Source: a virus | Virus record (IMG/VR): IMGVR_UViG_3300032132_000001 | Coordinates: 42,573-106,572 of that record | Strand: one strand, 5' to 3' | Length of the DNA: 64,000 bases | Shown here: positions 1 through 64,000 of the stretch, piece after piece | How positions within the stretch are numbered: position 1 is the first letter of the stretch | Layout of the letters: each line of letters starts with the position of its first letter | Notes under the pieces: model-generated | What the model was told of the DNA's origin: nothing | The model's database searches: none | What the model saw: the letters and a program-made list of their open reading frames with translations, nothing else | Made by a program: the position numbers and the translations under genes

Positions 1-228
1 TTCAGCAAGATTGTTTACCTCGCTGCCAAATTGATCTTCATGGTCCATCAGGTACTTGACGACACTTTCTGTGCTATAGCCAGTGTCGCTATATTCACCT
101 GCCCAATGTTCCACATCTTCACCAAACAGGAGGACCTTCATCTCTTCGATGGTGGTCGGAACCTTATCGAACGCGACGATGAAGGAGGAAGAGGAGGAGT
201 TGGAGACGAAACCGTTTCTTGTCTTCAT
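1..228 (-). CDS. hypothetical protein, paralog A of tandem trio with conserved N-terminus MKTR(N/T)GFVSNSSSSSFIV; 3' end runs off window
   Basis: ATG at 226-228 immediately after stop of paralog B; revcomp reads MKTRNGFVSNSSSSSFIVAFDK. Confidence 0.45.
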   Translation of the reverse strand, partial: MKTRNGFVSNSSSSSFIVAFDKVPTTIEEMKVLLFGEDVEHWAGEYSDTGYSTESVVKYLMDHEDQFGSEVNNLAE

Positions 229-564
229 TTAATCATCACCTGCCGACTCGCAAACCACGTCGGGCCCAAGAGCCTTGACGAACTTATCGAATGCACAACT
301 TGGATAGTTGTACTCTGCATCTTCCGGAATTTCTTCGTCGATGCAGATCCAGTCGAGAGTTCCCTCTCCACCCATCCCGTTGAAGATGCCGAAGCTGACC
401 ACATCTCGACCGAGGAACTTGTGTTCAGAGACCGACATCCCTTTCATCATGGCTCTGATGTAGGAGTCGGAACCAGCCAACACCTTGTCGTAGTTCTCTT
501 TCGAGGTCATCACAATAAAAGAGGAAGATGAGCTGTTGCTTACGAATCCATTCCTAGTCTTCAT
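229..564 (-). CDS. hypothetical protein, paralog B (MKTRNGFVSNSSSSSFIV leader)
   Basis: internal ATG at 562-564 of track ORF 229..636 gives MKTRNGFVSN...; same 18-aa leader as neighbours. Confidence 0.5.
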   Translation of the reverse strand: MKTRNGFVSNSSSSSFIVMTSKENYDKVLAGSDSYIRAMMKGMSVSEHKFLGRDVVSFGIFNGMGGEGTLDWICIDEEIPEDAEYNYPSCAFDKFVKALGPDVVCESAGDD

Positions 565-868
565 CGGTGGTGTCCCCGTAGAACTCGTGCCAGTTATCGT
601 GTTCTGCCCAGCGGACCTCTTCCATGTCCACACCAATCTTCTCCATGAACTCTCTCATGTCGAAGTTGTCCATCCACGTCGAGCCCTTGAGATAGTTCTC
701 GTTAGATTCGATGGACCACACCTCATCATCTCGGATGTGCATGCCAACTTTCTTGGCCTTGAGCTGGTGCGATTCAATCTTCTTCACCTGCTTGCCAGTT
801 AGGGCATCTAGAGGGACGATAAAAGAGGAAGAGGAACTGTTGCTTACAAAGCCTGTTCGTGTTTTCAT
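554..868 (-). CDS. hypothetical protein, paralog C (MKTRTGFVSNSSSSSFIV leader)
   Basis: track ORF; N-terminal 18 aa near-identical to paralogs A/B, remainder divergent. Confidence 0.5.
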   Translation of the reverse strand: MKTRTGFVSNSSSSSFIVPLDALTGKQVKKIESHQLKAKKVGMHIRDDEVWSIESNENYLKGSTWMDNFDMREFMEKIGVDMEEVRWAEHDNWHEFYGDTTDED

Positions 869-1170
869 GATTCACCAAAGATCTTCTTCAGAAGATCCTC
901 CATTTCTGCCCGTACGGCCTCCGCTTTCTCACAGCAGGCGTCACATCGCCAGCCTTGCTCTGCCGTCCAACGCTCGTCAAAGTGCATCCGAGCAGAAGAA
1001 ACACGGGAGAGGACGTCGAGGTTCGCGCCGTGTGTGCCGAGCTGTTCCTGCACTTCTCGTGGGCAGTCGGAGTCGGCAACCCGTGGCATCCAATAGTGAA
1101 GGAGACCGCAAGTGCAGACGTGCGCATTCCACCAGAAACAGTCACCGTCGTGCTTGAGTGGTTTATTCAT
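865..1170 (-). CDS. Cys/His-rich hypothetical protein (putative zinc-binding)
   Basis: ATGA overlap with downstream gene; multiple C/H clusters. Confidence 0.45.
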   Translation of the reverse strand: MNKPLKHDGDCFWWNAHVCTCGLLHYWMPRVADSDCPREVQEQLGTHGANLDVLSRVSSARMHFDERWTAEQGWRCDACCEKAEAVRAEMEDLLKKIFGES

Positions 1171-1308
1171 AGATCCTTACCTTACCAGGCCATGCGTGGC
1201 CGCAACTAACCTGACCGCACCTGACCACACCACTTGATTGGAAGACCCTTACCTTGCCGTCCCGTACCTCACCCTGCGGCGCCGCGCCCAACCTAGCCGG
1301 GCCATGCC

Positions 1309-1683
1309 CTAGTAGAGTTGTAGGTCGCCGCAAATTGGGTCGATGTTGTCAGGATAATCGGGCCCGATTGAGCAGCATGTGTTAGTTGGTACCCCGCCAA
1401 ACTCGGTGAGCCCTCTATCGGTGATGAGCCAGGCAGACAGCCCTGCTTCTTTCGCAGCTTCGTAGACGGCTAAGAGGTCTTCTTCACTGCTGACCTTGCA
1501 GACGATCTTTTTGAAAGAGTTGTTGATCCAATCAACTTCTGCAGGTCTTAGATCTCTTCCACCGTCTTCACCTTTGAAAGCAGCGGACAGGAAAGCTATC
1601 GAGGCGTGGGAGCCTTGAGCGATCTCTTTCCCGCGCCTCATCTTGAGGTCTTTCCGGATGACGATTATCTGTTTAGGAACCAT
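1309..1683 (-). CDS. peptidyl-tRNA hydrolase, PTH2 family
   Basis: IVIRKDLKMRRGKEIAQGSHASIAF and C-terminal GGVPTNT... pattern typical of archaeal/eukaryotic-type Pth2. Confidence 0.65.
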   Translation of the reverse strand: MVPKQIIVIRKDLKMRRGKEIAQGSHASIAFLSAAFKGEDGGRDLRPAEVDWINNSFKKIVCKVSSEEDLLAVYEAAKEAGLSAWLITDRGLTEFGGVPTNTCCSIGPDYPDNIDPICGDLQLY

Positions 1684-1731
1684 GCCTTACCTATCCACGC
1701 CTCAACTCACCGTGCCTAGCAGTGCCACTGC

Positions 1732-2094
1732 TTATTGGCAATCGCAGGATGGCGGTGATCCAATGCACCCACACTTCTTGCACTGGTCAGGGCCGGGTCC
1801 CACCTTTTCTGCTGTTATAGTGAATTTGTATTCCCCTAGGTCGTCGATGCCCAGGGCTCTCATTATATCATTTGGATAGAGGACTGATCTAGAGATGTGG
1901 TCGATGTCCTCTACTTCGATCCCCATCGTCCTGCGATAGAAATCATCCTCCCGGAGCATCTCCTTCTCCATTTCCATGTCTTTGTCGTACTTCTCACCCA
2001 TCACAGCACGCATGTCTTCCTCTGGAATACCAGCCCAGATGAAGCACTCCATGTCACCACTGCAATAACCACGGAAAGAGATTGGATTACTCAT
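1732..2094 (-). CDS. hypothetical protein
   Basis: track ORF trimmed to ATG 2092-2094 so it abuts rather than overlaps tRNA-Asp. Confidence 0.4.
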   Translation of the reverse strand: MSNPISFRGYCSGDMECFIWAGIPEEDMRAVMGEKYDKDMEMEKEMLREDDFYRRTMGIEVEDIDHISRSVLYPNDIMRALGIDDLGEYKFTITAEKVGPGPDQCKKCGCIGSPPSCDCQ

Positions 2095-2171
2095 TGGCGA
2101 GGATGACCGGACTCGAACCGGCAACCTCCGGCTCGACAGGCCGGCGCACTAACCAATTGTGCTACATCCCC
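2095..2171 (-). tRNA. tRNA-Asp (anticodon GTC), CCA encoded
   Basis: hand-folded cloverleaf: acceptor GGGGATG/CATCCTC, anticodon stem CCGGC/GCCGG, loop CTGTCGA. Confidence 0.85.
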
Positions 2172-2195
2172 ACATGTGCCCCTTAGGCACGCTTT

Positions 2196-2561
2196 TTAGC
2201 TTTGCTTAGATACGCCCGATTTGAATTCCCCCCAGGCGATGACGGCCATGATTTCCGCTAGAGGTTTATCTTGGTGGAATCTTTTCATCCAACTTGTGGA
2301 AAAAGCCCCTTCCCTGAACCTCTGTGCAATCTCTCTTAGCCTATCATTGCTGATTGGATCAGCAATCTTCTTCAGGTCAGATGATACCAGAGATTTCGCG
2401 AACAACACAGCTAAATCTCGCTCACCCTCGTTGATCAGCGACCAGATAAGGTCAATCAGCTCAGTCGCTTTTGGCTCAACCGGCTTCGGGTTAGCTTTTG
2501 CAAGCTCTAGCAGTTCCCTTACCTTCTCTCGTCTAGTATTGCCCGTTAGAATAATCATCAT
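2196..2561 (-). CDS. hypothetical protein
   Basis: track ORF, start moved to MMIILTGN ATG at 2559-2561. Confidence 0.4.
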   Translation of the reverse strand: MMIILTGNTRREKVRELLELAKANPKPVEPKATELIDLIWSLINEGERDLAVLFAKSLVSSDLKKIADPISNDRLREIAQRFREGAFSTSWMKRFHQDKPLAEIMAVIAWGEFKSGVSKQS

Positions 2562-2640
2562 GGATACTCTGTTTGATGGAACTATAGCCGTACCAGGCAA
2601 AGCCAATGATGCCCGCTGCGATCAGAAGTCCATTAATCAT
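2533..2640 (-). CDS. possible 35-aa single-pass membrane peptide (MINGLLIAAGIIGFAWYGY...)
   Basis: short ORF with hydrophobic helix between two genes; below track size cutoff. Confidence 0.25.
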   Translation of the reverse strand: MINGLLIAAGIIGFAWYGYSSIKQSIHDDYSNGQY

Positions 2641-3364
2641 TCTTTTTCGCCTTTTCTAGTTTCTTGGCTATCTTCTCAAACTCTTTCATCGAGATAGCTT
2701 TGTGCTCTAACTCCCACGCTCTTATTTTCTTCTTCTTACCGTCTTGGAATTCTACCTCGATGTTGGCGCGGTCGTCCATTTCAGACGTGATTGTGACCTC
2801 TACGCCAGCGTTGATGCCTTGCTTGCGCTCTTCTTCTCGCTTCCAGTTCTCATCCAGATTGCAAGGGTAGGGAGCGTGCCAGTATTTCTTACCGACGTCT
2901 AGTTTCATAGACCAAGGCGACCTGAACACGACCTCCTTGATGATCATTCCTTCTAGGAAGCCTTGCTCTACGTCCTTGTCGTCGTAGTCCCAAATCTCGG
3001 ATGCTTTCATGTCGTTGGGCCCGCCGAGGTACCGGCCGCCAAGCGCAATGAAACCGAATCCGTGGATATATCCGCCGGGGAATCCTAGCTTATCGATAAC
3101 GAACCGATGGCGTCGAGTACCTTCATCGGAAACTTCACAACCTGGTAGTTTCCAATATCGCTTAGACCACTCGTCGAAAGTAGTATGGCCACCCTCAATC
3201 AGTAGAGCACTGATTGGGCTAACCCTATGGTGACCCTCTCTCTTGTAAGTCCAACCGTAGTTGCTCGGTGGAAGAGTCAGATCAAATCCGATCTTCTCGT
3301 ACGCAGCTTTGATCCGTTCAGGGGTGAGACGCATCTTTTTTCTAGGCATCGATCTTTCCTGCAA
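2633..3364 (-). CDS. hypothetical protein (Lys/Glu-rich C-terminus)
   Basis: 243-aa track ORF, coding-like composition. Confidence 0.5.
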   Translation of the reverse strand: MQERSMPRKKMRLTPERIKAAYEKIGFDLTLPPSNYGWTYKREGHHRVSPISALLIEGGHTTFDEWSKRYWKLPGCEVSDEGTRRHRFVIDKLGFPGGYIHGFGFIALGGRYLGGPNDMKASEIWDYDDKDVEQGFLEGMIIKEVVFRSPWSMKLDVGKKYWHAPYPCNLDENWKREEERKQGINAGVEVTITSEMDDRANIEVEFQDGKKKKIRAWELEHKAISMKEFEKIAKKLEKAKKND

Positions 3365-3839
3365 AAGCGATCACCTTGTCCGAACACTCAGGGTCAGATA
3401 GGGAGATCTCCTCTCGCTCTTGGATGTCAAGAGTAGGGTTGGTGCCATTCCAGTATCTAGCCTTCTTTTGCCCAGGCTTGACGTGGAGAGCAAGGATATT
3501 CCAGGTTCCATCTTTCTCGATCAGCCGGAACCCTACAGATGGATGGTCTTTGAGCCAGTTGGGGTGGTTGATTAGTTCTTTGTCCGCAACCACATAGTGC
3601 CATTCCCCTTCCTTCTTGGTGACCCAGAGCCACCTGAGGTGAGGATAAGCTTCCTCGATCTTCTCACGGAGATCGGTCATATAGTCGGAGATAATTGGGT
3701 TTGGATGTAGCATTGTGGGTCCAATTGTAATTATGTCATCCCAACAGATGAAGGGGCCTGCATGCCTTACCCCTGTCTTGAGGAATGGAACATCTAGCCT
3801 GCACCCGTCACAGATGCGTCCCAACATGCCACGGGTCAT
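3342..3839 (-). CDS. hypothetical protein; 14-mer CCGTGGCATGTTGG overlaps its start (alternative start MLGRICDG)
   Basis: track ORF; motif at 3821-3834. Confidence 0.5.
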   Translation of the reverse strand: MTRGMLGRICDGCRLDVPFLKTGVRHAGPFICWDDIITIGPTMLHPNPIISDYMTDLREKIEEAYPHLRWLWVTKKEGEWHYVVADKELINHPNWLKDHPSVGFRLIEKDGTWNILALHVKPGQKKARYWNGTNPTLDIQEREEISLSDPECSDKVIAFAGKIDA

Positions 3840-4126
3840 AGGCGTTGGGCTATGAAGTCCAGCACTTCTTGTTTTCTTGGCCCATGGATGACTTGATGTT
3901 TCAACTTTCTGGTCCAGGTGGGCGTCAAGATCTGAGCAACCACTGGTTCGTCGTATCGTCGCCCCTTCTTATCTCTAAGGTGGCAGACGTACTCGAAATC
4001 AGACTCAGCCGGGAGGGCCAGTCTGATACAGTTCAGTTGTGTATTGGGGTTGCTTAGATCTTCTTTAGTCAGCGGGCGGTTATTTTCTTCTCCGCCTGCG
4101 ATCCCAATCAACTCAAACATCATCAT
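3836..4126 (-). CDS. hypothetical protein
   Basis: track ORF MMMFELIG..., ATGA-type overlap with next gene. Confidence 0.45.
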   Translation of the reverse strand: MMMFELIGIAGGEENNRPLTKEDLSNPNTQLNCIRLALPAESDFEYVCHLRDKKGRRYDEPVVAQILTPTWTRKLKHQVIHGPRKQEVLDFIAQRL

Positions 4127-4131
4127 CCCCC

Positions 4132-4208
4132 TGGTACGCCCGGCAGGATTCGAACCTGCAACCTACGCCTTAGGAGGGCGTCGCTCTATCCAGTTGAGCT
4201 ACGAGCGC
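4132..4208 (-). tRNA. tRNA-Arg (anticodon CCT), CCA encoded
   Basis: cloverleaf GCGCTCGTAGCTCAACTGGATAGAGC...; anticodon stem ACGCC/GGCGT, loop CTCCTAA. Confidence 0.85.
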
Positions 4209-4209
4209 T

Positions 4210-4707
4210 TCAGTATTTAGATACCGACTCATCTTGTTCGGTTGGACCCTCGTTTGTGCAATCGAGGAGTTCTCTTTTCTTTTCTTCGATGACCTTCTTC
4301 AGAGTCGGACCTGCCATCCTCTCCACGGTGGAGGTGAGGATGCGCACCGCACGCTCAAGACGCAAGTTGCTGTCAGTGAGAAGCTTGTTGTCTTCTCTCA
4401 TGTTAGCAACCTCTTCCCTGAGCCCTCGCACTTCCACTTGCAAGCCCGTCATCATTTCAGAACCGGGCTTCAACGCAACTGGTTCAACGTCGTTCGGGTC
4501 TATAGGGGCGAAGTGCGCATGTGGGTTCCTCTTGATGACCAATGGATAGCCATGGCATGAGTTACCCTCTTTCACCAGGCCCCACCCATGCTTACCCATC
4601 CAGTGCCACAAGTCTCCAGTGGACACCTCGTGCGGCTTGGCTTCCATAAAACCGTGGGGGATGGAAATATGCTGCATGCCATGCGCTGTGTGGCGTAATA
4701 CTTCCAT
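4210..4707 (-). CDS. hypothetical protein with C-terminal coiled-coil
   Basis: 165-aa track ORF ending 1 nt from tRNA-Arg. Confidence 0.5.
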   Translation of the reverse strand: MEVLRHTAHGMQHISIPHGFMEAKPHEVSTGDLWHWMGKHGWGLVKEGNSCHGYPLVIKRNPHAHFAPIDPNDVEPVALKPGSEMMTGLQVEVRGLREEVANMREDNKLLTDSNLRLERAVRILTSTVERMAGPTLKKVIEEKKRELLDCTNEGPTEQDESVSKY

Positions 4708-4961
4708 CAGACGTACCTCTTATCATGCTTGTCGTATGCTTTGTTCAGTTCGTCCCATCCCAGGAGAACTGTCCCTATATTTGGCGGGGTAAAAGCGGTG
4801 CAGTTGCCACAAACGGCAGGTCCGCACTTCTTCCACTCTCCGTGGATTTGTACTTCGAACTGGAAGGTCCACCCTCTACTGTGGTCGGCAGAAGGTATCT
4901 TATGTAGGTTTCGGACTATGAATATCCCGACAGTGTATGGACCTTCTAATTTGTTGGTCAC
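4707..4961 (-). CDS. hypothetical protein
   Basis: track ORF. Confidence 0.4.
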   Translation of the reverse strand: MTNKLEGPYTVGIFIVRNLHKIPSADHSRGWTFQFEVQIHGEWKKCGPAVCGNCTAFTPPNIGTVLLGWDELNKAYDKHDKRYV

Positions 4962-5338
4962 CTAAGATTCTCCGGGATTTCCACATCGACAGCCTCAATG
5001 TCCCACAGGCTGTGTTCTAGGTCGTAGTCATCGCTATCCTTGATCGGCGCACTCTTGAAGAGGCCGAGCATGATCTCGTGCTCACAAGTCGAAATACAGT
5101 CGCACGGCACGATTTCAATGCAATACTTCCTCGGTTTCTCATCATAGCGGCGTCCTTTCTTGATGTCGCCTTCGATGAAGTTGTGATCGAGGCAGCGGAT
5201 AAAGACGCTATAGATGGCTGCTTCTTTGGGAGACACCGCAGTGTCAGAAGTGACGAAGAAGTCATCTCCCACTTGGATGATGTTATCGGGGTTGATCCAG
5301 CCCTCTTCCTCAGGCTGGAGCCCTCTTATTTCTTTCAT
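4958..5338 (-). CDS. hypothetical protein
   Basis: track ORF. Confidence 0.45.
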   Translation of the reverse strand: MKEIRGLQPEEEGWINPDNIIQVGDDFFVTSDTAVSPKEAAIYSVFIRCLDHNFIEGDIKKGRRYDEKPRKYCIEIVPCDCISTCEHEIMLGLFKSAPIKDSDDYDLEHSLWDIEAVDVEIPENLR

Positions 5339-5846
5339 CTAAATCCATTAGTTTACGTACTGCAGCGATGTCGGTCTCGCGGATTAGCTTCTCATATTTA
5401 GATCGAGCCCGTCGCATCTCCTGGTCAACGATGCGCGCTCGGTCTACTAGATCTAACGTTGTTTGGATCGTCTTCTCTTGACATTTTGGATCGGCAAGTG
5501 GAATAAGGTCGATCTGGAAATATTCTAAATCGGTAGGTTTACCATGTTCGTCTACTCCACAATTGTGCTCAAATGCCACTTTCACAGATTCTAGAACAAA
5601 ATCTTGGTATGATTCAGTCCCTTCTAGAACGACCCAAATAGAGTTGAGATAAGGCCAAGGGTCTATATTCAGATCCCTTGCGCGGATTGAATAGCCCAGG
5701 TATTCTGGGTCATCGTTCCATTCGTCATTGACTTTCAGCCCGTGAGATCGGAGTTCGTCAATAATCTCTGTCATGAACTCGGATCCGATTAAGTAGCGCT
5801 CAGTCCAGAGGCGCTCGCTTTCGTAATCTCGCTCTTTATCGCTCAT
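5310..5846 (-). CDS. hypothetical protein
   Basis: track ORF. Confidence 0.5.
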   Translation of the reverse strand: MSDKERDYESERLWTERYLIGSEFMTEIIDELRSHGLKVNDEWNDDPEYLGYSIRARDLNIDPWPYLNSIWVVLEGTESYQDFVLESVKVAFEHNCGVDEHGKPTDLEYFQIDLIPLADPKCQEKTIQTTLDLVDRARIVDQEMRRARSKYEKLIRETDIAAVRKLMDLDERNKRAPA

Positions 5847-6402
5847 GGTGACTTAGGTCGTGATCTGGTCCGAGCATAATCTTCATGCCTCGGATATCGA
5901 GCTTGTCTTTCCTAGATTCTATCTTTCTCCTCTTGGGTTCGAAACTGTCCAACACCTTTTGCGCATTGGACTTCAAACCAGTAAAAGTGGTGACCACTTT
6001 CTGGAAGAACTCAGGATCAGCGATGTGGATATCATCTACCTTGAAGAGCTGTGTCTCTCTTCCATCTCCTAGCCTAGCCTGCAGGTAGATCTCTACGTTG
6101 TCCCAGTGCGTCGGGACCGAGACAGCAGTAAAAACCTGTTGCAAACCATTGCCATAGAGGTTAAGCTCCACGGCGACACAATAGCTGGAAGCCACGCTCA
6201 TTTGGAACGCGTTTACTCTGATGGAGAAATCACTCCCTTCGTGGAAGCTTCGTTCCCAGATGTTCCATCCAGTGCAAACACGATTCTTTTCTACCACTTC
6301 GGCGGCTTCAAGATAGTCTAGGATCTCCTCTAGGATGGTACAACCCATCCTGATCGCTTCAGGGCAATCAGAACCATCTAGATCGTAATATTCTCGCTGC
6401 AT
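5836..6402 (-). CDS. hypothetical protein
   Basis: track ORF. Confidence 0.5.
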   Translation of the reverse strand: MQREYYDLDGSDCPEAIRMGCTILEEILDYLEAAEVVEKNRVCTGWNIWERSFHEGSDFSIRVNAFQMSVASSYCVAVELNLYGNGLQQVFTAVSVPTHWDNVEIYLQARLGDGRETQLFKVDDIHIADPEFFQKVVTTFTGLKSNAQKVLDSFEPKRRKIESRKDKLDIRGMKIMLGPDHDLSHHER

Positions 6403-7199
6403 GTCACTGGCTCCGCACCTCTGAAGATGACCTCTATCTTGTTGGTCACCTTATCGAAGGGTGGCATATCGATGATCTCGTACTCGGTGCGAGCAACAGA
6501 AAGACCAGGATTGTTATGAGCTTCGTGCTTTGGCGGGAGCCTGTCGATCTCGTTGGCAGAGAAGGGTCGCTCTATGACCCTCTTCTGAACCCATGTCCCG
6601 CGCTTGAAGAACGCTGGGTAGTCGTTCCAGTTGATGCCCGCAGCGTGGAGCATCTCCTGCATCTCAGTTCCGTTCTTCTTGAAGAGCTGCTTGTGTGAGT
6701 ACTCCTCTCTTGCAGCCATAGCCACCGAGTTCTTGGTGGCATCCCTCTCCCGCCACAGAAGATAGTTCGCGGCCTCAACGAGGTTTGGAACGACCCAGAC
6801 GCGGCAATCGAAGAAAGCGAGACGACCAGCACGCTCTGTGATGAACTCAGGTACCATCTCGTTGAAGTGGGCTGTCGCCATAGAAGAGAGGATCGAAACC
6901 ATCTTCTGGACTTTGCCATCCATGAAGATCTGGCTCTTGTAGCTGTCACTGTGCCAGACGAGTGAGATCTCATCAGACTGTGTGTACCCCACACAAGCTC
7001 CAGTCTCCTTCACCAAACGAAGGGTTACCCCTTGCATGATGTGAGTCAACCTCTCATCGTACGGGCGCTCCAGTCCACGTGTCCAAGAGCTGAACGTCTT
7101 ACCGTCGATACGGGCGCAGACCGGAAGGAGGGGCAGGAACTTCCCAGTCCCTGCCCGCTCGTATTCCTTCATCCGGTCCCCGAGATTATCGCTGCTCAT
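6378..7199 (-). CDS. Thg1-like 3'-5' nucleotidyltransferase (tRNA-His guanylyltransferase superfamily)
   Basis: RIDGKTF..KP.DERL...YTQSDEISLV...FDCRVWVVP...YLLWRERDATKN parallels Thg1 motifs (RxDG..F, YGQSDExS, FDxRV, YLxWRQxDxxxNN). Confidence 0.75.
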   Translation of the reverse strand: MSSDNLGDRMKEYERAGTGKFLPLLPVCARIDGKTFSSWTRGLERPYDERLTHIMQGVTLRLVKETGACVGYTQSDEISLVWHSDSYKSQIFMDGKVQKMVSILSSMATAHFNEMVPEFITERAGRLAFFDCRVWVVPNLVEAANYLLWRERDATKNSVAMAAREEYSHKQLFKKNGTEMQEMLHAAGINWNDYPAFFKRGTWVQKRVIERPFSANEIDRLPPKHEAHNNPGLSVARTEYEIIDMPPFDKVTNKIEVIFRGAEPVTCSENITI

Positions 7200-7524
7200 T
7201 CTCTTCTACCCACTTGAGGAAAGATGCTTTCATTGCAGGTTTGTTGTTTGTGTACTGGACGCATAGGCGGAACAAAGAGATGTTAGACACCATAGATGTT
7301 CCAAGCATATCTGTTTCCCTGATTTTCTTCAGCAAAAGCTGAAGCTCTGGCCTATATACGGCGATGCCTTCATCTACTTTCTTTTGGTAAGCATCGGTGA
7401 AATTTTCGCCGTCATAGTATTCACTGTCTACTGGTTGCCCTTCAGGGAAGATTGGCCTGAAGATTGTATTGATCGCATCCTCCTCGGCCTTATTCGGCAT
7501 TGGAAGGGGGAACTTGATCTCCAT
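7186..7524 (-). CDS. hypothetical protein
   Basis: track ORF. Confidence 0.4.
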   Translation of the reverse strand: MEIKFPLPMPNKAEEDAINTIFRPIFPEGQPVDSEYYDGENFTDAYQKKVDEGIAVYRPELQLLLKKIRETDMLGTSMVSNISLFRLCVQYTNNKPAMKASFLKWVEENEQR

Positions 7525-8200
7525 CTTTTTCCTTTTTCTCTGGGAGTTTCCACTCTAGGCCAGGGATCTCGAAGATGATGTCTTCGGGGCGACCACGCAT
7601 CATTTCATCCAGACAGACGTGAACAGTGCGGTGACCCTTCACCTGGAACTCTTTCTTCTGGTGATAGTGACCGAAGATCCAATACTCAGGCTTCCACCCC
7701 TCCCACTCCCACATCTGCTGGAACACAGCTTCGTTGCAGGAAACATAGTCGATCTTCAGCGCTGAGTTGGCAACCCAGGGCTTAGCGTCACTGTGGATTT
7801 CATGGGTGACCACAATACGAGGCTTGACCTCTTGGTACAAAGCCAAAGCAGCCATAGCTTGGGCGTAGGTCAGCTCTTCATCCGGCCACCAGTCCCGACC
7901 AATGGTCCGGTGCATGTGGTCGATAGAGTATCCGCCACCAGCGTAGAAGATCCCGGTGTGCTCATCGTACCCAAAATCACCAAGATAGTGGGACGCCCGC
8001 TTGCAGACCGAAGGATTGTCATGGTTGCCCCGGATGAAGCGATGCATCTTAGGATCGCGCTTTCCGAGCTTGTGCAGATTCCCACCCCGGAATAGCCCAA
8101 AGTCACCAACCTGGAGACTGTGCTTTCCTTCTTCGGTCAGTCGCTTTGTCAGCTTCCGCCATTGATTGTACTTGCCGTGCACATCACCGATGAAGATCAT
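7490..8200 (-). CDS. calcineurin-like metallophosphoesterase (PPP/ApaH-like fold)
   Basis: N-terminal IFIGDVHGK, later GNHD and GHYH metal-binding motifs. Confidence 0.7.
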   Translation of the reverse strand: MIFIGDVHGKYNQWRKLTKRLTEEGKHSLQVGDFGLFRGGNLHKLGKRDPKMHRFIRGNHDNPSVCKRASHYLGDFGYDEHTGIFYAGGGYSIDHMHRTIGRDWWPDEELTYAQAMAALALYQEVKPRIVVTHEIHSDAKPWVANSALKIDYVSCNEAVFQQMWEWEGWKPEYWIFGHYHQKKEFQVKGHRTVHVCLDEMMRGRPEDIIFEIPGLEWKLPEKKEKDGDQVPPSNAE

Positions 8201-8904
8201 TTTCCATATACCCTTCGAACGAAGTCCTCCACGAACGGTCCGATCTTATCGCTGTTGCGGTGGACTTCAAACTCGTCTAGCTTGATCGTATTTTTCTGGA
8301 TTGTAGTTTCCAGATCTGTGGAAATCTCATGCTGCCCTTGGACAACAGCTGTTTCTAAGAATTCGATTTTCACTGTGTCCCTGATCGTAGACTTGGAATC
8401 AAGATAGGCTTGCCCCATAGTCCCAGGATGAGAATACCAGATCAGAGGCATAGTCATGACCGAGATCTTCTCATCTTCGATCTGATTGACAGGAGTCATA
8501 GTCTGGAGACCCATGGCGAGCTTGAACCTCTCAATAGTCTTCTCTGCCTTTGGGAAAAGAAGACATACCAGCTGGCCTAGATGCTCATAGAGGTGGAATT
8601 CGAACCACTCGGCTGGCTTGTTTTCAGACCAGTACCGAATGTGATCTACAATCGGACCGGCATGTGAATGCACGATAACCGGATTTGAGGTGTTAGTTGC
8701 CTCATCTAGCATCCAGATGAGCGCATCACATTGTGTCAGCATCTCGTGCTTGTCTAGATCTGCTTTCTGTAGCTCCTCCTCTGAGAGAAGGTGGCCAGAT
8801 TCCCCCACTAGAAGCGGGACATAGGAGATGCAGACGTATTTTCCCTCAGGCATCGAACACTTCCTGAAATGGGCCGATGAACTGCTTATCATCGGAGGTG
8901 TCAA
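8197..8904 (-). CDS. hypothetical protein (possible hydrolase)
   Basis: track ORF; VIVHSHAGPIV segment. Confidence 0.4.
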   Translation of the reverse strand: MTPPMISSSSAHFRKCSMPEGKYVCISYVPLLVGESGHLLSEEELQKADLDKHEMLTQCDALIWMLDEATNTSNPVIVHSHAGPIVDHIRYWSENKPAEWFEFHLYEHLGQLVCLLFPKAEKTIERFKLAMGLQTMTPVNQIEDEKISVMTMPLIWYSHPGTMGQAYLDSKSTIRDTVKIEFLETAVVQGQHEISTDLETTIQKNTIKLDEFEVHRNSDKIGPFVEDFVRRVYGK

Positions 8905-9679
8905 GGATTGCGAAGATCACGTCGTGGAATGCACCATCGAACTCGCCGGTAAGGAACTCGTGGAACCATTGGGCTACATCGGCCCCGTTGTTTCCAAAGA
9001 CGCCGCACCCCCATGCACCAAGAACTAGCTGGTCCTGGCCCTTATGGACCGCAAGGGTAAGCATCTTTCGCATTCGCTCTTGCATGACCGGATCGGCTTG
9101 GTCCAGCAAGCTTTCATCCAGCGACCCCTTGTTCACCGCTGGGGTCGTCAGATAGTTGAAGTTCCTTGGGGCGATCAATTGGTCATAATCGTTCCTGAAT
9201 GTTGGAACTTCAGGAGAGAAGATCATATGATCGCTGTACAGTCTGCTCTCTGTACGATTGAAGTCGTACATCTCTTTGTGAACAGTTAGTGTGGGGTAGA
9301 GCGCAGAACCGCGCGCCAGACACTCTTCCTGCGCTTGCGCGCCACGGATGAACCCACCACCTGGATGCGTACCAGATGCGAAGTTCAAAATCATGATCTC
9401 TGCATCTTCGCCATGTCTTTCAGATAGGCGATAGGCAGCAGAGAAAGAAGATTCGTTCACCACTTGGAATTGTGTGTCGTAAGGCATCGGCTGGTCACCC
9501 AACATGCCACGCAAGTCCACTAATGTCTCAGGTCCAAGGAGCTGAGACGAATCGGTGGCCCACTCTATCGCATCTTGGATGTCATGTACCTCACCATTCA
9601 TATCCTTGTATTTTCCTTGGATGATGATGGTGAGAGTCTCTTGAGCGATTTTGGCCAACTTTCTACGTTGTTTTGTCAT
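8846..9679 (-). CDS. bacterial-type poly(ADP-ribose) glycohydrolase (PARG/DUF2263 macrodomain)
   Basis: LNFASGTHPGGGFIRGAQAQEE carries the GGG-X7-QEE PARG signature. Confidence 0.75.
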   Translation of the reverse strand: MTKQRRKLAKIAQETLTIIIQGKYKDMNGEVHDIQDAIEWATDSSQLLGPETLVDLRGMLGDQPMPYDTQFQVVNESSFSAAYRLSERHGEDAEIMILNFASGTHPGGGFIRGAQAQEECLARGSALYPTLTVHKEMYDFNRTESRLYSDHMIFSPEVPTFRNDYDQLIAPRNFNYLTTPAVNKGSLDESLLDQADPVMQERMRKMLTLAVHKGQDQLVLGAWGCGVFGNNGADVAQWFHEFLTGEFDGAFHDVIFAILDTSDDKQFIGPFQEVFDA

Positions 9680-9693
9680 TTGATCTCCTTTAA

Positions 9694-9767
9694 TGAGAGC
9701 GCTGGGATTCGAACCCAGGACCTACAGATTAAAAGTCTGTTGCTCTAACCAGCTGAGCTACGCTCCC
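9694..9767 (-). tRNA. tRNA-Lys (anticodon TTT)
   Basis: cloverleaf GGGAGCGTAGCTCAGCTGGTTAGAGCAACAGACTTTTAATCTGT...; loop CTTTTAA. Confidence 0.85.
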
Positions 9768-9771
9768 TGAC

Positions 9772-10314
9772 TTAGATGATCTCTACGCCGATGCAATCAT
9801 CATCCTTGTTGAAGTCGAGAATGACTCGACCATCGACCATCTCTTGCTGTCGGTGTGACCTTCTCTCGCTACCGACTGCGACATATGCTAATGGACCGCA
9901 GCCGGGAGGGTTGGAATATCTAACTGTGATCTCTGTCACACCTGCTGGGATTTTGAAAGTCTTCTTCATCATCCCAGGCTGGAGGACAGCGCAGTCGATC
10001 TGCTGCTCTTCTCCGTTTGTCCATCGCACTATGGCATTGCAAGGAGAAGAGTGGCCAATCAGCTTGAGCACCACCCCCACTCTGGTTTTGTCTCCCGCTG
10101 TGCACTCCACGATGTCCCCAGGGTTGAAAGGGTAGATGGTACCAAACCTGCCAATGTGGGTCTGCTTCATTTCCTCTTCCTGTTTGCCCATCGTCGCCAA
10201 GCCTTCGGCGCAAGGCGGTAAGCCGTGGAGCTTACCCAGTGCACTGGTTTCCATTGGTAGTGACCCACGATACAACGTGGGCAATGCTTGTCTGGTTCTC
10301 GATGCCATGAGCAA
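9772..10314 (-). CDS. hypothetical protein
   Basis: track ORF; true start may be an internal Met. Confidence 0.45.
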   Translation of the reverse strand: MLMASRTRQALPTLYRGSLPMETSALGKLHGLPPCAEGLATMGKQEEEMKQTHIGRFGTIYPFNPGDIVECTAGDKTRVGVVLKLIGHSSPCNAIVRWTNGEEQQIDCAVLQPGMMKKTFKIPAGVTEITVRYSNPPGCGPLAYVAVGSERRSHRQQEMVDGRVILDFNKDDDCIGVEII

Positions 10315-10379
10315 ACGCTAAACCAATACTTGAAGAGTTTTCTTCCCCTGTACTCTTCCATCTTTAGCATCGGATTCCT

Positions 10380-10718
10380 CTAACTATCGTGTCCTTCTGG
10401 GTCCCACGGTTTGTACACCACATGCTTGAAACTCTGGCTAGAGCGATGGAGTATCCTTTCTTTCCGCTCTACCAGGCAAGCGTCACAAACGAAGATTTCC
10501 AGACTGTAGTCCGACCCAATTGCCATGTTAGGATCAAACACAGTGGAGCCATAATGGCCCCATGTGTAGAATGCTGTAGCACCATGGGGCTGGAAGCCGT
10601 ACAGCTCTTCGTCGTCCGTACTATTAGGACGACCAATAGCGTCTTCCAGCTTCTTCTCGCAGATGAGACAGCACATCTGGAACTCTGGAGCCTGGTGTTT
10701 GTCGTGGCGATCTCGCAT
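10380..10718 (-). CDS. Cys-rich hypothetical protein
   Basis: track ORF. Confidence 0.4.
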   Translation of the reverse strand: MRDRHDKHQAPEFQMCCLICEKKLEDAIGRPNSTDDEELYGFQPHGATAFYTWGHYGSTVFDPNMAIGSDYSLEIFVCDACLVERKERILHRSSQSFKHVVYKPWDPEGHDS

Positions 10719-10767
10719 CTCTTTCAGATACCGCGCCCACCACTAAATGGCCACTAACTGTGGCTAC

Positions 10768-11013
10768 TCAGTCGCTGCTGTCATAGTTCGCTTTATAGAG
10801 AACGAGCTTCCCTTCAGGACCTTGACGGTACCAAACATCACCCTTGATTGGGTTCTCATCTTCAGTGACGTCCTTGAAGCGCGCGCGAGCGACCCCGATA
10901 GCCTTGATTGCTTCGGAATCCCCGCCTTCTACCAACGCAAGCTCAAAGTCTCGCATGGTCTGCTTGGTGACGTTGCCAGTAGAAGTCCACTGGTCTACGA
11001 CTAGGACTTTCAT
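10768..11013 (-). CDS. hypothetical protein
   Basis: track ORF. Confidence 0.4.
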   Translation of the reverse strand: MKVLVVDQWTSTGNVTKQTMRDFELALVEGGDSEAIKAIGVARARFKDVTEDENPIKGDVWYRQGPEGKLVLYKANYDSSD

Positions 11014-11699
11014 TGCTTCACCTTGGTTTTCTCCCAGCTTCCAACGTCGGGGAAGTCATAGTCTTCAGGGAAGGAGCGACAGTAGCCACACAAGGCAAGA
11101 TACCAAGTGCGGTGACCGCTCGACCCACCCTTCCTATGGATGAGGACGTCGATCTTTCCCCACTGCTTGCAAACCCGACACTTCAGTCGCCTTTGGTGGA
11201 GGGGCTTTGCAGACTTGATACCATGGTAGGTGACGTAGAATCGATTGTACGATCCGCCACCAACCAGATGTCCGGGGGTGCTATCGACGATGTTGAATCC
11301 GAAGTCTGCTTTCTCACCAGTCAGCTCACACTTCTGGTGGCTCACATAGCTCGGTGGGATCAGGCCAGGCCCAAGTTCAGCTAGCGAGACGTACCTGTTC
11401 CATCTATGGGACACCCTCATGTGCCGGGAAAGCCCCCGAAGTTCTACGTTGGAGATATCCATTGATGGAAATTCTTCCGGTGAGAGGGTCTCTACGAAAG
11501 CGGCGTTCTGCCTTCCCCATACGTAGAGTCCATCTCCCTCAAAGAAGAGGTGGATGCGGAAATTGTCGATCGTCGATTCTGTATTCCAGGTGGGTCTTCG
11601 ATAGATACCCGCCCTGCTATCGGGAGCATAAGATTGGGCTTTGCTCAGGATTGTTACGCCCTTCTTACCTCGCCGTGCGAAGTAGAAATTTGTGAGCAT
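11010..11699 (-). CDS. hypothetical protein with C-terminal CxxC...CxxC zinc-ribbon
   Basis: track ORF; CRVCKQWGK ... CGYC. Confidence 0.45.
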   Translation of the reverse strand: MLTNFYFARRGKKGVTILSKAQSYAPDSRAGIYRRPTWNTESTIDNFRIHLFFEGDGLYVWGRQNAAFVETLSPEEFPSMDISNVELRGLSRHMRVSHRWNRYVSLAELGPGLIPPSYVSHQKCELTGEKADFGFNIVDSTPGHLVGGGSYNRFYVTYHGIKSAKPLHQRRLKCRVCKQWGKIDVLIHRKGGSSGHRTWYLALCGYCRSFPEDYDFPDVGSWEKTKVKQ

Positions 11700-11919
11700 T
11701 CTTCATCGGTATATGGCCCGTAAGGGCGAGGTTATTGCTTTTTAGATTCTTGCAGTTGCTTCTCTTTCTTTTTCTTCTTTCGCACACAGTACCAAGCTGC
11801 CGCAGCGACGTGAGCCGCTCCTACTGTGAGCCAACCAAGGAGGCCAAGACCGGCCGCCGGTACACAAGCGGGTCAACCAAGGATGTACATGTTATTTTCC
11901 TTCTATCGGGGATTGCTAA

Positions 11920-12004
11920 TGGTGCCCGAGGAGGGACTCGAACCCTCATCCCCGAAGGGACAGGTTTTTGAAACCTGCGTGTATACCAATTCCACCACTC
12001 GGGC
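11920..12004 (-). tRNA. tRNA-Leu (anticodon CAA), long variable arm, CCA encoded
   Basis: GCCCGAGTGGTGGAATTGGTA...; loop TTCAAAA. Confidence 0.85.
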
Positions 12005-12011
12005 CCATATC

Positions 12012-12296
12012 TTAGATACCTTCGACTGAGGATTTGTACGTTTCAATCTCAGCTTGGCGGAAGTACGCTTCAACTTCACCTGGATCGTTCTTGGTATAGT
12101 CGGGGATCCAGACCCATTTTTCACCGTTGCACTTATTGCAGACCGCTTCTTTCGTCTTCCCTACGATCTTGCCTTCACCTTCGCAAACGGCACAGATATA
12201 TTTAGTGGTGACAAGGGAGATTTTCTTTTTCTTTACCGGCTTGGTTGTCCATTTGCCGTCCTTGTCCAGCCACATGTCGAACTCTACTGTTCTCAT
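12012..12296 (-). CDS. small Cys-rich hypothetical protein
   Basis: track ORF; CAVCEGEGK...CNKCNGEK. Confidence 0.4.
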   Translation of the reverse strand: MRTVEFDMWLDKDGKWTTKPVKKKKISLVTTKYICAVCEGEGKIVGKTKEAVCNKCNGEKWVWIPDYTKNDPGEVEAYFRQAEIETYKSSVEGI

Positions 12297-12386
12297 ATGG
12301 TTCCCGTTTATGAGCCCGAAGGCTAAATTAAGTACCTTACCTTTCCCTGCCCCGCCATGCTATGCCTAACCGTGCAACGCCACAAG

Positions 12387-12473
12387 TGGTGCGGGAAGGG
12401 GGACTTGAACCCCCAAGGCCCTAAGGCCACATGGCCCTCAACCATGCGCGTCTACCAATTCCGCCATTCCCGC
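12387..12473 (-). tRNA. tRNA-Leu (anticodon GAG), CCA encoded
   Basis: GCGGGAATGGCGGAATTGGTAGACGCGCATGGTTGAGGGCCATG...; loop TTGAGGG. Confidence 0.85.
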
Positions 12474-12560
12474 TTCAACATGCCACGGCTCAGATCCTCA
12501 CCTCACCTTGCCGTTCCGAGCCGGGCCCTACCTAACCGAACCGCAACTTACCATACCACA

Positions 12561-12645
12561 TGGTGCGCCGGGGGGGACTCGAACCCCCACGCCCGAAGGC
12601 ACTGGGTCCTAAACCCAGCGCGTCTACCAATTCCGCCACCAGCGC
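12561..12645 (-). tRNA. tRNA-Leu (anticodon TAG), CCA encoded
   Basis: GCGCTGGTGGCGGAATTGGTAGACGCGCTGGGTTTAGGACCCAG...; loop TTTAGGA. Confidence 0.85.
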
Positions 12646-12651
12646 TTATTC

Positions 12652-12984
12652 TTACAACTTTGGAGATTTGCCTTTAGCAAGTCTGTCAGGAAATTCAACC
12701 GCTTTACCATAGATTGAGTTCAGCCCAACCCAGCCGTTGATGTGACCCTTGTTGTTTGCAATCTGGTATCGCTCACCATCGATTGCCTTGACCAGGTGGA
12801 GGTACACCCGACCTTTCACCTTAACCAAGACGATATCGCCGCATTCGGGTCCACCAGAGGTGAAGGGGGAGAGGATCACTTTCTCTCCGCTCTTCACTTT
12901 CGGCTTCATCGAGTGGCCCTTTGGTTGGATCGTCGCTTTCTCTCCGCTCTGGAGTTTTTGGATTGCTCGGTCTGCCCAGTTCAT
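12652..12984 (-). CDS. S24/S26-family (LexA/UmuD-like) serine peptidase domain protein
   Basis: PKGHSMKPKVKSGEKVILSP...GDIVLVKV matches the GxSMxP...GD(I/L)V catalytic-core pattern. Confidence 0.55.
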   Translation of the reverse strand: MNWADRAIQKLQSGEKATIQPKGHSMKPKVKSGEKVILSPFTSGGPECGDIVLVKVKGRVYLHLVKAIDGERYQIANNKGHINGWVGLNSIYGKAVEFPDRLAKGKSPKL

Positions 12985-13080
12985 AGCCTTGTATCGTTTT
13001 GATGACCATTATGGTTTCCTTGCCGCACCTGTCCATGCCGAGCTACAACTAACCCCACCGGGCCGGACCGTACCATATGG

Positions 13081-13154
13081 TGGTCCCTGCTGGACTTGAA
13101 CCAGCGACCTCCACGATGTCAACGTGGCGCTCTAGCCAACTGAGCTAAGGGACC
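13081..13154 (-). tRNA. tRNA-Val (anticodon GAC)
   Basis: GGTCCCTTAGCTCAGTTGGCTAGAGCGCCACGTTGACATCGTGG...; loop TTGACAT. Confidence 0.85.
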
Positions 13155-13225
13155 AACAACCTTGCCTTTCCGTACCATTCCCATCCATGCCTCACCGCAC
13201 CTAGACGAGCCGTACCAAGCCAAAA

Positions 13226-13302
<77 letters not shown>

Positions 13303-13308
13303 TGTTAT

Positions 13309-13566
13309 CTAACAGGTGGACTTCGTTCCGTTCACGTTGATGCAATCTACAACTTCACACTCTTCTAGAAGTGCAACATCGGTATCTTCGACTCGGACCG
13401 ATACGATGCCCACTAGATCGAGGAAGTGATGCTTGTAGATTGGGATCGCTTTGTCATCTGCAAAAGCGAGAAACCTCTCCAGGTTGCGTCGGTTCAGTTC
13501 CTTCACCACTGTCTTATCCGGTGCTGATTCTACTCTCAGGTTGACCAGATAGTTGTACTCACTCAT
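13309..13566 (-). CDS. hypothetical protein
   Basis: track ORF trimmed to MSEYNYL start (ATG 13564-13566) preceded by GGAGAGGAGAGG. Confidence 0.4.
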   Translation of the reverse strand: MSEYNYLVNLRVESAPDKTVVKELNRRNLERFLAFADDKAIPIYKHHFLDLVGIVSVRVEDTDVALLEECEVVDCINVNGTKSTC

Positions 13567-13630
13567 CCTTGCCTCTCCTCTCCATGCGGCGCACCGCCTG
13601 TCCATGCTGCGCCTGACCAGGCCACGAAGG

Positions 13631-14179
13631 TTATCGTGTCTCTCCAAACGGAGATTGCATAGGACCCCTCTCCTCGGCAAGCTCAAGGATGGGAGTCCCA
13701 TTCATCACTTGTTTCAACATGCGGTCGTACAACACCATATAGACCGCAGCGCCCAGGTTCGCACAGTGGCGAATCGGGATCTTTACGAACCGATGGCAGT
13801 GCCTCATCATCGTGGATGAAATGCTGCCATCTTCTGGGCCAAACACGTACACCGGATTCTCTGGGTGTTCAAAGTCCGTGAGCAACTCAGAGTTATCCCT
13901 CAACTCGATTGCCACCGGGGTAGACCCCTGAGGGAATTGGTCGAAGGGGAAGTCGAACTGGATCATCTCCACGTCCTTGTATCCCTTCATCCTTTCTTCT
14001 CGTGGGAGCCGCTTCTTCCCGTCCAGCCGTACACGGTTGCCCGTCCACCAGAGTTGACTCAAGCCGAAGCAAGAACATGCCCTCAACGCAGCCCCGACGT
14101 TGTGGTCGTATTTTGGGTTGGTCAGGATGATAGCCGGGGTCTTTCCCACCGGCTTCATGTTCTTGCCGACTTGTTTCAT
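13631..14179 (-). CDS. SpoU/TrmH-family RNA 2'-O-methyltransferase (SPOUT)
   Basis: ILTNPKYDHNVGAALRACSCFG and YVFGPEDGSIS motifs of the TrmH family. Confidence 0.7.
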   Translation of the reverse strand: MKQVGKNMKPVGKTPAIILTNPKYDHNVGAALRACSCFGLSQLWWTGNRVRLDGKKRLPREERMKGYKDVEMIQFDFPFDQFPQGSTPVAIELRDNSELLTDFEHPENPVYVFGPEDGSISSTMMRHCHRFVKIPIRHCANLGAAVYMVLYDRMLKQVMNGTPILELAEERGPMQSPFGETR

Positions 14180-14188
14180 CTCATCATC

Positions 14189-14839
14189 CTATGCTGCGTT
14201 TGGGTGCTTGAACGGTTTCTCTACCAGTAGATCAACAAATTCCTTGATCTGCCTGGCAACCTTGCCTCTTGGTGCGATGCTGAAGCGTTCGAACGCTTCC
14301 TCCTTGATCCACTTGCGCAGATCGGAGGCGAACTCATCCGAGCGAGCTTTCCAGTCACATACCATTTCGGCTATATAAACCCTCGGCATCTGGTCGACGC
14401 CGCCCCAGTATTCTGGGTGGTGAGCATTGGTCTTGACGTGCTGACGATGAGCCAGCTTTAGCTGGTCACTTGTTGCATTCTCGTGCAAGCATTCCCACTC
14501 AATGCCATAGAACTTGGAGTTATCGTGGATGAGGGAGTTGGCAATCAGGATCCGTCCAAGGTCCGTTTCTCCTCTCTCAATCAGCGCCATGCCCAACTTG
14601 TGTGCGCCATCTTGCACGAGCTTGATATGGCGCACCACAGCGTTTAGGTATCGAAGCTCTTCTTTGAGAAGGTCGTCGGTCCTTCGTTCAGGCAAGGCTA
14701 CTTTCTTTTTCGCCGTTGCCTTCTTCTTAGACCCCTTCTCAGCTTTACTCTCTTCATCTGACACAGGATGTACTCCTAGGAAGACCTGGCTATCAGGAGC
14801 CAATTGACTATCTACGTGCTTCTTGTGGCTCACCGACAA
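14189..14839 (-). CDS. hypothetical protein (possible HD-like metal site)
   Basis: track ORF; SLIHDNSKF...HRQHVKTNAHHPEYW. Confidence 0.4.
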   Translation of the reverse strand: MSVSHKKHVDSQLAPDSQVFLGVHPVSDEESKAEKGSKKKATAKKKVALPERRTDDLLKEELRYLNAVVRHIKLVQDGAHKLGMALIERGETDLGRILIANSLIHDNSKFYGIEWECLHENATSDQLKLAHRQHVKTNAHHPEYWGGVDQMPRVYIAEMVCDWKARSDEFASDLRKWIKEEAFERFSIAPRGKVARQIKEFVDLLVEKPFKHPNAA

Positions 14840-15086
14840 CCCTGCAAATAGAGCATACCGTATCTTCGTCTAGCCGATACAACCGCTCGATCTTCTTAAG
14901 TATTCCGCAGAATGTGCACCTCTTCGCAGTGCGTTCATTTACGCCTACGCCTGAGATACACACACTGCATAGCTTGACCAGCCTGTTGACGTGGAGGTCT
15001 TCACGACTGTTCGTATAGAAGCCTAAGATCGTGTTGAAGTAACACTCTTGGGCGCCTTCACCCTCTTGGCATTTGAAGCAGAGCAT
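14808..15086 (-). CDS. Cys-rich hypothetical protein
   Basis: track ORF. Confidence 0.4.
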   Translation of the reverse strand: MLCFKCQEGEGAQECYFNTILGFYTNSREDLHVNRLVKLCSVCISGVGVNERTAKRCTFCGILKKIERLYRLDEDTVCSICRVVGEPQEARR

Positions 15087-15112
15087 TCGCGTCAGATACC
15101 GGGAGGGAGAGC

Positions 15113-15448
15113 TTAATGGCGCTCTCCGGGGGGAGTGGTGATGGTGACTATTCCTTTTACCAACGGTACCACGCCGTATGGGATCTTATATTCTGTAACG
15201 ACGACCTCGGTCACAGTGACCTCTACATTGTTGCAATATGCGTCCATTGCAGCTTTTGGGTCGTCATGTAGAACTGCTACTCCGTTCTCCTTCGGACCAG
15301 GCCCACGGTATACGACCATGAACTCACTGGTAAAGGACCCGGAGTGACCTTGGAAAATGTCTCCTCTTTTCATAGCTTCACATCCTCTCTTTTGATCTCG
15401 CCGTTGTGGAGTTGACCGAGGAGATATACAAGCTGCGACTCTGCGCAC
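15113..15448 (-). CDS. hypothetical protein
   Basis: track ORF, start uncertain. Confidence 0.35.
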   Translation of the reverse strand: MRRVAACISPRSTPQRRDQKRGCEAMKRGDIFQGHSGSFTSEFMVVYRGPGPKENGVAVLHDDPKAAMDAYCNNVEVTVTEVVVTEYKIPYGVVPLVKGIVTITTPPGERH

Positions 15449-15810
15449 ACCACTTGCTCGTTCTCACCGTTGGATGAATCCTCGATCTTCTTCTTGAGGA
15501 ATTGGGTGGCTGGAGATCCAACCCCAAACAGAGCTTTGGCCATCTTGAAGTGGTAGCCAAGTGTGGTCTTGGGATCTACCTTGTAGTTTGGACAGTTGGT
15601 TTTGTGACGACCACCTGTCATATGCATAATTGCCGCGCAGGTACAAGGAACCTCTTCCTCTTCTTTCATCTGGTCGAAGAGCTTCAGTTCCCTCTCCCAC
15701 CGCTCCAAATACCAGCGTAGTCTGCGACGAGCTTCCTTGTCGTGGAAGCTGTCACCAGAGAAAATGGCAGCGTCGATGATCTCAGCTGCTTCATAGGTGT
15801 CTGGTCTCAT
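15370..15810 (-). CDS. hypothetical protein
   Basis: track ORF. Confidence 0.45.
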   Translation of the reverse strand: MRPDTYEAAEIIDAAIFSGDSFHDKEARRRLRWYLERWERELKLFDQMKEEEEVPCTCAAIMHMTGGRHKTNCPNYKVDPKTTLGYHFKMAKALFGVGSPATQFLKKKIEDSSNGENEQVVCAESQLVYLLGQLHNGEIKREDVKL

Positions 15811-16079
15811 TCTTTCTCCATCTTTTGGTCTGTCCTACCGGTGATGTAGAGAGAACCGAGAGCATTGAAGAGCTTCTCGTTCAGGTTCTCTACCGCACGG
15901 ACATTCAACCACACTGGATCCTCCCACCCCTCGTAAGGATAAGGAACCCAAGGTCGAATCTGGACCCTTTTAGGTGTCACCTCCAGGATAACTCCCTGGA
16001 GGTGACGCTCACAATTCACATAAACCTCACCGTGTTTGCAGGCGAGGAGAATGTGACCGAGGACTCGTGGGTCGATCAT
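15807..16079 (-). CDS. hypothetical protein
   Basis: track ORF. Confidence 0.4.
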   Translation of the reverse strand: MIDPRVLGHILLACKHGEVYVNCERHLQGVILEVTPKRVQIRPWVPYPYEGWEDPVWLNVRAVENLNEKLFNALGSLYITGRTDQKMEKE

Positions 16080-16288
16080 TACCAGTCCGTTCCAGGAGGA
16101 CCCTCTTCGGGATCGATGGGTTCGTCCGCTTCGTAGTTGGGATTCTCGAAGATCTCTGGACGATACTTCTTCTTTTTCTCTTCTTCACAATCGTCACAGA
16201 TTCGGGAGCACTCAATCCCACGAGCGTCCTTCAGCCACCACGATTCTTTGCCAGAGCCACAAGGGCACGGTCTTGGTTTGTCGAACAT
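16079..16288 (-). CDS. small SEC-C-motif-like zinc-binding protein
   Basis: PCPCGSGKESWW...CDDCEEE. Confidence 0.45.
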   Translation of the reverse strand: MFDKPRPCPCGSGKESWWLKDARGIECSRICDDCEEEKKKKYRPEIFENPNYEADEPIDPEEGPPGTDW

Positions 16289-16428
16289 TGTCGGCGCTCA
16301 CTTACACTATTGCCGATGTCAGCGCTCACCGACATCGGTAAATAGAATATGGACATGATTATTGCCCATATGATTGTTTGTTTGATCTGTGTTGCTGCGC
16401 TGGTTTGCAACGAGGAGTTCTGGTACTC

Positions 16429-16881
16429 CTAGTCGTCGCTCCCAACATGCCACGGCTGGATTGTGAGCCGAAGCTTTCCGGCGACTTCAGTGTCAACCGG
16501 GCCGAGCAACGCAGAGACAGCAGCGAGCAGCCCCTCTTTCATATCGCTCACCGACAGTGATTTCGGGTCTGACAGCTCCCTTGCATGAACCACGATGGTG
16601 TCACGGCCTGATGGATGGCCGACAAAGAACGCACCATAGTCTGGAGTCAACAGGAAGTTGATCTCAGCGCGCTGCCCAGGCAGGGCGTTGGGGAAGAGGC
16701 GAGCCCACACTGCAGTGTACTCTGGAATGAAGTGGAGTACGAATTCGGTTATCTCCATCTCCTCGCACAAACCCTCAAGAATCTTCTTCAGTTCGACAGC
16801 TTTGTCGTTATTCTTGACGTTGTGTGGAGAGAGATAGGTTTGGATGTTCTGTGCTGGGTCTAGTTTGGTTTTTCGTCCCAT
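16429..16881 (-). CDS. hypothetical protein; 14-mer motif forms its last codons (PWHVGSDD)
   Basis: track ORF. Confidence 0.45.
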   Translation of the reverse strand: MGRKTKLDPAQNIQTYLSPHNVKNNDKAVELKKILEGLCEEMEITEFVLHFIPEYTAVWARLFPNALPGQRAEINFLLTPDYGAFFVGHPSGRDTIVVHARELSDPKSLSVSDMKEGLLAAVSALLGPVDTEVAGKLRLTIQPWHVGSDD

Positions 16882-16894
16882 TGGATTTCTCTTA

Positions 16895-16970
16895 TGGCTC
16901 CCCGAGCAGGACTTGAACCTGCGACATCCTGATTAACAGTCAGGCGCTCTACCAACTGAGCTATCGAGGA
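16895..16970 (-). tRNA. tRNA-Asn (anticodon GTT), CCA encoded
   Basis: TCCTCGATAGCTCAGTTGGTAGAGCGCCTGACTGTTAATCAGG...; loop CTGTTAA. Confidence 0.85.
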
Positions 16971-16977
16971 TTGACTG

Positions 16978-17301
16978 TTAGATGTTTGACTTACGGAAGA
17001 AAGAGGTTATCCACTTCCACGCCTTCCGTTCCATTTCTCGTTTTTGTTCTAACGCTTCCCAATCCACTTCGTCTTCGGACCAAGCCGGGACTTTTAGAAG
17101 GATTGGAATCATGATAGTCATCATGACTAAAATCATCACAAAGGATTGATTGTAAACAAAGCCGAATTTCCATCCGCTCATCCAGTCTGCAACTAAAACA
17201 GCCCATACTGTGATTGCAAACCAAAAGAAGCAGGCTACTGGTGCAGATGTGATGAACCACGCAAGAAAACGACTTATAGGATGCAGCCGCCTGTCGGTCA
17301 C
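16978..17301 (-). CDS. membrane protein (2-3 TM helices)
   Basis: track ORF, strongly hydrophobic. Confidence 0.45.
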   Translation of the reverse strand: MTDRRLHPISRFLAWFITSAPVACFFWFAITVWAVLVADWMSGWKFGFVYNQSFVMILVMMTIMIPILLKVPAWSEDEVDWEALEQKREMERKAWKWITSFFRKSNI

Positions 17302-17753
17302 AGGTCCTGGGCTTTTCTTTCGTCGATCACCTTATTGATGATCCTGACGATCGCTTCTTCATCTATCTTGGTCCCACCACCATGGTGGACGTCGATGTCA
17401 ATCTCAGGGTTGTCCCACTGAGCGACGAGTCGGGACTGATGTCCATCTTGACGGATCAGCAGACCGATGATCACCATCAATAGCGTGCACTGGAACTTGC
17501 CTGAGTTGGTCTCGATAGGCACGAACCAAGGTACGATGCCAAGCACGATAGTGAGGAGGATCAAGAAGAGTGGAAAATGGGCGGGGGCTTTGGCGACCCG
17601 TCCGCTTGGTTTATTGGGCATTTTGCTGGCACTTGTTGCACTGTGGCTTTCCAGCTTCATAGAGCCCACAGAACTCGCATGAGTAGGAGTTAGTGCCTGG
17701 GTTCTGCTCCGACCATTCGCACGAACATGGGAATTTGTACTTGGGATTCCCAC
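17298..17753 (-). CDS. membrane protein (true start probably internal Met near 17620)
   Basis: track ORF, TM segments. Confidence 0.4.
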   Translation of the reverse strand: MGIPSTNSHVRANGRSRTQALTPTHASSVGSMKLESHSATSASKMPNKPSGRVAKAPAHFPLFLILLTIVLGIVPWFVPIETNSGKFQCTLLMVIIGLLIRQDGHQSRLVAQWDNPEIDIDVHHGGGTKIDEEAIVRIINKVIDERKAQDL

Positions 17754-17946
17754 AATCGCAGACGATCATGATCGACGTGTCGCCATCGATCTGGAGAGAC
17801 TTACCAGCAACCATCTTATCCACCAACTCGCCAGCCTTCTCAAGGGTGACACAACCCAGCTTAGAAACGAAATGAACTGCGCCTTCCTTGCTGTAAGGCT
17901 CCTTAGTACCCTTCCCTGGCTCGTCATAGGTGACAACGTATTGCAA
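17611..17946 (-). CDS. Cys-rich hypothetical protein
   Basis: track ORF; competes with overlapping ORF 17766..18095. Confidence 0.35.
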   Translation of the reverse strand: MQYVVTYDEPGKGTKEPYSKEGAVHFVSKLGCVTLEKAGELVDKMVAGKSLQIDGDTSIMIVCDCGNPKYKFPCSCEWSEQNPGTNSYSCEFCGLYEAGKPQCNKCQQNAQ

Positions 17947-18087
17947 GTCTCTACTCCGTGTAAAGGACAGTCTCCATAAAAGATGAATACGTCGGACTGT
18001 CCGTGGTATCCTCTTCCATAGTGGTTATCTTCAACTGGGCACCGGCACCCCATCTGTCCTGCTTCGGGGGTGCCGGGGTTGGGGAAC

Positions 18088-18417
18088 TTAGGCATGGCTT
18101 GGATCGGCAGCTTCAGCGGCCTTGAGTTTCTTCTCTAGCCACTCGTAAATTCCGATGCTGTAGATTCCGAATTGGGCGAGTGTCTGATTCGGATCCTTCA
18201 ACAGCTCATTCGCAAACTGGTGCGTAGTGAATTGCCTCGTAGGCTCTTCCCTACCCCAATCCCTGGGATCACCAAATTGCATATAAGCGTCTTCTAGAGT
18301 CAAGGCATGTCGTACTGCCATCTCCTTTAGACGATTATGAGCTACAGTATCGTTAGAAATTTCGGCAAGGCTCTGCTCGATTTCTGTCATAGTACCACGC
18401 GATTTTATAAACGGCAA
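18088..18417 (-). CDS. hypothetical protein
   Basis: track ORF. Confidence 0.4.
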   Translation of the reverse strand: MPFIKSRGTMTEIEQSLAEISNDTVAHNRLKEMAVRHALTLEDAYMQFGDPRDWGREEPTRQFTTHQFANELLKDPNQTLAQFGIYSIGIYEWLEKKLKAAEAADPSHA

Positions 18418-18545
18418 ATACGATGCCGAAGATGAATGGTGCGTGGAGCACCCACACGCACCACAAGATGATTAGGTCGCCCACGTTCTTCTCAGATACG
18501 ACGAGGGGAGGACCGTTGGCCCTCCCCTCTTTCAGCCGTTCAGGA

Positions 18546-18926
18546 TCAGTCGAGGTCTACGTCAGCCTCCTTGCCGCCGGAACCCGACAGCACCTCGACC
18601 GCCAGCACCTCGACGGTGACGTGCTCGCCCTTCTTGACGCCCTTGATGATCTTGGCGAAGAACTCGGCACCGATCCCGTCCTGGTGCGACTCCCAGAACC
18701 CGTGGGTGTCACCCATCGAGAGCGGGAACTCCTTCGCGGCCTTCCCCTCACCGTAGCGGACCTCCAGCTGGAGGGTCTGCCCAGCCTTCTTCCCGAGACG
18801 CGCGTCGTCCGGGAGTTCGGCAGCGGACATGAGGTCAGAGTGACCATCGCTGTCCACGTTGAGGAGCGGCTGCTTCTCGGTGCGACGGAAGATCTTCAAC
18901 TTGAACAGCGGCTTCTTTTTCGACAC
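18546..18926 (-). CDS. P-family paralog 1 (basic SKKKPLFKLKIF leader, HQDG core, acidic EADVDLD tail)
   Basis: track ORF 18546..19199 trimmed to GTG 18924-18926 preceded by AAGGAG. Confidence 0.5.
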   Translation of the reverse strand: MSKKKPLFKLKIFRRTEKQPLLNVDSDGHSDLMSAAELPDDARLGKKAGQTLQLEVRYGEGKAAKEFPLSMGDTHGFWESHQDGIGAEFFAKIIKGVKKGEHVTVEVLAVEVLSGSGGKEADVDLD

Positions 18927-19376
18927 AGGTGTACTCCTTCTAAAGTCCTTGCTGGTACGAATGCTCGCCCAGCGTTTCCCAAAGTGCACAATTCGAAATA
19001 CGAGCCCTTTGGGATTATTGCGGCACAGGGCCGCTCCAACATGGCACGGAACTAAAGCTCTTTCCCGGTGAATAGAACAGGTAGCACCGTCCAGATTCTC
19101 CATCTCTGGTGCGGATCCTGGGTCAACGAGGAGGGAAAGAGCTTTAGTAGGGTGGGGAGCCATCACAGGTTTCGCATTTAGAGTGCGGCCTGCTTGCACA
19201 GACGTCCAGAATCTGAACCGTTACGCTGCTCGCAGCTTTGTCTCAAAACGGATTGCTCCGAGAAGAGAGCCCACAATGATGGCTCCCCGTGGGGAGGCGC
19301 GTTCGGGGTTCCCGCTTTCTTTTGGGTACTTCCTATATCCAGCGGCAGTCCTACTAGCACCTCCCCGTGACATCAA

Positions 19377-19781
19377 CTAGAAGTCGATGTCGGTGGCCTC
19401 GCCACCATCGCCACCAGCCTGGACCAGCTCGACCGCCAGGATGTCCAGCGTGACGAACTTGCCCTCGGAGTCGAGACCCTTGAGCATGGCGTCGAATGCC
19501 TTGCGACCCTCACCGGACTGGTGAGTGTCCCACATGGCGTGGGTGTCAGCCTGGACCAGGCTAATCTCGGCACCCTTAGGGGTGCGGAGGAGATAGCGGA
19601 GCTGCGACTTGACGCCACTGCTCTTACGGCGAGAGTTGGGGGAGCCGAGACGGACCGCCTCGGGATCGCCGCCAGCCAGGCCGATGTCACGTGCCACCTC
19701 ATCGTGGTCACGGTTCAGCTGGTTCTGCTTCAGAGTCTTACGACGGAGAGTGAGCTTGCCAATCGACTTCTTCTTAGCCAC
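19377..19781 (-). CDS. P-family paralog 2 (VAKKKSIGKLTLRR leader, THQSGEG core, EATDIDF tail)
   Basis: track ORF 19377..19823; GTG 19779-19781 with GGGGGT upstream. Confidence 0.5.
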   Translation of the reverse strand: MAKKKSIGKLTLRRKTLKQNQLNRDHDEVARDIGLAGGDPEAVRLGSPNSRRKSSGVKSQLRYLLRTPKGAEISLVQADTHAMWDTHQSGEGRKAFDAMLKGLDSEGKFVTLDILAVELVQAGGDGGEATDIDF

Positions 19782-19987
19782 AGTAACCCCCTGCGGACAA
19801 GTGCGTCGCCTAGAGCGGCGCATACATGGAGCTGCCGAAACCGGACAGCATGTTTAAGCTGCAACCGAAAAGTTCGGTCACCGCTTGCAAGCCAGAAGGC
19901 TTGATCTATGAGCAGCGAGCAAAGACCATCATGATGATGGAGATAATTATCAAGCCCGCTGACATTAGTACAGGTCGCCAGAAACCT

Positions 19988-20815
19988 TCAGTCGTCTGTT
20001 TTTCCATTCGTATCAGATACGGCTGGAATAGTGATGACTTTGGCAACCATCGAGCGTTGAACTTCATCCACCAGAATCTTGTCTACTGTGCCACCATCAG
20101 GGATGTCCAGGTAAGCACGAGTGATTCCGATGATACGACGCTCTTCATGGGAAGCTAGCAGGACCATGATTGGGACTATCATCATGCCTAGGACCCAACC
20201 ATTCATCCAGCAAAAGGCGAATGTAGGAATCGCCGTTGCTCTTCCCACCCATTTGGTGATCCTAGTTGAGCGGAGTACGTCACCGTTCCAAACGGTAAGC
20301 ATAGACCTTACCACTCTACCACCGTCCATCGGCCAAATGGGAAGTATGTTGAACAAGACAAGCATGACGTTGATTTCAATGAAGAAAGACAACATCAGCA
20401 TGTAAGGGTGTGGAATAGGGAGGAGGACCAGCGGCAGAGTGAGTGCAACCAAGATGAGGTTGACTATTGGTCCTGCCACCGCTACTAAGAACTCCTTCCT
20501 TGGCTCGAAGACGTTCAACTCGACTTCGGCCATTCCACCTATGAAGACTAGGGTGATCGAATTGCACTTCCACCCTAACCCCTTGGCTGCCCAGACATGG
20601 CCAATTTCGTGGAGTGTGACTACAAACCACACCACTGCCATGAACGGGATGACCTTCCAAGCGCCCATCGCCAAGAGGACCGCACAAAATATGAAGAGTG
20701 AGCTGCCAATTATAATCGGCACACCCATTACGGTTGCTATCTGCCTCTCCCTGAATAACTCAAGCAAGTGGAGAGGAGACAATACGATCTTGACGAGGAG
20801 CTTGGTTTTATCCAT
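19988..20815 (-). CDS. M50-family site-2 protease-like integral membrane metallopeptidase
   Basis: HEIGH zinc motif in a TM helix plus LPIWPMDGGRV second motif. Confidence 0.7.
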   Translation of the reverse strand: MDKTKLLVKIVLSPLHLLELFRERQIATVMGVPIIIGSSLFIFCAVLLAMGAWKVIPFMAVVWFVVTLHEIGHVWAAKGLGWKCNSITLVFIGGMAEVELNVFEPRKEFLVAVAGPIVNLILVALTLPLVLLPIPHPYMLMLSFFIEINVMLVLFNILPIWPMDGGRVVRSMLTVWNGDVLRSTRITKWVGRATAIPTFAFCWMNGWVLGMMIVPIMVLLASHEERRIIGITRAYLDIPDGGTVDKILVDEVQRSMVAKVITIPAVSDTNGKTDD

Positions 20816-20867
20816 ACGACTGAGATACAGATTGGGCCGGGTGGGGTCGCCACCCGGCCCAATGCTG

Positions 20868-21317
20868 CTAGACCTTGTAGGCCATCTTGCGCGTCTTCTT
20901 CCCGCGCACCGTGTGAGGCTTCTTCTGGAAGATACCAGCGGACGCCATCTTGCTCAGCTCTGTGCTGACCGTGATGTCCTTCCACCTGTTCTTGGTGGAC
21001 TTCCGAATCTCCCGCTCCACGTACTTCCTCGTGACCCAGCGGCCCGCAGACTCGACCGTGTTGTAGATCGACTGCTGTAGTGCGCCGTTGAGAACGGGCT
21101 TCGCAACCGCTGGAGCGGGGGCAGGAGGAACAGGCGCGACGGTAGGTGTGGTAGCTGCGCTACCCAGCTGGCTGAAATCGTTCAGAATGCCGGATAGCTT
21201 GGTCTGCTCTTCCCGCACCGAGGCGAGATCGTTGAGCAGCTCGTTTTCCTTAGTTGAAAGAAGATTGATCTCATCTTCCAACTTGGTCTGAATCAGTGTT
21301 CTGTTGCTTGGATTCAT
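20868..21317 (-). CDS. hypothetical coiled-coil protein with Pro/Ala-rich linker
   Basis: track ORF trimmed to MNPSNRTL (ATG 21315-21317) with GGAG RBS. Confidence 0.45.
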   Translation of the reverse strand: MNPSNRTLIQTKLEDEINLLSTKENELLNDLASVREEQTKLSGILNDFSQLGSAATTPTVAPVPPAPAPAVAKPVLNGALQQSIYNTVESAGRWVTRKYVEREIRKSTKNRWKDITVSTELSKMASAGIFQKKPHTVRGKKTRKMAYKV

Positions 21318-21923
21318 AGTCTCCAGTCTCCAAAAGGCGGGCTCGTCATTCCGTTTTGAATACGAGCAGCGGCTAGGAAATTTTCCTAGCCGAATCGGGC
21401 GGTACACACAGCATCAGAGAGCGTCCACTATCCCACTTGATGCCATATTGAATAAAATGACCACCCAGGTTTACGGGGTTTACGAAAGTCACCACTCCCT
21501 GGGTACCGATCGGGATCGGGTCTGGGTCATCGCGCATCGAGGTCATTTCGATGCGATCTCCTACTTGGAACATTCGGCCTCCAACATGCCACAGCTAATT
21601 GAGCAGCAATTGCTCGATCTCTTTGTGCAACTTGGGGTGCAATTTTGGATCGTTCCGGAGGATTTGCCACAAGAGGGCCTTTGGGACCTCGACGGTCTTC
21701 GATTTCCGCTTGCGATCCCGCTCTCGCTCAACAGCTTCGTCGTTCAGTCTCACCAGCGTCTGTAAATCGTGCATTAGTCCTTACCTCTCCTTACCTCTCC
21801 GCGCCAGTCCGAGCCTTGCGGTGCCTGGACTATCCAAACCATGCCGCGCCCTGCCCTTCTGAATACAAAGGCGGGGAGGTTTTACCCTCCCCGCCTCGCG
21901 GCACTTACGTACCGTTGCGGTTT

Positions 21924-22328
21924 TTACAGGTCCGCGTCCTCCGTGCCCTGGCCCGGAGCCACATACAGCAGGCTCTTCACCTTGACGACGATCTCATCGC
22001 CCTGAGTGGTCGCATCCAGCATCGCCTGGAAGTGCTTCCGGGTCGTACCGGTCTGGTGCTCCCGGCCCTTGCGGGTACCGAGATGGATGATGTAGTGGTC
22101 ACCCCACACCAGCTCCAGCTTCTTGCGACCGTAGGACGCGTACAGGACCGCGTACCCCTCGTCCTTACGCGGAGCGTGGAACGGCGGCGCCTCTTCGGGG
22201 TCGAGCTTGGCCTTCTTCAAGCCACGCTTGCCCTGAGTCTGCGCCAGGGGGAGCAACTGTGAGGTGGTCTCGCGACCACCATCGATGCGGAACGAGTCCT
22301 GCGACGTACGAATAAGAGTAAGTTCCAT
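21924..22328 (-). CDS. P-family paralog 3 (EHQTG core, TEDADL tail)
   Basis: track ORF; GGAGGTG RBS; followed by hairpin GGCGGGGAGGTTTTACCCTCCCCGCC. Confidence 0.5.
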   Translation of the reverse strand: MELTLIRTSQDSFRIDGGRETTSQLLPLAQTQGKRGLKKAKLDPEEAPPFHAPRKDEGYAVLYASYGRKKLELVWGDHYIIHLGTRKGREHQTGTTRKHFQAMLDATTQGDEIVVKVKSLLYVAPGQGTEDADL

Positions 22329-22599
22329 CTTAACACCTCCACGGTGTGTTTGGGCGAGTATTATGTCCCGCCCGGTTTTGGGCTAGCCGATGTGGTTTGC
22401 CCAGGGTTCAATCAGAGATTGATCTATCGTTTGTTTCTATCCCTCTGCCATTGTTCGGCTATAGACAGCGGCCAGAAAAATGGGAGGATCAGCATGAATG
22501 GGTACTTTGGACCTGGCGCGCGGAACATCCGGCGATAGTGGTGGACAGCACCACCGATGTAGATCGCCATTACCACCCCAAAGGCCACGTAACCGAACA

Positions 22600-22791
22600 T
22601 TACTTGGACGACTCCTGCACTCGGAGTTCAATCCACATTGCGTCCCAGGTGGAAACGTCCTTACCTGTGACGTTGTTGAATGCTTTGGCTTCTTGGTACG
22701 ATCCGAAGACCCAGGCGGCAAAGGTGAAAGCGAAAATGGCGACCAGCAGGCCACACATCATCATCATCTCAAGCTTCTTGTTTTGGTGCAT
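22600..22791 (-). CDS. possible small single-pass membrane protein
   Basis: 63-aa track ORF with one hydrophobic helix. Confidence 0.3.
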   Translation of the reverse strand: MHQNKKLEMMMMCGLLVAIFAFTFAAWVFGSYQEAKAFNNVTGKDVSTWDAMWIELRVQESSK

Positions 22792-22814
22792 CGTTATCTC
22801 TCACATACAGGGTG

Positions 22815-23429
22815 TTAGGATGATTCTTCTCTTTCAGCGTCGAGCAGCACCAACAGCGCTGCTTCGTAGCGCTTCTCGATCCCTTCCATTCCAGGAGGGC
22901 GAGGCCGTGAGAGATTCTCGTTGAGGTCGGCACGCTTCACCTTGCGGGCGTCGGGATCGGTGACGGCACGGAGGATGTACTCTCTGTACGTCTCCTTCTC
23001 TTTGTCCCGTGTCACCAGCATGACCACTTCTGCGACCCGCTCGCCGAAGTTCTCTCTCACGTATTGCTCTGTGAGGAGTCCGTCTTCTACTGTGTCGTGG
23101 AGGACTGCAGCCATCATCACGACATCGGACTCACCCTTGCAGCGGTTGAGAACCGAGAGGGGGTGGAGAATCTCAGGTAGCCCGATCTTGTCTTGGCGTC
23201 CACCGTGAGCAACTATGGCAGCCAAGATCGCTCGTTCTAGGAGTGTCAAATCTGCTTCTGGCATTGTCTCTCTCATTCCTTGTCTCAGATCTGCTAGACA
23301 CTCCTTGCAGACCACCAAATTGGTCTTACCGTCGAACTCATCCTTGGTAAGCCGGTTCTTCAGCATTACACGGCAGAACCAGCAAAGGAGAGCGCCGTTG
23401 CCTGCGTTGAACTTAACTCTTGGGTGCAT
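22815..23429 (-). CDS. HD-domain (p)ppGpp-hydrolase-like small alarmone hydrolase with N-terminal Cys4 zinc ribbon
   Basis: MMAAVLHDTVEDG matches RelA/SpoT/Mesh1 HD signature; N-term CWFC...CKEC. Confidence 0.6.
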   Translation of the reverse strand: MHPRVKFNAGNGALLCWFCRVMLKNRLTKDEFDGKTNLVVCKECLADLRQGMRETMPEADLTLLERAILAAIVAHGGRQDKIGLPEILHPLSVLNRCKGESDVVMMAAVLHDTVEDGLLTEQYVRENFGERVAEVVMLVTRDKEKETYREYILRAVTDPDARKVKRADLNENLSRPRPPGMEGIEKRYEAALLVLLDAEREESS

Positions 23430-23596
23430 TTATTTGTACAGAGTAGTTTCTTCTACTCGCATATCGTTCTCGTCGAACAGGCTGGCCCCGTACTCCGCCT
23501 CTAGCTTCTGACGAAGAGCTTCCTTCTGAGGAACTGTTGGCTCAGCCAAGAAAACAGCAAATGGGCTATAGCCAACCATCACAACATATGCTTGCA

Positions 23597-23815
23597 TTAT
23601 TTCTTCCGATATGTGATGCGACCCTTAGTCAAGTCATACGGTGATAGCTCAACCGTTACCTGATCACCAGGGAGCACCTTGATGTAGTTCTTGCGCATCT
23701 TGCCTGAGAGGTGGCACATAACCACATTGCCGCCCTCCAACATGACACGGAACCGCGTGTTAGGTAACGCCTCGGTCACCTCGCCTTCTACGACAATCGG
23801 TTCTTCTTTAGCCAC
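23597..23815 (-). CDS. infA: translation initiation factor IF-1
   Basis: 72 aa near full-length match to bacterial IF1 ([23 protein letters not shown]...[34 protein letters not shown]). Confidence 0.9.
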
Positions 23816-23820
23816 TGTCC

Positions 23821-24399
23821 TTAGTCCTTGATGGTATACTTCTTGTAGAGTTCAACATCGTTCAGCTGACTGTGAATCTCTTCGGCCCAGAGGTGAGATG
23901 CCCCACTGCCATCCTCCCCGACACCAGGCTCGTTCTTGGAGGTCCAGACCGCGAAGTTCCAATACGGCGGGAACTTCTCATTGTTGTATCGTTGCACCAT
24001 CCCACGGAACTGCTGCCATGGGACACCGTGCTTCTGTCGGCGGTACGCCGTCATCGGATCGACCGGGATCTCAATGATTTCGTGGCCGTACCCGAAAGAG
24101 TTGGCGACCGAGATGTACGGTGCAAGCTCGATAGCACCGAGGTTCGTGTTATCCACGATCACGAACTTGAACTGGTTGCCAAGCGCTTCGATATACTTGC
24201 TCATGCATCGAGCGTGCGCTTGAGGCAGCTTGCCTCGCTTGAAGTCGTACTTCAAGCTTCCGTCTTCCTCTTCGCTGTAGAAGAAGTGGTCGGCTGACAC
24301 CACGACCACACTCCCTTTGCTTCTCTTCTCGATGATCAACTTCTTCACCAAGGTGGACTTCCCTCCACCTGGTACGCTCCTCGGCAGAATAACGTGCAT
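23821..24399 (-). CDS. P-loop kinase, polynucleotide 5'-kinase-like (AAA_33/T4 Pnk kinase-domain-like)
   Basis: Walker A PGGGKST, downstream VVSADHF and VIVDNTNL. Confidence 0.55.
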
Positions 24400-24885
24400 A
24401 GTTCCTTACCTCTCCTTAACTTGCCGCACCGGGCCTTTGCTTGCCCCACACAACCTCGACGCGCCGCACCAGACCGCTTATCGCTTCGTATGATTCTTTG
24501 GGACATCCGGAATGTCGAACCACCAGATAACATCAACCGGGTTGAGCTGCTGACGGAAGTGGTCATAGTACTGAATTCCATCGAACAACACAACCTTCCT
24601 AACTAGCGGTGGGTTGTCAGAATCTCGATATGCGATCAAGATCTGTTTCAATACTGGCGGTACAACTTTTCTCGGACATTTCCACATAGAGACTCCTGTC
24701 TGAAGGAAGGTGGTGAGACCCAGGGTCTGCACAACTGGGGAGCTTTATTGCAGTCGCCTAAATAAGAGGCCGCACCTTATCTCCCTGGTCCTATGACCGG
24801 CATCCCACTGGACTCAACGTCCAGGTGTCGTGCCCACGGTTCGTGCCCCGCAGGGTCCACGCAATCTCACCACCCTTGAAGTTAT

Positions 24886-25509
24886 CTAGCTAACTTGCTC
24901 TTCACCCTTGTACAGACAGGACACGATCTTGAAGGTCCCGTAAGGGCCAGGGCTGGGAGAGCTGGGTCGGTAGTCACCGATGCCCTTGCGTCGTCCAGCG
25001 ACCTCCATGCAGTTGATCAGACCTTCGACGGTGACTTCTTCACCGGTCATCATCAACTGGAACGCGAGACGCCAACCTGCCGGCATCTTCGTACGATAGC
25101 GGTACTGGTGACCGCCACCCTTCAACTTGACGTGGCGCTGGTCGATCCAACCACGCTTCTCCACGTCCTCCAGCTTGAATGGCTTCCCGTCCCAGAGGAA
25201 CCGGGGCATTTCAGGCAGGATGTAAGTGCAGGCCGGGATCAGCGTCTTGTAGGTCTCTCGACCTGACGCCTTGACCTTCGCACCAGCAGACGAGAGACAC
25301 CGAGCGAGGTTGGCGAAGGGGACGACGACAAACCCTTCGGCGTCCGTGTACGTCTTCACTTTCCACTCGTCGGGATCACCCATCACTGCCGATCCTGTCT
25401 TTTTCTGCTTCCCCTCGGTGTCAACCACCGCAAAAGCATTGAGGAGACAAGGCTGGTAGCCTTCGATGATGAAATCAAGATGCTCATTGTCCATGATGGA
25501 CTCCTTCAC
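24886..25509 (-). CDS. hypothetical protein
   Basis: track ORF; long GGTNAGG-repeat leader upstream. Confidence 0.45.
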   Translation of the reverse strand: MKESIMDNEHLDFIIEGYQPCLLNAFAVVDTEGKQKKTGSAVMGDPDEWKVKTYTDAEGFVVVPFANLARCLSSAGAKVKASGRETYKTLIPACTYILPEMPRFLWDGKPFKLEDVEKRGWIDQRHVKLKGGGHQYRYRTKMPAGWRLAFQLMMTGEEVTVEGLINCMEVAGRRKGIGDYRPSSPSPGPYGTFKIVSCLYKGEEQVS

Positions 25510-25606
25510 TTCCCCATTTGGGGAGAACCATAGTGCCTTACCGCACCGTGCCGAATCTGACCGCGCCTGACCATACTCTACCTGACCGGGCCCGGCCGCG
25601 CCCTAC

Positions 25607-26149
25607 CTAATCGGGTTGCTTCCCACGCCGACGCCGTTGGCGCCTGCTTGGAAGAGGCGGCTTCACTTCGCCGCTCTGCTTGGAACGACGTTCCAGAGCA
25701 GTGACGCGCTCTTCTAGATCATCGGATTTGCGTTCTTGTTCTCGCATCCGATTGTCCAACTCAATGATGGCGTTAGTCATCACGTATTGGTCGCCCTTGA
25801 CTGATTTCAGCTGCTCTTCAGTCAAGTTCTGTTTGTCTACGTGGGTCGCTTCATGCTGACCCTTCTTCAGCTGCCGCCGCGCTCTCTTGCGACGCAACTT
25901 GATCATCGCTGGGACATCCTCAGGAATCGCGATTTTATACCCCACCCTGGGTACGTTCTTCGCGATAGTCCCAATTTCCTCTACCAGACGATGGTTGGCT
26001 GTGTAGAACGGGCTGCGTCCAGACTTGAATTCCCGCCCTAAGAGTTCATCCAGCTGTGCGTACGTGACGACATCGCCGGGTTCCTTATCCTTGAGGAAGT
26101 TGAAGATCATCTCAGCTTCCGCAACATCACCTTTTGGTGTAAATGGCAT
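25607..26149 (-). CDS. hypothetical protein with basic coiled-coil C-terminus
   Basis: track ORF. Confidence 0.45.
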   Translation of the reverse strand: MPFTPKGDVAEAEMIFNFLKDKEPGDVVTYAQLDELLGREFKSGRSPFYTANHRLVEEIGTIAKNVPRVGYKIAIPEDVPAMIKLRRKRARRQLKKGQHEATHVDKQNLTEEQLKSVKGDQYVMTNAIIELDNRMREQERKSDDLEERVTALERRSKQSGEVKPPLPSRRQRRRRGKQPD

Positions 26150-26820
26150 TAGATCTTGTCCTTCAGACGCCCAGCAATATAACTGAGCGCTTTGATATCG
26201 ATGACCCTAGAGCTTACCGCTTTGCGCAGAGCCAGAGAGACAGCGATTGCCGGATCTTCTTCTTGCGGGATAAGCATCGCCTTATCCTTCCAATACTCGC
26301 AAGACTCACGCATCGCCCTTTCGAACTCGACGGGTGACATCATGGTGTCGGTGCCACCGTCCATCCCAAAGTGGTTGGCACAGAGAGTCATAGGGTGGAT
26401 TGGCTCCGGTCCCTCGGTTGCACGAGCGTTGACTGAGACAATCTCCCAGTTTCCTGGGCTTGCGGGTTGTTCGTTGTCACCGTCCTCAGCAAGCACGATG
26501 CTCTCATAAAGGATGATGTCCACGGCCTTGGCTGGAAGGGCTGCACCAGGCGTCCTCACCTGCTTGCGGGGCTCTTCCCCCTCCCGCCGAGCCTCGTATC
26601 GCCCGATAAGCCTGGCTCCAGGCTCCAGCTTGGTCACACCAGAGTAGATGCCGTCCGGTATGATGGGGACGACGAGGACACCGTTCCGGTATCCGGCCCC
26701 AGCATATCCGAAACGTGAAATAGTCCGCCGGATTACCTCTTCCCAGGAGACCTCTGGATAAGAAAATCCAGTTCCCTTGTAATGTCGGTTCCTTGCGAAC
26801 GAGTTAACGATGATTTTCAT
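26149..26820 (-). CDS. hypothetical protein
   Basis: track ORF trimmed to MKIIVNSF (ATG 26818-26820). Confidence 0.45.
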   Translation of the reverse strand: MKIIVNSFARNRHYKGTGFSYPEVSWEEVIRRTISRFGYAGAGYRNGVLVVPIIPDGIYSGVTKLEPGARLIGRYEARREGEEPRKQVRTPGAALPAKAVDIILYESIVLAEDGDNEQPASPGNWEIVSVNARATEGPEPIHPMTLCANHFGMDGGTDTMMSPVEFERAMRESCEYWKDKAMLIPQEEDPAIAVSLALRKAVSSRVIDIKALSYIAGRLKDKI

Positions 26821-26979
26821 TGACCTTTCCTTGGTTTGCTCCGGGTGAGGTGCCACTTCCAACAGTACGGACACTCATAAGTGTACAGCTTCATTGTACG
26901 GCCAGCTGCATCTTTTAGTGCGTCCTGTTCTGTGTTGTGCGCCACTTTACCCTTACAGGTCTTCTTGTAATCGAAACTG

Positions 26980-27399
26980 CTATTGAAGTCCATCGTTCAA
27001 CGATTCTATCACGTCAGCAACCATTGGATGTTCTAGTTCGCTCGCCAAACTCAATTCGCCTTCCAATCTATCGACTCCCTTATGGGTGTCTCCGACCTTC
27101 CTTGCCAGCTCACCTTGAAGCATGGCAATTTTTCGGCGAATCTCATCTTTCCTCTTCTCTCTTGCCCGATACTCTTTAATCTCGGTGCAAGGATGCCTTT
27201 CTTGTTCGGCTTTATAGTTGGGTACGAATTGCAGTTCGTACCCACATAAGAATTGTCTGTTCTCCCATCTTGTCCCGTTGGTGTGATATCTGATCTCGCG
27301 CGACTGGTGGTAGGGATAAGAAGAAATACCAATCTCTTCTTTCACCACCTCTTCACACTCACAATGAGGACAAGCTGCAGTTGTGACAAATTTCAGCAT
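26980..27399 (-). CDS. Cys-containing hypothetical protein
   Basis: track ORF. Confidence 0.45.
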   Translation of the reverse strand: MLKFVTTAACPHCECEEVVKEEIGISSYPYHQSREIRYHTNGTRWENRQFLCGYELQFVPNYKAEQERHPCTEIKEYRAREKRKDEIRRKIAMLQGELARKVGDTHKGVDRLEGELSLASELEHPMVADVIESLNDGLQ

Positions 27400-27656
27400 T
27401 AGTCTTTCTGATGATCTTCCGGATCTTGTTTGCCGTGGTAGATGAAGTAAGCTGTCATACCCGCAACGACCAGAGCCATAACGATCCCAATGACCATTGT
27501 GAAACCGGCTGCTTCTTGGTAGTACTTCACATCATCGAAATGGGAACATCCAGCAGCCCCTGCCCAGATGAACATCACCACGACGATTGAAGCTTTGATC
27601 AGGGTGCGGATCACTTCAAACTGTTGAGAGTGAGTCACCTTTTCAGAATAGCTCAT
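27399..27656 (-). CDS. small membrane protein (2 TM)
   Basis: track ORF. Confidence 0.45.
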   Translation of the reverse strand: MSYSEKVTHSQQFEVIRTLIKASIVVVMFIWAGAAGCSHFDDVKYYQEAAGFTMVIGIVMALVVAGMTAYFIYHGKQDPEDHQKD

Positions 27657-29020
27657 TTCAACTCCTTCTTAGCCCATTCCATGGCCGATTCTTGGTCAGC
27701 GAAGGCTCCGTCCATCTGAGCTTCGTACGCTTTCTTCAGAAATACGCCAAGCTCTTTACTAGGCTCCATCAGCCCAGCCTCGATCAGATCACGGCCGTTG
27801 AGGATTCGCTTCGCGCCTTCATTGAGCACGCGCTTCTCACTTGCGATCTCAAGCATCCGAAGGCAGTTCTCCGACTTCCCACGAGGAAGAGGGGGGCGAC
27901 CAGAGTGGTCAGCTTCACACAGCCGTGCAAGCTCTACGATGCTCGCCGGCTCCAAACGCTTGGCAAGACGACGGACAGCTCTCGACGTAGCCGCTTGGTT
28001 GTGCGCCATGTGGTTCCCGACCATGGGCAGGATCTTATCCTTGTACTTCTTGTGACACCCAATTGAGTCCAGGAACTCTTCTGCGATAGGCACACCACCA
28101 CGCTCATGACCACGTGATCTCCACCTGCCATCTTCGAACTTGGTGTACTTTGCCTTGCCGACGTCATGGCACAGAGCGGACAGCACCAACATGCCACGAT
28201 CTTCCACATCAAGCTCGTCACGGATGGCGATTTCTGCTGCGGCATCGACCACGAACTTGGTATGAGTCCAAGCGCAGCCTTCAGGATGCCACTCGGGATC
28301 CTGAGTCACTCCGATCAGAGCGGTGAGCTGCGGGTAGAGATCGAGCCAGCAGGTGTCCTCCAGGAAGACCAGGCCAGAGCTTGGTTTGATGGACTTTGTT
28401 GCCCATTTCCACCACTCTTCCCACACTCGCTCAACAGGAAGGTCTTTGTACTCATCCTTCAGCGTGTTGCAGAGATGCGACGTGTCTGCCCAGACCGCCA
28501 TGTCAAATCGCCCTGTGAACTGCATCCCTCGCAGCACACGAAGAGGATCTTCGGCGAAAGCTGGAGATGTGTGGCGGAGGAGACCGTACTCGATATCCTT
28601 CAGCCCTTTGAAGAAGTCCAGTGTCTCGCCGGTCAGTGGATCGAAGGCTAGGGCATTCATGGTGAAGTCCCTGCGAGACGCCGCTTCCTCCGGTGTCATC
28701 GTCGGGTCGGGGTCCACCATGAAGCCCTTATGCCCACGCCCTCGCTTGCTCTCTCGTCGGGGAAGAGAGACATCGAACTCAACGCCACCTTCCTTGTACT
28801 TGAGTACGCCGAAGCTCTTGCCTACCGCATCGACCTTGCCCTTAGATTCCAGGAGTTCTTGGAGCTTATCGGGGCTCATGCCGTAGACTTCGACGTCGAT
28901 GTCCTTCCAGTCCTTGTTTCCCATCTGGGAATCTCGGACGGCACCGCCCACAACCAGGACACGGGCAGCGCCGTTCTCGGTCAGGTACCGAGCTAGTTCC
29001 TTGATCTTTTTCATGTCCAT
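27653..29020 (-). CDS. cca: tRNA nucleotidyltransferase (CCA-adding enzyme), class II head domain plus HD domain
   Basis: VVGGAVRD...DIDVEV head motifs, RRDFTMNA, HD..GK; start moved to MDMKK (ATG 29018-29020) after GAGGTG. Confidence 0.8.
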   Translation of the reverse strand: MDMKKIKELARYLTENGAARVLVVGGAVRDSQMGNKDWKDIDVEVYGMSPDKLQELLESKGKVDAVGKSFGVLKYKEGGVEFDVSLPRRESKRGRGHKGFMVDPDPTMTPEEAASRRDFTMNALAFDPLTGETLDFFKGLKDIEYGLLRHTSPAFAEDPLRVLRGMQFTGRFDMAVWADTSHLCNTLKDEYKDLPVERVWEEWWKWATKSIKPSSGLVFLEDTCWLDLYPQLTALIGVTQDPEWHPEGCAWTHTKFVVDAAAEIAIRDELDVEDRGMLVLSALCHDVGKAKYTKFEDGRWRSRGHERGGVPIAEEFLDSIGCHKKYKDKILPMVGNHMAHNQAATSRAVRRLAKRLEPASIVELARLCEADHSGRPPLPRGKSENCLRMLEIASEKRVLNEGAKRILNGRDLIEAGLMEPSKELGVFLKKAYEAQMDGAFADQESAMEWAKKELK

Positions 29021-29028
29021 GTTCACCT

Positions 29029-29343
29029 CTACGACAGGAAGTCTTTGAAAGCTCTTTGCCACTGGTCCAGATCCAAGAGCTTCAGTTGGTCTTTGGGGAA
29101 CGATTTGATGCACAGATCAGGTTCGTCCAACCCGTTATGCTGGTACTTGCCTTCCTTGAAGATCAAACCAGTCACTGGCAGATCGTCTTCGATCTCCAGA
29201 TCCCACAAGTACAACTCGATGACGGTGTCTCTTGTGGCAGTCATCTCGATGGCGGAGCGAGCTTGCTCTGGAGTGATCTCCTGCATTTCTTCGAAAGGAA
29301 GCTCTTCTCCACCGCACCAAAAGTATGCAATATGCTTAGTCAT
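29029..29343 (-). CDS. hypothetical protein
   Basis: track ORF trimmed to MTKHIAYFW (ATG 29341-29343). Confidence 0.4.
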   Translation of the reverse strand: MTKHIAYFWCGGEELPFEEMQEITPEQARSAIEMTATRDTVIELYLWDLEIEDDLPVTGLIFKEGKYQHNGLDEPDLCIKSFPKDQLKLLDLDQWQRAFKDFLS

Positions 29344-29622
29344 CGGTAACCTCTTGCTGTTTTGATGACCGCTAGTAGGAAAGCAGCAACCATAATCAGG
29401 AAGATCAGGGCCAGCCATCCAGGATTGAGTTCCGGCATTTGCGCCTCCCGGAGAGGCGGGCAGAGGGCCGGGATGCATCCGGGAACCCACCCCAGATATG
29501 CCTGCCGCGCCCTCCGCCTCCACCTAACCTTTAGGGATATAGCAACCAAACCACCCAGGCGATGAGGAGTTCATCGATGGGGAGAATGACGATGACTGCT
29601 AGGGCTCCCATCAACCGGCGCA

Positions 29623-30138
29623 CTAGGACTTCAGGTCGTCCTCAGAGTACGCCGGCTTGGACGGGGCCGGTCGGGCTGAGTCGGCAGACGCCTTGGCGAA
29701 GAGAGCCGAGAGGCCCTTCATCACCAGCCGGTCCACATGACCACAAGCGGTATTGGCAGGCTGTTCCTTCACCTCACCGTTCAGCTTGGTGTACTTGATC
29801 GAGGTGCCGGCGTAGTTGATCAGCGCCCCGTCCTTGATCACCTTCTTGAAGACTTCCAAAGTCTTCTTGTCCTTCGGGTCGGTGATGTCGATCACGCCCA
29901 AGGACTGCAGCTCGCTGCACTCGATCTCACGCACGGTGGGACGGACTTCGATGATGTCCTTGCCGTCCTTCACCTCCTTGACGACCACTTCGCCTTCCAT
30001 GATCTCGGTGTGCTTGTAGCCCTGACGAGTCAGGAAGTCACCGTGACCTCCAGTCTTGGTGTTGGGCTTGTTCTTGCGAGTGATGAGGCTTTGGTAAGCC
30101 TTGGTGGGCTCGGTAGCCTCGCTCTTCTTCTTCGACAT
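29623..30138 (-). CDS. hypothetical Lys-rich protein
   Basis: track ORF trimmed to MSKKKSEATEP (ATG 30136-30138). Confidence 0.45.
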   Translation of the reverse strand: MSKKKSEATEPTKAYQSLITRKNKPNTKTGGHGDFLTRQGYKHTEIMEGEVVVKEVKDGKDIIEVRPTVREIECSELQSLGVIDITDPKDKKTLEVFKKVIKDGALINYAGTSIKYTKLNGEVKEQPANTACGHVDRLVMKGLSALFAKASADSARPAPSKPAYSEDDLKS

Positions 30139-30227
30139 CGTGCAGTTCCCTTTATTTCCCCAACGAGGGGAGACATAGTAAGAGCCCGCCATTTGACGGG
30201 CTCTTGAAGACAGGTGCTAGTGATTGT

Positions 30228-30485
30228 CTAGCCCTTGGACTTCTTGCCCTTCTTTCCCTTCTTGCCCTTCTTCTTCGGCTTGGGCTCATCGCCCTCTTCC
30301 TCAGAAGTCTCCTCCTTGGGAGCCGTCTTCTTCTTGATGGCCTCAGCGTATCGCTTTCGGCCAGTGCCTTTGCACCAGTTCAAGAACCAAGGACTAGGAA
30401 GCCCAGGGCCTCCCTCCACCGTCTTGATTGCATCATCTGGGTGCATCTCACCAGAGCGCACCAACTCTCTAAGACCCTTTGCCAT
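30228..30485 (-). CDS. hypothetical protein with poly-Lys C-terminal tail
   Basis: track ORF. Confidence 0.4.
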   Translation of the reverse strand: MAKGLRELVRSGEMHPDDAIKTVEGGPGLPSPWFLNWCKGTGRKRYAEAIKKKTAPKEETSEEEGDEPKPKKKGKKGKKGKKSKG

Positions 30486-30855
30486 CCTCGCCTCCCCATA
30501 GGAGATTCTCTACAATGTCGCCGAAATCGTTTCTCATGATGTCACAATCAACGATGGGCACACCATATTCTTCCAGTAACGCCTTCTGCTTGCCCCGCCC
30601 AGACGGGTTGTTGGAACACAGCAAAACTGGAATACTTAGCTCGACCAGGAATTTCTCAGCCACCAACATGCCACTCATCAGCGGCATATCGTGATCAAGA
30701 ATGATCAGGTCCCAAGGGTACGGCACCCTACGGAGGTAGAAGTCACACTGCTCGTCGCCATGGGCGAAAACCAGCGTCAAGTATCTCCGCTCCAGAAGGT
30801 GCCGTATCTTGGTGAACCGGATCGGCTGGTCGTCGATCCAGAGCACATGTTTCAT
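30469..30855 (-). CDS. stand-alone CheY-like receiver (REC) domain protein
   Basis: VLWIDDQ..., phospho-acceptor-like ILDHDMPLMSG, LLCS, conserved Lys region. Confidence 0.6.
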   Translation of the reverse strand: MKHVLWIDDQPIRFTKIRHLLERRYLTLVFAHGDEQCDFYLRRVPYPWDLIILDHDMPLMSGMLVAEKFLVELSIPVLLCSNNPSGRGKQKALLEEYGVPIVDCDIMRNDFGDIVENLLWGGEDGKGS

Positions 30856-30859
30856 CAGA

Positions 30860-31795
30860 CTATCGGGCCTTCCATCCCATCATCTGTAGGAGCTGCTGGA
30901 AGAACTTGTCCTTCCAGTCTTCGCGGTAGTAGCGCCAGCGGCAGAAGTGGTCCCACACCTGGTTGCCGACGCGCTCGCCGTCCGTGTGGCTCCGAAGGAG
31001 GACGCGGTTGCAGCAGACACCGTGATCGTGCTTGGTCTCGATCTCGGTGGATTTGTGGATGCAAACCTCGTCGCCCTTCCCGTCCCGGACCATCTGCTGG
31101 CGCTCGAAGGTGGAGATCTTCTTCCGCCAGTTGCCGAACTTGAGATTCATGATGCCCCGCCAGCCCGGCTTCGTGGGCTTCTTGGTCAGGACGTAGTACT
31201 GGATCTTCTGAACCTCCACCTCCGTGATGCACGGGTCGTCCGTGGTGCAGGGGCGGAAGCTCAGACCCATCTGCTTCAGGATGCGGTTGACGCCACCCTG
31301 GCGAGTCTCAGCCGCCTTGATGAAGAGGCTCAGGAATTCGTCCTTGGGGATGGTCGGGTTTCTCTTGCCGCGACCCCAGCGACCACCGATCGAGTCGTCG
31401 TCCTTGGTGGTGCGACGGAGAATGCCGTTGTCCACCACGTACTTGTCGCAGTAGATGGACTCGGTGTTGATCGCGACCCGATCCCGGATCTCCTCACGGC
31501 GGTGGCGATCCTTGTCCTTCTTGTACTTCTCGCACACCTCGGACCACACGTTGTCCCAAGGGTGCCCTATGCGGGAGTTGAGGAAGCGAGTGTGCTCCCG
31601 GTACTCTCGACCGAAGCTGGAGTTCCGCTTGTCAGCCCAAGATCCGGCCCGCACCACCTCAGCTCGGTCTCCGTTGACCTTCCGCATCGGAACCGGTGTT
31701 CCGTACTCTTCGTCCGTGCGAGATTCGTCAAGCCATTCTGCCAGATCTCGGCGGTGCTTCGGTCGCCGGCCCCAGCGTCGTTTTCTTGCGCCCAT
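30860..31795 (-). CDS. hypothetical protein (Arg/Lys/Trp-rich)
   Basis: track ORF; preferred over antisense ORF 30947..31819. Confidence 0.45.
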   Translation of the reverse strand: MGARKRRWGRRPKHRRDLAEWLDESRTDEEYGTPVPMRKVNGDRAEVVRAGSWADKRNSSFGREYREHTRFLNSRIGHPWDNVWSEVCEKYKKDKDRHRREEIRDRVAINTESIYCDKYVVDNGILRRTTKDDDSIGGRWGRGKRNPTIPKDEFLSLFIKAAETRQGGVNRILKQMGLSFRPCTTDDPCITEVEVQKIQYYVLTKKPTKPGWRGIMNLKFGNWRKKISTFERQQMVRDGKGDEVCIHKSTEIETKHDHGVCCNRVLLRSHTDGERVGNQVWDHFCRWRYYREDWKDKFFQQLLQMMGWKAR

Positions 31796-31903
31796 TTAGT
31801 CCTCTTATATGCCGAGTAATTTTGCTCGGCTGTTTCCATTGAGATACGGCCAGGAGAGAGGGAGAGCCGCCCAACATGGCACGGCTCCCCTCTCCATGCC
31901 CTC

Positions 31904-33091
31904 TTACATCAGCGACAAGGCCATGTCGGCGATCTTGTCGAGGAAGTACGCCACGCAGTGCGTGCCGACCCAGAAGAGCTTCCACGCCGCCTGCTTGCGC
32001 TTGCCACGGCTCTCCTGAACGAGCTGTTCGTCCTGGTTGTACTCGATCAAGTCGGCCTTGTTGACGAAGATGCTGAGACCGTACTTGCCGAGGATGTTGA
32101 ACAGCCCACTATTGGTGAGCTGTTCCAGAACCTGAGTGAGCAGTTCCTTGTCCAAGCTTGGAACTTGGACGTCCATGCGCTTGCAACCAGGGCGTTCGGC
32201 GAAGTGCTGGTCAGCCTTCTTGACCAGGCTCGTGACCTCATCGCTGATCATCTTGTTGCGAACCGACTGGATGTGGTTCTGGCGGGCTTGGATGGTGGCG
32301 TCGGTGATGTGGCTCATGTCGTTCTCTTTTCTATAGCCATCTGTCAGATGGATAACAGGCAAACCCTTGAAGTCTTCAAGGTTCTCGTAGGACTGATTTT
32401 GCAGGATCTCTCGAAGATCCCCTCCCCAATCTCGCCTCTTGGCAGCTTCTACGCACTTCACCAGTGGACCAACACGAACGAAGTCGTGCCGCGCGGAAAA
32501 TGGAGTGGTCTTGGAGACTTCGTGGACAAGATGGGTGCGCCCATTCCTGTCCTCCCATATTGCAGTGGACACGCTAGCTTTCGCCGCCTCGTGACTGTAG
32601 AAGCCCCAGTACTCGTGTGGGCGGAGTTCTGGGTTCTTGATGTGAGCATCGTACGGGCGATGCCCCATATTCGGCAAGTCCCAACAGTCATCGGCGGCTT
32701 GTACCAAGCTTTGGTGCCACCTGTGCCCGTCGATGTCGTCTTGGAAGATCATCGCACTAGGGTGAGTGACGCTCTCATAGAGCCACTTCACCTCTTCCGG
32801 GAAGAAATGAACTGCGCTATAAGAGAATTCCGGCAGATCAGGATCTACCAACACCTCCCCATCGTCTGGAATTGGGGTGTGCTGGCTCCCAGTCCACGCT
32901 TGGTGGAGGAGGAGCGTGATCTTCCCATCCAAGGCTTGATCCACCTGGATGATCTGTCCACCAATCGCCTTCCTTGTGTGGAAGACGATTTTGACATTTC
33001 GCGCTGACCGAAGCACCCTTCTTACTTCCGTTGATGCCGATTGGAGGCGAGTGGAGGGCGTGTGCCGGTCCACCAGCAGCTTTTCTGTCAT
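31904..33091 (-). CDS. hypothetical protein
   Basis: track ORF, possibly two fused genes (candidate second start near MSHITDATI). Confidence 0.45.
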   Translation of the reverse strand: MTEKLLVDRHTPSTRLQSASTEVRRVLRSARNVKIVFHTRKAIGGQIIQVDQALDGKITLLLHQAWTGSQHTPIPDDGEVLVDPDLPEFSYSAVHFFPEEVKWLYESVTHPSAMIFQDDIDGHRWHQSLVQAADDCWDLPNMGHRPYDAHIKNPELRPHEYWGFYSHEAAKASVSTAIWEDRNGRTHLVHEVSKTTPFSARHDFVRVGPLVKCVEAAKRRDWGGDLREILQNQSYENLEDFKGLPVIHLTDGYRKENDMSHITDATIQARQNHIQSVRNKMISDEVTSLVKKADQHFAERPGCKRMDVQVPSLDKELLTQVLEQLTNSGLFNILGKYGLSIFVNKADLIEYNQDEQLVQESRGKRKQAAWKLFWVGTHCVAYFLDKIADMALSLM

Positions 33092-33100
33092 GTGTTATTC

Positions 33101-33367
33101 CTAGTAGTAAGTGTGTCGCCATTCCTGACCACACCTACGACACCCGTGGGCTTCACCACCAGTGTCAGGCGTGCACCATGAATCGACGCACTCTACGTCG
33201 TGCCCTTTCCATCGACACGTCAAGTCCAAGACGCTAGACTTGACATAGGACCAGAGCCAGCTGAGGAAGATCACCGCTGTGTGCGGCGGATCCTTACCTT
33301 CTTGCCAGGCGTACTGATGCTCCGCCTGCTCCCAACTCCGCCAATCTTGACGGATCGCTTCCAACAT
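33101..33367 (-). CDS. Cys/His/Trp-rich hypothetical protein; start codon lies inside the 14-mer motif
   Basis: track ORF. Confidence 0.4.
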   Translation of the reverse strand: MLEAIRQDWRSWEQAEHQYAWQEGKDPPHTAVIFLSWLWSYVKSSVLDLTCRWKGHDVECVDSWCTPDTGGEAHGCRRCGQEWRHTYY

Positions 33368-33378
33368 GCCACACCTCG

Positions 33379-33660
33379 CTAGCTATCCAACCATTCCTTG
33401 GGAATCAAGCGCCGCCAAGCGATGATTTCTTCCCAGCGATTTTCTGCGCAACAGCCGCATCCCTCATCGGTCCACAAGTTGATGACGTCACCGACGAGCC
33501 AGAGTTCGATGTCGGCCCCAGATTTCACCTTCAGCTGGATCCCAGCTTCTTCCGGGAACGGTGTCTTGCCGTATCTGTCCTCACTTAGGATGCGCGGCTC
33601 TTCTAGTACATTCCACTCTGGTTCGGTCATCCGGTGACCTCTTCTCTTGTTCGCCGGCAT
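33379..33660 (-). CDS. hypothetical protein
   Basis: track ORF. Confidence 0.4.
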   Translation of the reverse strand: MPANKRRGHRMTEPEWNVLEEPRILSEDRYGKTPFPEEAGIQLKVKSGADIELWLVGDVINLWTDEGCGCCAENRWEEIIAWRRLIPKEWLDS

Positions 33661-33836
33661 GAGTTAGAGCAGAATCGGAAGAACCGTGCTCCCATCTCAA
33701 ACAACCAACCCCTGGGTGCTCGCCCCTTTCTTGTCACCTGGCGACGTCCACATCCATCGCAGTTCCAGTACCAGGTTCTGCAAGCCATTAGACCTTCTTT
33801 GTGATTTTCTTGGGAAGCTCGGTTGCTTGCTCCCAC
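33627..33836 (-). CDS. small zinc-ribbon protein
   Basis: CDGCGRR...CSNSCRR. Confidence 0.35.
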   Translation of the reverse strand: MGASNRASQENHKEGLMACRTWYWNCDGCGRRQVTRKGRAPRGWLFEMGARFFRFCSNSCRRTREEVTG

Positions 33837-34363
33837 GCTTCGATTGGTTGGTCAGCGTACGGATGGTGACGGAGCAGGATTTCACGGGCGGCATCAACCC
33901 GCTCTTTCATCTTGGCATCCCGCGCATCGTACCAGTCACGGATCTCCTGTGAGCCGCGTTCCAGCTCTTCAGGACAGTCGGGGGAGAGGAAAGGACGTCC
34001 GCTCCAGATCCTCTTGTTACCGTCTGTGATTAGAATCCGATGTTTCTCGTCACCGAACTCATATCCGTATGAGTGGAACACCCTGAATCGTGGACAGACG
34101 TTCAGGAAGGCGTCGGTATCGTAAAATGCTGACTTGTAGAAGATCGTCATCCTTCTACGACCCAAATCGTCGAGAAGATGCGTCCACAAGTGGTGGTCGG
34201 TCCTGACCACCTCCCAGCCTTCTGGAGCTTCCACCGTGCAGAACAGCTTTGTTCCTTGAAGCTCCAACCCCCACGATTTGATCATCGCATTTGCGGCTTC
34301 TAGCGCATCGCCGTGAGCGTTGATCTTGACTGGGAGTTGGACAGTATTGATTGTTTGGGTCAT
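33788..34363 (-). CDS. hypothetical protein
   Basis: track ORF trimmed to MTQTINTV (ATG 34361-34363). Confidence 0.45.
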   Translation of the reverse strand: MTQTINTVQLPVKINAHGDALEAANAMIKSWGLELQGTKLFCTVEAPEGWEVVRTDHHLWTHLLDDLGRRRMTIFYKSAFYDTDAFLNVCPRFRVFHSYGYEFGDEKHRILITDGNKRIWSGRPFLSPDCPEELERGSQEIRDWYDARDAKMKERVDAAREILLRHHPYADQPIEAWEQATELPKKITKKV

Positions 34364-34797
34364 TTTCTCTCGTTTGGGAAGCCACAACCCAAGCAGTTAT
34401 CTTCGCAAGGGTCTACAACTTTGTCGTACCAGCAGAAACCGGTTGGTGAGTCAGGACAGAGCCATCCGCCGAGCCCCAATGCTTCAGAGTGTCCGGAAGG
34501 AGAGGCCCACTTGTCCTTGAGACGGGCCATTCGCACCTTCTCTCGGCGCGCTTTTGCCGCTTTCTCTTCTTCAGCCTTGCACTCAGGCGTGTTCGGACCG
34601 GCTTCGATCTCTAACACCACCATCTGAACCTGGACAAGGCGCCTTTCGCCTTCCAGTTCCATCCACCACCGGACGGTGACGAAGGGATCGTACGTCGTGA
34701 TCCCCAGAGCGTCACCCAGCTTGGAGTTCAGCTCGCCGATGACTGCATCTCTTCGTGCTCTCTGTTTGGGTGAGAGGCTCTCGATGTACCCTTCCAT
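34360..34797 (-). CDS. hypothetical protein
   Basis: track ORF. Confidence 0.45.
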   Translation of the reverse strand: MEGYIESLSPKQRARRDAVIGELNSKLGDALGITTYDPFVTVRWWMELEGERRLVQVQMVVLEIEAGPNTPECKAEEEKAAKARREKVRMARLKDKWASPSGHSEALGLGGWLCPDSPTGFCWYDKVVDPCEDNCLGCGFPNERK

Positions 34798-34970
34798 CAG
34801 CTCATCTCGATCTGAGCAACGATGGCATACGAAAGCTTATTGCGCTCCATCGCATAATCTTCGGCATATTTGTCGAGGATTTGGGAGGGAGCGCGCACGC
34901 CTGGTTTATATTCCAGGGCCACGCATGGATCTCCTTCCCAACAGATGATAAACATCTTCTTATCGCTCAT
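34797..34970 (-). CDS. possible small protein MSDKKMFIICWEGDPCVALEYKPG...
   Basis: 57-codon ORF read by hand filling an apparent gap. Confidence 0.3.
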   Translation of the reverse strand: MSDKKMFIICWEGDPCVALEYKPGVRAPSQILDKYAEDYAMERNKLSYAIVAQIEMS

Positions 34971-35266
34971 TACCAGACATCCTCGCTAAACAGACCAACA
35001 TGTGCGTTCATTTGGTCTTCTTTCTTCACTTGGCCGGCAAGGCGAGCCAGCCGTGCAGCTGGCTTTCTGCGGACGAAGTCGCCGGATTCGGTCAGGAACC
35101 CCTGTTCCCTGTTGATCGGGGGTTTAATCCCTTTCTCCGTCACCATCATGTGAACGATGTCGGCGTGACGAGCAGGAGCAGGAAGGGAATACACCACGCC
35201 ATCCTTCCACAGGATCGCTGCGGCGACGATCTTACCGTAGTCTTTTCTCATTGGCCCTCCCAACAT
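34970..35266 (-). CDS. hypothetical protein; ATG is the ATG of the 14-mer motif (MLGGPM...)
   Basis: track ORF. Confidence 0.45.
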   Translation of the reverse strand: MLGGPMRKDYGKIVAAAILWKDGVVYSLPAPARHADIVHMMVTEKGIKPPINREQGFLTESGDFVRRKPAARLARLAGQVKKEDQMNAHVGLFSEDVW

Positions 35267-35272
35267 GACACG

Positions 35273-35827
35273 CTATCCTTTCATGATGACGTGTTCGATG
35301 AGCCCGCCGACGAGACCGGCTCTCTCCCGCTCTTCCTTCTTGGCCGCTCGGGTCAGTTCAGCAATGTTGTGCCGAACCGCATCCCAGTGGTCGTAGACTT
35401 TCATGATCTCAGCCTGGTCAGGGTGAGTGAACGTCAACTGGGTGTTAGTACCGTAGCAGGCCCCTCTATTGACCTCAACCTTATCGGCTTCCGCTTGGAT
35501 CTCAGGCGCCACGTGTGGGCCCCAATCTTCGCAATAGCAACGCATGGCAAGCTCGTGTGAAGGGCCCATGATCCTGGCGCAGCGCTTCAGCTCCCAGATC
35601 GCGTACCCTTCCATCAGCCTGAGGAAATCGAGAGCCTTGGAGGGGTCCGGATGGGCGACTTGGAGGAACTGATGGAGCGGCCCACGGCTGAACCAACCCA
35701 TCTGTATCCTCAGCCCCTCTTCTTTTCCCTCGTTGGCAACGAACATGTCCGTCTCGTTGCCACTGCCGAAGTCTCCCTCAACTTCGTGCCAGTTGCCGTT
35801 GTTGTCGCTGTAGGAGTAAAAGATCAT
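35273..35827 (-). CDS. hypothetical protein
   Basis: track ORF. Confidence 0.45.
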   Translation of the reverse strand: MIFYSYSDNNGNWHEVEGDFGSGNETDMFVANEGKEEGLRIQMGWFSRGPLHQFLQVAHPDPSKALDFLRLMEGYAIWELKRCARIMGPSHELAMRCYCEDWGPHVAPEIQAEADKVEVNRGACYGTNTQLTFTHPDQAEIMKVYDHWDAVRHNIAELTRAAKKEERERAGLVGGLIEHVIMKG

Positions 35828-36021
35828 TCCATCCTCATCAGCATGCTGTAGATGTCCTCTACCGACAGCTTCTTCAGTTCCTTTCGCTTCTCACCAGGGA
35901 AGTGTGCCTTCCCCGGCTCACTCAGGATCATGGCTATCGCCTTCTGACGGAACGCCGTGAGGCATTCCTGTCGGTACAGCTCCACGGCTTCGTTTAGTTG
36001 ATCTGCGAGCCAGACGTCCAT
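35824..36021 (-). CDS. hypothetical protein
   Basis: track ORF. Confidence 0.4.
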   Translation of the reverse strand: MDVWLADQLNEAVELYRQECLTAFRQKAIAMILSEPGKAHFPGEKRKELKKLSVEDIYSMLMRME

Positions 36022-37178
36022 TAAGCATCTTCTCCTTCGTCGTGGAACGCGATGCCGCCGGTCGGCTTCAACATCTTCCAGATCTGCTCCTCGATCATCC
36101 GTCCGTCCAGCAAGCTGAACATGAGATGAGGATGGGTGCAGTTTTCCTTGATGTAGAGCGCTTGATCCTTCCGAGTGTCGGTCGGACCCTGAGGGACCTT
36201 CTTGATCTCGTTGGACGCCGCGAACCGGATCCGGTGAGCCGCCTCGTACAAGCCCATCGCCGTCTCAGTGAGCCAGTGATGGAACTCGTCCGGAACATCG
36301 ACGCCCAGGAGGATGTCCTCCTTGACCGTACCACCAGTCTTGAGGACTTCCCAGATCCGGCGAGGGGTCAGACCACAGAGGAGCTTGTGGCGGATCTTGT
36401 ACCACTCGAACTTGATCTTGATCCGCTGACCCGACGAGAACTTGAGGACGAAGCCCTCTCGGTTCTCTTCGTCCATCGCGTCGAGCTGAGCCGGGGTGAG
36501 GTGTTCGAGATCGTACCGCTTGCAGATCTCGAATAGCTGCTCGTTCTCCTGGTCTAGCCCAGTTGTACCATGCTGGATGCTCGTTTCACCCCAGGTGACG
36601 AATGTCGCCAGCTGCTCATAGGGGACTTCTGAACCGGACTCGGTGTGAATCACGGTCAGGAGGGTGAGCTTAGTGTTCGGACCGTAGTCAACCACGATCT
36701 GAGGCCGACCACCTTCCTTGGCGTAGATCACCTCGAAAAGGTAGGTGTAGTCGTGATGGAAAACGTCTTGAGGAAGAGCGTGGGCCGGGCAACAAACCCG
36801 GAGCAATTCTTCCCGACCGATCACCGATTGGTCCGAAGTGAAGCTACCTCGGGTCGCCGTCACCAGCTCACCCTTGTAGACGCAGGCGATGAACAGCGAA
36901 CCGTCCATCTTCTCCATCACCTCGAAGGTCTCGTTGGGTGCTTCCACCTCACCGAGGTTGAAGAACTTGCCGAAAGGACGTCCAACGATCTCCTTCGGCT
37001 TCCCGGTCTTCTCGGGGTCGGTCGTGATGAGACCGCGACACGTCTTGGTCGCCGCGTTCCACACCCGATCGAACTGCGTCTTTGGCGTGTAGTTGTGAAT
37101 GAGGAGAGGGAGGGTCGGATGGACCTGGGTCTTGATAAACCCTTCCTCTATCATCTTGTCAATCAGTTCCCAGTCCAT
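36021..37178 (-). CDS. ATP-dependent RNA ligase, T4 Rnl1 (gp63) family
   Basis: CRGLIT..GRPFGKFFNLGE...MEKMDGSL...EGFVLK...KIKFEWY align with Rnl1 CRGIMF..RPMEKFFNL..KEDGSL..EGYVAV..KIKSDWY; start MDWELIDK at 37176-37178 after GGAG. Confidence 0.8.
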   Translation of the reverse strand: MDWELIDKMIEEGFIKTQVHPTLPLLIHNYTPKTQFDRVWNAATKTCRGLITTDPEKTGKPKEIVGRPFGKFFNLGEVEAPNETFEVMEKMDGSLFIACVYKGELVTATRGSFTSDQSVIGREELLRVCCPAHALPQDVFHHDYTYLFEVIYAKEGGRPQIVVDYGPNTKLTLLTVIHTESGSEVPYEQLATFVTWGETSIQHGTTGLDQENEQLFEICKRYDLEHLTPAQLDAMDEENREGFVLKFSSGQRIKIKFEWYKIRHKLLCGLTPRRIWEVLKTGGTVKEDILLGVDVPDEFHHWLTETAMGLYEAAHRIRFAASNEIKKVPQGPTDTRKDQALYIKENCTHPHLMFSLLDGRMIEEQIWKMLKPTGGIAFHDEGEDA

Positions 37179-37180
37179 GG

Positions 37181-37441
37181 TTATTTCTCCACGTGCTCGC
37201 GTTCTGCGAGAATGCCCTTGATCAGGTCGTACCTCTCTTGCCAGCTCCGATAGCGGGCAGCATCTCCTTCGACCCAATCTTCATACGCAGCTGCACCACA
37301 ACCACAACTGCACTTTGAGGAAGAACTTCTGAGTGCCCTGACTTTCTTGAAGACGGCAAGAAGGCGCTTGGTAGGCAACTTCCTCAACTGCTCTTCCTTC
37401 AAGTCCAATGCGCCTTGGGGTTCCATGGTCGTCTCCAACAT
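37181..37441 (-). CDS. small hypothetical protein (start at motif ATG MLETTMEPQ, or 37426)
   Basis: track ORF trimmed. Confidence 0.4.
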   Translation of the reverse strand: MLETTMEPQGALDLKEEQLRKLPTKRLLAVFKKVRALRSSSSKCSCGCGAAAYEDWVEGDAARYRSWQERYDLIKGILAEREHVEK

Positions 37442-37452
37442 GGCACGGCTAT

Positions 37453-38133
37453 CTAGCCGTGCGTTCTCTTCATCTTCGCCAGCGGCTCGCTGCCATGCTT
37501 CATCGGGTCGTTGAAGTTGGTGGTGTGTCCACCTTCTGGGTTGCGATCCCAAGCGATGCAGTGCCGGATGACGTCCCGAAGGTCGCACATCTTCTTGGCC
37601 TCGTCGGGGACTTCGGGACTGGCGATGCCATAGAAGGCTGATCCGAGAGTGGGGAAGACAATTCCCTTCAGCTCTGCAAGCAGATCATCGACTCGACGCC
37701 AATCGATAGCGCCGAACGAATCACCCCGAAGCATGCTTCGGTGACGCATGACTGCTGCGATTTCACCGAGCTGTCCCATCATCAACCGATAGTACAAGTC
37801 CAACGCCCGATTGATGACGTCACCCTGTGTGCCGGTGATGGTGAGCTGGTATTCGCCCACTTCTTTTGCCTTTCTCCGTGTTCTTGCCTTGGGCGAGCAA
37901 CCCCAAGCCTCTGGAGTCAGCAGTGCGAACTCCATGTTGTCGAAGACCTCATCTTCGACAACAGCCCTTTTCTCCCCGGTGGCGCGATTCTGGATCATCG
38001 CCTCACCACTGGTGATGTGCGATAGGACATCGTCCACACGCTCATCACCAGGTGGGATGTAGAACACACCATGAAGCAAGTGAGCAAGCAGCACTGATAC
38101 TTGTACTCTCTGCACCATCTTGGGTTCCGTCAT
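37453..38133 (-). CDS. hypothetical protein
   Basis: track ORF. Confidence 0.45.
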   Translation of the reverse strand: MTEPKMVQRVQVSVLLAHLLHGVFYIPPGDERVDDVLSHITSGEAMIQNRATGEKRAVVEDEVFDNMEFALLTPEAWGCSPKARTRRKAKEVGEYQLTITGTQGDVINRALDLYYRLMMGQLGEIAAVMRHRSMLRGDSFGAIDWRRVDDLLAELKGIVFPTLGSAFYGIASPEVPDEAKKMCDLRDVIRHCIAWDRNPEGGHTTNFNDPMKHGSEPLAKMKRTHG

Positions 38134-38357
38134 CGTCGGCCCCTATTCCTTTGGCGGTTCTTCTTGCTGAAGAGATCCTTCCTCTTCTGCTCTACCGCTC
38201 GACGGGACGCCGCAGCATCTAGCATCTTGCGATGCTCCTCACCCAATTGATACAACATCGGGCCGATACTGTGGAGCTTGGGGATGTGGTCGGCGAAGAT
38301 GTCGAGGGCTTGCTTATCCCTCTGTTGCCGATCCCTCGTCTGTCTTGGGGTTTCCAT
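38130..38357 (-). CDS. hypothetical basic protein
   Basis: track ORF. Confidence 0.35.
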   Translation of the reverse strand: METPRQTRDRQQRDKQALDIFADHIPKLHSIGPMLYQLGEEHRKMLDAAASRRAVEQKRKDLFSKKNRQRNRGRR

Positions 38358-38574
38358 CGATCACCTCGTAATAATCCAGGGCTCTGATGGCACCACCACC
38401 GTACCCTGCACAGCGGAATGCGTCAGCCACCGCTTTTCGCTCTGTCTCACCCCAGCCGGTGACCTCTTCGGTCTTTCCGTCTAGCCAGTGGAGCCTGAAC
38501 TTGTATTGTTCTACGGTGCGCTTGAGTCTGGCACCGCCCGGCTCCCCTGGCCACGGAGGTCGTCCTAGTGGCAT
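38314..38574 (-). CDS. hypothetical protein
   Basis: start moved to MPLGRPPW (ATG 38572-38574) behind AAGGAGGTG. Confidence 0.4.
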   Translation of the reverse strand: MPLGRPPWPGEPGGARLKRTVEQYKFRLHWLDGKTEEVTGWGETERKAVADAFRCAGYGGGAIRALDYYEVIDGNPKTDEGSATEG

Positions 38575-38657
38575 AGCCACCTCCTTGTTAGGATTCTGTT
38601 CCAACGCGGGCAAGCCCGCCCCCAAAGGGGCGGGCGAGCTTACCCAGCTAGGAAGGA

Positions 38658-39068
38658 CTAGATGCAGTCGGCTTCCGACACGTCCGCACCGCCGTCCTCG
38701 ATCCGCTCGACCGTAGCCGAGACGAGAGCGATCGGGGTGGCCTTGTAGACGCGCTTACCCTTCTTGCCACCGACGCCAATCTTCGCCGCCTTACGCATAC
38801 GATCCCAGGCCGTCTGACCGGCTTCGTCCTGGTGATGCCGCCAGATGCCGACATCCTGCATGCGGAGCGTCGCTTCCTTCTTGTCCTTGAACCGGACAAC
38901 GAGGAGCAGATGGAAGTTACCCGGACGCGAGCCCAGGTGACCCTTCGGCGAACCGGCCAGACGCAGCAACTCCTGCAGGTTACAAACCCGCATCTGCTTC
39001 TGATCGTGCTCGACGATAGCTTCGGTAGTGTCGAACTTCAGGAAACCAACAGTCTTCTTCGAAGGCAT
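38658..39068 (-). CDS. P-family paralog 4 (MPSKKTVGFLKF leader, HHQDEAG core, acidic tail)
   Basis: track ORF. Confidence 0.5.
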   Translation of the reverse strand: MPSKKTVGFLKFDTTEAIVEHDQKQMRVCNLQELLRLAGSPKGHLGSRPGNFHLLLVVRFKDKKEATLRMQDVGIWRHHQDEAGQTAWDRMRKAAKIGVGGKKGKRVYKATPIALVSATVERIEDGGADVSEADCI

Positions 39069-39266
39069 GGGAACTCCATGTTCTTAGGCGAAGAAGTCCT
39101 ACTGGAGGCGGGACCTCCCCGCCCAACCTAGCTTCCCCTGCTCAAGCTTGAGCGGGGATTTGTGTCCCACAACATGTGGGAGCACAACATTCGGCCGTGA
39201 GACCGAATGCTGTTGACATTGACACAACGCCGATCGACGAGTGCCTGTCAACATGCCACGAATGGC

Positions 39267-39342
39267 TGGCGGGTCATACGGGATTTGAACCCGCAACACA
39301 CGGTTTTAGAGACCGTTGCTCTACCAATTGAGCTAATGACCC
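39267..39342 (-). tRNA. amber-suppressor tRNA (anticodon CTA, reads UAG), class I, CCA encoded
   Basis: GGGTCATTAGCTCAATTGGTAGAGCAACGGTCTCTAAAACCGTGTGTTGCGGGTTCAAATCCCGTATGACCCGCCA; perfect 5-bp anticodon stem ACGGT/ACCGT, loop CTCTAAA. Confidence 0.75.
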
Positions 39343-39658
39343 AGGAGGAGTGGTGGACCTTTCTCATCAACCGAAGGTGAAGAGCCTAGGTTCACCCCCG
39401 ACGCGGATACTCGATTAAGTGGACCCCGTAGCAACGACGACACACCCCCACCACTCCTTGACTAAGAAGAAAGAAGAGCCGACCTTCAGGTGAGAAGACG
39501 TATAACAAACTTGTCCCCCTTTACCGGTCACTCACCCCGGCGATCAACCCAGAGCGGATCAGGAACTTAGGCGGGCTCGGACGTCTCCCTCGGCTCTTCC
39601 TTCCAATACGCCGCAGCCCGACCCCCATACAGCAGGGTCGGGCATTGGCTAGGAGTTG

Positions 39659-40528
39659 TTAGGCCGTCTTGCGACCCTTCTTCCCCTCACGCTTCTCGGC
39701 GGCGATGATCTCGAACGCCTCGTACAGCGCGTTCTTCTTCCGCGCCACCTTGCTGCGCTGTCGTGGCGGGCTCTCGATCTGCAGCAGGTGCCGCCAGCCG
39801 GCGGGGGTGAGTCCGCTTGCCGTGGGCTGTCCACTGCTGGGACGCTCGAACATGACGGGCATCTGTGCGGCCCGCGCGTCACGCCGCGCCTGCGCTTCCA
39901 CCTCACGCGCCTCGCGGCGCAGAGCGTCACGCTCCCGCTTCTTCTCCTGCCGGGACACGTCGTCCTCGGCCAGCCGCTTGGCCAGCATCGGCTTCGCGCC
40001 GCCGTGGTGGAGTCCGCGCTTGACGCACAGCTCCTTCAGCTTGCCGGTCGCGTCCTTCTCGTACCGCTTGGCGAACTTCGCCACCAGCTTCTGCCGCTTC
40101 CGCCGATCCTTCTCCTCCTGGCTGATGCCGGGACGGAAGAAGCGGTCGCAGTAGAACCGCAGCTGGCTGTCGGAGAGGGAGGCCGGTCCCCACCCCTTCG
40201 GTGCGTCTTCGACGTTGCAGAACAGCGTCCTCTTCAGCGCGGCGATCTTGTCGCTCTCCATGCGGAGCGCGAACAGGAGCGCCTTCCGCTCCAGCGGGTC
40301 GCCCTTCTTGACCGCCCGCACGCCCTGGACCAGGACGAGCTTCGCGATCTCCTTGGCGGCCTGGTTCTGGCCACTGGCCTTCTTCGCCTCGGCGATACGC
40401 TGCGCCTTCGACGGGCCGGTCTTCTGCGGAGCGGCCTGCTGGTTGCTCCGCTTCTTCCGACGCGCCTTCTTCCGCTCGCGACCCAGCTTTCCCTTCTCTG
40501 CGTGCTGCTTCTCGTTCTTCGACGACAT
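39659..40528 (-). CDS. highly basic Lys/Arg/Ala-rich hypothetical protein
   Basis: track ORF in locally GC-richer DNA; preferred over antisense ORF 39656..40582. Confidence 0.45.
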   Translation of the reverse strand: MSSKNEKQHAEKGKLGRERKKARRKKRSNQQAAPQKTGPSKAQRIAEAKKASGQNQAAKEIAKLVLVQGVRAVKKGDPLERKALLFALRMESDKIAALKRTLFCNVEDAPKGWGPASLSDSQLRFYCDRFFRPGISQEEKDRRKRQKLVAKFAKRYEKDATGKLKELCVKRGLHHGGAKPMLAKRLAEDDVSRQEKKRERDALRREAREVEAQARRDARAAQMPVMFERPSSGQPTASGLTPAGWRHLLQIESPPRQRSKVARKKNALYEAFEIIAAEKREGKKGRKTA

Positions 40529-40670
40529 GTCATTCCCCTGGTAGGGACTTCTCGGTTACAACGCCCACAGTTGGGCAATTGATTCATTGTTCGGTTGACC
40601 AGGGTTGGACACAGCACGCTTCCAACAGCTTGTATCCCGTCCCAACATGGGACGGGCACAAGCCAAGGAA

Positions 40671-40898
40671 CTAAACTTCGTATTCGAGGATGTCGATGGT
40701 GACGAGCCAGTTCCACGACTCACCACCTTCCCACGAACCTTCTTTCTCTTCAGTGAAGGTGAGATTGGTATCGTCTATCTCCTTCTGGACGATACCACGA
40801 GCCTCGGCAGGATCTCGGGTCACATCGACCACACGACCGTCACCACCATCGACGCCGTGGTTGTCCGATCGGTGGATGACGTAGACCTTCACTTCCAC
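40671..40898 (-). CDS. hypothetical acidic protein
   Basis: track ORF. Confidence 0.4.
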   Translation of the reverse strand: MEVKVYVIHRSDNHGVDGGDGRVVDVTRDPAEARGIVQKEIDDTNLTFTEEKEGSWEGGESWNWLVTIDILEYEV

Positions 40899-41167
40899 GG
40901 CCGGGAGTACGGCTGTGCCGGATCGTATTCCGGATTGGGTTCGGGGATTCGAAGCTCACCGATCCTCTCGTACGCCGTGTCCTCGACCAAGCACGACAGC
41001 CGGTGGATCTGCCAGCTGAGGTAGTCGAACGGCCTGGTGAGCCAGTACGACGCCTCTTGGACGAGCCGGCTGGCCCGATCCAGAGTGAGGACGATCAGTT
41101 GCCAGAACAGGCGGTACCGCTGCTTGCTGGGGTTCATTGAACCCTCCTTGTAGGGGTTTCGTTCCAA
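40889..41167 (-). CDS. hypothetical protein (likely start MNPSKQRYR at 41137)
   Basis: track ORF; AAGGAGGG RBS. Confidence 0.4.
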   Translation of the reverse strand: MERNPYKEGSMNPSKQRYRLFWQLIVLTLDRASRLVQEASYWLTRPFDYLSWQIHRLSCLVEDTAYERIGELRIPEPNPEYDPAQPYSRPWK

Positions 41168-41216
41168 CAGGGCTTATCCCGCTCCCTGGTGGGAGCGGGC
41201 ATCACCCTTGAGATTC

Positions 41217-41609
41217 TTAGCCGGCGAGAACCTCATCGATCTCACGTTCCAGCTCCTTCTGAGCCAGCACCGCCGCGTAGACCTCGCTGTGGTACTCGTC
41301 CCGCAGCACCATCGGTGCGTCCGGGTTGAGTGCCAGCTCGATCTTGCTGACGATGTGGTCGTGGGGATCCTCGCCGAAGAGATCGTCGGCGATAGCCTTG
41401 GCGGTGAAGAGGCGCATCTCGTCCACCGGGACGGTCCCGTTGACCGGGAACTCACGGCGCTGGACCGTCTTCCCCTTGGCCCTGACCTCGATGCCGACGA
41501 GATCGCCGTAGGTCGTCTTGGGTGACTGACACGAGAACCTCTCGGGCGTGATCAGAGCGATCACGTAGCCGAGGAATCGCATGCCGGCACCAGTCTTGGG
41601 GTTACGCAT
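41217..41609 (-). CDS. hypothetical protein; 9-codon upstream ORF beginning at motif ATG
   Basis: track ORF. Confidence 0.45.
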   Translation of the reverse strand: MRNPKTGAGMRFLGYVIALITPERFSCQSPKTTYGDLVGIEVRAKGKTVQRREFPVNGTVPVDEMRLFTAKAIADDLFGEDPHDHIVSKIELALNPDAPMVLRDEYHSEVYAAVLAQKELEREIDEVLAG

Positions 41610-41743
41610 AGAACAAACACTCCTGGGTCTAAGTTACGTGCAGATGGACACAACGCCCAACATGTCACGCTAATGGGACCAAGGCAAGCCTTGGCCTCGC
41701 CACCTGTGTGAGTTAGGAGCGAACACAGGATCGCTCGTCCAGA

Positions 41744-42058
41744 TCAGTCGTCATGTGGACCCATTCTGGACTGATGGGATGGTTCTGACTCAGGCAGTTT
41801 GGGTTTCACCAACCTCGCCTTGAGTCTGTCGATTCCGATCCTGCCACAGGCTCGGATGCAACCCTTGCACCCGCAGCAGTTCACCGCTTCTCGCATCCCA
41901 GTTGGGCGATGGAGAAGACGGACAACCCCTCGGGCAGGGTGATTGCACCCCGGTGCCGCGCAGACAGGTCTCGGTTTCAGCGTCGGTCCGTTGATGCAGT
42001 AGGAGTTGGCGGGGACCGGCAAGACCGCCAACAAGCACAATACGATCAGTTTCTTCAT
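41744..42058 (-). CDS. secreted Cys-rich protein with signal peptide
   Basis: MKKLIVLCLLAVLPVPANS followed by many Cys; start moved to ATG 42056-42058 behind GGAGGTG. Confidence 0.5.
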   Translation of the reverse strand: MKKLIVLCLLAVLPVPANSYCINGPTLKPRPVCAAPGCNHPARGVVRLLHRPTGMREAVNCCGCKGCIRACGRIGIDRLKARLVKPKLPESEPSHQSRMGPHDD

Positions 42059-42254
42059 GGTCACCTCCAACAGGCTAAATCCCGCCCCCTGATGGGGGCG
42101 GGCAGATCAGTTTAGCCGTTGATCCATGACTTGGCGGATACGATCTCTCTTCTTTCTGATCTCACCGCCTTGCTTGAGCGCCTTGCGGATCGCCTCCTCA
42201 TCGTAGAGACAGAGGAGGAGACCGCTCGGCATCGCAACCACGATCATTCTCATC

Positions 42255-42497
42255 TCACTCTCCTTTGCAGCGGAAGGGGATCTTGGAGCAACCGAAGAGT
42301 ACGTTGCCGAAGATCAGGTACCAGTGGAGCCCGTCCTTGACAGCCGAGTTCAGCATGATCCCAACCAGCGTGTCGGCGCACATGGAGTTGGTTTTCCCTC
42401 CACCGTCTCCGTTGTCGTAGTAGGCGGTCAAGTGGTGGCCGATGCTATCCTTGATCTCGGCCACAGTTGACACCCCACTGTGCAGCTCGCGGCTCAT
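42255..42497 (-). CDS. hypothetical protein
   Basis: track ORF. Confidence 0.35.
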   Translation of the reverse strand: MSRELHSGVSTVAEIKDSIGHHLTAYYDNGDGGGKTNSMCADTLVGIMLNSAVKDGLHWYLIFGNVLFGCSKIPFRCKGE

Positions 42498-42928
42498 GCT
42501 TCCGCCCCGATCAGCTTACCGTCGAGATGGTCCATCTCGTGCTGCATCACCCTGGCTTCCCACGGTGACTGGGACTGGTGCCGCTTCTTCCGTCCCTTGG
42601 AGTCCTCGTACTCGATGAGGACGATGGGGAAGCGCAACACCTTGACGGCCCTGTCGGGGAGGGAGAGGCAGCCTTCGATGGCGTACTCCCGCTTGCCCCT
42701 GGCCCTGTGCAACACAGGGTTGAAGAAGACGCGTTCCATCCCCTTCACCCCACTGGCGTTCATCACGAAGAACCGCCGAGTGATGCCAACCTGCGGTGCG
42801 GCCAGACCAGCTCCGTTCGCCGCATACATCAGGCCGATCATCTCACGGACGGTATCGTCGTGGACGCTTGGATCCGCATGGGAGCACACTTGCTCCAGCA
42901 CAGGATCCGGATGGATGACGATTTTCAT
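42494..42928 (-). CDS. def: peptide deformylase
   Basis: GxGLAAPQVG, EGCLSLP and HEMDHL motifs; start MKIVIHPD at 42926-42928 behind GGAGG. Confidence 0.85.
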   Translation of the reverse strand: MKIVIHPDPVLEQVCSHADPSVHDDTVREMIGLMYAANGAGLAAPQVGITRRFFVMNASGVKGMERVFFNPVLHRARGKREYAIEGCLSLPDRAVKVLRFPIVLIEYEDSKGRKKRHQSQSPWEARVMQHEMDHLDGKLIGAEA

Positions 42929-43006
42929 CCTGGATTCCTCCTGTAGAGTCCTTTTCCAACAGGCTAAACCCCGTCCCAACATGGGACGGGCTTCAACCCT
43001 TGCCGA

Positions 43007-43663
43007 CTAGATCCTGATGCCATAGTCCTGAGTTTTGGTCATCAGGTAGATCTTGTGGGCGATGGACGCTGCTTGGCCCCAGAGATGCCTGTGGAGCGCT
43101 TCCCAGTCGGTCGTGTCGCTGCGCCGGATCGGGATTTCCAGCAGGACGTTCTCACCCTCGTACATGAGGATCTTGGCCGTGATGTTGTCGGGGAGGGAGT
43201 CTTCCTCATATCCCAACTGGATCAAGTGCTTGTCGGCCACTGCGAACCGAGTACACTGGAGTGGCGGTTCGCAGAACTGAGGGGTGGGGAGGCCGAGTGA
43301 CTTGCTGTACATCTGGGACAGCCCTCGGGCAAGCACGATGTCCGGAGACACCCCACCGCAGCCGTAGCCGTAGTACAAGCCGACCCTTTCCCAGCCGTTC
43401 GGCTGTTCCACTTCCGGCATGTCGAGGTACTTGCGGCAGACGTTGACGATATGGAGAAGCTTGAGCCGACGCTTACGCCGACGTTCCCCACCCCATCGTC
43501 CCCCTTCCACGGCCACCGTGCAGACCGCGTACCACTGGTACGTCTTCTTGAGTTCGTTCTGGAGCTTGGTGGTGAACCAAGTCAGGATCGCCAGCACCTT
43601 ATAGGGCGCGGTTCCTGCTGGCACGAACTGGTGTTGGTAAAGGTGTTGGCGTAGCACAGCCAT
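43007..43663 (-). CDS. hypothetical protein
   Basis: track ORF trimmed to MAVLRQ (ATG 43661-43663). Confidence 0.45.
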   Translation of the reverse strand: MAVLRQHLYQHQFVPAGTAPYKVLAILTWFTTKLQNELKKTYQWYAVCTVAVEGGRWGGERRRKRRLKLLHIVNVCRKYLDMPEVEQPNGWERVGLYYGYGCGGVSPDIVLARGLSQMYSKSLGLPTPQFCEPPLQCTRFAVADKHLIQLGYEEDSLPDNITAKILMYEGENVLLEIPIRRSDTTDWEALHRHLWGQAASIAHKIYLMTKTQDYGIRI

Positions 43664-43723
43664 ACCCCCGGATAGAAAAGTTGTCAACTACGCGATGCCC
43701 GACCCAGGGGGTCGGGCAACACG

Positions 43724-43969
43724 CTACCGAGTGGGGGAGAGACCTCTCTTGGTCTTGGAGCCGTACTCCAGCTTGAAGTGCCTCTCCAGAGCCGAGCCCA
43801 GGAGGCACATCTCGTCGCCCCAGGAGGCATCCGTCTGCACGGACCGAGCTTCCAGCAGGGCCAACTTCACCTCTGCCAGGACCTTAGCCAGGTCCTTTTC
43901 CACCCAGGAGTGTCCTCCACGGACGAAGCGCGCCAGAATGCACGCCAGTTTCATCGCGTCGTCCATCAT
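43724..43969 (-). CDS. hypothetical protein
   Basis: track ORF. Confidence 0.4.
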   Translation of the reverse strand: MMDDAMKLACILARFVRGGHSWVEKDLAKVLAEVKLALLEARSVQTDASWGDEMCLLGSALERHFKLEYGSKTKRGLSPTR

Positions 43970-44043
43970 TCATCCTTCCGTTATAGAAGTGTTCCAACAG
44001 GCCATAGCCCGTCCCCAACATGGGACGGGCAATGACCTTACTG

Positions 44044-44250
44044 CTAGCCGAGCTTGATGAAGGTGAATCCCCAATCGGGGAGCTGGTCGGCGCAGGGCTC
44101 GCTACGCGTCGAAACCTCATCCTTGGAGGGAAGAGGGCCGTGCACCTTCTTGTCGTACTGCGTCCATCCCCGGCCAACCCACCGGGAGCAGACGCCGCTG
44201 GCCAACTCCCAGCGGCACACCATGACGTGGAGGACTTGGATGATGTCCAT
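44044..44250 (-). CDS. hypothetical protein
   Basis: track ORF. Confidence 0.35.
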   Translation of the reverse strand: MDIIQVLHVMVCRWELASGVCSRWVGRGWTQYDKKVHGPLPSKDEVSTRSEPCADQLPDWGFTFIKLG

Positions 44251-44251
44251 C

Positions 44252-44920
44252 TTAGACCCTCGTCAGCTTGGCGTCATCGGCGCTGGTGCCGGTGTACTGG
44301 TACGGCGACTTGTTGAAGCGGTACGGACCGTGGCCGAAAGCCCACGATTGCCGCTCCCAGAAGCCCTCGACCTCGTCCCAGAAGAGATCCGTCTGCACTT
44401 CCTTGCAGTACGCACCTTCCTGGTTGAGGATGAACATCGCCTTCACCGGGCCCTCGTAGACCACGCCGGGATGATTGAGATCGATCCACTTGGCGTTGTA
44501 GAGGATCTTGGCTCGCCACAGGTTGGTGTTGAACTCCCTGGCGATTTCCCTCGTGGCGATGCGGAACTGGCAGTCGATGCACGCCGTGTAGATCGACTCC
44601 CCGATCATCTGGAAGTATTCCACTTCCTTCCCGCAGCAGACGATCCGGCTTCCGGCCTGTAACTTCCACATCAGCTCGGAACGTTCGTCGTAGGCTCGGA
44701 GATCGGACTGTGTTGCACCGGGACCGCACACCCAGTCGTGCATATTACAGCCACCTGGGCCGTTACGGGGCTGAGCCGCCAGATCCTTCCGACCCTGTTG
44801 GAGCTTGTCCGCTATCTCGCCCACCCTGGACAGGTCCAACTGGTCCCGTCGCAACAGGTAATCGGGCATCGGACCCGTCCCCAGCACCCAGAGGATGAGT
44901 GCCATGCTTCTCTCGAACAT
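44252..44920 (-). CDS. hypothetical protein
   Basis: track ORF. Confidence 0.45.
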   Translation of the reverse strand: MFERSMALILWVLGTGPMPDYLLRRDQLDLSRVGEIADKLQQGRKDLAAQPRNGPGGCNMHDWVCGPGATQSDLRAYDERSELMWKLQAGSRIVCCGKEVEYFQMIGESIYTACIDCQFRIATREIAREFNTNLWRAKILYNAKWIDLNHPGVVYEGPVKAMFILNQEGAYCKEVQTDLFWDEVEGFWERQSWAFGHGPYRFNKSPYQYTGTSADDAKLTRV

Positions 44921-45006
44921 CTTTCATCTCCTTTGGATGAGTTCTGTGTCAACTACGCTAAACCCGATCCCGCCAACATGGCACGGGATCGGGCAAGCGC
45001 AACAGA

Positions 45007-45207
45007 TCAGATGAACTCGGGTACATCGGAGGGGTCAGGGAGTTGGATCCGCTGGGGATCGATGAGGAGGATCTTGTGGTCGATCTTCCTCTCTTTCTCC
45101 AGCTGAGCTTCCACGGCACACAGTCGGACGTGGAGGTAGATGATGACGCCACCGAGCACGGCGACCACCATCAGGAGGATCAGTTGATCCACGATTTTGA
45201 GCTTCAT
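45007..45207 (-). CDS. small membrane protein
   Basis: track ORF with TM helix. Confidence 0.4.
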   Translation of the reverse strand: MKLKIVDQLILLMVVAVLGGVIIYLHVRLCAVEAQLEKERKIDHKILLIDPQRIQLPDPSDVPEFI

Positions 45208-45404
45208 CCGGTCATCTCCAGACGGGGTTGGAGGTAGATGGGTTGAGTGATCTTGCCGGTCTTCCGGAGTTCAGCAACCTCCTTGATGATCTCAGAAGAT
45301 CTCAAGTCGATTTCCGGCTCGAAGAGGTTCCAGCACTTATCACTCAGCGGCCGGTCCTGGTCGGGATTCCTCAACCCCATGACCCATGGGACTTGTGCGT
45401 GCAT
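45204..45404 (-). CDS. hypothetical protein
   Basis: track ORF. Confidence 0.35.
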   Translation of the reverse strand: MHAQVPWVMGLRNPDQDRPLSDKCWNLFEPEIDLRSSEIIKEVAELRKTGKITQPIYLQPRLEMTG

Positions 45405-45881
45405 TTGCGATCTCCTTTCTTCGCAGTCGTGTCAACAGTCTGAAACCCGCCCCCGGAGGGGCGGGCTGCCTTTATCGGCAAATCAAACTATCGAGTCATC
45501 ACGCCTCCCTGACCTCACCGTCCTGCGCAGAAGGATGCTGGTCGCCAACTTAATGCTGCCCGTTCCACATCGCATGGAACGACACCAATCTGACACAGGA
45601 CGCAAGATCCGAAGAGAAGGTTCTAGTATTGTCAACTCCAAGAATCCCGTCCCCAACAAAGGGGACGGGCAGGAGAAGCCTACTTCCAGACGCCGATTGA
45701 CTGGAGGATGATGCTGGCGATCACGATCGGCCCATAAGCCAACGCCGCGTACAAGCAGTACACGGGAAGGATGGGGACCAACATCAGGTATGACAGGATA
45801 CGCATTCGCAACCTCGGTTCACTAGAGAGTTATCTCGGACAACAGCTCTTATCCCGCCCCCAGGAGAGGGCGGGCAATCTA

Positions 45882-46187
45882 TCACGGCGTTGGGGGAACG
45901 TGGAGCTTCTCTGCCTCTTTCTTCAGCAGGTCCAGCATCTGACCGTGCAGCTGCTGCCCCATCCTGGTCCCCTGCAGCACCTCCAAGCAGTTCACTTCGG
46001 GGGCACCCAGGAGGCGGTAGAGTCGGTTGAAGATCAGAGCAACTTCATCCGACTCGAAGTGCTCGACGCTGACGAGATAGTGGTCCAACCACTCCCACAG
46101 CTCCCGGGTTCCCTTCATCACCATCGTCCGTGCGAATTGCAGCCGCAGCGGCTCGTGGGTGAGAAGAGAGGTTAGTACCATTAGCAT
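45882..46187 (-). CDS. hypothetical protein
   Basis: track ORF. Confidence 0.4.
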   Translation of the reverse strand: MLMVLTSLLTHEPLRLQFARTMVMKGTRELWEWLDHYLVSVEHFESDEVALIFNRLYRLLGAPEVNCLEVLQGTRMGQQLHGQMLDLLKKEAEKLHVPPTP

Positions 46188-47107
46188 CTGCCCCTCCTGA
46201 GCAAAGAGATGTTGAGCTTCTTACTGATAGCTCTGTCAACAGCATAAAGCCCGCCCTCCAAAAAGGAGGGCGGGCCACCATTCACCTAAAAACAAGCACC
46301 CGCCACAGATTCATTATGGCAGCAGCTGTCCCCGTGGGCGGGCAATTGGGTGACAACCTTCACGCTGCAACTCTGGCGGTTCAAACCGCGTCGGTCTACA
46401 TGACGTCTCCTCGCTTTACGCTTAGGGTGCTAGTTGACAACTGGTTGAATCCCGACCCCATAAAGGAGTCGGGCGTTACCCATGTTAGACAGGTTGGATT
46501 TGGTGGGAAGTTGAATGTGTTTGGAGCTTATGGGGGAGGAGGGGGAGAGATCGGCCTCTCCGTCTTTTTCCTTGCCCTTCCCCGCTTGACAAGAGTCCAT
46601 TACAATACCTGACCACCGGTTGAGTACCAGGAAAGCAGGGAGAGCAAAGGAGAGGGCAGGAGAGCTGGTATCTTCGGGAACCCGAAAACCTCTGCGCGGG
46701 GCAATGGCTCCTATCTGTGACCTAATATTGAGCCTCGCACTGTCCCCCACTCTTATGCAAAAGGGGTCTACCCCTCTCTTCAGTGCACTCGTGTGATATT
46801 CGAGCACCCACTGAGTGTTGACAGTACATTGAGCTTCGCCCTTCTTCTCCACAGGATCCCTCATATCCCCAACATGACACGCGCATTCCTCCCTGGGGGA
46901 ACAATCTCAATGTGACCTAGTGGGCTAAGTCCCTAGTTGACTATTGCTCCACCCGTAAGGGCGTTAGTTAACAGGCACTTATCAGCGCCTTATCAACCTA
47001 ATATTGGAGGAGGGACTTGACACTAGACCGAGCAAACATTGACTCACCCACTCCTATATGAGCCCGGTTTGAGTCAGGTAGGGTCTGACTGACAATCTAT
47101 AGAAAAA

Positions 47108-47136
47108 GGCCCGCCCCCACATAGTAGGGGCGGGCC
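47108..47136. terminator. GC-rich palindromic hairpin GGCCCGCCCC-n9-GGGGCGGGCC (one of about 13 similar units)
   Basis: read directly; others at about 38614-38635, 39135-39157, 40636-40656, 41178-41199, 42081-42102, 42970-42990, 43697-43717, 44008-44029, 44963-44993, 45446-45465, 45646-45669, 45853-45874, 46249-46275. Confidence 0.6.
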
Positions 47137-47163
47137 TCGGGTACTGCGGTCGCTAGGGGTCTC

Positions 47164-47523
47164 CTAGATGTCCAGCTCGTCGGCCTCGGCGGCGAGGATG
47201 GCGTCGGCCAGGTCGCTCGGGGCGACGGCCTTGACCTCGACGAACTTCAGCTGGAAGCGCGACTTCTTCACCTTGGCCAGGATGTCCTGGGTGGCCTGGG
47301 GCTGGTGAGAGAGGACGAGCGTACCCGTGCTGGTGAGGTGGAACACGGTGCCCTTGTCCGTCTTGCAGACCAGGGCCACGCACTCGCGGCCGTCACGGGA
47401 CTTGTCCTTGTTGGCGACGCGCTTGCCCTTCGGGGCCTTCGCCTGGACGGCAGCGCCGTTCTCGATGCTGTAGGCCAGGGCGTCGGACGTGAGGGACAGG
47501 AGGATGCGGAGGGCGGTCTTCAT
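47164..47523 (-). CDS. P-family paralog 5 (divergent; acidic AAEADELDI tail); last minus-strand gene before strand switch
   Basis: track ORF with AAGGAAAGGA RBS. Confidence 0.45.
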   Translation of the reverse strand: MKTALRILLSLTSDALAYSIENGAAVQAKAPKGKRVANKDKSRDGRECVALVCKTDKGTVFHLTSTGTLVLSHQPQATQDILAKVKKSRFQLKFVEVKAVAPSDLADAILAAEADELDI

Positions 47524-47546
47524 GGTGTACAGTCCTTTCCTTGTAC

Positions 47547-47700
47547 GGGGGACCGTCCCCTTTTAGGGGGACTAGTCCCCCTAGCGATAAACATACTATC
47601 CACGGCGGGACACTCCCCCCCACAGATGGGTGGGGGGGCCCGCCGCCCGCCCCCCGGCAACGGGCGGGGGCGCGCCCCCGGCGGGGAGGACCTGGTTACC
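47547..47700. promoter_or_regulatory. divergent intergenic region with three near-perfect G/C palindromes and G-tracts (bidirectional promoter and/or replication-associated element)
   Basis: GGGGACCGTCCCC, 18-bp AGGGGGACTAGTCCCCCT, and CCCCCCCAC-n6-GTGGGGGGG, followed by GGGCGGGGGCGCGCCCCCGGCGGGG. Confidence 0.45.
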
Positions 47701-47768
47701 AGCTCTCCAGCGCGACAATATATTCCTCACGCGGGGCCCTTCCATATCTTCCTTCGTATTTCAGCCAC

Positions 47769-48062
47769 ATGGAAGCTCGCGGCACACGGTGGATGGTAGA
47801 AGAGGAAAGAGAGGTATTAAGGACCGTACCTTGGAACGAAGACTTGTGCAGCCCAGACTTCAACCCAGCTGGGCTACTGATAAGCATGCATAGGGAGGGA
47901 CATAGGTCTGAATACTTCTTCATAGACCCAGAAACCACAGTCTGGCGGTTAGGAGTATATTACGACGACCCAGGCCAACGTGCATGGCACTGGAAGAAAC
48001 TCTACGTAGTAAACGCACGCTGGCAGAAAAGAATCCGCCAAGACGTCGCAGAGATACTATGA
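47769..48062 (+). CDS. DP-motif small protein family member (LCSPDFNPAGLLISM)
   Basis: ATG 47769 inside track ORF 47541..48062. Confidence 0.5.
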   Translation: MEARGTRWMVEEEREVLRTVPWNEDLCSPDFNPAGLLISMHREGHRSEYFFIDPETTVWRLGVYYDDPGQRAWHWKKLYVVNARWQKRIRQDVAEIL

Positions 48063-48340
48063 GTGTCTACGTCATCAGCAAGCTGGACCCCAACAACCAG
48101 ATGAAAGGGTATACTTCTAGTACGGAAGTCTTAGCAGACCCCGACTTCTCCCCTCAACATTTCGTCGTCTATAATGATGAGGTTGGAAATTACTTCTGGA
48201 TAAACATCAAGTCGCAGAAGATCTGGAAGGCCGATATTTGTTACCTTGCAGATGTGGGATCTGCGTGGAAAAGGTCGACAAAGATTACAGACCCCGAAAA
48301 GAAGAAACAGCTCCTCTCTATCTTCTCTAGAGCGCTATAA
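48059..48340 (+). CDS. DP-motif family member (LADPDFSPQHFVVYND)
   Basis: ATGA overlap with previous gene. Confidence 0.5.
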   Translation: MSVYVISKLDPNNQMKGYTSSTEVLADPDFSPQHFVVYNDEVGNYFWINIKSQKIWKADICYLADVGSAWKRSTKITDPEKKKQLLSIFSRAL

Positions 48341-48351
48341 GTACGTATAAT

Positions 48352-48783
48352 ATGAAGAGAATGATCAAGAAGTTACTGGATTACCTCTCCTCCCTCCTAA
48401 CCCCACCCCCACCAGAACCCGTGGAAGCTCCACAGGAGAAGCCGGGTCCCATCGACTATGTGGTAGAGAACATGGACGAGGACTACGTTGGGGACGACTA
48501 CCTACGACGTCGCGCGGACGCGGCGCTCGCAGCTGCGCTAGACAGACCCATAGTCCGTAGGTCCCCCTACACCCTCCCAAAGTCAGGGCACGGTGCGGCA
48601 ATCCAACAACACCGATGGGATTGGGTCAAGATTGAAGTTGAGTCCAAGACCAACTATTTGATCTTAGAAGGGAAGAAGGATGGGAAGATGGGGTGCCAGA
48701 AGCAACCTCACGTCTCCCATATCCCCGAGCGGCACAAAAAGAAAGGCAGGGAACTAAGGTACGTGCCTGAGAAGAACGAATGA
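48352..48783 (+). CDS. hypothetical protein
   Basis: track ORF. Confidence 0.45.
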   Translation: MKRMIKKLLDYLSSLLTPPPPEPVEAPQEKPGPIDYVVENMDEDYVGDDYLRRRADAALAAALDRPIVRRSPYTLPKSGHGAAIQQHRWDWVKIEVESKTNYLILEGKKDGKMGCQKQPHVSHIPERHKKKGRELRYVPEKNE

Positions 48784-49085
48784 AAATCCTAACAGTCTGT
48801 GAAGGTGGTACAGTCAGAAGCGTGGCGCTGGCTAGAGTGGCGAAGCAGAGGGGACACGACGCAGTACCCCTCTCCTCTATGTGGAATAAGCCAGAGACCT
48901 TCGCAATGCTATCAGAGTGGGCAGAGAAGATACTCTATATCCTCCCCCACCAGCTGGAACTAATACCAGAAGAGCATAGAGAGAAGGCACACTTCGTAGA
49001 GGGAATGGAGAAGGATCCGTGGTGTAACCCACTGAATAAGCAGCTGTTAGAGTTGGTGAAGATGAGATTGGACGAGCTGTTATAA
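48780..49085 (+). CDS. small protein with LMW-phosphatase/ArsC-like P-loop (VCEGGTVRS = CX5R-S) and later DP
   Basis: track ORF; 101 aa, shorter than canonical LMW-PTP. Confidence 0.4.
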   Translation: MKILTVCEGGTVRSVALARVAKQRGHDAVPLSSMWNKPETFAMLSEWAEKILYILPHQLELIPEEHREKAHFVEGMEKDPWCNPLNKQLLELVKMRLDELL

Positions 49086-49100
49086 TCTCAAACCTACCCT

Positions 49101-49400
49101 ATGAACCCAGATGAGATAGCCAAGATCCTCACAGAAGACCCAGACGTCCTGAATGAGATCTCATTCCCAGGTGAGGAACATGATGAATACCAAAGAGGGA
49201 AAGAAGTAGCAGCGGATATGGTACGTCATCTAAAACAGTTGCATATCGACGAGCCTGTCGAATCCACTGTTGAAGAAGATCTTCAAGATAATCTACATAG
49301 AGCAGAAGAAGCAGCCCGTACAGCAGAATTTGAAGAAAAAGAGATGTATTACCGAGGCATAGCGGATTTCATAAAGAACTACTTAGGTCGCACAGAATAA
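49101..49400 (+). CDS. PDEIAKILTEDPDVL-leader family member 1
   Basis: N-terminus MNPDEIAKILTEDPDVLNE. Confidence 0.45.
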   Translation: MNPDEIAKILTEDPDVLNEISFPGEEHDEYQRGKEVAADMVRHLKQLHIDEPVESTVEEDLQDNLHRAEEAARTAEFEEKEMYYRGIADFIKNYLGRTE

Positions 49401-49451
49401 TACCCCTCTTCCCCTTAGCGGGTCCCTTCTCCACCTCCCCTGGGTCCCATC

Positions 49452-49754
49452 GTGCGGTATCTAAACCGCATGAGAAAAACCGCGCTCCTCATCCTGGCAC
49501 TCATCCTAACCGGGTGCATGTCGCCAGTGAAAGCAGAGAGAAACGGGTATATTCATCCAATGGCAGGGTTAGAGCTAAAAGCGCCCTATAGGTTCTCAGA
49601 GATTACACTGCACAATATCGGTCAGGCGGCTGAGCATCATGATATTGGGTGGTTCGTCTGGTGGACCTATGTGGACCTACCCCTAACCTTCGTACAAGAG
49701 ACCGCGCTACTCCCATTCTGGCTCCTGGGTAGGGCGTTTAGGATCATCCCGTAA
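49452..49754 (+). CDS. YceK-like lipoprotein (signal peptide plus LTGC lipobox)
   Basis: paralog of 59984..60244. Confidence 0.5.
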   Translation: MRYLNRMRKTALLILALILTGCMSPVKAERNGYIHPMAGLELKAPYRFSEITLHNIGQAAEHHDIGWFVWWTYVDLPLTFVQETALLPFWLLGRAFRIIP

Positions 49755-50086
49755 TGAAGATACTAAGCTACGACGGCCTGGCGCCACCAGAGAAAGTGAG
49801 ACTCAGGATGGTCTCTATAAAGGGTCAGAACTACGAAGTCCACGAAAACCAAGAAATATGCGACCCAGAATATTCCCCAGACGGCATCGTAATGACAGTA
49901 GAGGATGGTTCTTGGCTTAGTGCTGGGGATGTAGTGTTCTGTTCCTCCTTCATTTGGGAGAGGGAGAGCGGGAAACTCTACAAAGCTAAGATTGTAACTG
50001 GTGGCCATAAGGGTAGTCTGGGGGAAGAACTAACCTGCCCAGAAACTATAGAAGAAGCCAAAGCAATAATAGCTAGAGATTTGTAG
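49754..50086 (+). CDS. DP-motif family member (ICDPEYSPDGIVMTVED)
   Basis: track ORF. Confidence 0.5.
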   Translation: MKILSYDGLAPPEKVRLRMVSIKGQNYEVHENQEICDPEYSPDGIVMTVEDGSWLSAGDVVFCSSFIWERESGKLYKAKIVTGGHKGSLGEELTCPETIEEAKAIIARDL

Positions 50087-50463
50087 TGTACGAAGACTAC
50101 CACCTAATCAATACGCTCAGGAAGCACTGCGGCCATTTACCCCACGATACCTTCCCACGACATGGGAAGTGGATCCTCATCACCGTAGGTAAGTGGAAGA
50201 ATAATGGAGAGTGGGGGAGTGGGAGGAGCGCGGCGGGGCACCCTAGGTTCGAGGAATACGCGCTAGACGCCCTAGAAGTGATAGATCCCAACTTCGATCC
50301 AGACATAATACTAGTACAGATAAATCATGGGGATCAGCCCGCTCACCAGATGAGTAACTTCGTGGTGGACGCTAGGACGATGGAAGTACGGCGTTACCCA
50401 GATGACCTAGTAGACACCGAAACTGCGCAAATAATAAAAGAGCTGTTGGCTAAGCATCTGTAG
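50086..50463 (+). CDS. DP-motif family member (VIDPNFDPDIILVQIN)
   Basis: track ORF. Confidence 0.5.
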   Translation: MYEDYHLINTLRKHCGHLPHDTFPRHGKWILITVGKWKNNGEWGSGRSAAGHPRFEEYALDALEVIDPNFDPDIILVQINHGDQPAHQMSNFVVDARTMEVRRYPDDLVDTETAQIIKELLAKHL

Positions 50464-50487
50464 GGTCCCATCGAGTATGTAACCTAC

Positions 50488-50835
50488 ATGCTCGGAAAAC
50501 AAATCCTACGTGACTTAGCCAACATCAACGGACGCTCCCAGGGTTACGGTGGGTGTCAGAAATGTGAAGACTGCTGGAGTTGGAAGGCAGGTTTCCACAT
50601 AACCTACTGGGAGTGCCCTAACGGGTCAGGTAATGCTAAAGGTGCCTTCCCGGTATGTGAAGAATGCGTTAAGGACATGTCGAACTACGAGCTTCTCAAG
50701 CAGCTACTGGTACACTTCATCAAGGGCAACGCTAGCTTGATCGAGTCGGGGTTAGACCCCAGACCAGTAGAAGAGATCTCAGAGAACCTTACGTTCGCTA
50801 AGCATTGGTTAGATAGGGCGAGACCCGGCAGATGA
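50488..50835 (+). CDS. Cys-rich hypothetical protein
   Basis: track ORF. Confidence 0.45.
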   Translation: MLGKQILRDLANINGRSQGYGGCQKCEDCWSWKAGFHITYWECPNGSGNAKGAFPVCEECVKDMSNYELLKQLLVHFIKGNASLIESGLDPRPVEEISENLTFAKHWLDRARPGR

Positions 50836-51044
50836 ACAAGCGACCATTCTTCATAATCCCCATCCTCCTCTTAGTTCTCTTCCTCCCTCCTTTATTCTTC
50901 CTAGCCGAAATCGGCCATGAGGCACAGACTGCTCCTAGGTGCCCAGAGTGCATGGAGAGAGTAGAGAAGTATGCTAGGAAGTGTCCAGCTTGCTTGTCTA
51001 CCTTCACTAAGCCCACGTCTAGAGAGGAAAGGGAAGGTGGGTAA
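50832..51044 (+). CDS. small membrane protein with C-terminal CPEC...CPAC zinc ribbon
   Basis: track ORF. Confidence 0.45.
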   Translation: MNKRPFFIIPILLLVLFLPPLFFLAEIGHEAQTAPRCPECMERVEKYARKCPACLSTFTKPTSREEREGG

Positions 51045-51465
51045 GTTAGACTTCCTACATTGGGTAGAGAGTAGGGAGCATTGGGTACACCTAGAGAACC
51101 ATCTCCGACGCCAACTGCGGCATAGAGAGGGCCCTAGGAGACATCTTTATGGTGCGGAATATACTCGATATCTTGACGAGATTGACCAGAACTATAAAGA
51201 GCACATCGCCCGACCTGACTTCAAGCCCGACGCTATTATGTTGTCGGAGAAAGTGAGGCTTGAGGGTAGGCTCTACACCACAGACAAGTATTGGGTGTGG
51301 TGCCAGAAGATCGATAGAGTGTTCGACGGGTGGATCTACGGGGACAACGGCGACCACGACATTGTCCGCAAATACCCGGCGCCGTATGAGAAAGGCGTCT
51401 TCGTAGATTGGACATGGGCCGAGGATGAGGAACACTACAAGAACCTCATTTCCTCCCTGCTATAG
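51037..51465 (+). CDS. DP-motif family member (IARPDFKPDAIMLSEKV)
   Basis: GTG 51037 in frame of track ORF 50971..51465. Confidence 0.4.
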   Translation: MGKLDFLHWVESREHWVHLENHLRRQLRHREGPRRHLYGAEYTRYLDEIDQNYKEHIARPDFKPDAIMLSEKVRLEGRLYTTDKYWVWCQKIDRVFDGWIYGDNGDHDIVRKYPAPYEKGVFVDWTWAEDEEHYKNLISSLL

Positions 51466-51477
51466 CAAACGTATAGT

Positions 51478-51732
51478 ATGGATCCAGATAAAATAGCAGA
51501 ATTGATCAGTGATGATCCCGACGTTTTGCAAGAAAGCGATGATATTGCTCGATTGGAAGGCGATCTAGATTATGAGATTAGGCGATTAGCCTGGATGAAA
51601 AAGCAGTTGAAGGAATTTTTGGTATCGGGTGAAACTACATCTCTACTAAAATTCCCCGGCGCAGAAAAAGCCAAGAAAGCTATTGCGCTAACACAAAAGA
51701 AAATTGCCGATCTAAAGAGCCGGCTACTCTAG
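51478..51732 (+). CDS. PDEIAKILTEDPDVL-leader family member 2 (MDPDKIAELISDDPDVLQE)
   Basis: track ORF. Confidence 0.45.
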   Translation: MDPDKIAELISDDPDVLQESDDIARLEGDLDYEIRRLAWMKKQLKEFLVSGETTSLLKFPGAEKAKKAIALTQKKIADLKSRLL

Positions 51733-51994
51733 CAACAGAATATACCCGTCAAACTCACAAGCCAGCGGGGGCTTCCTAATGAACACCGCCCTCTCCCCGA
51801 CACTCACCCTCATTTCTGCCAAGTTGTAAGACTTGTGCCCGATAGAAGAGGCGGGATCTAGCGGCGGTACTTTTTGCCAGACCTGGACGATGCAGTTGTA
51901 GGCATCAATCCCTAGTTTGTAGCAGGGAATAATGATAACTCCCCCACCCTTGATCCAGTCTTCTTTGGTGATGTGAATTTTCGTCATACTATAT

Positions 51995-52339
51995 CTACAG
52001 ACCGGTCTGCTCTCTCGCCTTCAGTATTAGGTCGAGGAGATCCTCGTTCCGTTCATCATTGAATGTGTCTACTACTCCAATCCAGTAACCAGTCCAAAAC
52101 TTCTTCTTTGATTTATCGAGTATTTTCACTAGCCAACTTAGGATATCGTCTTCAGTGGCTTCGCCTTGCTCCAGCCACTTTAGAGCCTTCCTACCACCAT
52201 CCTTGCCTTTATCCTGACCTCGGCTTAGTTCGTCATGTATGGCATCATCCTCTAACGGCGACCCACCGCTTTTTCTTATCTCGCATAGTATATCTGGATG
52301 TTCTGTGATCAGTGAGGCAACTAGGTCTGGGATGTCCAT
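51995..52339 (-). CDS. PDEIAKILTEDPDVL-leader family member on minus strand (MDIPDLVASLITEHPDILCE)
   Basis: track ORF. Confidence 0.45.
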   Translation of the reverse strand: MDIPDLVASLITEHPDILCEIRKSGGSPLEDDAIHDELSRGQDKGKDGGRKALKWLEQGEATEDDILSWLVKILDKSKKKFWTGYWIGVVDTFNDERNEDLLDLILKAREQTGL

Positions 52340-52400
52340 ACTCTATGTTTGGCACAGTCACACTTTCCCGATACGTCCTCGCCCCCGGTATCTGAGAAAC

Positions 52401-52823
52401 ATGAAAGATGAACACGCAGTCGTCAAGGCCCATGCCTTTCTCGAATCGTTTGGGATTACCATAGGGTATAAGTTCAACGATCCCGATGATGGGGCAAGTG
52501 TTTTGAGCGGGATCGGGGTTACCGGTAAACTCATCTGCCACCCGGTAGGTGAACCAGATATGCAATCCTCCTGGGTTATGTCCCCGGAAGCATTTGCCGG
52601 GAGATATTTCAAGAGCAGCCTAGGAACAGAAGAATTCCAGAATGCCCTCCTCTTGATCTCGTCCACTTATCCCCTGGATACTCTTACCAGACGTATGGGT
52701 CTGTTGACCGGGGAGGAGAGGGGGAGAATTATATTTCTCGAAAAACAGATATTCGAAAACCTAGAGGCGATTGATGGAATCATCTCCTCTAGAGCGGAGG
52801 CCGAAAACGACCCATGGCCATAG
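52401..52823 (+). CDS. hypothetical protein
   Basis: ATG 52401 in track ORF 52239..52823. Confidence 0.4.
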   Translation: MKDEHAVVKAHAFLESFGITIGYKFNDPDDGASVLSGIGVTGKLICHPVGEPDMQSSWVMSPEAFAGRYFKSSLGTEEFQNALLLISSTYPLDTLTRRMGLLTGEERGRIIFLEKQIFENLEAIDGIISSRAEAENDPWP

Positions 52824-53170
52824 CCCAAAGAGACCATCTTTGCATGGGAGAAAGAGTGTCACAATTACTTCTATGGGGATGGCGGATGGGCAGTAGAGAT
52901 GTTATGACCATAGAGGAAGGTCGTATCAACCAATCAGACCCCAGTTTCAACCCAGATGGTATAGTGCTATACGAGAGCGGTGGCGACAATGCCACCTATG
53001 GATTCATGAACTACTATTTCCTTTGCAAAAAGACCGATGACGTATATGCATTGGAAAAATGGGGTAGCAATTTGGAAGAGGGCGAATATTATTACCACAT
53101 GTTAGACAAATCTCGTCTACCCGACGAGCGCGTGGAAGAAGTCAGAGAAATCATATCAGCATTGCTATGA
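52814..53170 (+). CDS. DP-motif family member (QSDPSFNPDGIVLYESG)
   Basis: track ORF. Confidence 0.5.
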   Translation: MAIAQRDHLCMGERVSQLLLWGWRMGSRDVMTIEEGRINQSDPSFNPDGIVLYESGGDNATYGFMNYYFLCKKTDDVYALEKWGSNLEEGEYYYHMLDKSRLPDERVEEVREIISALL

Positions 53171-53502
53171 GTGGAAAATTCCAGTGGGGTTTCTTGTACA
53201 AGATAGAAGAGGGCGATTACGATCTTGTCGGGGTCCCATTCACAGCACAAGAGCATCACGACCCCTCTTTCAACCCCACCGGTATCATAGTTACTATGAT
53301 AGTGCACGAACGCAGAGACTTAGGAGCCGTGGGAAGAGAGCCTAAGCGTTTCTACGTGCACACGGACAGCCAGAGAGTATTGGAAGCACACATGTATGGT
53401 GGTAAGATCGGCGGAAACGAATACCACTACAAGCTCACCGGTCTAGAACTATTAGATGAGGACCGCCAGGGTATCTTAGACATTATTCAGGATCTCTTGT
53501 AA
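53167..53502 (+). CDS. DP-motif family member (HHDPSFNPTGIIVTMIV)
   Basis: track ORF. Confidence 0.5.
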   Translation: MSGKFQWGFLYKIEEGDYDLVGVPFTAQEHHDPSFNPTGIIVTMIVHERRDLGAVGREPKRFYVHTDSQRVLEAHMYGGKIGGNEYHYKLTGLELLDEDRQGILDIIQDLL

Positions 53503-53810
53503 TGCCAGTACTAATGTGGGCTAAGCGGGGAAACCGGGGCGACTACATCAACACAATAGAGATGGACGACCCCGATTGTTTCGATCCGGACTTCAAGCCC
53601 GATGGTATAGTAGTAGAGAAGTGCATCAAGCTTCCTAACAGCAATCAAGTGATCACTACCTATTTCTTCGTGGACGCGGAAACGGAAGAGATGTGGAGAA
53701 CTAAGAAGTTCAAGACCTGCAAAGGGTCTACTTGTTTCCACATCCTCCATCAAGAAGAGGACAGGTATCTGAAGATGGTCGCAATGCGTAAGATCAGGAG
53801 GAATCTATGA
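53502..53810 (+). CDS. DP-motif family member (DPDCFDPDFKPDGIVVEK)
   Basis: track ORF. Confidence 0.5.
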   Translation: MPVLMWAKRGNRGDYINTIEMDDPDCFDPDFKPDGIVVEKCIKLPNSNQVITTYFFVDAETEEMWRTKKFKTCKGSTCFHILHQEEDRYLKMVAMRKIRRNL

Positions 53811-54166
53811 TGGCCGAGTACGTCAGTCCTGGTGTTTTCACCCAGGAGATAGACTTCTCTGTTCAACCTAGTGCTGATGATATTATCTTCTGGGCTAGTA
53901 AAGTTTCCGATGGGGTGGTCATCTGCAACAATCCTGGAGACCCAGACTATGAGCCAGATTATATCCTATTTCAGTTAGGGTTTACTAATTTCATAGGTCT
54001 CAGGAAAGATGTTCTCTATAATGGTACTCAGCAAGCTCATTGGACTTTAGATATAGCAACAGGGAAATTATACAATAACTGGACCTTCCACAGAGGGGAA
54101 TGGGTAGAAGAAACTGACCCATATCGGATTGAGTTCATCATGAAAGCTATCGCAGAAGCCATATGA
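53807..54166 (+). CDS. DP-motif family member (PGDPDYEPDYILFQLG)
   Basis: track ORF. Confidence 0.5.
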   Translation: MMAEYVSPGVFTQEIDFSVQPSADDIIFWASKVSDGVVICNNPGDPDYEPDYILFQLGFTNFIGLRKDVLYNGTQQAHWTLDIATGKLYNNWTFHRGEWVEETDPYRIEFIMKAIAEAI

Positions 54167-54561
54167 ATAATCTACCAATCCAAATAGATCTCATCACTGC
54201 CGTCAAGGTGTACTTTCAGGATATGGGGTATACTTGTCGGGATCTTACTGATGGTGAAGCCGGCTGGCCTGAACCTAAATCGTTTACTATAGAAGCATGG
54301 AGAAGCGATTTGGATGTCCTGTTTTGGGATTATAGAGAGCGAAGAGGGTTAATAACCGCAGCTCAAGACCCGTCTGGATTCAGTAAAGGGTCTCCCCATC
54401 TCAAGATAGCGATGAAAGCTTGGCTCATTGTCCAAGTACGTAAACAAGAAGCATACGTAATGAAGAATAGATATGGACCACCCCATGGGGTGTACCAATG
54501 TGCTGATCCGGAATTCTTCGATCAGCTGAACGAATTAGTTGTTAGCACTATGGACCGGTAA
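54163..54561 (+). CDS. hypothetical protein
   Basis: track ORF. Confidence 0.45.
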   Translation: MNNLPIQIDLITAVKVYFQDMGYTCRDLTDGEAGWPEPKSFTIEAWRSDLDVLFWDYRERRGLITAAQDPSGFSKGSPHLKIAMKAWLIVQVRKQEAYVMKNRYGPPHGVYQCADPEFFDQLNELVVSTMDR

Positions 54562-54562
54562 A

Positions 54563-55216
54563 ATGAACAAACACGACGGGCAGATCTGGTTTACTTCAGA
54601 TCCGCATTTCAATCACGGAAATATCATCAAGTACTCTATGCGCACCCCCTTCATGAACAAGGCGGAGCTAGAGGTGATGACTACTGGTACCAAAGAGGAG
54701 CAGAAAAAGCTCCGTATCAGCAGAGAGTCAATCAATCTGATGAACACTACCATGATCGACAACATCAACTCTGTCGTCGATGCTGGTGACCACCTAGTAT
54801 GTCTAGGTGACTGGGTAATGGGTAAGAATGTTGCGCAGACCGCTAAAGAGTTCCGCGACAGGATCCACTGTAAGCGGATCGATCTTATCTGGGGCAACCA
54901 TGATAAGCATGTAATCGGCAACAACTTCGATCGGACTTCCCATCTCCACCGCTATAAGTGGGAGTGGAATGGTGAGGTGATCCGCCTAGTGGCTTGCCAC
55001 TATGCTATGCGGATATGGGATGGGTCCCATCGTGGTGTACTACACCTATATGGCCATTCTCACGGTGCACTGAAGGAAGATCTCCACGCGCGCTCGTTCG
55101 ATTGTGGTGTAGACAGCTGGGGCTACATGCCGATCAACACGGATACTATCCTCAAAAAGATGGCGACTAAGACGTTCAAGCCCATTGACCATCATGGGAA
55201 GCGCGACCAAAAATAG
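54563..55216 (+). CDS. metallophosphoesterase (second calcineurin-like phosphoesterase in window)
   Basis: DPHFNHGN...GDHLVCLGDW...GNHD...GHSHG. Confidence 0.65.
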   Translation: MNKHDGQIWFTSDPHFNHGNIIKYSMRTPFMNKAELEVMTTGTKEEQKKLRISRESINLMNTTMIDNINSVVDAGDHLVCLGDWVMGKNVAQTAKEFRDRIHCKRIDLIWGNHDKHVIGNNFDRTSHLHRYKWEWNGEVIRLVACHYAMRIWDGSHRGVLHLYGHSHGALKEDLHARSFDCGVDSWGYMPINTDTILKKMATKTFKPIDHHGKRDQK

Positions 55217-55219
55217 TGT

Positions 55220-56080
55220 ATGACACCTGAAGAACTGGCGAAGCTCCTCACCGACGACCCTGACGTCCTCGCTGAGGCTGGAAAGAAAGGCAGATCAGCT
55301 CACCGCCGCGCTAGAAGGAAGAAGGAACGTCGGCGCGCGAAGAGACAAGAGCGTGAGATGCAATACCAAGTTGATCGCCCTCGTAGCGGTAGGAAAGTAC
55401 CCCGCTCCCCAGCTAAAAAGGAGCTAAGGGGTATTGAGCGCTCTGCTCGCCGTGAATTACGCCGCGCTGACGAGCCCGCAGCTGACACTGAAAACATTGA
55501 AGCTACTAAGTTCGCTGAACTTACTCGTGACTTCAAGATTATGAGTGCCAGCGAGCTAAATCAAGAGCATAGTCACATCCAGGGATTCATAGACGACCTT
55601 ACAAGCGACATGGAAACTGGCGATGTAAGTCAAGCGATAGGTGCTGCGGAACTAAGGGCGGCATATAAGGCCGCAAGACTTGCTACTCAACTTCGGGACA
55701 GGAAAACGCCAGAATACGAAGCAGAACTTAACAAGCAACGCAGAGAGAACCCACCAGACATGGCTCCTGCTGGGTCCCAGAAATGGCGTGGAAGACCATC
55801 TATTGACCCTGAATTCCAGGATTGGGATCCGGAAGATAGGTTCAATTACGTCAACCGATATAAGACCGACCAACAAGTAAAGAAGAGGAGCGGTGAGTCT
55901 GTTCGCGGTGACGGCTACGAGCGCAGGGAACCTGTGATGGTAGATGATGAGGGGGAGTGGGTAGAAGGCGAGTACGTCGAGTACGATGATCGGTACGACA
56001 AACCACACCTAATCAAGATGACCCCGCAAGCAGAGCCGGAACCTGAGCCAGATAGTCCACTTGAGCTTGAGCCAGAATAA
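55220..56080 (+). CDS. PDEIAKILTEDPDVL-leader family member 3 with long basic-then-acidic extension
   Basis: MTPEELAKLLTDDPDVLAE. Confidence 0.45.
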   Translation: MTPEELAKLLTDDPDVLAEAGKKGRSAHRRARRKKERRRAKRQEREMQYQVDRPRSGRKVPRSPAKKELRGIERSARRELRRADEPAADTENIEATKFAELTRDFKIMSASELNQEHSHIQGFIDDLTSDMETGDVSQAIGAAELRAAYKAARLATQLRDRKTPEYEAELNKQRRENPPDMAPAGSQKWRGRPSIDPEFQDWDPEDRFNYVNRYKTDQQVKKRSGESVRGDGYERREPVMVDDEGEWVEGEYVEYDDRYDKPHLIKMTPQAEPEPEPDSPLELEPE

Positions 56081-56388
56081 TGAGAAAGAGCGTAATCGTT
56101 GCGAGACTTCTCGATGCCATCTACGGTATAGGTAATTGGGTAGATGAGCTAGAAGAGTATGGTCTAGACAGAAAGCAGATGCACTACGCCTATACTCAAC
56201 AGCAGTCTCTACGTGGGCGTCATAGTAGAGAACTACGTGCACTTCGTTCCAAACCTACCTCTGCACGTACTCGACGCAAGATCCGGATGATCGAAGACAA
56301 GCTAAAGGGCTACATAGATAAGCCTAATCCGAATCCTAAGACTCTTGAGATTGCCAAGCAGCAAATCAAGAATCTGCTCGCCTCCTAA
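56080..56388 (+). CDS. hypothetical basic protein
   Basis: track ORF. Confidence 0.4.
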   Translation: MRKSVIVARLLDAIYGIGNWVDELEEYGLDRKQMHYAYTQQQSLRGRHSRELRALRSKPTSARTRRKIRMIEDKLKGYIDKPNPNPKTLEIAKQQIKNLLAS

Positions 56389-56500
56389 GCATGAGTCATG
56401 TTCGATCCCACCCCTGGAAACTGCCAACGCTGCAAAGCGTCTGTGAAAGACACTTGGACTGAGCTGTACATATTTATATCTACCAAGGGTGGCAAGATAG

Positions 56501-56812
56501 ATGACCCCGGAAACATCTGCAAAAAGTGCGTCGGAGAAGTCCGAGAAGAAAGAGCCAACGCAGATTAGAGTTGGTTGTTACAGCGTACGATACCACATAC
56601 CACCTTCAGGGTATATGTCCCTCGATCTGGACGTGTTCACGGACGATCCAAAGGTGTGGTTGAAGGGCGCTAGGATGCTCTGCTCTTCGGAAGAGGGTTT
56701 CCAATGCTGTGGAGAGGCCACTTGTTGGGTTTGTTTAGGGCAACCTAAACTGCCAGATCACGGTTTGTTGCATGGTCGCACATTTACCATCCAAGCCAGT
56801 AAGAAAAAATAA
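56501..56812 (+). CDS. Cys-containing hypothetical protein
   Basis: track ORF. Confidence 0.4.
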   Translation: MTPETSAKSASEKSEKKEPTQIRVGCYSVRYHIPPSGYMSLDLDVFTDDPKVWLKGARMLCSSEEGFQCCGEATCWVCLGQPKLPDHGLLHGRTFTIQASKKK

Positions 56813-56816
56813 TTAT

Positions 56817-57074
56817 GTGAAATATGTAGAGCGACTCTTAAGTGAAGTGTTCGACGCCAAATCGATCGCTCGCATGCGCTCCCAAATTGATAGAAACCTA
56901 GAAACCTACGCCGAAGACGAGTATATCCAACCGCTCGTCGCCTATCTTGGCAGAGCTAGGGACGGCGATCTTTGCCTCACTGACGATGACAACAAAGTAG
57001 CAGCCCACGCTCTAGAGCTTTTATTCGCTCTGGCTGTTATAAATGCATATGATCGCGGGAACTGGAGCTTGTAA
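56817..57074 (+). CDS. hypothetical protein
   Basis: GTG 56817 after stop of previous gene; no clear RBS. Confidence 0.3.
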   Translation: MKYVERLLSEVFDAKSIARMRSQIDRNLETYAEDEYIQPLVAYLGRARDGDLCLTDDDNKVAAHALELLFALAVINAYDRGNWSL

Positions 57075-57242
57075 TAGCCCGCTAGTATTTCAAGGGCATG
57101 AAAACCCAAATCGCCTGGTTCGTTGGACTCTCACTCGCCGCATTTATACTGATGAGCTATGCCAGGAGCTTAGTATATATCGCAGGCGTGATCGCTATCC
57201 TCGGTGTAAGCCTTTGGGTGCTGGACAAAGTGGGAGGAAGCA

Positions 57243-57557
57243 TTGTATCCAAAAGATCCAAATAAGGGCGACCGGTTCGACGAAGTATGGAAAATCGTAC
57301 AAGAATCTGGCATGCATTGCCAGGTCGTTGATAGTCCAACCTTCACTACTGCTGTAGACCCTCACAACCCTGAAGCTGGAAATGTAACACTTGCCAATCA
57401 TACCACCAGGTACGTTGGGGGTGGCGCATATTCTAGGATGCGTACTTTCTTGAGTGAGATAAAAGAGAAAGGCGCTACTGCAGTCTACCTGTACAAAGCC
57501 TGGTACGACGACGAAGGTCCTGGAACCGTTTGGGTCAGATGGTGCTACAAGAAATGA
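57243..57557 (+). CDS. hypothetical protein
   Basis: track ORF. Confidence 0.4.
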   Translation: MYPKDPNKGDRFDEVWKIVQESGMHCQVVDSPTFTTAVDPHNPEAGNVTLANHTTRYVGGGAYSRMRTFLSEIKEKGATAVYLYKAWYDDEGPGTVWVRWCYKK

Positions 57558-57871
57558 AACAAAGAGTTGGTGTCCGGTGGATGAAGAGGGACGAAACCAA
57601 CTATACTGTGTTTGCGCAGCTTACCGAAGAAGAGCTTGCAGACCCAGACTGTGAGCCAGATGCTGCTCACGTCACCTTGCCCGTCATGGGTATCCTTGAA
57701 TACTTCATTGTGGTAATGGGAGAGAATGCTCCTATCTTCCGCACTGGAGCAGTGGCACCGCCTATGGGCTGTGCTGAATCCAACATTGTCTATGCCGGTG
57801 TGCAAATAGACCAAAAAGGAGATGCTGGTTTCTACAAATTCGTAATGGACAACTTCGGGAAGCTACTATGA
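57530..57871 (+). CDS. DP-motif family member (LADPDCEPDAAHVTLPV)
   Basis: track ORF. Confidence 0.45.
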   Translation: MGQMVLQEMKQRVGVRWMKRDETNYTVFAQLTEEELADPDCEPDAAHVTLPVMGILEYFIVVMGENAPIFRTGAVAPPMGCAESNIVYAGVQIDQKGDAGFYKFVMDNFGKLL

Positions 57872-58176
57872 CTGGCACTTTCACGACCATTGAGCTTCCA
57901 GAAGACCCCCATGTCACACCTCTCCCAATCGCCCTTCTGAAGCGTGTTGGTGGTCAGTATAGGGAGGTTCTAGAAGAGGAAGCTGGCGACCCTGACTTCA
58001 ATCCAGTTGCCATCCTATATGGGACTGGCCAAATCATGTTCCTAGATGACGAATCGGTGTGGGAAGCCCACTACGAAGATAGGAATCATGATGGCACACA
58101 CAACTGGTCTATTCGCAGGAGAATAGATCCGCCACTCGATGCTGCTATCAGAGCCTACATCAAGAAATCGCTATGA
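57868..58176 (+). CDS. DP-motif family member (AGDPDFNPVAILYGTG)
   Basis: track ORF. Confidence 0.5.
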   Translation: MTGTFTTIELPEDPHVTPLPIALLKRVGGQYREVLEEEAGDPDFNPVAILYGTGQIMFLDDESVWEAHYEDRNHDGTHNWSIRRRIDPPLDAAIRAYIKKSL

Positions 58177-58637
58177 ACAAAGGGACTATCCAAGGTAAGC
58201 TCAAGCTCTATAAGGACCCACTGCTCCCAGATCAGAAAATCCTTATGAGCTTCAAGGGCAAGTCTGTCATGCCCGCTGGATATTTCTACGCTCCCTACCT
58301 AACCAAGTATGCACCAATGAGCGACCCAATAAAGATCGGCCACGCCTGGTGGCGTATCATATGCTTCCTAACCCTTGACAGATCTGAGTACCACTCTAGA
58401 CGATACCTCGTCCTGGATGGTGAGACACACCATCCAGATTATTCCCCACGCGGGATAGTACTAGAGAAATCCAGCGGGGATGGCGTTGCTAGATGTGAAT
58501 ATGTGATAGATTTCCACTTGGAGAATGCCTATCACGCCGGGACCACTTGGACCAAACGAAACCAAAAGGTCTATTACCCTCGGGCCGAAGCTGTGCAGCC
58601 AGAATTGGTCTTCCACGCCCTGAGCGTGCTTCTGTGA
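58173..58637 (+). CDS. DP-motif family member (HHPDYSPRGIVLEKSS)
   Basis: track ORF. Confidence 0.5.
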   Translation: MNKGTIQGKLKLYKDPLLPDQKILMSFKGKSVMPAGYFYAPYLTKYAPMSDPIKIGHAWWRIICFLTLDRSEYHSRRYLVLDGETHHPDYSPRGIVLEKSSGDGVARCEYVIDFHLENAYHAGTTWTKRNQKVYYPRAEAVQPELVFHALSVLL

Positions 58638-58891
58638 GCCTCATCCACGCGTTCGGTATCGATGATGGCGAGCTAGACCACATGACGCCACAACAAAGGT
58701 TCGTCCTTGGTGTTGAATGGGGCAGGGTGTACGAGTTAGCGAAGACCAGAGCACCAATAGATGAATTAATCCACTCCGAAAACGAGCATCGTGTCGTCCA
58801 AATGCTCAAAGATGAAGGTTACAATCCAGTTGCTAGAATGATCCACGACGACTGGATCGTTCTACAAGCGGACCCACCATATGATCTATAA
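58634..58891 (+). CDS. hypothetical protein
   Basis: GTG 58634 (alternative ATG 58682). Confidence 0.35.
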   Translation: MSLIHAFGIDDGELDHMTPQQRFVLGVEWGRVYELAKTRAPIDELIHSENEHRVVQMLKDEGYNPVARMIHDDWIVLQADPPYDL

Positions 58892-59117
58892 ACTGGAGTT
58901 CATGGATACTGCGCACGGCCTTTGGTGCGCTCCTTTGTGGCTTATGTGCGAGTGCACAAAAGAGGATGTCACAAAGATGTGGGATAAAGTCTGCCTTGAA
59001 TGGTATACTAAGAAGGGCGGAGATACCGACGTCATAGACAGAGTGAAAGCTCTAGGCTATAACGTCCAAGAAACTTGCCCCTTCATCTACGAAGAAGTCC
59101 GCTCACTTATAGACTAA
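58881..59117 (+). CDS. Cys-rich small hypothetical protein
   Basis: track ORF. Confidence 0.4.
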   Translation: MIYKLEFMDTAHGLWCAPLWLMCECTKEDVTKMWDKVCLEWYTKKGGDTDVIDRVKALGYNVQETCPFIYEEVRSLID

Positions 59118-59383
59118 TGATACTTGGGTTTATCAGGTTCGTTTGTGACCCACACGATCTGTCTCCCGTTAGGGAAATTGTATTATTAGAAGATGCGTGC
59201 GATCCTGATTTCAACCCGGACATGATAATAATTGATTCACAGAACACTAAGTATGTGTTCGATTTAGATAGAGAATGTTTCTTTCCGTACAATTGTCTGT
59301 CAGGAAAAATAGACTGGGAAAGAAGGATCCCAGACAACTGGGTCCATGTTAGATTGATGCGGTGTCTAAAAGAGAACCTATGA
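59075..59383 (+). CDS. DP-motif family member (ACDPDFNPDMIIIDSQ)
   Basis: track ORF. Confidence 0.5.
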   Translation: MPLHLRRSPLTYRLMILGFIRFVCDPHDLSPVREIVLLEDACDPDFNPDMIIIDSQNTKYVFDLDRECFFPYNCLSGKIDWERRIPDNWVHVRLMRCLKENL

Positions 59384-59655
59384 TCATCGGATACGTAGAT
59401 CACAACCCGGATTACCCATATAGTAGTATAACCCCCTATCTGTTCACTTCGATAGAAGAAGGGGCTAATCCGAATTACGATCCTACTTTTATTGTGATCG
59501 AGTATCTTATGGATTATTTTTTCTATCATACGAAAGAAGATCGCTTCTATAGGGGTCGGTTCACCAAAACGAAGAACCCACATGAACCGATAGATGTGAT
59601 GAACTATGGGGCGTTCGTTTATCGATTACGTGAGGCGTTAATGGCCCACATCTAA
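59362..59655 (+). CDS. DP-motif family member (GANPNYDPTFIVIEYL)
   Basis: track ORF. Confidence 0.5.
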   Translation: MSKREPMIIGYVDHNPDYPYSSITPYLFTSIEEGANPNYDPTFIVIEYLMDYFFYHTKEDRFYRGRFTKTKNPHEPIDVMNYGAFVYRLREALMAHI

Positions 59656-59662
59656 ATAGGAT

Positions 59663-59971
59663 GTGGGCATACCTGATCGCATAGGGTGGTACGGGCGTCT
59701 CCGTTCGGAGAAGTGTAGACCGTACCCGCTTTCTACTGATAACCTCTGTGACCCCGACTGCATCATCACTATGATGCACTTCGAATATAGACGCCAACTA
59801 TATTGTGTAGATGTCCGTCCCGACTATGTTGGGAAAGATCGCTCCAGCCGATTCGGTTCTATCTTCAAATTGGTCCCCACATCCGACTGTCTCCATCGGC
59901 CTATGATGGAGACTGTGACCAACAAAATAGAAGAAGTACAAGTACGGGATTTCATCTTAGCATATCTCTAG
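59663..59971 (+). CDS. DP-motif family member, divergent (NLCDPDCIITMMHFEY)
   Basis: track ORF. Confidence 0.4.
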   Translation: MGIPDRIGWYGRLRSEKCRPYPLSTDNLCDPDCIITMMHFEYRRQLYCVDVRPDYVGKDRSSRFGSIFKLVPTSDCLHRPMMETVTNKIEEVQVRDFILAYL

Positions 59972-59983
59972 AGTAGCTAAGAT

Positions 59984-60244
59984 ATGAAACACCTACTCTT
60001 GATCCTGCTAGCTTTTACTATCGCAGGTTGCGGAACCCTCGCGTCACAGCAAGAAGGGAACTTCGGACCCTATTCTGGAGTCACCCAGGATGCTAAACAG
60101 CTGGGAGAACTCGTAAGCTCCCCCAGCTGTTGGGATCGAATCCTTGGTACCTTCTGTGCATGGGTCGATATGCCTATGTCCTTTGCTGTGGATACTCTTT
60201 TCCTACCAGTAAGCCTATGGGGTTATTGTAGTAGGAGGTGTTGA
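59984..60244 (+). CDS. YceK-like lipoprotein (IAGC lipobox)
   Basis: paralog of 49452..49754. Confidence 0.5.
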   Translation: MKHLLLILLAFTIAGCGTLASQQEGNFGPYSGVTQDAKQLGELVSSPSCWDRILGTFCAWVDMPMSFAVDTLFLPVSLWGYCSRRC

Positions 60245-60626
60245 TAATGAAGATTCCCACCAAGGTACTTGGTGTAGAAATGTTCCAGAAGCTCATAGCT
60301 CCTCCTATCCCAGGTGAGAACATTGCTTTAGCTCTCCCTTTGCGATATGAAGACCTAGACAAACTGCGGAAAGACGGATATTTCCTATTCGTCCGGAGTC
60401 CAAGAAATGCACGATAGCATGTTGCACCAAACCAACGACGAAGAAGTCCAAGCACAACCAAGCTGGCTTTGGGCAGATGATCTGCAAGTGAAAGGACCAC
60501 CGCCTGCCCAATCTATCTTGCGTCCTTTCCCTGGTATAGATGTCACATTCCACGGCCCGAACCCGAAGCCAAATTGGTGGTGGCGCATGTGGCAATATCT
60601 CTTGCTAGGTTGGGTGTGGGAGGATA

Positions 60627-60854
60627 GTGATGTACCGCCTGTGTGAATTCTGGAGCCACTTCCCTGAGTACCAGCTGACACCGATTGGGAAGATGTATAA
60701 TTCCAGAGAGACAGCGATCCAAGCCTTAATTCAGTTTAGGATGGGTGGCAACAGAAAGCCGATTATGCTCTGTGACGAATGCCTTTATCCTGTCAACAGT
60801 AGAGCTAAAAGAGTGATATCCAAACATGATGATTGGGACTGGCTAGATGGATAA
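60627..60854 (+). CDS. hypothetical protein
   Basis: track ORF. Confidence 0.4.
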   Translation: MMYRLCEFWSHFPEYQLTPIGKMYNSRETAIQALIQFRMGGNRKPIMLCDECLYPVNSRAKRVISKHDDWDWLDG

Positions 60855-61290
60855 CTTAAATTGCAACTCTTGCAAAGCTCAAGGTACCACCGTTATCAAT
60901 GGGAAAGTAGTCCACATAAACCCTGAAGACGCGGTACTTGCATTAGCTGTGATCAAGAAGGTAGATGCAGATGGGGTAAAAGGGGTTCGTATAGTACATC
61001 ATTCAGTACACCCCACTGGCCCACGCAGGCTGAATAGAGCAGTCTGCAGCCCAAATGATCGTCATGACGAATATGGTGTGGACCATGATTACGTTCTAGA
61101 AAATCCCAATTTTAATCCTGATTTCTTCGCGTTCCGTTACCAAAGTAAGCTATACCTATTCAAGGTAGACGATGAGCGCATGTTTACTGCTCATTTCTCC
61201 AATGTTTGGAATCAGGGATACAGGGTGGAGTCGGAGTTGTTCGGAGCCAGACGAGAGAATATGATCGAGGTATTTGGCAAGCTTTTATAA
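60847..61290 (+). CDS. DP-motif family member (LENPNFNPDFFAFRYQ)
   Basis: track ORF. Confidence 0.5.
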   Translation: MDNLNCNSCKAQGTTVINGKVVHINPEDAVLALAVIKKVDADGVKGVRIVHHSVHPTGPRRLNRAVCSPNDRHDEYGVDHDYVLENPNFNPDFFAFRYQSKLYLFKVDDERMFTAHFSNVWNQGYRVESELFGARRENMIEVFGKLL

Positions 61291-61636
61291 AATCTACAGT
61301 ATGACAGCTAAGGAAGCTTGGATGAGAAGGCGTACTCGACCAGCAAAAAGAAAGAGGAAAAAGGCCAGAAATGGGCCTAAAATAGATGGTTATGTCTGGG
61401 CGAAGAAAGGCCATGCTGATCGTTGGACGCAAGACCGCCGAGAAGAAGATCAGTGTGAACCATCCTTCAAACCAGATGGTATATTAGTACAAATTGATCG
61501 CGCCATTTTCCTATATGATGTAAAGGATGATCTCATCTTCCGAATGAAACGTCGATCCTATTGGTACTACAAGATTGCAATGGCTACCATAACCCAAAAT
61601 AAAGTTGTCCGGAATAAGATCAAAGAACATCTCTAA
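61274..61636 (+). CDS. DP-motif family member (QCEPSFKPDGILVQID)
   Basis: track ORF. Confidence 0.5.
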   Translation: MASFYKIYSMTAKEAWMRRRTRPAKRKRKKARNGPKIDGYVWAKKGHADRWTQDRREEDQCEPSFKPDGILVQIDRAIFLYDVKDDLIFRMKRRSYWYYKIAMATITQNKVVRNKIKEHL

Positions 61637-61663
61637 GGTAGATAATCTGGAGGTGTTCAAAAA

Positions 61664-61894
61664 ATGGTAGTTGAAATAACAATCGACATCGTAGCAGAAC
61701 AACTGTTCGACAAAGACTGTGAGGAAAACGTCCCTTGCATGGAATTCAAGTATTGGATGTATTACTATGGTGGCATTCCGTATCGTATGGTCCCAGAGAA
61801 ACTAAAGAAGCTATACCGTAGAGAAGCGATCCAATTAATCAAGATAGCACCGAAAGCCAGTTGGCCAGACTCCATGCTGAGATCAACGCGCTAG
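61664..61894 (+). CDS. hypothetical protein
   Basis: track ORF. Confidence 0.4.
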   Translation: MVVEITIDIVAEQLFDKDCEENVPCMEFKYWMYYYGGIPYRMVPEKLKKLYRREAIQLIKIAPKASWPDSMLRSTR

Positions 61895-62211
61895 ATGTCA
61901 TTTGGATCGATACAGATCCGCCGTATCTCATGTACATGATCTATTTTGGCCATCTTGAAGGGGACGAAGACCTTCTTCGCGTCCTCTCCAAAGAGGAAAT
62001 TTCAGATCCAACCTGCCAGATCGAAGGCATAGGATTCTCTGTTGGTGGATCTGACTATGTATATGTGGAAAAGGCAGACAAGATCCTAAAAGCGGTGCCT
62101 TTGGCGGAGCCAGGCGAAAAAAACGGGTGGCGTCCAGGTCTTACTCTGAAAGAAATAGAAGACACCGACGAAATGGTGCGCGCAGAAACGATGCTTCAAG
62201 ATTATCTATGA
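61861..62211 (+). CDS. DP-motif family member, divergent (ISDPTCQIEGIGFSVG)
   Basis: track ORF. Confidence 0.4.
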   Translation: MARLHAEINALDVIWIDTDPPYLMYMIYFGHLEGDEDLLRVLSKEEISDPTCQIEGIGFSVGGSDYVYVEKADKILKAVPLAEPGEKNGWRPGLTLKEIEDTDEMVRAETMLQDYL

Positions 62212-62549
62212 AACCAGAGATGAAGAAACCTAAGAAGGCAGAGTACACCTTCTTGTTCATGAAAAAGACCTTAGCTCATTGGGAAAATGATTCGAGAGAT
62301 CATCACGACCCAGGCTTTAATCCTGAAGGGGTCCTGATCATTGAGATAATTAAGGACTATGCGCTGGAGAAAGATCGGAGCGTTTTCCATGAATTAGTAA
62401 GAAACCAATACTACATATACAATCTCGATAAGGATACGCTAAAAGCTGCCTATCGTTACCGCCATGACGTAAGCAAGTACACAGAAGGCATCGAATTCCA
62501 CGGGTGGCAAAAAGAGTGTATTTTGACCGGTTTCCGAAAGATCCTGTGA
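62208..62549 (+). CDS. DP-motif family member (HHDPGFNPEGVLIIEI)
   Basis: ATG 62208, ATGA overlap. Confidence 0.5.
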   Translation: MKPEMKKPKKAEYTFLFMKKTLAHWENDSRDHHDPGFNPEGVLIIEIIKDYALEKDRSVFHELVRNQYYIYNLDKDTLKAAYRYRHDVSKYTEGIEFHGWQKECILTGFRKIL

Positions 62550-62866
62550 ACAATCCGATCAAGTGGTTGGCTTCAGATCCAACCGAAGAGGGCAAGTATA
62601 AATTGCTCTCAGATAAAGAATTGTTTGAACCCGGATGTCAACCGGAAGCGGCGTTTGTCTATTTCGACGCTGGAGAGCTTGGGGAAACTGACCCTGAGCT
62701 TCGTCGCGCTCGGATGCAGTTTATAATCACTCTAGACCCATGCCAGGTTTACCATAGCTATCTCAGCGGTGGTGAAAACACTAAGCACTACTACTTCCTA
62801 GGTCCGCCCCTCTCCTATGGGCCCGCTCGCAGCCTCATCCTCGGGAAGTTCGGGAACGCTATTTAG
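62546..62866 (+). CDS. DP-motif family member (LFEPGCQPEAAFVYFD)
   Basis: GTGA overlap start at 62546. Confidence 0.4.
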   Translation: MNNPIKWLASDPTEEGKYKLLSDKELFEPGCQPEAAFVYFDAGELGETDPELRRARMQFIITLDPCQVYHSYLSGGENTKHYYFLGPPLSYGPARSLILGKFGNAI

Positions 62867-63061
62867 CCTTCCCCACCTTGTACTATTCCATGCTCTCTCA
62901 TGGAAATAGTACAGAACCATCTTGGTTAGGGAATCTAAGATCCCCACTGTAAGCGCCACTGATATCTCAAAGGTGACGCAAAACGCCAAGAGAACCGTAG
63001 TGAATAGGGCGAATATGCGCCAGGTGATCGCTTTCGTTACGCTGCGAGCTTTGCTGTCCAT
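62798..63061 (-). CDS. DUF2061-like small membrane protein
   Basis: KAITWRIFALFTTVLLAF...MVLYYFHERAWN pattern. Confidence 0.45.
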   Translation of the reverse strand: MDSKARSVTKAITWRIFALFTTVLLAFCVTFEISVALTVGILDSLTKMVLYYFHERAWNSTRWGRLNSVPELPEDEAASGPIGEGRT

Positions 63062-63078
63062 AACGTAGGTTTGGACAG

Positions 63079-63417
63079 CTAGAGTAGCTTCGAAAAAGTC
63101 TCGAACACCCTCTTCTTGGTTGCGCGAGCACTCTTCCGCCTTACACGCTTCCAGCAGACCTCCTCAAGTGGGACCTCTGGGAACATGCGCCCTTGCCAGA
63201 TATGGACCTCTTCATTATCGGAGGTCAGGGGAACTACGGAGTAGACGGTCATGCTTTCCGGGTGGAACAGAAAGTAGCCGCCTCCCTGCAGGTACATGAC
63301 AATAGCGTGCACCTGAAAGTTTGGGTCACCCAACTCATCTGCAGGCACTACATTGTAAATGCGCCCTGGGAACTTCTTACTTCCCCGACGACAATATCCA
63401 ATAATAGAGTCTCTCAT
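63079..63417 (-). CDS. DP-motif family member on minus strand (LGDPNFQVHAIVMYLQ)
   Basis: track ORF. Confidence 0.45.
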   Translation of the reverse strand: MRDSIIGYCRRGSKKFPGRIYNVVPADELGDPNFQVHAIVMYLQGGGYFLFHPESMTVYSVVPLTSDNEEVHIWQGRMFPEVPLEEVCWKRVRRKSARATKKRVFETFSKLL

Positions 63418-63471
63418 CGCGCTCTCTGAAATACCAGCAAAGATCGATTATCCTAGTTTCGCCGGTAGATA

Positions 63472-63771
63472 TTGCAAACAGGAGATGTTTCAATGCGCGA
63501 ACGCGACGTAGCCGAGTTCCTAATCGGCATGATGGAAGGTGAGCCAGAAGAGTGGTACTGTGAAGGGGCTCGCACCTACCATAGACCCACCGATCTATAC
63601 GTCTGTCAGAAGTTCGAATCTGGCATCGCTCTATACTCGCGCGATGTCACCCTCGCCAACGACCCAAGAACTTTCAAGTTCGGCTGGTGGCATAGCCGCA
63701 GGGTGAAGAAGGCGATCAGGTCTCTGCATCGCAAGCTCGCTATCATTCGCATGAAGAAGAGAAGCGACTGA
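63472..63771 (+). CDS. hypothetical protein
   Basis: track ORF. Confidence 0.4.
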   Translation: MQTGDVSMRERDVAEFLIGMMEGEPEEWYCEGARTYHRPTDLYVCQKFESGIALYSRDVTLANDPRTFKFGWWHSRRVKKAIRSLHRKLAIIRMKKRSD

Positions 63772-64000
63772 TGCAACTACTATTTGTCCTCGGGTGTCTA
63801 ACTACTGCGGTCTATCTGATGACCCAACAGCAGTGGGCAATGGGGATTATGATGGTAGTGTTGGCAGTCTGGTCTATGACCGATGAAGCGATAAACGACT
63901 AGACTGCTTCTGCATTGCGCGGCTGAGTATAGCGCGCACCTATCTTAGTCTTCTCTTTGAGTTTTTCCAGCTCATCAGTCTCCTCCAGTTCGTCTGGATC

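Follow-up and report, generated by a model that had tools for sequence, protein, structure and literature searches.

A dispersed set of genes predicted for tRNA repair and translation in a huge phage

Enzymes and tRNA genes of the window

The window analysed here is a stretch of 64,000 nucleotides (positions 42,573 to 106,572 of the virus record IMGVR_UViG_3300032132_000001) that holds 137 proteins and derives from a phage contig of 397 kb. It is probably a piece of the accessory region of this roughly 400-kb huge phage, and the region is probably early. All seven enzymes named in a preliminary description were recovered as open reading frames in place, all on the minus strand and all above the Pfam gathering thresholds by which families were called; NCBIfam cut-offs and PHROG profiles were also used. 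The seven family assignments (Rnl1, kinase, metallophosphoesterase, Thg1-like, CCA-adding, PTH2 and SpoU) all stand, and reading of the translations showed intact catalytic motifs across the set. The activities discussed below are those predicted from family membership and gene context.

Ten tRNA genes were found in the whole window and nine within positions 1309-37178 by ARAGORN and by Rfam alike, in place of the 11 counted earlier, and all lie on the minus strand. These are tRNA-Asp(GUC) (2095-2171), tRNA-Arg(CCU) (4132-4208), tRNA-Lys(UUU) (9694-9767), an array of five genes at 11920-13302 with tRNA-Leu(CAA) (11920-12004), tRNA-Leu(GAG) (12387-12473), tRNA-Leu(UAG) (12561-12645), tRNA-Val(GAC) (13078-13154) and tRNA-Val(UAC) (13226-13302), then tRNA-Asn(GUU) (16895-16970) and, outside 1309-37178, a tRNA with the amber-suppressor type anticodon CUA (39267-39342). 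No tRNA-His was detected in the window by ARAGORN. Reading of the 3' ends showed that CCA is encoded in all of them except tRNA-Lys(UUU). A class-II CCA-adding enzyme with a C-terminal HD domain is encoded at 27653-29113 (minus strand; 486 aa from GTG, or 455 aa from Met32, the earlier start at 29020). It matches the Pfam PolyA_pol head (72.7 bits) and HD (28.9 bits), its best NCBIfam match is PRK10885, 'multifunctional CCA addition/repair protein' (186 bits), and it has the motifs GGAVRD-DID, RRDFTMNA, EDPLR and HD in the architecture of E. coli Cca. Since nine of the ten tRNAs encode CCA, maturation, named in the title of the preliminary description, is not what the enzyme is mainly needed for, and the 3'-end repair also proposed there fits better.

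The Thg1-like protein (TLP; 6378-7199, minus strand, 273 aa) scores 95.5 bits with Pfam Thg1 and E 1e-85 with phrog_4717. Its best solved relative is the Bacillus thuringiensis TLP 4KGK (E 7e-42), true Thg1 enzymes following at E 1e-12 to 6e-4, which places it within the Thg1 fold, as had been claimed, and there among the bacterial TLP-type 3'-5' nucleotidyltransferases. The carboxylates RIDG/SDE are present, whereas the Thg1 segment HINNLYN is replaced by DATKNS. PTH2, a peptidyl-tRNA hydrolase of archaeal/eukaryotic type (1309-1683, minus strand, 124 aa), was supported by Pfam PTH2 (98 bits) and TIGR00283 (92.3 bits, cut-off 82), and its best phage matches are the huge phages LR756511.1 (53%) and LR745208.1. 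A SpoU-class SPOUT RNA 2'-O-methyltransferase (13631-14179, minus strand, 182 aa; Pfam SpoU_methylase 56.2 bits) belongs to a conserved huge-phage family with about 2,200 homologues, many at 60-74% identity, and its profile resembles TrmJ (7e-6), TrmL (5e-4) and TrmH (7e-3), all three weakly. tRNA genes are about three times more numerous at the loci of this family than at the TLP or kinase loci used for comparison. Abutting it is a DUF5662 protein (14189-14839, minus strand, 216 aa, 80.3 bits), of which a homologue 49% identical occurs in LR756511.1.

The T4 Rnl1-family RNA ligase was found at 36021-37277 (minus strand), 418 aa from a TTG start or 385 aa from the ATG at Met34, position 37178, given earlier. 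It matches Pfam RNA_lig_T4_1 (73.3 bits), phrog_562 over nearly its full length (E 1e-52) and T4 Rnl1 itself (2C5U, E 7e-10). It keeps motifs I, IV and V (KMDGS / EGFV / IKIK) and is an Rnl1-type enzyme, neither a capping enzyme nor a DNA ligase. phrog_562 is annotated as 'RNA ligase and tail fiber protein attachment catalyst'; T4 Rnl1 has a second role in tail-fibre attachment, which counts against the repair reading.

The kinase is a stand-alone P-loop protein (23821-24399, minus strand, 192 aa; Pfam AAA_33 41.3 bits; phrog_2071 'ATPase', E 1e-19). Its family profile matches PSTK (3e-10), T4 Pnk (3e-8), PNKP (3e-7) and the CthPnkp kinase (3e-7), and an AF2 model (pLDDT 85) retrieved PSTK, Mucorales Trl1-type kinases, T4 Pnk, PNKP and CthPnk as top Foldseek matches. 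Sequence profile, fold and its place beside Rnl1 in operons of other phages put it in the PNK/PSTK clade of polynucleotide and tRNA kinases, and the earlier PNK-like assignment holds against an unrelated P-loop family. In the profile alignment the invariant Asp37 of the family matches an Asp in the T4 Pnk segment N-R-D-D-Y-R, which we take to be the general base Asp35, but the second Arg of that segment, presumably Arg38, is Phe in the window kinase family. The acceptor could therefore differ, given also that the top structural neighbour, PSTK, is a kinase of a tRNA-bound amino acid. Profile searches of the window found no bifunctional Pnkp with HAD phosphatase, the canonical T4 partner of Rnl1, and no RlaP, 2H, RtcB or Rnl2.

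Phosphoesterases and further genes

Two metallophosphoesterases are encoded in the window. MPE1 (7490-8200, minus strand, 236 aa; Pfam Metallophos 40 bits; phrog_1649) belongs to a family with over 1,400 members whose profile matches only Dbr1 among solved structures (E 1e-7). Its AF2 model (pLDDT 93.6) had Dbr1 for all of the top 10 Foldseek matches (E 2.5e-9, TMq about 0.6), followed by the cyclic-nucleotide phosphodiesterase Rv0805, so that MPE1 looks like an enzyme for 2'-5' debranching rather than a 3'-phosphatase. MPE2 lies outside 1309-37178, on the plus strand (54539-55216, 225 aa; phrog_547, E 1.6e-38), with conserved DxH, GD, GNHD and GHSH motifs and Aquifex aq_1665 (1XM7, E 1e-20) as its sole strong solved relative, a protein itself uncharacterised. 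MPE2 is the better candidate for healing of 3' ends, because its homologues sit in ligase-kinase operons elsewhere and MPE1 is Dbr1-like. MPE1, the phosphoesterase previously paired with ligase and kinase, keeps its family assignment but is only an alternative candidate for this partnership.

Five further proteins were absent from the earlier list. An HD_4, small-alarmone-hydrolase-like (SAH-like) phosphohydrolase (22815-23429, minus strand, 204 aa; HD_4 30.4 bits; phrog_990, E 5e-35) has the (p)ppApp hydrolase 7SMG as best solved relative (E 3.5e-20), ahead of RelA/SpoT hydrolase domains and MESH1. A microbial-type PARG, an ADP-ribose glycohydrolase of macrodomain fold (8846-9679, minus strand, 277 aa; PARG_cat_microb 140.6 bits; TIGR02452 243.8 bits; signature GGG-x8-QEE), shares one overlapping gene string with MPE1 and the TLP, the latter two being separated by one small ORF. 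Immediately downstream of the kinase is translation initiation factor IF-1 (23597-23815, minus strand, 72 aa; eIF-1a E 8.5e-27; TIGR00008 infA 112.7 bits, cut-off 61), 61% identical to its homologue in LR756511.1. Peptide deformylase (42494-42982, minus strand, 162 aa; Pep_deformylase E 3.4e-35) has the motifs GxGxAAxQ, EGCLS and HExDH and scores 101.8 bits with TIGR00079, slightly under the cut-off of 103.95. A receiver-like domain protein (30469-30855, minus strand, 128 aa), slightly under the Response_reg cut-off (27.9 against 30.2 bits), is a weak candidate for the cyclic-phosphate-processing 'cRec' domain, a concept described together with its RNA-ligase linkage in PMC7824862.

Gene context in other phages

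The idea that ligase, kinase and phosphoesterase heal and seal tRNAs gains independent support from gene context. Vibrio phage F88 has an operon MPE2-Rnl1-kinase, locus L121 a cluster MPE2-SAH-kinase-Rnl1, L148 a cluster kinase-TLP-MPE2 with a DUF5662 homologue nearby, and L033/L035 a cluster TLP-MPE2-kinase. The kinase adjoins Rnl1 in L108 and LR756511.1, and the pairs Rnl1-TLP and kinase-TLP occur in L053 and L011, respectively. MPE1 lies 2.0 kb from the TLP in L010, 8.2 kb in L021, 4.9 kb in L040 and 1.4 kb in L042. In raw counts such neighbourhoods are few, 3-11 of about 80 loci.

LR756511.1, a published huge phage of 595 kb, has only 13 of the 137 window proteins in common, essentially the tRNA and translation set: PTH2, TLP, MPE1, MPE2, PARG, SpoU, DUF5662, IF-1, peptide deformylase, kinase and Rnl1, together with an S24-like protein and the M50 peptidase. 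That huge-phage accessory genes merely fell into one 55-kb stretch without functional coupling would agree with the many unrelated ORFans between them, the almost complete lack of synteny between the window and its relatives, and the finding that most TLP, kinase or SpoU homologue loci have no other gene of the set within +/-10 kb. Such coincidence is nevertheless very improbable: the set is almost all that the window shares with LR756511.1, and, since the same families recur together, often directly adjacent or overlapping, in unrelated phages, it is not a chance grouping.

Possible roles and comparison with known systems

The window is likely to hold a dispersed kit for tRNA maintenance and translation, although its genes are spread over more than 50 kb and both strands, which counts against this reading. 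The ten phage tRNAs would stand in for depleted or cleaved host species. At a break, the PNK-clade kinase would phosphorylate the 5'-OH, a phosphoesterase, best MPE2, would open and remove the 3' phosphate (alternatively MPE1, the SAH-like protein or the HD domain at the C-terminus of the CCA enzyme), and Rnl1 would seal the healed ends. The TLP may add missing 5' nucleotides by templated 3'-5' synthesis, a step needing a 5'-phosphate that the kinase can supply, and the CCA enzyme may restore 3' ends. PTH2 would release tRNAs that are locked in peptidyl- or N-blocked aminoacyl form, the SPOUT enzyme would 2'-O-methylate tRNA, with the anticodon loop as the most probable site, and IF-1 and peptide deformylase would give general translation support. 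Host attack by (p)ppApp or tRNA 3'-pyrophosphorylation is probably also reversed by the SAH-like hydrolase, and ADP-ribosylation by PARG. SAH enzymes strip pyrophosphate off tRNA CCA (10.1101/2021.04.30.441581), and the SAH-like protein is the better candidate against toxSAS. PrrC/RloC, CapRel/FaRel2 and TacT/AtaT are plausible targets of the set.

It is possible, if on balance unlikely, that the genes here form an anti-defence island of mixed content instead of one pathway, with only some members serving tRNA. MPE1 would then degrade branched nucleic acids or nucleotide signals of 2'-5'-linked or cyclic form, the alarmones (p)ppGpp or (p)ppApp would be hydrolysed by the SAH-like protein, ADP-ribosylation of protein, DNA or RNA would be reversed by PARG, and Rnl1 would double as a tail-fibre attachment factor. 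The fold neighbours of MPE1, the best solved relative of the SAH-like protein and the phrog_562 annotation agree with this, as do the known tendency of anti-defence genes in T5-like phages to lie together where tRNA genes are dense (10.1101/2023.03.15.532788) and a jumbo-phage review tying Macro-type and phosphoesterase domains to counter-nucleotide and to NAD-centred conflicts (PMC7824862). However, other phages again have MPE1, MPE2 and the SAH-like protein beside TLP, kinase and Rnl1, a sign that RNA-end chemistry is shared at least in part, and such an island is largely compatible with a tRNA-maintenance kit. Rather less probable is a translation take-over or housekeeping kit, not directed at defence, which would mature and maintain the many phage tRNAs and sustain efficient translation after host shut-off. 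The CCA enzyme would serve tRNA-Lys(UUU), which lacks encoded CCA, the TLP 5' processing or G-1 addition, and the SpoU enzyme, whose family is located inside tRNA arrays, the modification of phage tRNAs; PTH2 would raise throughput together with IF-1 and peptide deformylase, both encoded in the same arm. Al-Shayeb et al. 2020 read such genes mainly as redirection of host translation (PMC7162821). Yet CCA is already encoded in the other nine tRNAs, ordinary bacterial tRNA maturation has no use for an RNA ligase, a 5'-kinase or phosphoesterases, and their recurrent operon linkage points to the mending of broken RNA. The TLP, moreover, belongs with the bacterial TLPs of repair type and not with the Thg1 enzymes that add G-1, in a window without tRNA-His.

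The combination was initially thought unusual, but kits of this kind have been catalogued before in jumbo and huge phages, and this one recurs almost in full in LR756511.1. Iyer et al. 2021 (PMC7824862, section 3.4.9) described such tRNA-repair sets as an answer to tRNA-targeting defences, a concept taking in tRNAs, Rnl1, PNK, phosphoesterases, CCA, Thg1 and PTH2 and also raised briefly by Al-Shayeb et al. (PMC7162821). The genes for mending, rebuilding, recycling and modifying tRNA in the window are thus a real, coherent and rich further example of a known theme.

Layout of the window and its tRNA genes

Small ORFs densely fill both arms of the window, at a coding density of about 85%. The minus-strand arm extends from position 1 to about 47.3 kb with a GC content of 0.50-0.61, and the plus-strand arm from about 47.5 to 64 kb with a GC content of 0.46-0.49. 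At the divergent strand switch, located at about 47.2-47.6 kb, GC drops: it is about 0.58-0.61 at 38-46 kb and only about 0.47-0.49 at 48-64 kb, and the drop and the switch together suggest two modules whose histories differ. Three window proteins have identical copies on a contig listed in the cluster tables at 397,419 bp, and the source is therefore a huge phage or else an element of similar size. No core genes were found in the window. In the plus-strand arm, residues 1-43 of a 154-aa ORF, 58173-58637(+), score 34 bits against an internal segment (283-323) of the model for the T4 major capsid protein Gp23; the ORF was rejected as a capsid protein, being too short.

The window has 10 tRNAs according to both ARAGORN and Rfam. 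Of these, 9 lie within 1309-37178, where the preliminary description had claimed 11, and an eleventh was found in the window neither with ARAGORN (introns allowed, relaxed threshold) nor with Rfam. The tenth, at 39267-39342(-), had been missed; it has a CUA anticodon of the amber-suppressor type and is labelled 'Pyl' by ARAGORN. Stop-codon recoding, which this tRNA brought into consideration, was rejected for the window: TAG terminates about 30% of the ORFs, the standard code is used and reading TAG as sense merges no ORFs meaningfully. The tRNA-CUA may be linked to recoded stop codons in late genes outside the window. CCA is encoded in all tRNAs except tRNA-Lys(UUU), at 9694-9767(-), making 9 out of 10. 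tRNA-Lys(UUU) is the classic target of the anticodon nuclease PrrC and is also targeted by PARIS.

All seven enzyme ORFs named in the preliminary description were found in place, with scores over the Pfam gathering thresholds (RNA_lig_T4_1, AAA_33, Metallophos, Thg1, PolyA_pol head with HD, PTH2 and SpoU_methylase); the shorter coordinates it had used for the ligase and the CCA-adding enzyme correspond to internal ATG starts, Met34 and Met32 respectively. It had overlooked IF-1 directly downstream of the kinase gene (23597-23815(-); TIGR00008 113 bits, cut-off 61), peptide deformylase (PDF; 42494-42982(-)), a DUF5662 protein immediately upstream of the SpoU methyltransferase gene (14189-14839(-)) and a receiver-like domain protein (30469-30855(-)) which, at 27.9 bits, is slightly under threshold and a candidate cRec. 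RlaP, 2H, KptA, RtcB, Rnl2 and HAD domains were absent from all 137 window ORFs scanned with Pfam, and no hidden RlaP, 2H, KptA or HAD partner came to light when the ORFs on either side of the genes for the ligase, the CCA enzyme and the Thg1-like protein were scanned with PHROG and Pfam.

An S24/S26-peptidase-like protein of 110 aa within the tRNA-Leu/Val array (12652-12984(-)) is 53-58% identical to proteins of unrelated huge-phage contigs (IMG/VR loci L129, L136 and L141), and its copy in the published 595-kb huge phage LR756511.1 adjoins IF-1. Also within the tRNA array, 12012-12296(-) encodes 94 aa with a zinc-finger motif of the DnaJ type (CxxCxGxG). A Peptidase_M50 (site-2-protease-like) membrane metalloprotease (19988-20815(-)) is present in LR756511.1, and its homologue directly follows that of the kinase in L133 and L136. 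A DUF3228 protein (26149-26874(-); 33 bits), encoded shortly downstream of the region with the CCA enzyme, has homologues of 41% identity alongside CCA enzyme and kinase homologues in L095-L100 and L117.

Enzymes predicted to act on tRNAs and RNA ends

The ligase (36021-37277(-)) matches T4 Rnl1 (2C5U) with an E-value of 7e-10. The covalent nucleotidyltransferase motifs I (KxDG), IV (EGxV) and V (xKxK) are all present as KMDGS, EGFV and IKIK, the T4 counterparts being KEDGS, EGYV and FKIK, and phrog_562 is covered nearly end to end (E 1e-52). With PF09511 above threshold (73.3 versus 28.3 bits), conserved catalytic motifs and only 61.4 bits against the 242.25 required by the NCBIfam T4 RnlA equivalog (TIGR02308), the enzyme is assigned to the T4 Rnl1 family, as had been proposed, and is not classed as a T4 RnlA equivalog.

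The stand-alone P-loop kinase (23821-24399(-); phrog_2071) was the weakest call of the seven and was therefore subjected to extra tests. An alignment of 29 homologues showed GxGK(S/T), SADHFF, VDNTN and RNxHGVP to be invariant in the family. The family profile matched PSTK (3e-10), T4 Pnk (3e-8), mammalian PNKP and the C. thermocellum Pnkp kinase (both 3e-7) and Pnkp1 (9e-5) in the PDB, so that only tRNA or polynucleotide kinases are significant among solved structures; matches of the single sequence to designed beta-propellers were discarded as spurious repeat matches of residues 28-61. The AlphaFold model (pLDDT 85, C-terminal 40 aa disordered) retrieved PSTK, Mucorales Trl1-type kinases, T4 Pnk, PNKP and CthPnk among the Foldseek top 30. 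Profile and fold thus both support the PNK-like call, placing the protein in the PNK/PSTK clade, and it has the P-loop GxGK(S/T), Asp37 and overall fold of polynucleotide 5'-kinases. The invariant Asp37 is aligned with the first Asp of the T4 Pnk segment N-R-D-D-Y-R, the general base Asp35. The second Arg of this segment, presumably the acceptor-binding Arg38, stands opposite a Phe of the SADHFF motif, and acceptor recognition may differ because of this replacement. The protein has 192 aa and a single AAA_33 domain and is therefore not a T4-type HAD-fused bifunctional Pnkp.

Two metallophosphoesterases are encoded. MPE1 (7490-8200(-)), the preliminary choice for end healing, has the complete metal-binding motifs GDVHG, GD, GNHD and GHYH, and more than 1,400 proteins make up its family. 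Its profile matched only RNA lariat debranching enzymes in the PDB (Dbr1, E 1e-7), and with its model (pLDDT 93.6) the best 10 Foldseek matches were all Dbr1, followed by the cyclic-nucleotide phosphodiesterase Rv0805, with PP1 and lambda-type phosphatases ranking low. A relationship of MPE1 to the T5 anti-retron factor Rad was rejected, Rad being a TOPRIM-type protein. MPE2 (54539-55216(+)), overlooked in the preliminary description, matches phrog_547 (E 1.6e-38) and has the motifs DxH, GD, GNHD and GHSH; among solved structures only the uncharacterised aq_1665 of Aquifex is a strong relative, lambda phosphatase 1G5B reaching E 0.95. Neither enzyme is closest to the lambda-phosphatase or CthPnkp phosphatase domains. 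MPE1 was retained as a calcineurin-like phosphoesterase but not as the first candidate for healing, since it is Dbr1-like while the ligase-kinase operon of Vibrio phage F88 carries an MPE2 homologue.

An HD_4 protein resembling small alarmone hydrolases (SAH-like; 22815-23429(-); HD_4 30.4 bits) and a microbial PARG (8846-9679(-); TIGR02452 244 bits, GGG-x8-QEE present) had both gone unnoticed. The former has a stand-alone RelA/SpoT-type HD hydrolase domain with the H...HD...ED motif kept and LHDTVED conserved, its best solved relative being the (p)ppApp hydrolase 7SMG (E 3.5e-20). When toxSAS toxins have pyrophosphorylated the CCA end of a tRNA, SAH enzymes can reverse the modification (10.1101/2021.04.30.441581), which makes the SAH-like protein a more direct candidate than the CCA enzyme for countering CapRel/FaRel2. 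The genes for PARG, ORF235, MPE1, ORF112, the Thg1-like protein and five small ORFs form an overlapping co-directional string (4210-9679(-)) between tRNA-Lys (9694) and tRNA-Arg (4208), probably a single transcription unit.

The Thg1-like protein (TLP; 6378-7199(-)) scores 95.5 bits with PF04446. Over residues 4-211 it matches the B. thuringiensis TLP 4KGK with E 7e-42, whereas true Thg1 enzymes are matched with E-values between 1e-12 and 6e-4, and it shares with 4KGK the catalytic carboxylates RIDG and SDE of the Thg1 palm. Opposite the HINNLYN motif of 5XOX, it has DATKNS and a gap, unlike Thg1 sensu stricto, the tRNA-His G-1 guanylyltransferase. The Thg1-like call was confirmed at the level of superfamily palm and carboxylates, and these matches identify a predicted bacterial-type TLP. 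The CCA enzyme (27653-29113(-)) has PolyA_pol and HD domains (Pfam) and the class II CCA-adding motifs A (GGxVRD...DxD), B (RRD) and D (EDxxR) and C-terminal HD domain, found as GGAVRD56-61, DID71-73, RRDFTMNA147-154, EDPLR188-192 and HD316. Its best NCBIfam match is PRK10885, the E. coli-type 'multifunctional CCA addition/repair protein', at 186 bits (equivalog cut-off 451). As 9 of the 10 tRNAs bring their own CCA, a role in 3'-end repair rather than maturation, already suggested in the preliminary description, is favoured. The PTH2 call also held, the protein passing full-length the cut-offs of PF01981 (98 bits) and TIGR00283 (92.3 bits, equivalog cut-off 82).

The 2'-O-methyltransferase (13631-14179(-)) scores 56.2 bits with PF00588 and has the SpoU motifs including the catalytic Arg, with N27-x5-R33, FGPEDGG and IP...NLAAAV invariant. 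In the PDB its profile is nearest to TrmJ (7e-6), followed by TrmL (5e-4) and TrmH (7e-3), and the TrmH, TrmL and TrmJ equivalogs gave NCBIfam scores of 15-37 bits against cut-offs of 160-212. It had been called a TrmH/SpoU enzyme; the SpoU class of SPOUT enzymes stood but the TrmH subfamily cut-off was missed, and by its sequence the enzyme belongs to a distinct phage subfamily. The family comprises about 2,200 proteins, many of them 60-74% identical, and is unusually conserved for a phage accessory gene. It occurs in just 3 of 50,697 deposited phage records, the sole close copy being that of LR756511.1, and the two members checked for genomic context were both in huge-phage-like contigs. The density of tRNA genes per 100 kb was 30 in SpoU loci, against 11 in TLP loci, 9 in kinase loci and 10.6 across the whole of LR756511.1, an enrichment of about threefold in the SpoU loci (L173-L252; 47 of the best 80 loci) over TLP or kinase loci. 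At L157/L158 (JGI contigs of 125 and 384 kb), in another huge-phage-like contig, an AAA_33 kinase follows the SpoU homologue by about 300 nt and an RlaP nucleotidyltransferase lies within 10 kb, in an RNA-repair neighbourhood unlike that of the window.

Recurrence in other phages and explanations for the gene set

In a megablast search of 40 kb against the 50,697 phage records tRNAs were matched and nothing else, and searches for related loci from the single Rnl1 or PTH2 sequence returned 0 loci. Exact 40-mers of the window had no match in IMG/VR, nor did exact-protein look-ups with TLP and P0001 retrieve a contig. The best relatives of TLP and PTH2 are in the metagenomic huge phages LR745206.1, LR745208.1 and LR756511.1. 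When all of LR756511.1 was screened with the 137 window proteins, 13 had a homologue: PTH2 (53% identity), TLP (44%), MPE1 (35%), MPE2 (38%), PARG (31%), the SpoU enzyme (about 66%), the DUF5662 protein (49%), IF-1 (61%), PDF (29%), the S24-like protein (54%), the M50 peptidase (30%), the kinase (29%) and Rnl1 (31%). The kinase homologue there directly adjoins that of Rnl1, and one of the 63 tRNAs has a CUA anticodon. The combination had been called unusual; it recurs, dispersed, in this phage, whose other genes are unrelated in this comparison without core genes, and the list of components is already found in section 3.4.9 of Iyer, Anantharaman, Krishnan, Burroughs & Aravind 2021 (Viruses 13:63; PMC7824862).

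Gene context was inspected for 73 IMG/VR homologues of TLP and for the best 80 loci each of the kinase and SpoU families. The TLP loci (n = 73) showed almost no synteny with the window. TLP, MPE2 and kinase genes are closely packed in L033 and L035, the gene directly upstream of TLP is that of Rnl1 in L053 and that of the kinase in L011, PTH2 is close to TLP in L034 and L036, and L042 has the SAH-like protein, TLP, MPE1, an NTase and Rnl1 all within 20 kb. The kinase family is tied to RNA ligase and candidate end-healing phosphoesterase genes in F88, L108, L121 and LR756511.1. In F88 the kinase homologue ('ATPase') overlaps the end of the Rnl1 gene, which is preceded by a 'phosphoesterase' homologous to MPE2 and not to MPE1. 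MPE2, SAH-like, kinase and Rnl1 genes occupy 3.4 kb in L121, kinase and Rnl1 are paired in L108, and L148 has a kinase-TLP-MPE2 cluster with the DUF5662 protein close by. A CCA enzyme lies within 10 kb of the kinase in 11 of the best 80 kinase-family loci, several being near-duplicates. Among the matches listed, the TLP and kinase sets share one contig, 3300037067_027616 (L060 and L134), and by eye the SpoU set shares none with either. Neighbourhood frequencies are modest, and the persuasive point for a functional module is the repeated direct adjacency in unrelated phages.

Protein families, intact motifs and this recurring adjacency bear out the earlier idea of a tRNA-repair toolkit, whose most likely working can be read from the genes as follows. 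The phage would supply its own tRNAs. Cleaved tRNAs would be healed by the PNK-clade kinase, converting 5'-OH to 5'-P, and by a phosphoesterase converting 2',3'>P or 3'-P to 3'-OH, and then joined by Rnl1. MPE2 is the best-supported phosphoesterase, the alternatives being the SAH-like HD protein, the HD domain of the CCA enzyme and MPE1. TLP, with its requirement for a 5'-phosphate, would rebuild 5' ends and the CCA enzyme 3' ends, PTH2 would recycle blocked tRNAs and the SPOUT enzyme would methylate tRNA riboses. The defence systems named in the preliminary description (PrrC/RloC, CapRel/FaRel2 and TacT/AtaT) are plausible candidate targets.

Al-Shayeb et al. 2020 (Nature 578:425; PMC7162821) read such genes as translation take-over. 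Pure take-over or housekeeping would account for IF-1 and PDF on the same arm but leaves the set of ligase, kinase and phosphoesterase unexplained, and seems rather unlikely. A mixed anti-defence island, where MPE1, the SAH-like protein and PARG would act on nucleotide signals, alarmones and ADP-ribosyl adducts, fits the data and is not exclusive of tRNA repair; it is a possible though not a probable account. Purely coincidental co-location is very improbable, as the toolkit families recur together, directly adjacent in several other phages, and are shared by LR756511.1.

The genes might also include two undescribed arms of tRNA defence, a quite improbable extension of the tRNA-repair reading. 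In one, the SPOUT enzyme could 2'-O-methylate anticodon-loop positions of phage or host tRNAs and so remove the 2'-OH nucleophile for metal-independent anticodon nucleases, a pre-emptive protection and not a repair. In the other, the string of PARG, Dbr1-like MPE1 and TLP could deblock damaged RNA ends by stripping off 2'-linked or ADP-ribosyl adducts, followed by 3'-5' rebuilding.

Huge phages that have diverged very far keep few things in common, and a fairly complete tRNA-repair and translation kit is one of them; this supports the view that large phages are under major pressure from attacks on tRNAs. As a concept the toolkit is not new, and the scientific weight is modest. The kinase, phrog_547, SAH-like and SPOUT families are candidate new anti-defence enzymes, and for annotation there are four leads: phrog_2071 'ATPase' proteins as PNK-clade kinases found alongside Rnl1 and Thg1-like genes, phrog_547 phosphoesterases as the likely end-healing partner, the SAH-like HD hydrolase as a member of ligase/kinase operons and the conserved SPOUT family as a marker of huge-phage tRNA arrays.

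Comparison with known repair systems

T4 repairs tRNA-Lys cut by PrrC with Pnkp and Rnl1. The window resembles this system in ligase motifs I, IV and V, in a kinase matching T4 Pnk by profile and fold and in tRNA-Lys(UUU). It differs in that the kinase has no HAD 3'-phosphatase fusion, the ligase is far below the RnlA equivalog and the two genes are not adjacent. Lacking a HAD-fused Pnkp and with a ligase below equivalog level, the window is not a strict member of the T4 system, and for end healing it presumably relies on a phosphatase of its own, either a metallophosphoesterase or an HD enzyme. With C. thermocellum Pnkp and Pnkp-Hen1 it shares a P-loop 5'-kinase, a metallophosphoesterase, an ATP-dependent ligase and a 2'-O-methyltransferase. 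In Pnkp-Hen1 the metallophosphoesterase heals 3' ends and the 2'-O-methyltransferase protects the repaired RNA. The window enzymes are separate proteins, MPE1 and MPE2 are not lambda-phosphatase-like and the methyltransferase is SPOUT-class whereas Hen1 has a Rossmann fold; a coupling of methylation to repair would be only an analogy.

In the cultured Mycobacterium phage WXIN (Omegavirus) a TrmH-family methyltransferase, Pnkp and archaeal-type PTH2 are annotated within 7 kb (66.7-74.1 kb). PTH2 is 53% identical between WXIN and the window, the SpoU enzyme only 29%; unlike the window, WXIN has a canonical bifunctional Pnkp and neither TLP nor CCA enzyme in this region. The window TLP shares with bacterial TLPs (4KGK) the catalytic carboxylates and the DA(S/T)KNS segment, and templated 3'-5' repair of 5'-truncated tRNA is its expected activity; it differs from 4KGK in being phage-encoded, in a C-terminal extension of about 60 aa and in its operon with a Dbr1-like phosphoesterase and PARG. 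The HD_4 protein has the HD motif of the SAHs MESH1, ATfaRel and 7SMG and differs from them in being phage-encoded and in about 60 additional N-terminal residues, cysteines among them. Its clustering in other phages with genes for RNA ligase, kinase and phosphoesterase suggests a role as a phosphatase of RNA 3' ends.

Section 3.4.9 of Iyer et al. 2021 lists for jumbo phages tRNAs, Rnl1, Rnl2 and RtcB, polynucleotide kinases, HAD, calcineurin-like and HD phosphoesterases, cRec, RlaP, CCA-adding enzyme, Thg1 and PTH2, proposed there as an answer to tRNA-targeting host effectors. With the jumbo- and huge-phage repertoire of Iyer et al. 2021 and Al-Shayeb et al. 2020, the window has in common its tRNAs, Rnl1 (ATP-grasp), a polynucleotide kinase, calcineurin-like and HD phosphoesterases, CCA enzyme, Thg1 homologue, PTH2, IF-1, PDF and possibly cRec, and also the proposed purpose of countering tRNA-cleaving effectors and sustaining translation. 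The characteristic co-occurrence of tRNAs, ligase, kinase, phosphoesterases and end-restoring nucleotidyltransferases was found in the window. It departs from that repertoire in having no RlaP, which is typical of many such repair systems, and no 2H, RtcB, Rnl2, KptA or HAD-Pnkp, and in a kinase from a stand-alone family mostly labelled 'ATPase' in databases. Beyond the RNA-repair components named in the section, it adds the conserved SPOUT methyltransferase, the SAH-like hydrolase and microbial PARG. As that section already lists these components, the toolkit is of a known type and a rather complete example of it. Less charted are the 'ATPase' kinase family, the phrog_547 phosphoesterase as partner, the SAH-like HD protein in such operons, the conserved SPOUT family in tRNA arrays and the gene string of PARG, Dbr1-like MPE and TLP.

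Follow-up and report, generated by a model that had tools for sequence, protein, structure and literature searches.

What is the function of a 14-mer that recurs along the leftward genes of an uncultivated ~397-kb jumbo phage? It was the original prediction that drew attention to this motif, listing 17 copies and regarding them as too frequent and too position-biased to be due to chance; a leaderless phage-specific promoter, a translational operator and an RNA-processing site were put forward as candidate roles. We inspected ~85 kb of the ~397 kb, including the whole 64-kb stretch analysed there, hereafter the window. In the sense of the genes, the consensus is sCGTGsCATGTTGG, where T/c is tolerated at the T of the ATG; purines then follow, positions +15/+16 past the 14-mer being ~80% purine.

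The motif scan with shuffled controls, run on the window, clearly showed the enrichment, and on one strand only. The exact CCAACATGSCACGG is found six times on the + strand vs. 0 expected, and allowing up to 2 mismatches yields 20 copies, all on the + strand, vs. 0.65 ± 0.83 in the controls. Throughout the window, the core CCAACATG is present 19 times on the + strand and 0 times on the - strand. Read in gene sense, CATGTTGG tops all 8-mers of the leftward block in over-representation (19 vs. 0.6 expected), and its reverse complement has 0 occurrences there. A PWM scan returned 20 sites scoring 18.2–25.8 bits, with the next-ranking site at 11.6 bits, so that the copies form a discrete set; no site of at least 9 bits was found in the opposite orientation or past 47 kb. 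All 20 copies (Table 1) are oriented as the leftward genes, which occupy 1–47 kb of the window, and 3 additional copies lie just outside the window start. The rightward block (47–71 kb) bears no 14-mer in either orientation, nor is there one beside its embedded minus-strand genes. As for the 17 copies listed previously, 16 coordinates proved right to within 1–2 nt, and four deep intragenic copies (9499, 23737, 28186 and 30663) had been absent from the list. The entry at 39166 was rejected as a member: it shares only CATGTTG with the motif, within a separate palindromic hairpin.

Table 1. Copies of the 14-mer in the window and their immediate surroundings.
Position	Strand	Sequence	Context
3821..3834	-	CCGTGGCATGTTGG	Within first codons of gene 3342-3839; begins 1 nt past upstream gene's TGA (ATGA overlap)
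9499..9512	-	GCGTGGCATGTTGG	Within PARG-like gene 8846-9679; ATG in frame (LRG[M]LG)
12475..12488	-	CCGTGGCATGTTGA	Spacer separating two tRNA-Leu genes; ends 1 nt short of tRNA-Leu(GAG) 5′ end
16442..16455	-	CCGTGGCATGTTGG	Final 8 codons of gene 16429-16881, translated P-W-H-V-G; then hairpin and ~150 nt non-coding
19036..19049	-	CCGTGCCATGTTGG	Non-coding; followed by small hairpin GCGGCcctgtGCCGC
21581..21594	-	CTGTGGCATGTTGG	Fills 21-nt gap, beginning 0 nt past TAG stop; TTGGAGG tail is SD of ATG 7 nt downstream
23737..23750	-	CCGTGTCATGTTGG	Within IF-1 homologue gene 23597-23815; ATG in frame (FRV[M]LEGG)
28186..28199	-	TCGTGGCATGTTGG	Within CCA-adding enzyme gene 27653-29113; ATG in frame
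30663..30676	-	GAGTGGCATGTTGG	Within receiver-domain gene 30469-30855; ATG in frame
31871..31884	-	CCGTGCCATGTTGG	Loop of long GC-rich hairpin (~31855-31895); 19 nt past TAA stop, 75 nt ahead of next start
33361..33374	-	GTGTGGCATGTTGG	4 nt past TAG stop; ATG is called start of gene 33101-33367
35260..35273	-	GCGTGTCATGTTGG	Overlaps TAG of gene 35273-35827; ATG is called start of 34970-35266; another in-frame ATG 8 nt past motif, with GGGAGG SD
37435..37448	-	CCGTGCCATGTTGG	4 nt past TAG stop; 5′ half is 3′ arm of hairpin GCACGGctagatagCCGTGC; next gene's called start (37426) 8 nt downstream
39248..39261	-	TCGTGGCATGTTGA	5 nt past 3′ end of CTA-anticodon suppressor tRNA; followed by 180-nt structured leader
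40642..40655	-	CCGTCCCATGTTGG	15 nt past TAG stop; followed by CTGTTGGAA; CATGTTG is 7-nt loop of hairpin 40636-40656
41657..41670	-	GCGTGACATGTTGG	Directly past hairpin GGCCAAGGcttgCCTTGGTCC; 47 nt ahead of gene 41217-41609 start; ATG opens 9-codon uORF
42976..42989	-	CCGTCCCATGTTGG	Loop of hairpin 42970-42990; 17 nt past TAG stop; 47 nt ahead of peptide-deformylase start
44015..44028	-	CCGTCCCATGTTGG	Loop of hairpin 44007-44030; 15 nt past TAG of 68-aa gene
44973..44986	-	CCGTGCCATGTTGG	TGCCATGTTGG is 11-nt loop of hairpin 44963-44993; 20 nt past TGA stop, 52 nt ahead of next start
46869..46882	-	GCGTGTCATGTTGG	Most upstream copy, at head of leftward block; in ~1-kb mostly non-coding stretch after strong terminator 47106-47138

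The position bias claimed for the motif is clear: 15–16 of the 20 copies fall in the non-coding 13.8% of the block (P about 1e-9), and with gene junctions included the count is 16 of 20. The 14-mer is anchored near stop codons, not start codons: in 10 sites it begins 0–20 nt past the upstream stop, and the distance to the real start codon is not fixed, with values between -7 and about 180 nt. Four copies share sequence with the SD of the next gene. The 14-mer is found upstream of genes, those for tRNAs included: three copies stand ahead of tRNAs, and the gap is 1 nt for tRNA-Leu and 27 nt for a tRNA-Met/Ile pair. The copies at 12475 and 39248 do adjoin tRNAs, as had been noted. All five deep intragenic copies are read in the same frame, the one without W/C/H codons. 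Copies follow one another at about 1–5 kb, with a density of 1 per ~2.5 kb, and become denser towards the start of the transcription unit; the spacing is over-regular (CV 0.56 vs. 0.96 under random placement, P = 0.004).

The embedded ATG is dispensable and not the essential feature of the motif, because ACG takes its place in two genuine copies of this genome; at one of these sites, the orthologous copy in a related phage has ATG. The individual observations made on this ATG were nevertheless confirmed: ORFs 33101-33367 and 34970-35266 have it as their first ATG, and independent gene calls place both starts there as well; at 3825-3827 and 37439-37441 it offers another possible start in frame; and ahead of 41217-41609 it opens the 9-codon uORF. 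No more than one or two genes rely on it for their start, and elsewhere it opens ORFs of 4–29 codons, or a better SD-led start comes later. An AUG-centred translational operator is thus weakened by the ACG copies, the variable distance to the start, and the five deep intragenic copies that lack a target.

The motif is conserved in a related metagenomic phage (L192), whose flanking genes are 77% and 45% identical at the amino acid level. There, the exact 14-mer CCGTGGCATGTTGG lies immediately past the stop of the orthologous gene, even though the product of this gene has diverged to 45% identity and blastn finds no match for the flanking DNA. Stop proximity, over-regular spacing, absence from the rightward block and conservation in a relative are all new with respect to the original prediction. 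Taken together, the regular recurrence, single orientation, proximity to stops and conservation argue, at the level of sequence, that the 14-mer is a genuine regulatory signal, most likely one for phage-specific transcription.

At the RNA level, the copies are found in diverse contexts. Five occupy the loops of GC-rich hairpins, as predicted (31871, 40642, 42976, 44015 and 44973), one forms a stem arm, and the others are unstructured. The core CAUGUUG is single-stranded in 5/5 hairpin contexts, and the 5′ half (CGTG) is conserved whether base-paired or free. An Rfam search and structure comparison of the copies gave no match and no shared RNA structure. This conservation of sequence across differing RNA structures favours a reader of duplex DNA. 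At the DNA level, no second element at -35/-10 spacing is conserved on either side of the motif, and no AT-rich melting patch was found downstream, the 7 nt past TTGG being only 20–30% A+T.

The single most likely role, which we favour tentatively, is that of a single-block class-specific promoter or transcription signal, read as DNA by phage-specific machinery. Here the 14-mer would act as a cis-acting transcription signal, recognised as double-stranded DNA by a phage-encoded or phage-modified RNA polymerase for one gene class, the leftward tRNA/RNA-repair/translation-auxiliary block. This compact promoter would sit immediately past the stop codon of the preceding gene and direct initiation within the block or at its 3′ edge, e.g., at the GG of TTGG; in five cases the terminator-like hairpin that precedes would carry it in its loop, giving terminator-promoter cassettes comparable to the PeSLs of T4-type phages. 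DNA recognition, the initiation role (vs. blocking or pausing) and the position of the start site are what we infer. None of the contexts conflicts with a transcript starting at the 3′ edge of the motif, in which case the SDs at 21581, 35260 and 37435 would lie at the 5′ end of the transcript. A transcript starting at the AUG itself, the leaderless variant of the promoter originally proposed, is weakened by the ACG copies, by the very few genes that rely on this ATG and by the variable distance to the real start codon.

The discrete, single-orientation set may be likened to known phage promoter sets, and its restriction to the leftward block is class specificity. We compared it with T7-type promoters, the T4 late promoter TATAAATA, and the early, middle and late motifs of phiKZ and 201phi2-1. 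Just as in these phages, a discrete conserved block (about 8–23 bp) is present in tens of copies co-directional with the genes, either between genes or where the preceding gene ends, and is restricted to one temporal/functional class, tRNA genes included. In the jumbo phage 201phi2-1, a separate motif lies beside the TSS for each temporal class, and one of its class-specific middle promoters drives a tRNA (PMC11512511). Unlike these promoters, the 14-mer is unrelated in sequence and devoid of an AT-rich initiation region, is anchored to the upstream stop and not at a set distance from the start, and has five copies in hairpin loops. Nor has a cognate polymerase been found: the 64-kb window revealed no RNA polymerase subunit, sigma factor or clear DNA-binding regulator.

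The stop-hugging placement would suit a signal for termination, roadblocking or processing just as well. The 14-mer might be a stoperator-like polar roadblock or operator, at which a monomeric phage protein binds asymmetric 14-bp sites and blocks or attenuates elongation depending on orientation; it could thereby silence the leftward block at some stage of infection. We consider this unlikely, but it is the strongest of the alternatives. Asymmetry, a length of 13–14 bp, more than 20 copies, orientation, and location in short intergenic sites define the L5-type stoperators (PMC9283540), and the 14-mer shares with those of Cluster A mycobacteriophages (L5 gp71, the TipsytheTRex repressor) an asymmetric site of this size in >20 copies, locked in orientation to transcription and placed mostly in very short intergenic spaces where it overlaps or abuts stop and start codons. 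Stop proximity, terminator-like hairpins, over-regular spacing, and the most upstream copy (46869) at the head of the block would all suit a device that stops RNA polymerase. However, stoperators are known only in temperate Cluster A actinophages, ~50-kb siphoviruses in which they serve prophage silencing, whereas the present ~397-kb phage differs in the sequence of the motif and in its likely host phylum, and neither an integrase nor a repressor was found in the ~85 kb inspected, nor was a binding protein for the sites found. Moreover, L5 sites are present in both arms, and the 14-mer is missing from one of the two transcription blocks inspected. Somewhat less probable still is an RNA-level element in the polycistronic transcript, where a sequence-specific endoribonuclease or RNA-binding protein would separate cistrons, mature tRNA precursors or control the downstream ribosome-binding site. 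Sense-strand orientation, location at cistron boundaries immediately past stops and near tRNA ends, the single-stranded CAUGUUG core in five hairpins, and the overlap with the SD of the next gene in four sites are consistent with it, and intercistronic processing has precedents in T4 RegB, which cuts early mRNAs within GGAG Shine–Dalgarno sequences, and in the RNase III sites of T7. Five copies lie deep in coding sequences, including the conserved IF-1 gene, where they would be damaging or targetless, which fits an RNA-processing site poorly; an intragenic copy is damaging as an RNA cleavage site and harmless as an internal promoter. The highly variable distance to the start codon, the conservation of CGTG both paired and free, and the lack of an Rfam match or a common structure also speak against action on RNA.

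An ops-like site, where the motif, displayed on the non-template strand, would halt RNA polymerase briefly and bring in a processivity/antitermination factor re-loaded at intervals along the >65-kb transcription unit, seems improbable. It would account for a strand-specific motif in transcribed DNA, both inter- and intragenic, whose copies are regularly spaced and crowd towards the beginning of the unit. The elemental pause consensus is G(-10)...Y(-1)G(+1), and by inspection the 14-mer, close in length to the 12-nt ops element, fits it with a pause at T12/G13. On the other hand, its sequence does not resemble ops GGCGGTAGnnTG, the window revealed no NusG/RfaH paralogue, and known ops elements number 1–2 per operon, mostly in leaders. 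Least probable is a DNA-level site unconnected with transcription, either one nicked on a specific strand, of the kind known from T5-, phiKMV- or LUZ24/tf-type phages, or a short recombination site bounding exchangeable gene cassettes. A strand-specific 14-nt consensus repeated along the genome would agree with this, as would the differing gene content of L191 and L192 around conserved anchors, the abundance of small ORFan cassettes, and the only contig of L192, which terminates precisely on the last base of the motif. Against it, this contig end is a single coincidence, the Logan contigs of the same genome end in tRNA genes and not at motifs, and neither the stop-proximal intergenic bias nor the restriction to a single block is expected of nick sites.

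Two further groups of elements resemble the 14-mer or its surroundings. The start-associated sequences (SAS) of Cluster K mycobacteriophages and the repeats of T1-like phages (TLS) are also conserved, oriented intergenic repeats (13–21 nt), sometimes including the SD, with an unknown or translation-related function. The SAS precede start codons by a short, almost constant interval of a few bp, whereas the 14-mer lies -7 to ~180 nt from the start and is also found within genes and before tRNAs. Cassettes of a hairpin and a conserved TTGACA/TTGGAA-like box occur in the same region. The TTGACA-like box was rejected as a sigma-70 -35 element for adjacent genes, which start only 20–27 nt later, and no -10 element was found at N17 from it. 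The composite terminator/promoter PeSLs resemble these cassettes (PMC4122927). As in the T4-type PeSL/PmSL, a GC-rich stem-loop is coupled directly to a conserved box (TTGACA/TTGGAA-like or the 14-mer) between small ORFan genes of a plastic early-type region with T4-type early genes nearby; unlike in PeSL/PmSL, there is no -10 at N17, the 14-mer lies within the loop and not beside the stem-loop, and most copies have no stem-loop at all. The early genes of T4 type in the leftward block, which holds tRNA, RNA-repair and translation-auxiliary genes, are an Rnl1-like ligase, Y05Q and Y16D, and small ORFan cassettes abound in the region that bears the motif.

A control scan of the window clearly showed that the 14-nt motif sCGTGsCATGTTGG, written here in gene sense, is too frequent to have arisen by chance, just as originally predicted: CCAACATGSCACGG is found in six exact copies and, when up to two mismatches are allowed, in 20 copies, all on the plus strand, whereas shuffled sequences give 0.65 per window. 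In the leftward block (the minus-strand genes of the window), CATGTTGG is the top enriched 8-mer, with 19 occurrences vs. 0.6 expected and none of its reverse complement. A position weight matrix (PWM) built from the copies scores the 20 sites at 18–26 bits compared to at most 11.6 bits elsewhere, with no match in the opposite orientation or beyond 47 kb. An 18-kb leftward extension of the same genome adds three good copies and a degenerate one, spaced by about 4–5 kb, while the 7 kb to the right of the window contain none. All 23 copies (20 from the window and three from the extension) lie in gene sense and none in the opposite sense; positions 3, 4, 7, 8 and 10–13 are invariant in all of them, position 6 is free, and position 9 has T 21 times and C twice. 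Information content drops to background right outside the 14-mer, save for a weak AG on the 5′ side and purines on the 3′ side. The shuffles, the gap in PWM scores and the k-mer ranking thus rule out chance or a compositional artefact. A coding repeat is excluded as well, as the proteins hosting copies are unrelated, and a tandem array was rejected; the one dense match elsewhere (L059) comes from a 15-bp tandem repeat in coding sequence that has no relation to the motif. The copy formerly listed at 39166 has only the 7-nt core CATGTTG in common with the others and was removed from the set.

The window originates from a very large phage, as one of its proteins (395 aa) has a 100%-identical counterpart in the database whose sole contig measures 397,419 bp; two Logan contigs of run SRR9663116 match the window with 100% identity and reach past both of its ends, and contigs _16096 and _49590 of that run belong to the 397,419-bp contig. 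To our knowledge, very little has been learned about how huge uncultivated phages express their many tRNA and translation genes. Here, the genes in the first 47.5 kb are on the minus strand and include ten tRNAs (one of them a CTA-anticodon suppressor), a CCA-adding enzyme, a T4 Rnl1-type RNA ligase, a Thg1-like enzyme and a PARG-like protein, along with PTH2, a SpoU methylase, a peptide deformylase and an IF-1 homologue. From 47.5 kb on, the genes are on the plus strand, the G+C content falls and small paralogues make up most of the proteins.

No close relative of this phage was found in the annotated phage collection or IMG/VR. Nevertheless, a radical-SAM protein whose gene lies beside the window shares 77% identity with a homologue on L192, a 4.3-kb JGI contig from a related metagenomic phage, which is syntenic with our phage and encodes neighbouring proteins 45–58% identical to its own. 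Around the last L192 gene the two do not align at the nucleotide level; CCGTGGCATGTTGG follows directly the TAG stop codon of the orthologous gene in L192, and CCGTGGCACGTTGG is situated 4 nt after the TAG in the phage. Judged from these two sequences, the 14-mer at the orthologous gene end is a phylogenetic footprint. The T/C difference between the sites means that position 9 takes either base and that AUG as such is not required; together with the ACG variants, it led us to reject an essential AUG. Exact scans of IMG/VR and a metagenome scan for motif-bearing relatives, as well as the loci around homologues of the CCA enzyme, the 395-aa protein and the RNA ligase, and a distant jumbo phage sharing the radical-SAM gene, returned the motif only as chance singletons. 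The homology search with the CCA enzyme yielded only bacterial-type relatives (identity of 55% or less), and a literature search for the motif string or the run accession found nothing relevant. Taken together, the set is genuine, with overwhelming statistical support and conservation in evolution.

The predicted position bias was also borne out, as 15–16 of the 20 copies are in non-coding DNA or at gene junctions, though non-coding DNA makes up 13.8% of the block (P about 1e-9). At ten sites the motif starts from −1 to 20 nt past the upstream stop codon, and where this interval is long (15–20 nt) it is occupied by a hairpin arm. The next start lies anywhere from −7 to about 180 nt away: the gap is 4–8 nt at four sites, where the TTGGRGG tail serves as the Shine-Dalgarno (SD) sequence, about 45–52 nt at four others, and 75–180 nt at five. 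Independent database gene calls are consistent with the motif placement at 13 sites. The proposal that the embedded ATG supplies start codons holds for the called starts at 33361 and 35260 and for an in-frame alternative at 3821, but at 35260 it has a rival, another ATG in the same frame that has a good SD and is located 8 nt past the motif. Three copies adjoin tRNA genes (1 nt before, 27 nt before, or directly after one). The loop of a strong GC-rich hairpin holds five of the 20 copies and a stem arm one, the others having no consistent structure. The spacing is more even than under random placement (CV of 0.56 vs. 0.96, P = 0.004), and the copies become denser toward the head of the block, reaching about one per 1.5 kb.

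Five copies are deep inside unrelated genes, four in the window (PARG, IF-1, CCA enzyme and a receiver domain) and one in the extension (the radical-SAM enzyme). In all five the ATG is in frame and the motif encodes (R/S/G)-(G/V)-M-L-(G/E/V). We rejected internal initiation as an explanation because the coding constraint suffices: the other frames would give W/C/H-rich peptides, P-W/C-H-V-G or V-A/P-C-W. The sole copy in another frame, the C-terminal one at 16442, is read as PWHVG within the last eight residues of its protein. At the motif the IF-1 homologue reads ..FRVMLEGG.., the usual IF-1 sequence at the corresponding place being ..FRVELENG.., which suggests that this site has been selected at the nucleotide level.

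Several known classes of elements could be discarded. A sigma-70 −35/−10 role was rejected for want of a partner hexamer and because the bases flanking the 14-mer show flat information content; neither TAnnnT nor an AT-rich patch is present 15–25 nt downstream of the motif, and a sigma-70 promoter scan gave fewer sites than shuffles. The motif is not an intrinsic terminator, as a hairpin is found at only five of 20 copies and a U-tract at none, and the terminator scan did not pick up motif copies. A common RNA hairpin or known RNA family was likewise dismissed: minimum free energy folds vary from site to site, and in Rfam only the tRNAs exceeded the gathering threshold, with nothing else credible at E ≤ 1. 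The start-associated sequence of Cluster K phages reportedly stands at a near-fixed short distance upstream of start codons; this class was rejected given start distances of −7 to 179 nt, the five deep intragenic copies and the three copies at tRNAs.

These features point to a cis-acting signal that would be linked to transcription of a single class of genes and, in the simplest view, recognised as duplex DNA, since it is conserved whatever the RNA structure, tolerated or selected in coding sequences, evenly spaced, strictly oriented and confined to one block. The original prediction stands as regards a phage-specific expression signal, while its AUG-centred versions, a leaderless start or a translational operator, are weakened by the ACG copies. 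Our first choice, held tentatively and at somewhat less than even confidence, is that the 14-mer may act as a compact phage-specific promoter, because motifs of this kind most often turn out to be such promoter sets, because in jumbo phages (201phi2-1) class-specific motifs adjoin transcription start sites and also drive tRNAs (PMC11512511), and because every context here permits initiation at the 3′ edge of the motif. Transcription would start at this edge, and the copies in hairpin loops would yield economical pairings of terminator and promoter similar to PeSLs, the T4-type composite stem-loops (PMC4122927). The main objections to a promoter are the anchoring to stop codons, the lack of an easily melted region (A+T-richness in the motif is limited to ATGTT, and the following 7 nt have 20–30% A+T) and the failure to find a polymerase or sigma factor: Pfam and PHROGs scans of the window proteins detected neither, and none is listed among the precomputed Pfam hits for gene calls of the flanking loci. 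The same regulator search revealed only a weak partial match to a transcriptional regulator (in 37453-38133).

It is rather unlikely, though nearly as compatible with the same facts as a promoter, that the 14-mer works as a polar roadblock like the stoperators, the repressor sites of Cluster A mycobacteriophages, which are defined as asymmetric 13-bp-class sites located in short intergenic spaces and oriented with transcription (PMC9283540). At the sequence level the 14-mer agrees with this definition point for point, being asymmetric, present in at least 20 copies, oriented along transcription and placed in short intergenic spaces (16 of 20 at junctions or in non-coding DNA, ten near stops). 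However, stoperators occupy all lytic transcription units, whereas the 14-mer is absent from the rightward block of plus-strand genes, and the biological setting, a temperate actinophage with a repressor, does not appear to be matched, as no immunity repressor or integrase was found in the approximately 85 kb inspected of the ~397-kb genome. A role in RNA processing or binding appears less likely still, since the intragenic copies count against it. An ops-like pause or loading site is improbable: the ops/RfaH consensus GGCGGTAGnnTG differs from the 14-mer, with six of 12 positions alike by inspection (including G-10/T-1/G+1 of the pause consensus), and no NusG-family protein was matched among the window proteins. 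A nick or recombination site, for which the sole prompt is the L192 contig ending exactly at the motif, seems very improbable. In more general terms, we give a low probability to a non-promoter, stop-codon-anchored and orientation-dependent DNA site at which a phage protein would halt, pause or nick; such a site would impose stoperator- or ops-like control along a transcription unit of more than 65 kb in a ~397-kb jumbo phage, and the five sites in terminator-hairpin loops would combine intrinsic with factor-dependent termination.

A sharply defined, conserved, class-specific signal would delimit transcription units in this ~397-kb genome. The 14-mer can be searched for in relatives and used as bait (DNA affinity, EMSA, in vitro transcription) for the polymerase or regulator recognizing it. 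As far as we know, the polar roadblock mechanism has been described in only one mycobacteriophage group; should the 14-mer turn out to block or pause transcription and not to start it, the mechanism would be broadened beyond this group, and polar transcription roadblocks would reach well beyond temperate actinophages. The setting is a poorly explored type of phage, while the kind of element is already known elsewhere.

Other features of the region are listed in the table.

Positions of accompanying features (window coordinates unless a locus is named)
Feature	Coordinates	Strand	Description
Rightward paralogue block	47541-64000; L189 (adjoining locus) to ~71 kb	+	~25 paralogous ~100-aa proteins in one block
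Divergent region between blocks	47541-47700, 47106-47138		extremely GC-rich, long G and C runs (ccccgccgggggcgcgcccccgcccg...)
First leftward gene	47164-47523		119 aa, no family match
Terminator after first leftward gene	47106-47138		sole strong canonical intrinsic terminator in the 30-49 kb searched
Possible leader region	46188-47160		~1 kb, probably non-coding; several hairpins; most upstream 14-mer copy at its beginning
Hairpin cassettes (11-12)	39600-46300, e.g. 46234-46290, 45430-45470, 44947-44993, 43682-43725, 42954-42990, 42062-42100, 41162-41200, 40620-40656, 39606-39645	-	intergenic, one layout
Suppressor-type tRNA	39267-39342	-	anticodon CTA; ARAGORN label Pyl; preceded by 316-nt non-coding region
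Palindromic hairpin	39150-39200	-	CTCCCACATGTTGTGGGAC, includes CATGTTG (the former 39166 copy)
T4-type early and RNA-repair genes	34970-35266, 37181-37426, 36021-37178; L191 (phage locus compared with L192) 14340-15626, 18636-19568
G-rich elements (approximate)	25510-25606, 24400-24477, 21775-21923, 13560-13630, 13155-13225, 12985-13077, 12490-12560, 12330-12386, 1684-1731	-	50-90 nt, in the 1-25 kb part of the leftward block
Contig end in the relative	L192 4251-4264 (JGI 3300009514, contig Ga0129284_10012428)		contig ends at exact last base of motif

The L192 contig is the only one of the relative, and its end at the motif could be fortuitous, reflect a repeat that broke the assembly, or hint at a physical DNA discontinuity. 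The possible leader region may hold a non-coding RNA or a long leader; its putative 144-aa ORF is absent from the database gene calls, where a dubious opposite-strand ORF is called instead. The commonest stop codon in the leftward block is TAG, often directly abutting the 14-mer, and together with the CTA suppressor tRNA this may bear on a recoding of stop codons late in infection. Small early proteins of the Pfam families T4_Y16D and Phage_T4_Y05Q are encoded near the PARG-like gene, along with the Rnl1-type RNA ligase, a PNK-like kinase/phosphatase and a WGR-PARP protein; this RNA-repair and ADP-ribosylation toolkit hints at a T4-like ancestry of the leftward block. The paralogues of the rightward block have in common the motif D(P/S)(D/S/E)(F/Y)(N/S/K)P(D/T/A)GI; this block has a G+C content of 46–50% and almost no recognisable SD sequences, in contrast to the clear AGGAGG sites of the leftward block.

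In the hairpin cassettes, a stop codon is followed by a GC-rich hairpin (GCCCGNCCC / GGGNCGGGC), then by 7–8 nt (often TTTAGCC or ATAAGCC) and the box (C)TGTTGGAA or (T)AGTTGACA, with an SD and ATG only 20–27 nt after it; the core TGTTGG is common to the cassettes and the 14-mer. PeSLs consist of a stem-loop and a sigma-70-like promoter (TTGACA-N17-TATAAT) between ORFan genes (PMC4122927). The cassettes resemble them in having a stem-loop and a TTGACA/TTGGAA box, but differ in lacking a −10 element, and with so short a distance to the start the box could not serve as a −35. The G-rich elements, with GG every ~5–8 nt (e.g., GGTACGGTCCGGCCCGGTGGGG...GGCAAGG), are situated between tRNAs and upstream of genes, and often finish in AGGTAAGGA(A)CT immediately 5′ of ATG.

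Follow-up and report, generated by a model that had tools for sequence, protein, structure and literature searches.

The window (the whole 64-kb stretch of viral DNA analysed) carries, on the minus strand, an open reading frame at positions 8846-9679 that encodes a protein of 277 amino acids, from an ATG start to a TGA stop included in these coordinates. The frame is free of in-frame stops in all genetic codes tested, and direct reading of the sequence reveals a Shine-Dalgarno motif, AGGAG (9685-9689, minus strand), 5 nt before the ATG. Upstream on the same strand, a tRNA-Lys gene with anticodon UUU (9694-9767, minus strand; ARAGORN; Rfam RF00005, 76.4 bits) ends 14 nt from the start codon, in agreement with the initial annotation, which had placed the gene next to tRNA-Lys. 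As shown below, the 277-residue protein belongs almost certainly to the poly(ADP-ribose) glycohydrolase (PARG) family.

The genes that follow PARG are tightly packed. An orphan ORF of 218 aa (8197-8853, minus strand) is translationally coupled to PARG: its ATG overlaps the PARG stop codon (ATGCCTGA), and at its other end the stop codon runs into the start of the gene downstream. This orphan matched nothing in Pfam, NCBIfam, PHROG, PADLOC or the PDB, and a single weak homologue was found among 5.8 billion proteins. The next gene (7490-8200, minus strand, 236 aa) encodes a calcineurin-like metallophosphoesterase (PF00149, E=7.6e-10; phrog_1649, E=9e-22), a candidate RNA-end healing phosphoesterase. 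A small ORF of 112 aa (7186-7524, minus strand) overlaps both of its neighbours, the second being a Thg1-like 3'-5' nucleotidyltransferase gene (6378-7199, minus strand; PF04446, E=3e-27; phrog_4717, E=1e-85). The role associated with Thg1-like enzymes is tRNA 5'-end repair or maturation. The string thus reads, in a tight co-directional order, tRNA-Lys, PARG, orphan ORF, metallophosphoesterase, small ORF and Thg1-like gene.

Family assignment, active site and fold

The product of ORF 8846-9679 matched PF10021 (PARG_cat_microb) over the entire profile (positions 1-146 of 146, E=6.1e-41, 140.6 bits, cut-off 23.5 bits) and the NCBIfam model TIGR02452 over positions 1-264 of 266 (E=2.1e-72, 243.8 bits, cut-off 50 bits). 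These whole-profile matches extend well beyond the short motif highlighted in the initial annotation. Two PARGs of known structure, 3SIG and 5ZDA, were retrieved by phmmer with E~1e-52. No PHROG family matched the protein, nor did any PADLOC defence-system model at E<=0.01. Mentions of "PARG-like" proteins in phage papers turned out to refer to ParG partition proteins and were discarded.

The GGG-X6-8-QEE signature proposed from the sequence was located precisely: G107-G108-G109, seven residues and Q117-E118-E119 form a catalytic loop of the GGG-X7-QEE type (residues 107-119, GGGFIRGAQAQEE; 9323-9361, minus strand). In the alignments, the E118/E119 pair corresponds to E114/E115 of the Thermomonospora curvata enzyme (TcPARG), and E119 corresponds to E112 of the Deinococcus radiodurans enzyme (DrPARG). 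The catalytic residues of bacterial PARG are named in PMC8120803, and the DrPARG E112A mutant is inactive (PMC6445106). Both the GGG and the QEE columns are invariant in the two homologue alignments (A1 and A4), and so are G221, A222, G224, C225, G226 and N230 of the diphosphate-binding loop (G221-A-W-G-C-G-V-F228-G-N230; 8990-9019, minus strand), which was delimited by alignment to 3SIG. The adenine-stacking F227 of TcPARG aligns with F228. By these alignments, all catalytic and ADP-ribose-binding residues of the family are present in the phage protein.

The fold was predicted with high confidence by AF2 (pLDDT 95, pTM 0.92). In Foldseek comparisons the model superimposed on 3SIH, 3SIG and 3SIJ with TM scores of 0.90-0.94 and an rmsd of 1.5-1.6 Å over 275 columns; the modelled superposition takes in the N-terminal helical extension typical of bacterial-type PARG. 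The next-best macrodomains, MacroD-type and other non-PARG proteins, reached TM scores of only ~0.4. The modelled PARG-type fold, together with the lack of a PADLOC match, sets the protein apart from DarG-type antitoxins and NADAR proteins. Profile, catalytic-residue and fold evidence all agree with the earlier assignment of 8846-9679 as a phage-encoded bacterial-type PARG (a DUF2263 macrodomain), and the residues and modelled fold predict a catalytically intact enzyme.

One element of TcPARG, the ribose cap formed by the R268-D261 pair, differs: the phage protein keeps the aspartate (D260) and has F267 in place of the arginine, as mapped by alignment to D260/T267 of DrPARG and from a published primer sequence. 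The arginine cap is not a family-defining feature, and exo versus endo mode is not predictable from it.

RNA-repair genes in the window and phage origin

Additional RNA-related genes occur elsewhere in the window. On the minus strand we found genes for a peptidyl-tRNA hydrolase of the PTH2 type (1309-1683; PF01981, E=5e-28), a SpoU-family RNA 2'-O-methyltransferase (13631-14179; PF00588, E=5.5e-15), an AAA_33 P-loop kinase that is a candidate polynucleotide kinase (23821-24399; PF13671, E=2.4e-10), a CCA-adding enzyme with a PolyA_pol head and an HD domain (27653-29113; PF01743, E=4e-20, and PF01966) and a T4 Rnl1-type RNA ligase (36021-37277; PF09511, E=3.4e-20). Phage homologues of the CCA-adding enzyme carry a tRNA nucleotidyltransferase annotation. 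The kinase and ligase genes share the PARG strand and stand outside the PARG gene string, at distances of 14 kb and 26 kb from PARG, respectively. Ten tRNA genes lie in the same setting. The earlier description of PARG as lying among RNA-repair genes is thus borne out by the Thg1-like, phosphoesterase, PTH2, SpoU, AAA_33 kinase, CCA-adding and Rnl1 ligase genes together with the 10 tRNAs.

A protein identical to the PARG ORF product sits on a contig of 397,419 bp. PHROG families match the PARG neighbours, a Pfam batch scan gave a Gp23 capsid match within the window, and the closest relatives of the PARG neighbours belong to uncultured phages of 485-635 kb and to jumbo phages. These observations argue for a phage origin and support a jumbo phage of ~397 kb as the carrier of PARG. 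The positions of the Gp23 match and of a Response_reg match were not found among the 10 largest candidate ORFs, and local phmmer searches with CheY or with a Rec-like ORF from viral locus L006 did not locate the corresponding ORFs. No near-identical DNA was present among GenBank phages. Stop-codon recoding, which a tRNA with a CTA anticodon had suggested, found no support: coding coverage from 1 to 47 kb already stands at 92% under the standard code, and the only striking TAG-merged frame (54530-56080) is not a split capsid gene but consists of a phosphoesterase-like ORF and, after it, an ORF of charged, low-complexity sequence.

We also searched for partner enzymes by tblastn and Pfam, covering 74 kb of the ~397-kb genome. 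Neither the 64-kb window nor the 10 kb past its left edge yielded an ART, PARP or Tpt1, and NADAR, NrtR, Tpt1/KptA, Macro, ARH and NAMPT were likewise not found there.

Viral and bacterial relatives

A single-protein scan of viral contigs returned no relatives, whereas an alignment-based scan of IMG/VR detected PARG relatives on about 421 viral contigs. For neighbourhood analysis, 80 viral contigs were sampled and collapsed to 48 lineages. The QEE motif and the diphosphate loop are kept in all 48; in one subclade, GGM, GGQ or GGK replaces GGG. A gene for RNA repair or RNA quality control (Thg1-like, Ro60/TROVE, 2H phosphoesterase, RtcB, CCA-adding enzyme or Tpt1) lies within 10 kb of PARG in 18 of the 48 lineages, and tRNA genes lie within the same distance in 20; neither RNA-related genes nor tRNAs were found nearby in 22. 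Recurrent neighbours run in the direction of PARG. More precisely, homologues of the Thg1-like gene (within 10 kb) and of the metallophosphoesterase gene each occur near PARG in four other viral lineages, an NAD-dependent ligase is adjacent or near in five others, and a relative that is 59% identical (L002) has a tRNA-Lys ~1 kb upstream of PARG. At viral locus L018, the genes that come immediately after PARG are Nudix/NrtR-like and NAMPT. The linkage to Thg1 is loose, and an obligate PARG-Thg1 pair was rejected: when the viral Thg1-like loci nearest in sequence were examined, 0 of 80 had a PARG within 10 kb. PARG-bearing and Tpt1-bearing phages overlap little. On contigs longer than 200 kb, tRNA genes are found near PARG about twice as often as a rough expectation after collapsing a syntenic Ro60 clade, an excess for which we do not claim significance. 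The context signal as a whole is moderate and not properly controlled.

In bacteria, the neighbours of PARG relatives include NADAR, NrtR, Tpt1/KptA, Macro, ARH and RtcB. Tpt1/KptA occurs in the PARG neighbourhood in 11 of 51 bacterial lineages and RtcB in 3, both co-directionally, and NrtR was counted in 15/51, NAMPT in 5/51 and NadR-like genes in 4/51. Bacterial PARG neighbourhoods thus concern NAD and ADP-ribose metabolism (NrtR, NAMPT, NadR, NADAR, Macro, ARH) as much as RNA.

Possible substrates of the phage PARG

The broad idea of the initial annotation, that the enzyme reverses ADP-ribosylation by the host, is plausible. Of the candidate targets, RNA ADP-ribosylation is the one in line with published enzyme assays as well as with the surroundings of the gene. 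Among the hydrolases tested, only Streptomyces coelicolor SCO0909 and D. radiodurans DRB0099 reversed the 2'-OH RNA ADP-ribosylation made by RhsP2, both protected E. coli from the RhsP2 toxin, and the highest activity on 5'-phosphate-ADPr RNA was that of SCO0909 (PMC11833690). Bacterial-type PARGs were inactive on guanosine-linked ADP-ribose on RNA in published assays. From this body of work and the position of the gene, we tentatively propose that the phage enzyme removes ADP-ribose from RNA, a role we consider a real possibility though somewhat short of probable. By analogy with solved homologues, the macrodomain cleft would bind the terminal ADP-ribose through the GAWGCGVFGN loop and the stacking F228, and the Glu118/Glu119 pair would help to hydrolyse the O-glycosidic bond at ribose C1'', so that ADP-ribose is set free. 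The substrates would be adducts on RNA, especially tRNA, carried by the backbone 2'-OH or by 5' or 3' terminal phosphates; the 2'-OH adduct would present chemically the same 1''-2' ribose-ribose bond as poly(ADP-ribose). Once stripped, the RNA could be used again by the phosphoesterase, kinase, Thg1-like protein, CCA-adding enzyme and Rnl1 ligase, or by the translation machinery. Since no ART was seen near the PARG gene, the modifying ART would come from the host, as a defence enzyme or a toxin; the lack of ART, PARP and Tpt1 in 74 kb and the little overlap between PARG-bearing and Tpt1-bearing phages together suggest a host-derived modifier.

Several points weigh against this reading: we know of no anti-phage defence that makes 2'-OH or phosphate-end RNA-ADPr, and surveys from the Aravind laboratory predict that phage Macro-type domains act mostly on soluble ADP-ribose derivatives. 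The moderate context signal, the 80 Thg1-like loci devoid of PARG, the 22 viral lineages with neither RNA-related genes nor tRNAs close by, the distance of the ligase and kinase genes and the NAD/ADP-ribose content of the bacterial neighbourhoods count against it too. CmdT, for its part, is reported to modify adenine N6 in mRNA. A more specific version, which we regard as rather unlikely, would make the phage PARG a dedicated counter-defence factor against an undescribed immunity that ADP-ribosylates the 2'-OH or terminal phosphates of tRNA or structured RNA in the manner of RhsP2 or Tpt1; PARG would then erase the adduct ahead of the phage healing and sealing enzymes. On this view, it is the occurrence of PARG in the tRNA-repair islands of many jumbo phages that would hint at such an immunity. 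A still more speculative variant of counter-defence would have 2'cADPR, a signal of Thoeris, as the target, hydrolysed at its 1''-2' ribose-ribose bond.

Other roles can be weighed against the same evidence. Hydrolysis of poly(ADP-ribose) (PAR) is the founding activity of the family, demonstrated for TcPARG and DrPARG, and the phage protein might degrade protein-linked PAR, tuning or erasing it during infection; the PAR would come from a host PARP-like enzyme or from a PARP/ART elsewhere in the 397-kb genome, of which 74 kb were inspected. Some jumbo phages do encode PARP-like ARTs (PMC7824862). However, no PARP/ART was found in the window and the extra 10 kb, PAR made by bacteria themselves is rare and sparsely documented, and the gene setting is one of RNA maintenance, not of transcription control or DNA repair; we consider this role unlikely. 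Moreover, the protein-proximal ADP-ribose unit is beyond PARG and DrPARG leaves Glu- and Ser-linked mono-ADP-ribose in place (PMC6445106). PARG could therefore not reverse ordinary mono-ART toxins, and the protein-modifying toxins listed among the candidates in the initial annotation are unlikely targets. Destruction of soluble molecules derived from ADP-ribose, either the Thoeris 1''-2' gcADPR (2'cADPR) or the by-products of NAD-dependent RNA repair ADPr>p and ADPr-1''-P, seems quite unlikely as well. In 2'cADPR, ring closure is through a 1''-2' ribose-ribose O-glycosidic bond like that found in PAR, anomeric configuration aside; Manik et al. described both 2'cADPR and 3'cADPR as cyclised by such bonds and noted the parallel with ART-made linkages. 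The bacterial relatives also group with NADAR, Macro, ARH, Nudix-NrtR and Tpt1. Nevertheless, no report of PARG acting on gcADPR was found in the literature searched, no Tpt1 was found in the window, and PARG and Tpt1 are seldom present in the same phage. Moreover, the anti-Thoeris proteins Tad1 and Tad2 are sponges, and a T4 Pnkp/Rnl1-type pathway leaves no 2'-phosphate for Tpt1.

The bacterial neighbourhoods with NrtR (15/51), NAMPT (5) and NadR-like genes (4), the arrangement at viral locus L018 and the NAD-reconstitution pathways known in phages would be compatible with a part in the NAD+/ADP-ribose economy like that of the NrtR-linked clusters of bacteria: in the infected cell, PARG would free ADP-ribose from conjugates, to be recycled or used in signalling. 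Yet neither the window nor the 10 kb next to it yielded a Nudix or NAD-salvage gene, and the ADP-ribose freed from conjugates would be small next to NAD pools; this role appears very unlikely. The candidate named in the initial annotation that fared worst is DarT-type ADP-ribosylation of DNA. Phages do carry antitoxin-like hydrolases against DarTG, and PARG is, like DarG, a macrodomain. However, DarT adducts are N-glycosidic base adducts, and DarT-installed ADP-ribose on DNA is not removed by human PARG, MacroD1 or ARH3 (reviewed in PMC9967889). Macrodomains of the DarG/TARG1 type, SCO6735 among them, reverse thymidine-ADPr, and the anti-DarTG factors known from phages resemble DarG or NADAR. 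The phage PARG had no PADLOC match, and its gene context is RNA, not DNA replication. By analogy with these enzymes, reversal of DarT modification of phage DNA bases is disfavoured and would be highly improbable.

RNA de-ADP-ribosylation by the phage enzyme would bear on the function of the whole family. Lu et al. (2025) stated that the physiological role of bacterial-type PARG is unknown and proposed immunity against RNA-targeting ART toxins; a catalytically intact PARG that sits among the tRNA-repair genes of a phage, and has relatives on hundreds of large viral contigs, is a natural setting for testing this proposal. If the proposal holds, removal of ADP-ribose would join healing, sealing, CCA addition and 5'-end rebuilding among the phage RNA-repair steps, and hosts would be using RNA ADP-ribosylation against phages. 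It would also provide a functional name for unannotated phage genes, such as gp114 of phage G, and for a family absent from PHROGs. The PARG family itself is already known; phage-borne PARGs appear undescribed, no description of them having been found in the literature searched.

Comparison with known enzymes and phage hydrolases

The phage protein is 39-40% identical over its full length to TcPARG (3SIG/3SIH; Slade et al. 2011) and shares with it the GGG-X7-QEE loop, the GAWGCGVFGN loop and the stacking phenylalanine. The R268-D261 cap makes TcPARG exo-only, whereas the phage has F267 and D260 at these positions, and TcPARG comes from an actinomycete rather than a phage. DrPARG (DRB0099; 5ZDA-5ZDG; Cho et al. 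2019, Lu et al. 2025) is 42-43% identical and superimposes on the phage model with TM scores of 0.81 (query) and 0.90 (target); neither protein has the arginine of the cap, the residue being Thr267 in DrPARG and Phe267 in the phage. The DRB0100-DRB0099-DRB0098 operon holds a ligase and an HD-phosphatase/Pnk, a parallel to the phosphoesterase, kinase and ligase of the phage island, but the phage gene string itself contains instead the orphan ORF, a calcineurin-type phosphoesterase and the Thg1-like gene. SCO0909 belongs, by family name, to the same bacterial-type PARG/DUF2263 family; it is chromosomal, and no RNA-repair neighbourhood has been reported for it.

Other ADP-ribose hydrolases of the NAD-ADPr conflict network are also carried by phages, namely the generic Macro and NADAR domains surveyed in jumbo phages (Iyer et al. 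2021, 2022) and the DarG-like or NADAR anti-DarTG factors; some occur together with KptA and 2H enzymes in a setting of RNA repair. These hydrolases have, however, MacroD/TARG1/DarG-type or NADAR folds with other bond specificities (ester bonds, N-glycosidic base adducts), and the two surveys do not name the PARG type. The closest parallels in viruses are full-length PARG homologues of very large phages: gp114 of the Bacillus phage G, which has no functional annotation, and the proteins of Lak megaphages, of LR756502/LR756511 and of the ~421 IMG/VR contigs. Several of these genes lie, like the one described here, near tRNA arrays and genes for RNA repair or RNA quality control. Nevertheless, gp114 and the other viral PARGs are only 27-42% identical to the window protein whereas bacterial proteins reach 46-48%, and this lower identity to viral than to bacterial PARGs suggests that viral PARGs were acquired separately.

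The ORF at 8846-9679 encodes a bacterial-type PARG

The ORF at 8846-9679 (-) runs from ATG to TGA and encodes 277 amino acids; a ribosome-binding site, AGGAG, can be read 5 nt ahead of its ATG. The initial annotation called a bacterial-type poly(ADP-ribose) glycohydrolase (PARG) from the GGG-X6-8-QEE motif (residues 107-119, GGGFIRGAQAQEE), and profile searches bore this out far past the motif: PF10021 (PARG_cat_microb, Pfam) matched over the whole profile (E=6.1e-41) and TIGR02452 (NCBIfam) over profile positions 1-264 of 266 (E=2.1e-72). The sole PDB proteins matched by phmmer were the PARGs of Thermomonospora curvata (TcPARG; 3SIG, E=1.7e-52) and Deinococcus radiodurans (DrPARG; 5ZDA-G, E~4e-52). 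N99, G107-G109, Q117-E118-E119, G221, A222, G224-C225-G226 and N230 were invariant in two alignments, of 19 and 47 relatives. E118/E119 align with the catalytic E114/E115 of TcPARG, and F228 with its adenine-stacking residue, F227. An AlphaFold2 model built on 48 sequences (pLDDT 95, pTM 0.92) superimposed on TcPARG with a TM score of 0.90-0.94 and an rmsd of 1.5-1.6 A over 275 columns, and on DrPARG with TM 0.81/0.90; the next macrodomains reached only about 0.4. We thus consider the identity of the enzyme settled, with hardly any room for doubt.

Relatives of the phage PARG

The nearest relative (59% identity) comes from a metagenomic contig of 5.6 kb, which shows synteny to the window (SpoU, three common ORFs, tRNA-Lys and PARG). 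The next ones follow at 44-48%, and those with names are bacterial TIGR02452 proteins, for example one from Gemmataceae (48%); a Chitinophaga TIGR02452 protein is about 42% identical. Other viral PARGs share at most 42% identity with the window protein, less than the best bacterial relatives, which suggests that this PARG was gained from bacteria independently of other phages.

GenBank phage homologues were found in Bacillus phage G (gp114), all Lak megaphages, two huge uncultured phages and one faecal contig, and an alignment-based scan of IMG/VR gave 421 viral stretches with a PARG relative, many on contigs >200 kb. Eighty of these, together with the other viral loci, were grouped at 70% identity into 48 lineages, every one of which keeps QEE and the diphosphate loop. 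In one viral subclade (L039, L040, L041, L056, L063, L070, L025, L065, L018 and L084) the third Gly of GGG is replaced by M, Q, K, A or L, and in many members the loop ends in GQ(D/N)P; these proteins may form a distinct subfamily with changed substrate contacts. Phage G gp114 (L003/L007 9995-10825; 40% identity) is functionally unannotated. A tRNA cluster lies about 6 kb upstream of it, and a second, classical macrodomain annotated as 'Appr-1-p processing' (gp122, 14191-14670) 3.4 kb downstream.

The carrier is a jumbo phage

Two contigs encode an identical protein, one of 397,419 bp and a Logan contig of 176,964 bp (SRR9663116). The window carries 10 tRNAs and short, tightly packed genes, most of them without a database match. 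Genes neighbouring PARG match PHROG families, a Gp23-type capsid match lies within the window, and the closest relatives of the neighbouring genes are found in uncultured phages of 485-635 kb and in jumbo phages, 201phi2-1 and CcrColossus among them. At the DNA level, no similarity to GenBank phages was found. The carrier is a jumbo phage with no cultured relative.

Around 47000-48000 the coding strand flips from minus to plus, GC falls from about 0.58 to about 0.49, and both GC skew and AT skew reverse their sign, probably marking the boundary of two divergently transcribed genome modules. A batch Pfam scan of 66 window ORFs gave one match each to Gp23 major capsid (E=2e-8), Response_reg (E=3e-6) and DnaJ_CXXCXGXG. 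The ORFs carrying the first two were not located: they were absent among the 10 largest ORFs, and a local phmmer search with CheY was empty. The Response_reg match might be the 'cRec' domain tied by Iyer et al. to ADP-ribose/RNA-repair systems. Two plus-strand ORFs from a greedy ORF picker (31-531 and 711-1157) are probably spurious; public gene calls for this stretch stay on the minus strand (L247, the same contig reaching past the left edge, 10514-11965).

A well-formed tRNA with anticodon CTA (39267-39342 (-), Rfam 72.6 bits; ARAGORN label Pyl) is amber-suppressor-like. A test showed no clear sign of TAG recoding, the standard code already yielding 92% coding coverage in 1-47 kb; TAG was the most frequent stop codon in the greedy ORF set. 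By eye, motifs of calcineurin-type phosphoesterases (DPHFNH, GDW, GNHD, GHSHG) can be made out in the ORF at 54539-55216 (+), which had no Pfam match at E<=0.001; after a single TAG, an in-frame, highly charged, low-complexity ORF of 286 aa extends to 56080.

PARG lies in a tRNA and RNA-repair gene string

The minus-strand gene string is headed by a 180-aa ORF (9772-10314), followed by tRNA-Lys(UUU) (9694-9767), which ends 14 nt upstream of PARG. PARG is followed by a 218-aa orphan ORF (8197-8853), with an overlap between the stop of the former and the ATG of the latter (ATGCCTGA), then a calcineurin-like metallophosphoesterase whose start overlaps the orphan stop, a 112-aa ORF, a Thg1-like 3'-5' nucleotidyltransferase and further small ORFs. 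All junctions from PARG to the Thg1-like gene overlap. Farther genes on the same strand encode PTH2, a SpoU methylase, DUF5662, an HD_4 protein, an AAA_33 kinase, a CCA-adding enzyme and a T4 Rnl1-type RNA ligase. Given this order, the initial placement of PARG beside tRNA-Lys and amid RNA-repair genes was correct. Consensus scans for promoters and terminators gave no excess of sites over shuffled sequence, and no ART (ADP-ribosyltransferase), PARP, sirtuin, Tpt1/KptA, NADAR, Nudix or NAD-salvage gene was found in the 64-kb window and 10 kb past its left edge.

The 218-aa orphan, whose translation is coupled to that of PARG on one side and of the metallophosphoesterase on the other, had a single weak homologue among 5.8 billion proteins (35% identity, 62% of length) and no match in Pfam, NCBIfam, PHROGs, PADLOC or PDB; its placement suggests a joint action with PARG. 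Past the left edge, on the PARG strand and 12-19 kb downstream of the gene, two radical-SAM genes (L247 12872-13939 and 19318-20172) lie amid orphan ORFs.

Neighbourhoods of viral and bacterial PARGs

Within 10 kb of PARG in the 48 viral lineages we found Ro60/TROVE-vWA (6/48), Thg1-like, homologous metallophosphoesterase, 2H 'Swiss-army-knife' phosphoesterase and NAD-dependent ligase (5/48 each), RtcB, CCA-adding enzyme and NADAR (3/48 each) and Tpt1 (1/48). The Thg1-like gene directly adjoins PARG in locus L009 and the L039 group, and recurrent neighbours run co-directionally with PARG. At least one protein gene for RNA repair or RNA quality control was present in 18 lineages, in raw, uncontrolled counts; 20 had at least one tRNA gene, 13 at least three, and 22 nothing RNA-related. 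Conversely, PARG occurred within 10 kb in 0/80 viral loci carrying the closest Thg1-like proteins, and an obligate PARG-Thg1 pairing was rejected. PARG is an occasional resident of Thg1-like/RNA-repair islands.

Six of the tRNA-rich lineages form one syntenic clade (Ro60, PARG, homing endonuclease, vWA, tRNA array), which places a Ro60-type RNA quality-control module beside PARG. With this clade collapsed, tRNA proximity on large contigs was only about twice expectation, the latter being our rough estimate and not a computed value. The clade (L014-L017, L019, L021, L023, L024) is mostly on contigs of 266-480 kb (L014 34 kb, L019 63 kb); the order is Ro60/TROVE-vWA, PARG, GIY-YIG/LAGLIDADG homing endonuclease and vWA protein, with 7-20 tRNAs a few kb downstream and often a 2H phosphoesterase.

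For bacteria, 80 PARG relatives (L167-L246) made up 51 lineages, whose co-directional neighbours were NADAR (16), the ADP-ribose-responsive Nudix regulator NrtR (15), Tpt1/KptA (11), two Macro families (7 and 4), ARH (7), NAMPT (5), NadR-like (4), DUF4291 of no assigned function (4) and RtcB (3). The family is thus tied to the NAD/ADP-ribose network and, via Tpt1 and RtcB, to RNA-end chemistry; the bacterial clusters look like an NrtR-governed regulon for ADP-ribose and RNA-end processing. Among phages, Tpt1 was seen chiefly in those of Erwinia, Dickeya, Klebsiella and Clostridioides, none of which gave a PARG match, and the PARG-bearing Lak phages are absent from the Tpt1 list; phage PARG is therefore no companion of phage-encoded Tpt1.

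Possible substrates

The best-supported reading, which we hold tentatively, is that PARG frees RNA, and tRNA in particular, of ADP-ribose. The adduct would be carried on the RNA 2'-OH or on terminal phosphates, its removal would be the first, 'de-blocking' step of a phage tRNA maintenance/repair island, and the modifying enzyme would be host-derived. The RNA 2'-OH ADP-ribose bond is chemically identical to the ribose-ribose bond of PAR, the bacterial-type PARGs SCO0909 (Streptomyces coelicolor) and DRB0099 (DrPARG), alone among the hydrolases, undid the RNA 2'-OH modification by the toxin RhsP2 and protect cells from it, and SCO0909 was the most active enzyme on 5'-phosphate-ADPr RNA (Lu et al., PMC11833690). 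The RNA-repair setting makes the recently proposed idea of PARG as an anti-RNA-ART immunity enzyme testable. Classical PAR turnover, which involves this same bond, is unlikely here; DrPARG leaves mono-ADP-ribose on Glu or Ser in place (Cho et al. 2019, PMC6445106).

That PARG hydrolyses soluble derivatives of ADP-ribose, among them the speculative 2'cADPR, appears slightly less probable still. Aravind-lab surveys found Macro domains in 56% of jumbo phages and predicted mostly soluble substrates, assigning some to KptA-2H RNA repair (PMC7824862, PMC9503650). A service in NAD/ADP-ribose economy, in keeping with the bacterial neighbours, is improbable. Reversal of DarT modification we hold to be very improbable; DarT adducts on DNA resist human PARG, MacroD1 and ARH3 (PMC9967889). 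Some probability is given to none of these readings.

Comparison with known systems

Because macrodomains are common in jumbo phages, a phage PARG will not startle specialists. The PARG type is nowhere named in PMC7824862 and PMC9503650, no description of a phage bacterial-type PARG was found in open-access papers and bioRxiv, and no PHROGs family matches it; it is a well-defined family in a host class where it seems undescribed. On the faecal phage contig MT835651.1 (L006), a 130-aa ORF directly downstream of the PARG homologue (10158-10550) is receiver (Rec)-like by eye only (MKVL..., ...LIITDMHFP...), a pairing that resembles the cRec-Macro linkages of Iyer et al. The operon-mates of DRB0099 are a ligase and an HD-phosphatase/polynucleotide kinase (PMC11833690). 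TcPARG is limited to exo-cleavage by a 'ribose cap' Arg, R268, paired with D261; in the phage enzyme the Asp is retained as D260, whereas F267 replaces the Arg, a site occupied by T267 in DrPARG.
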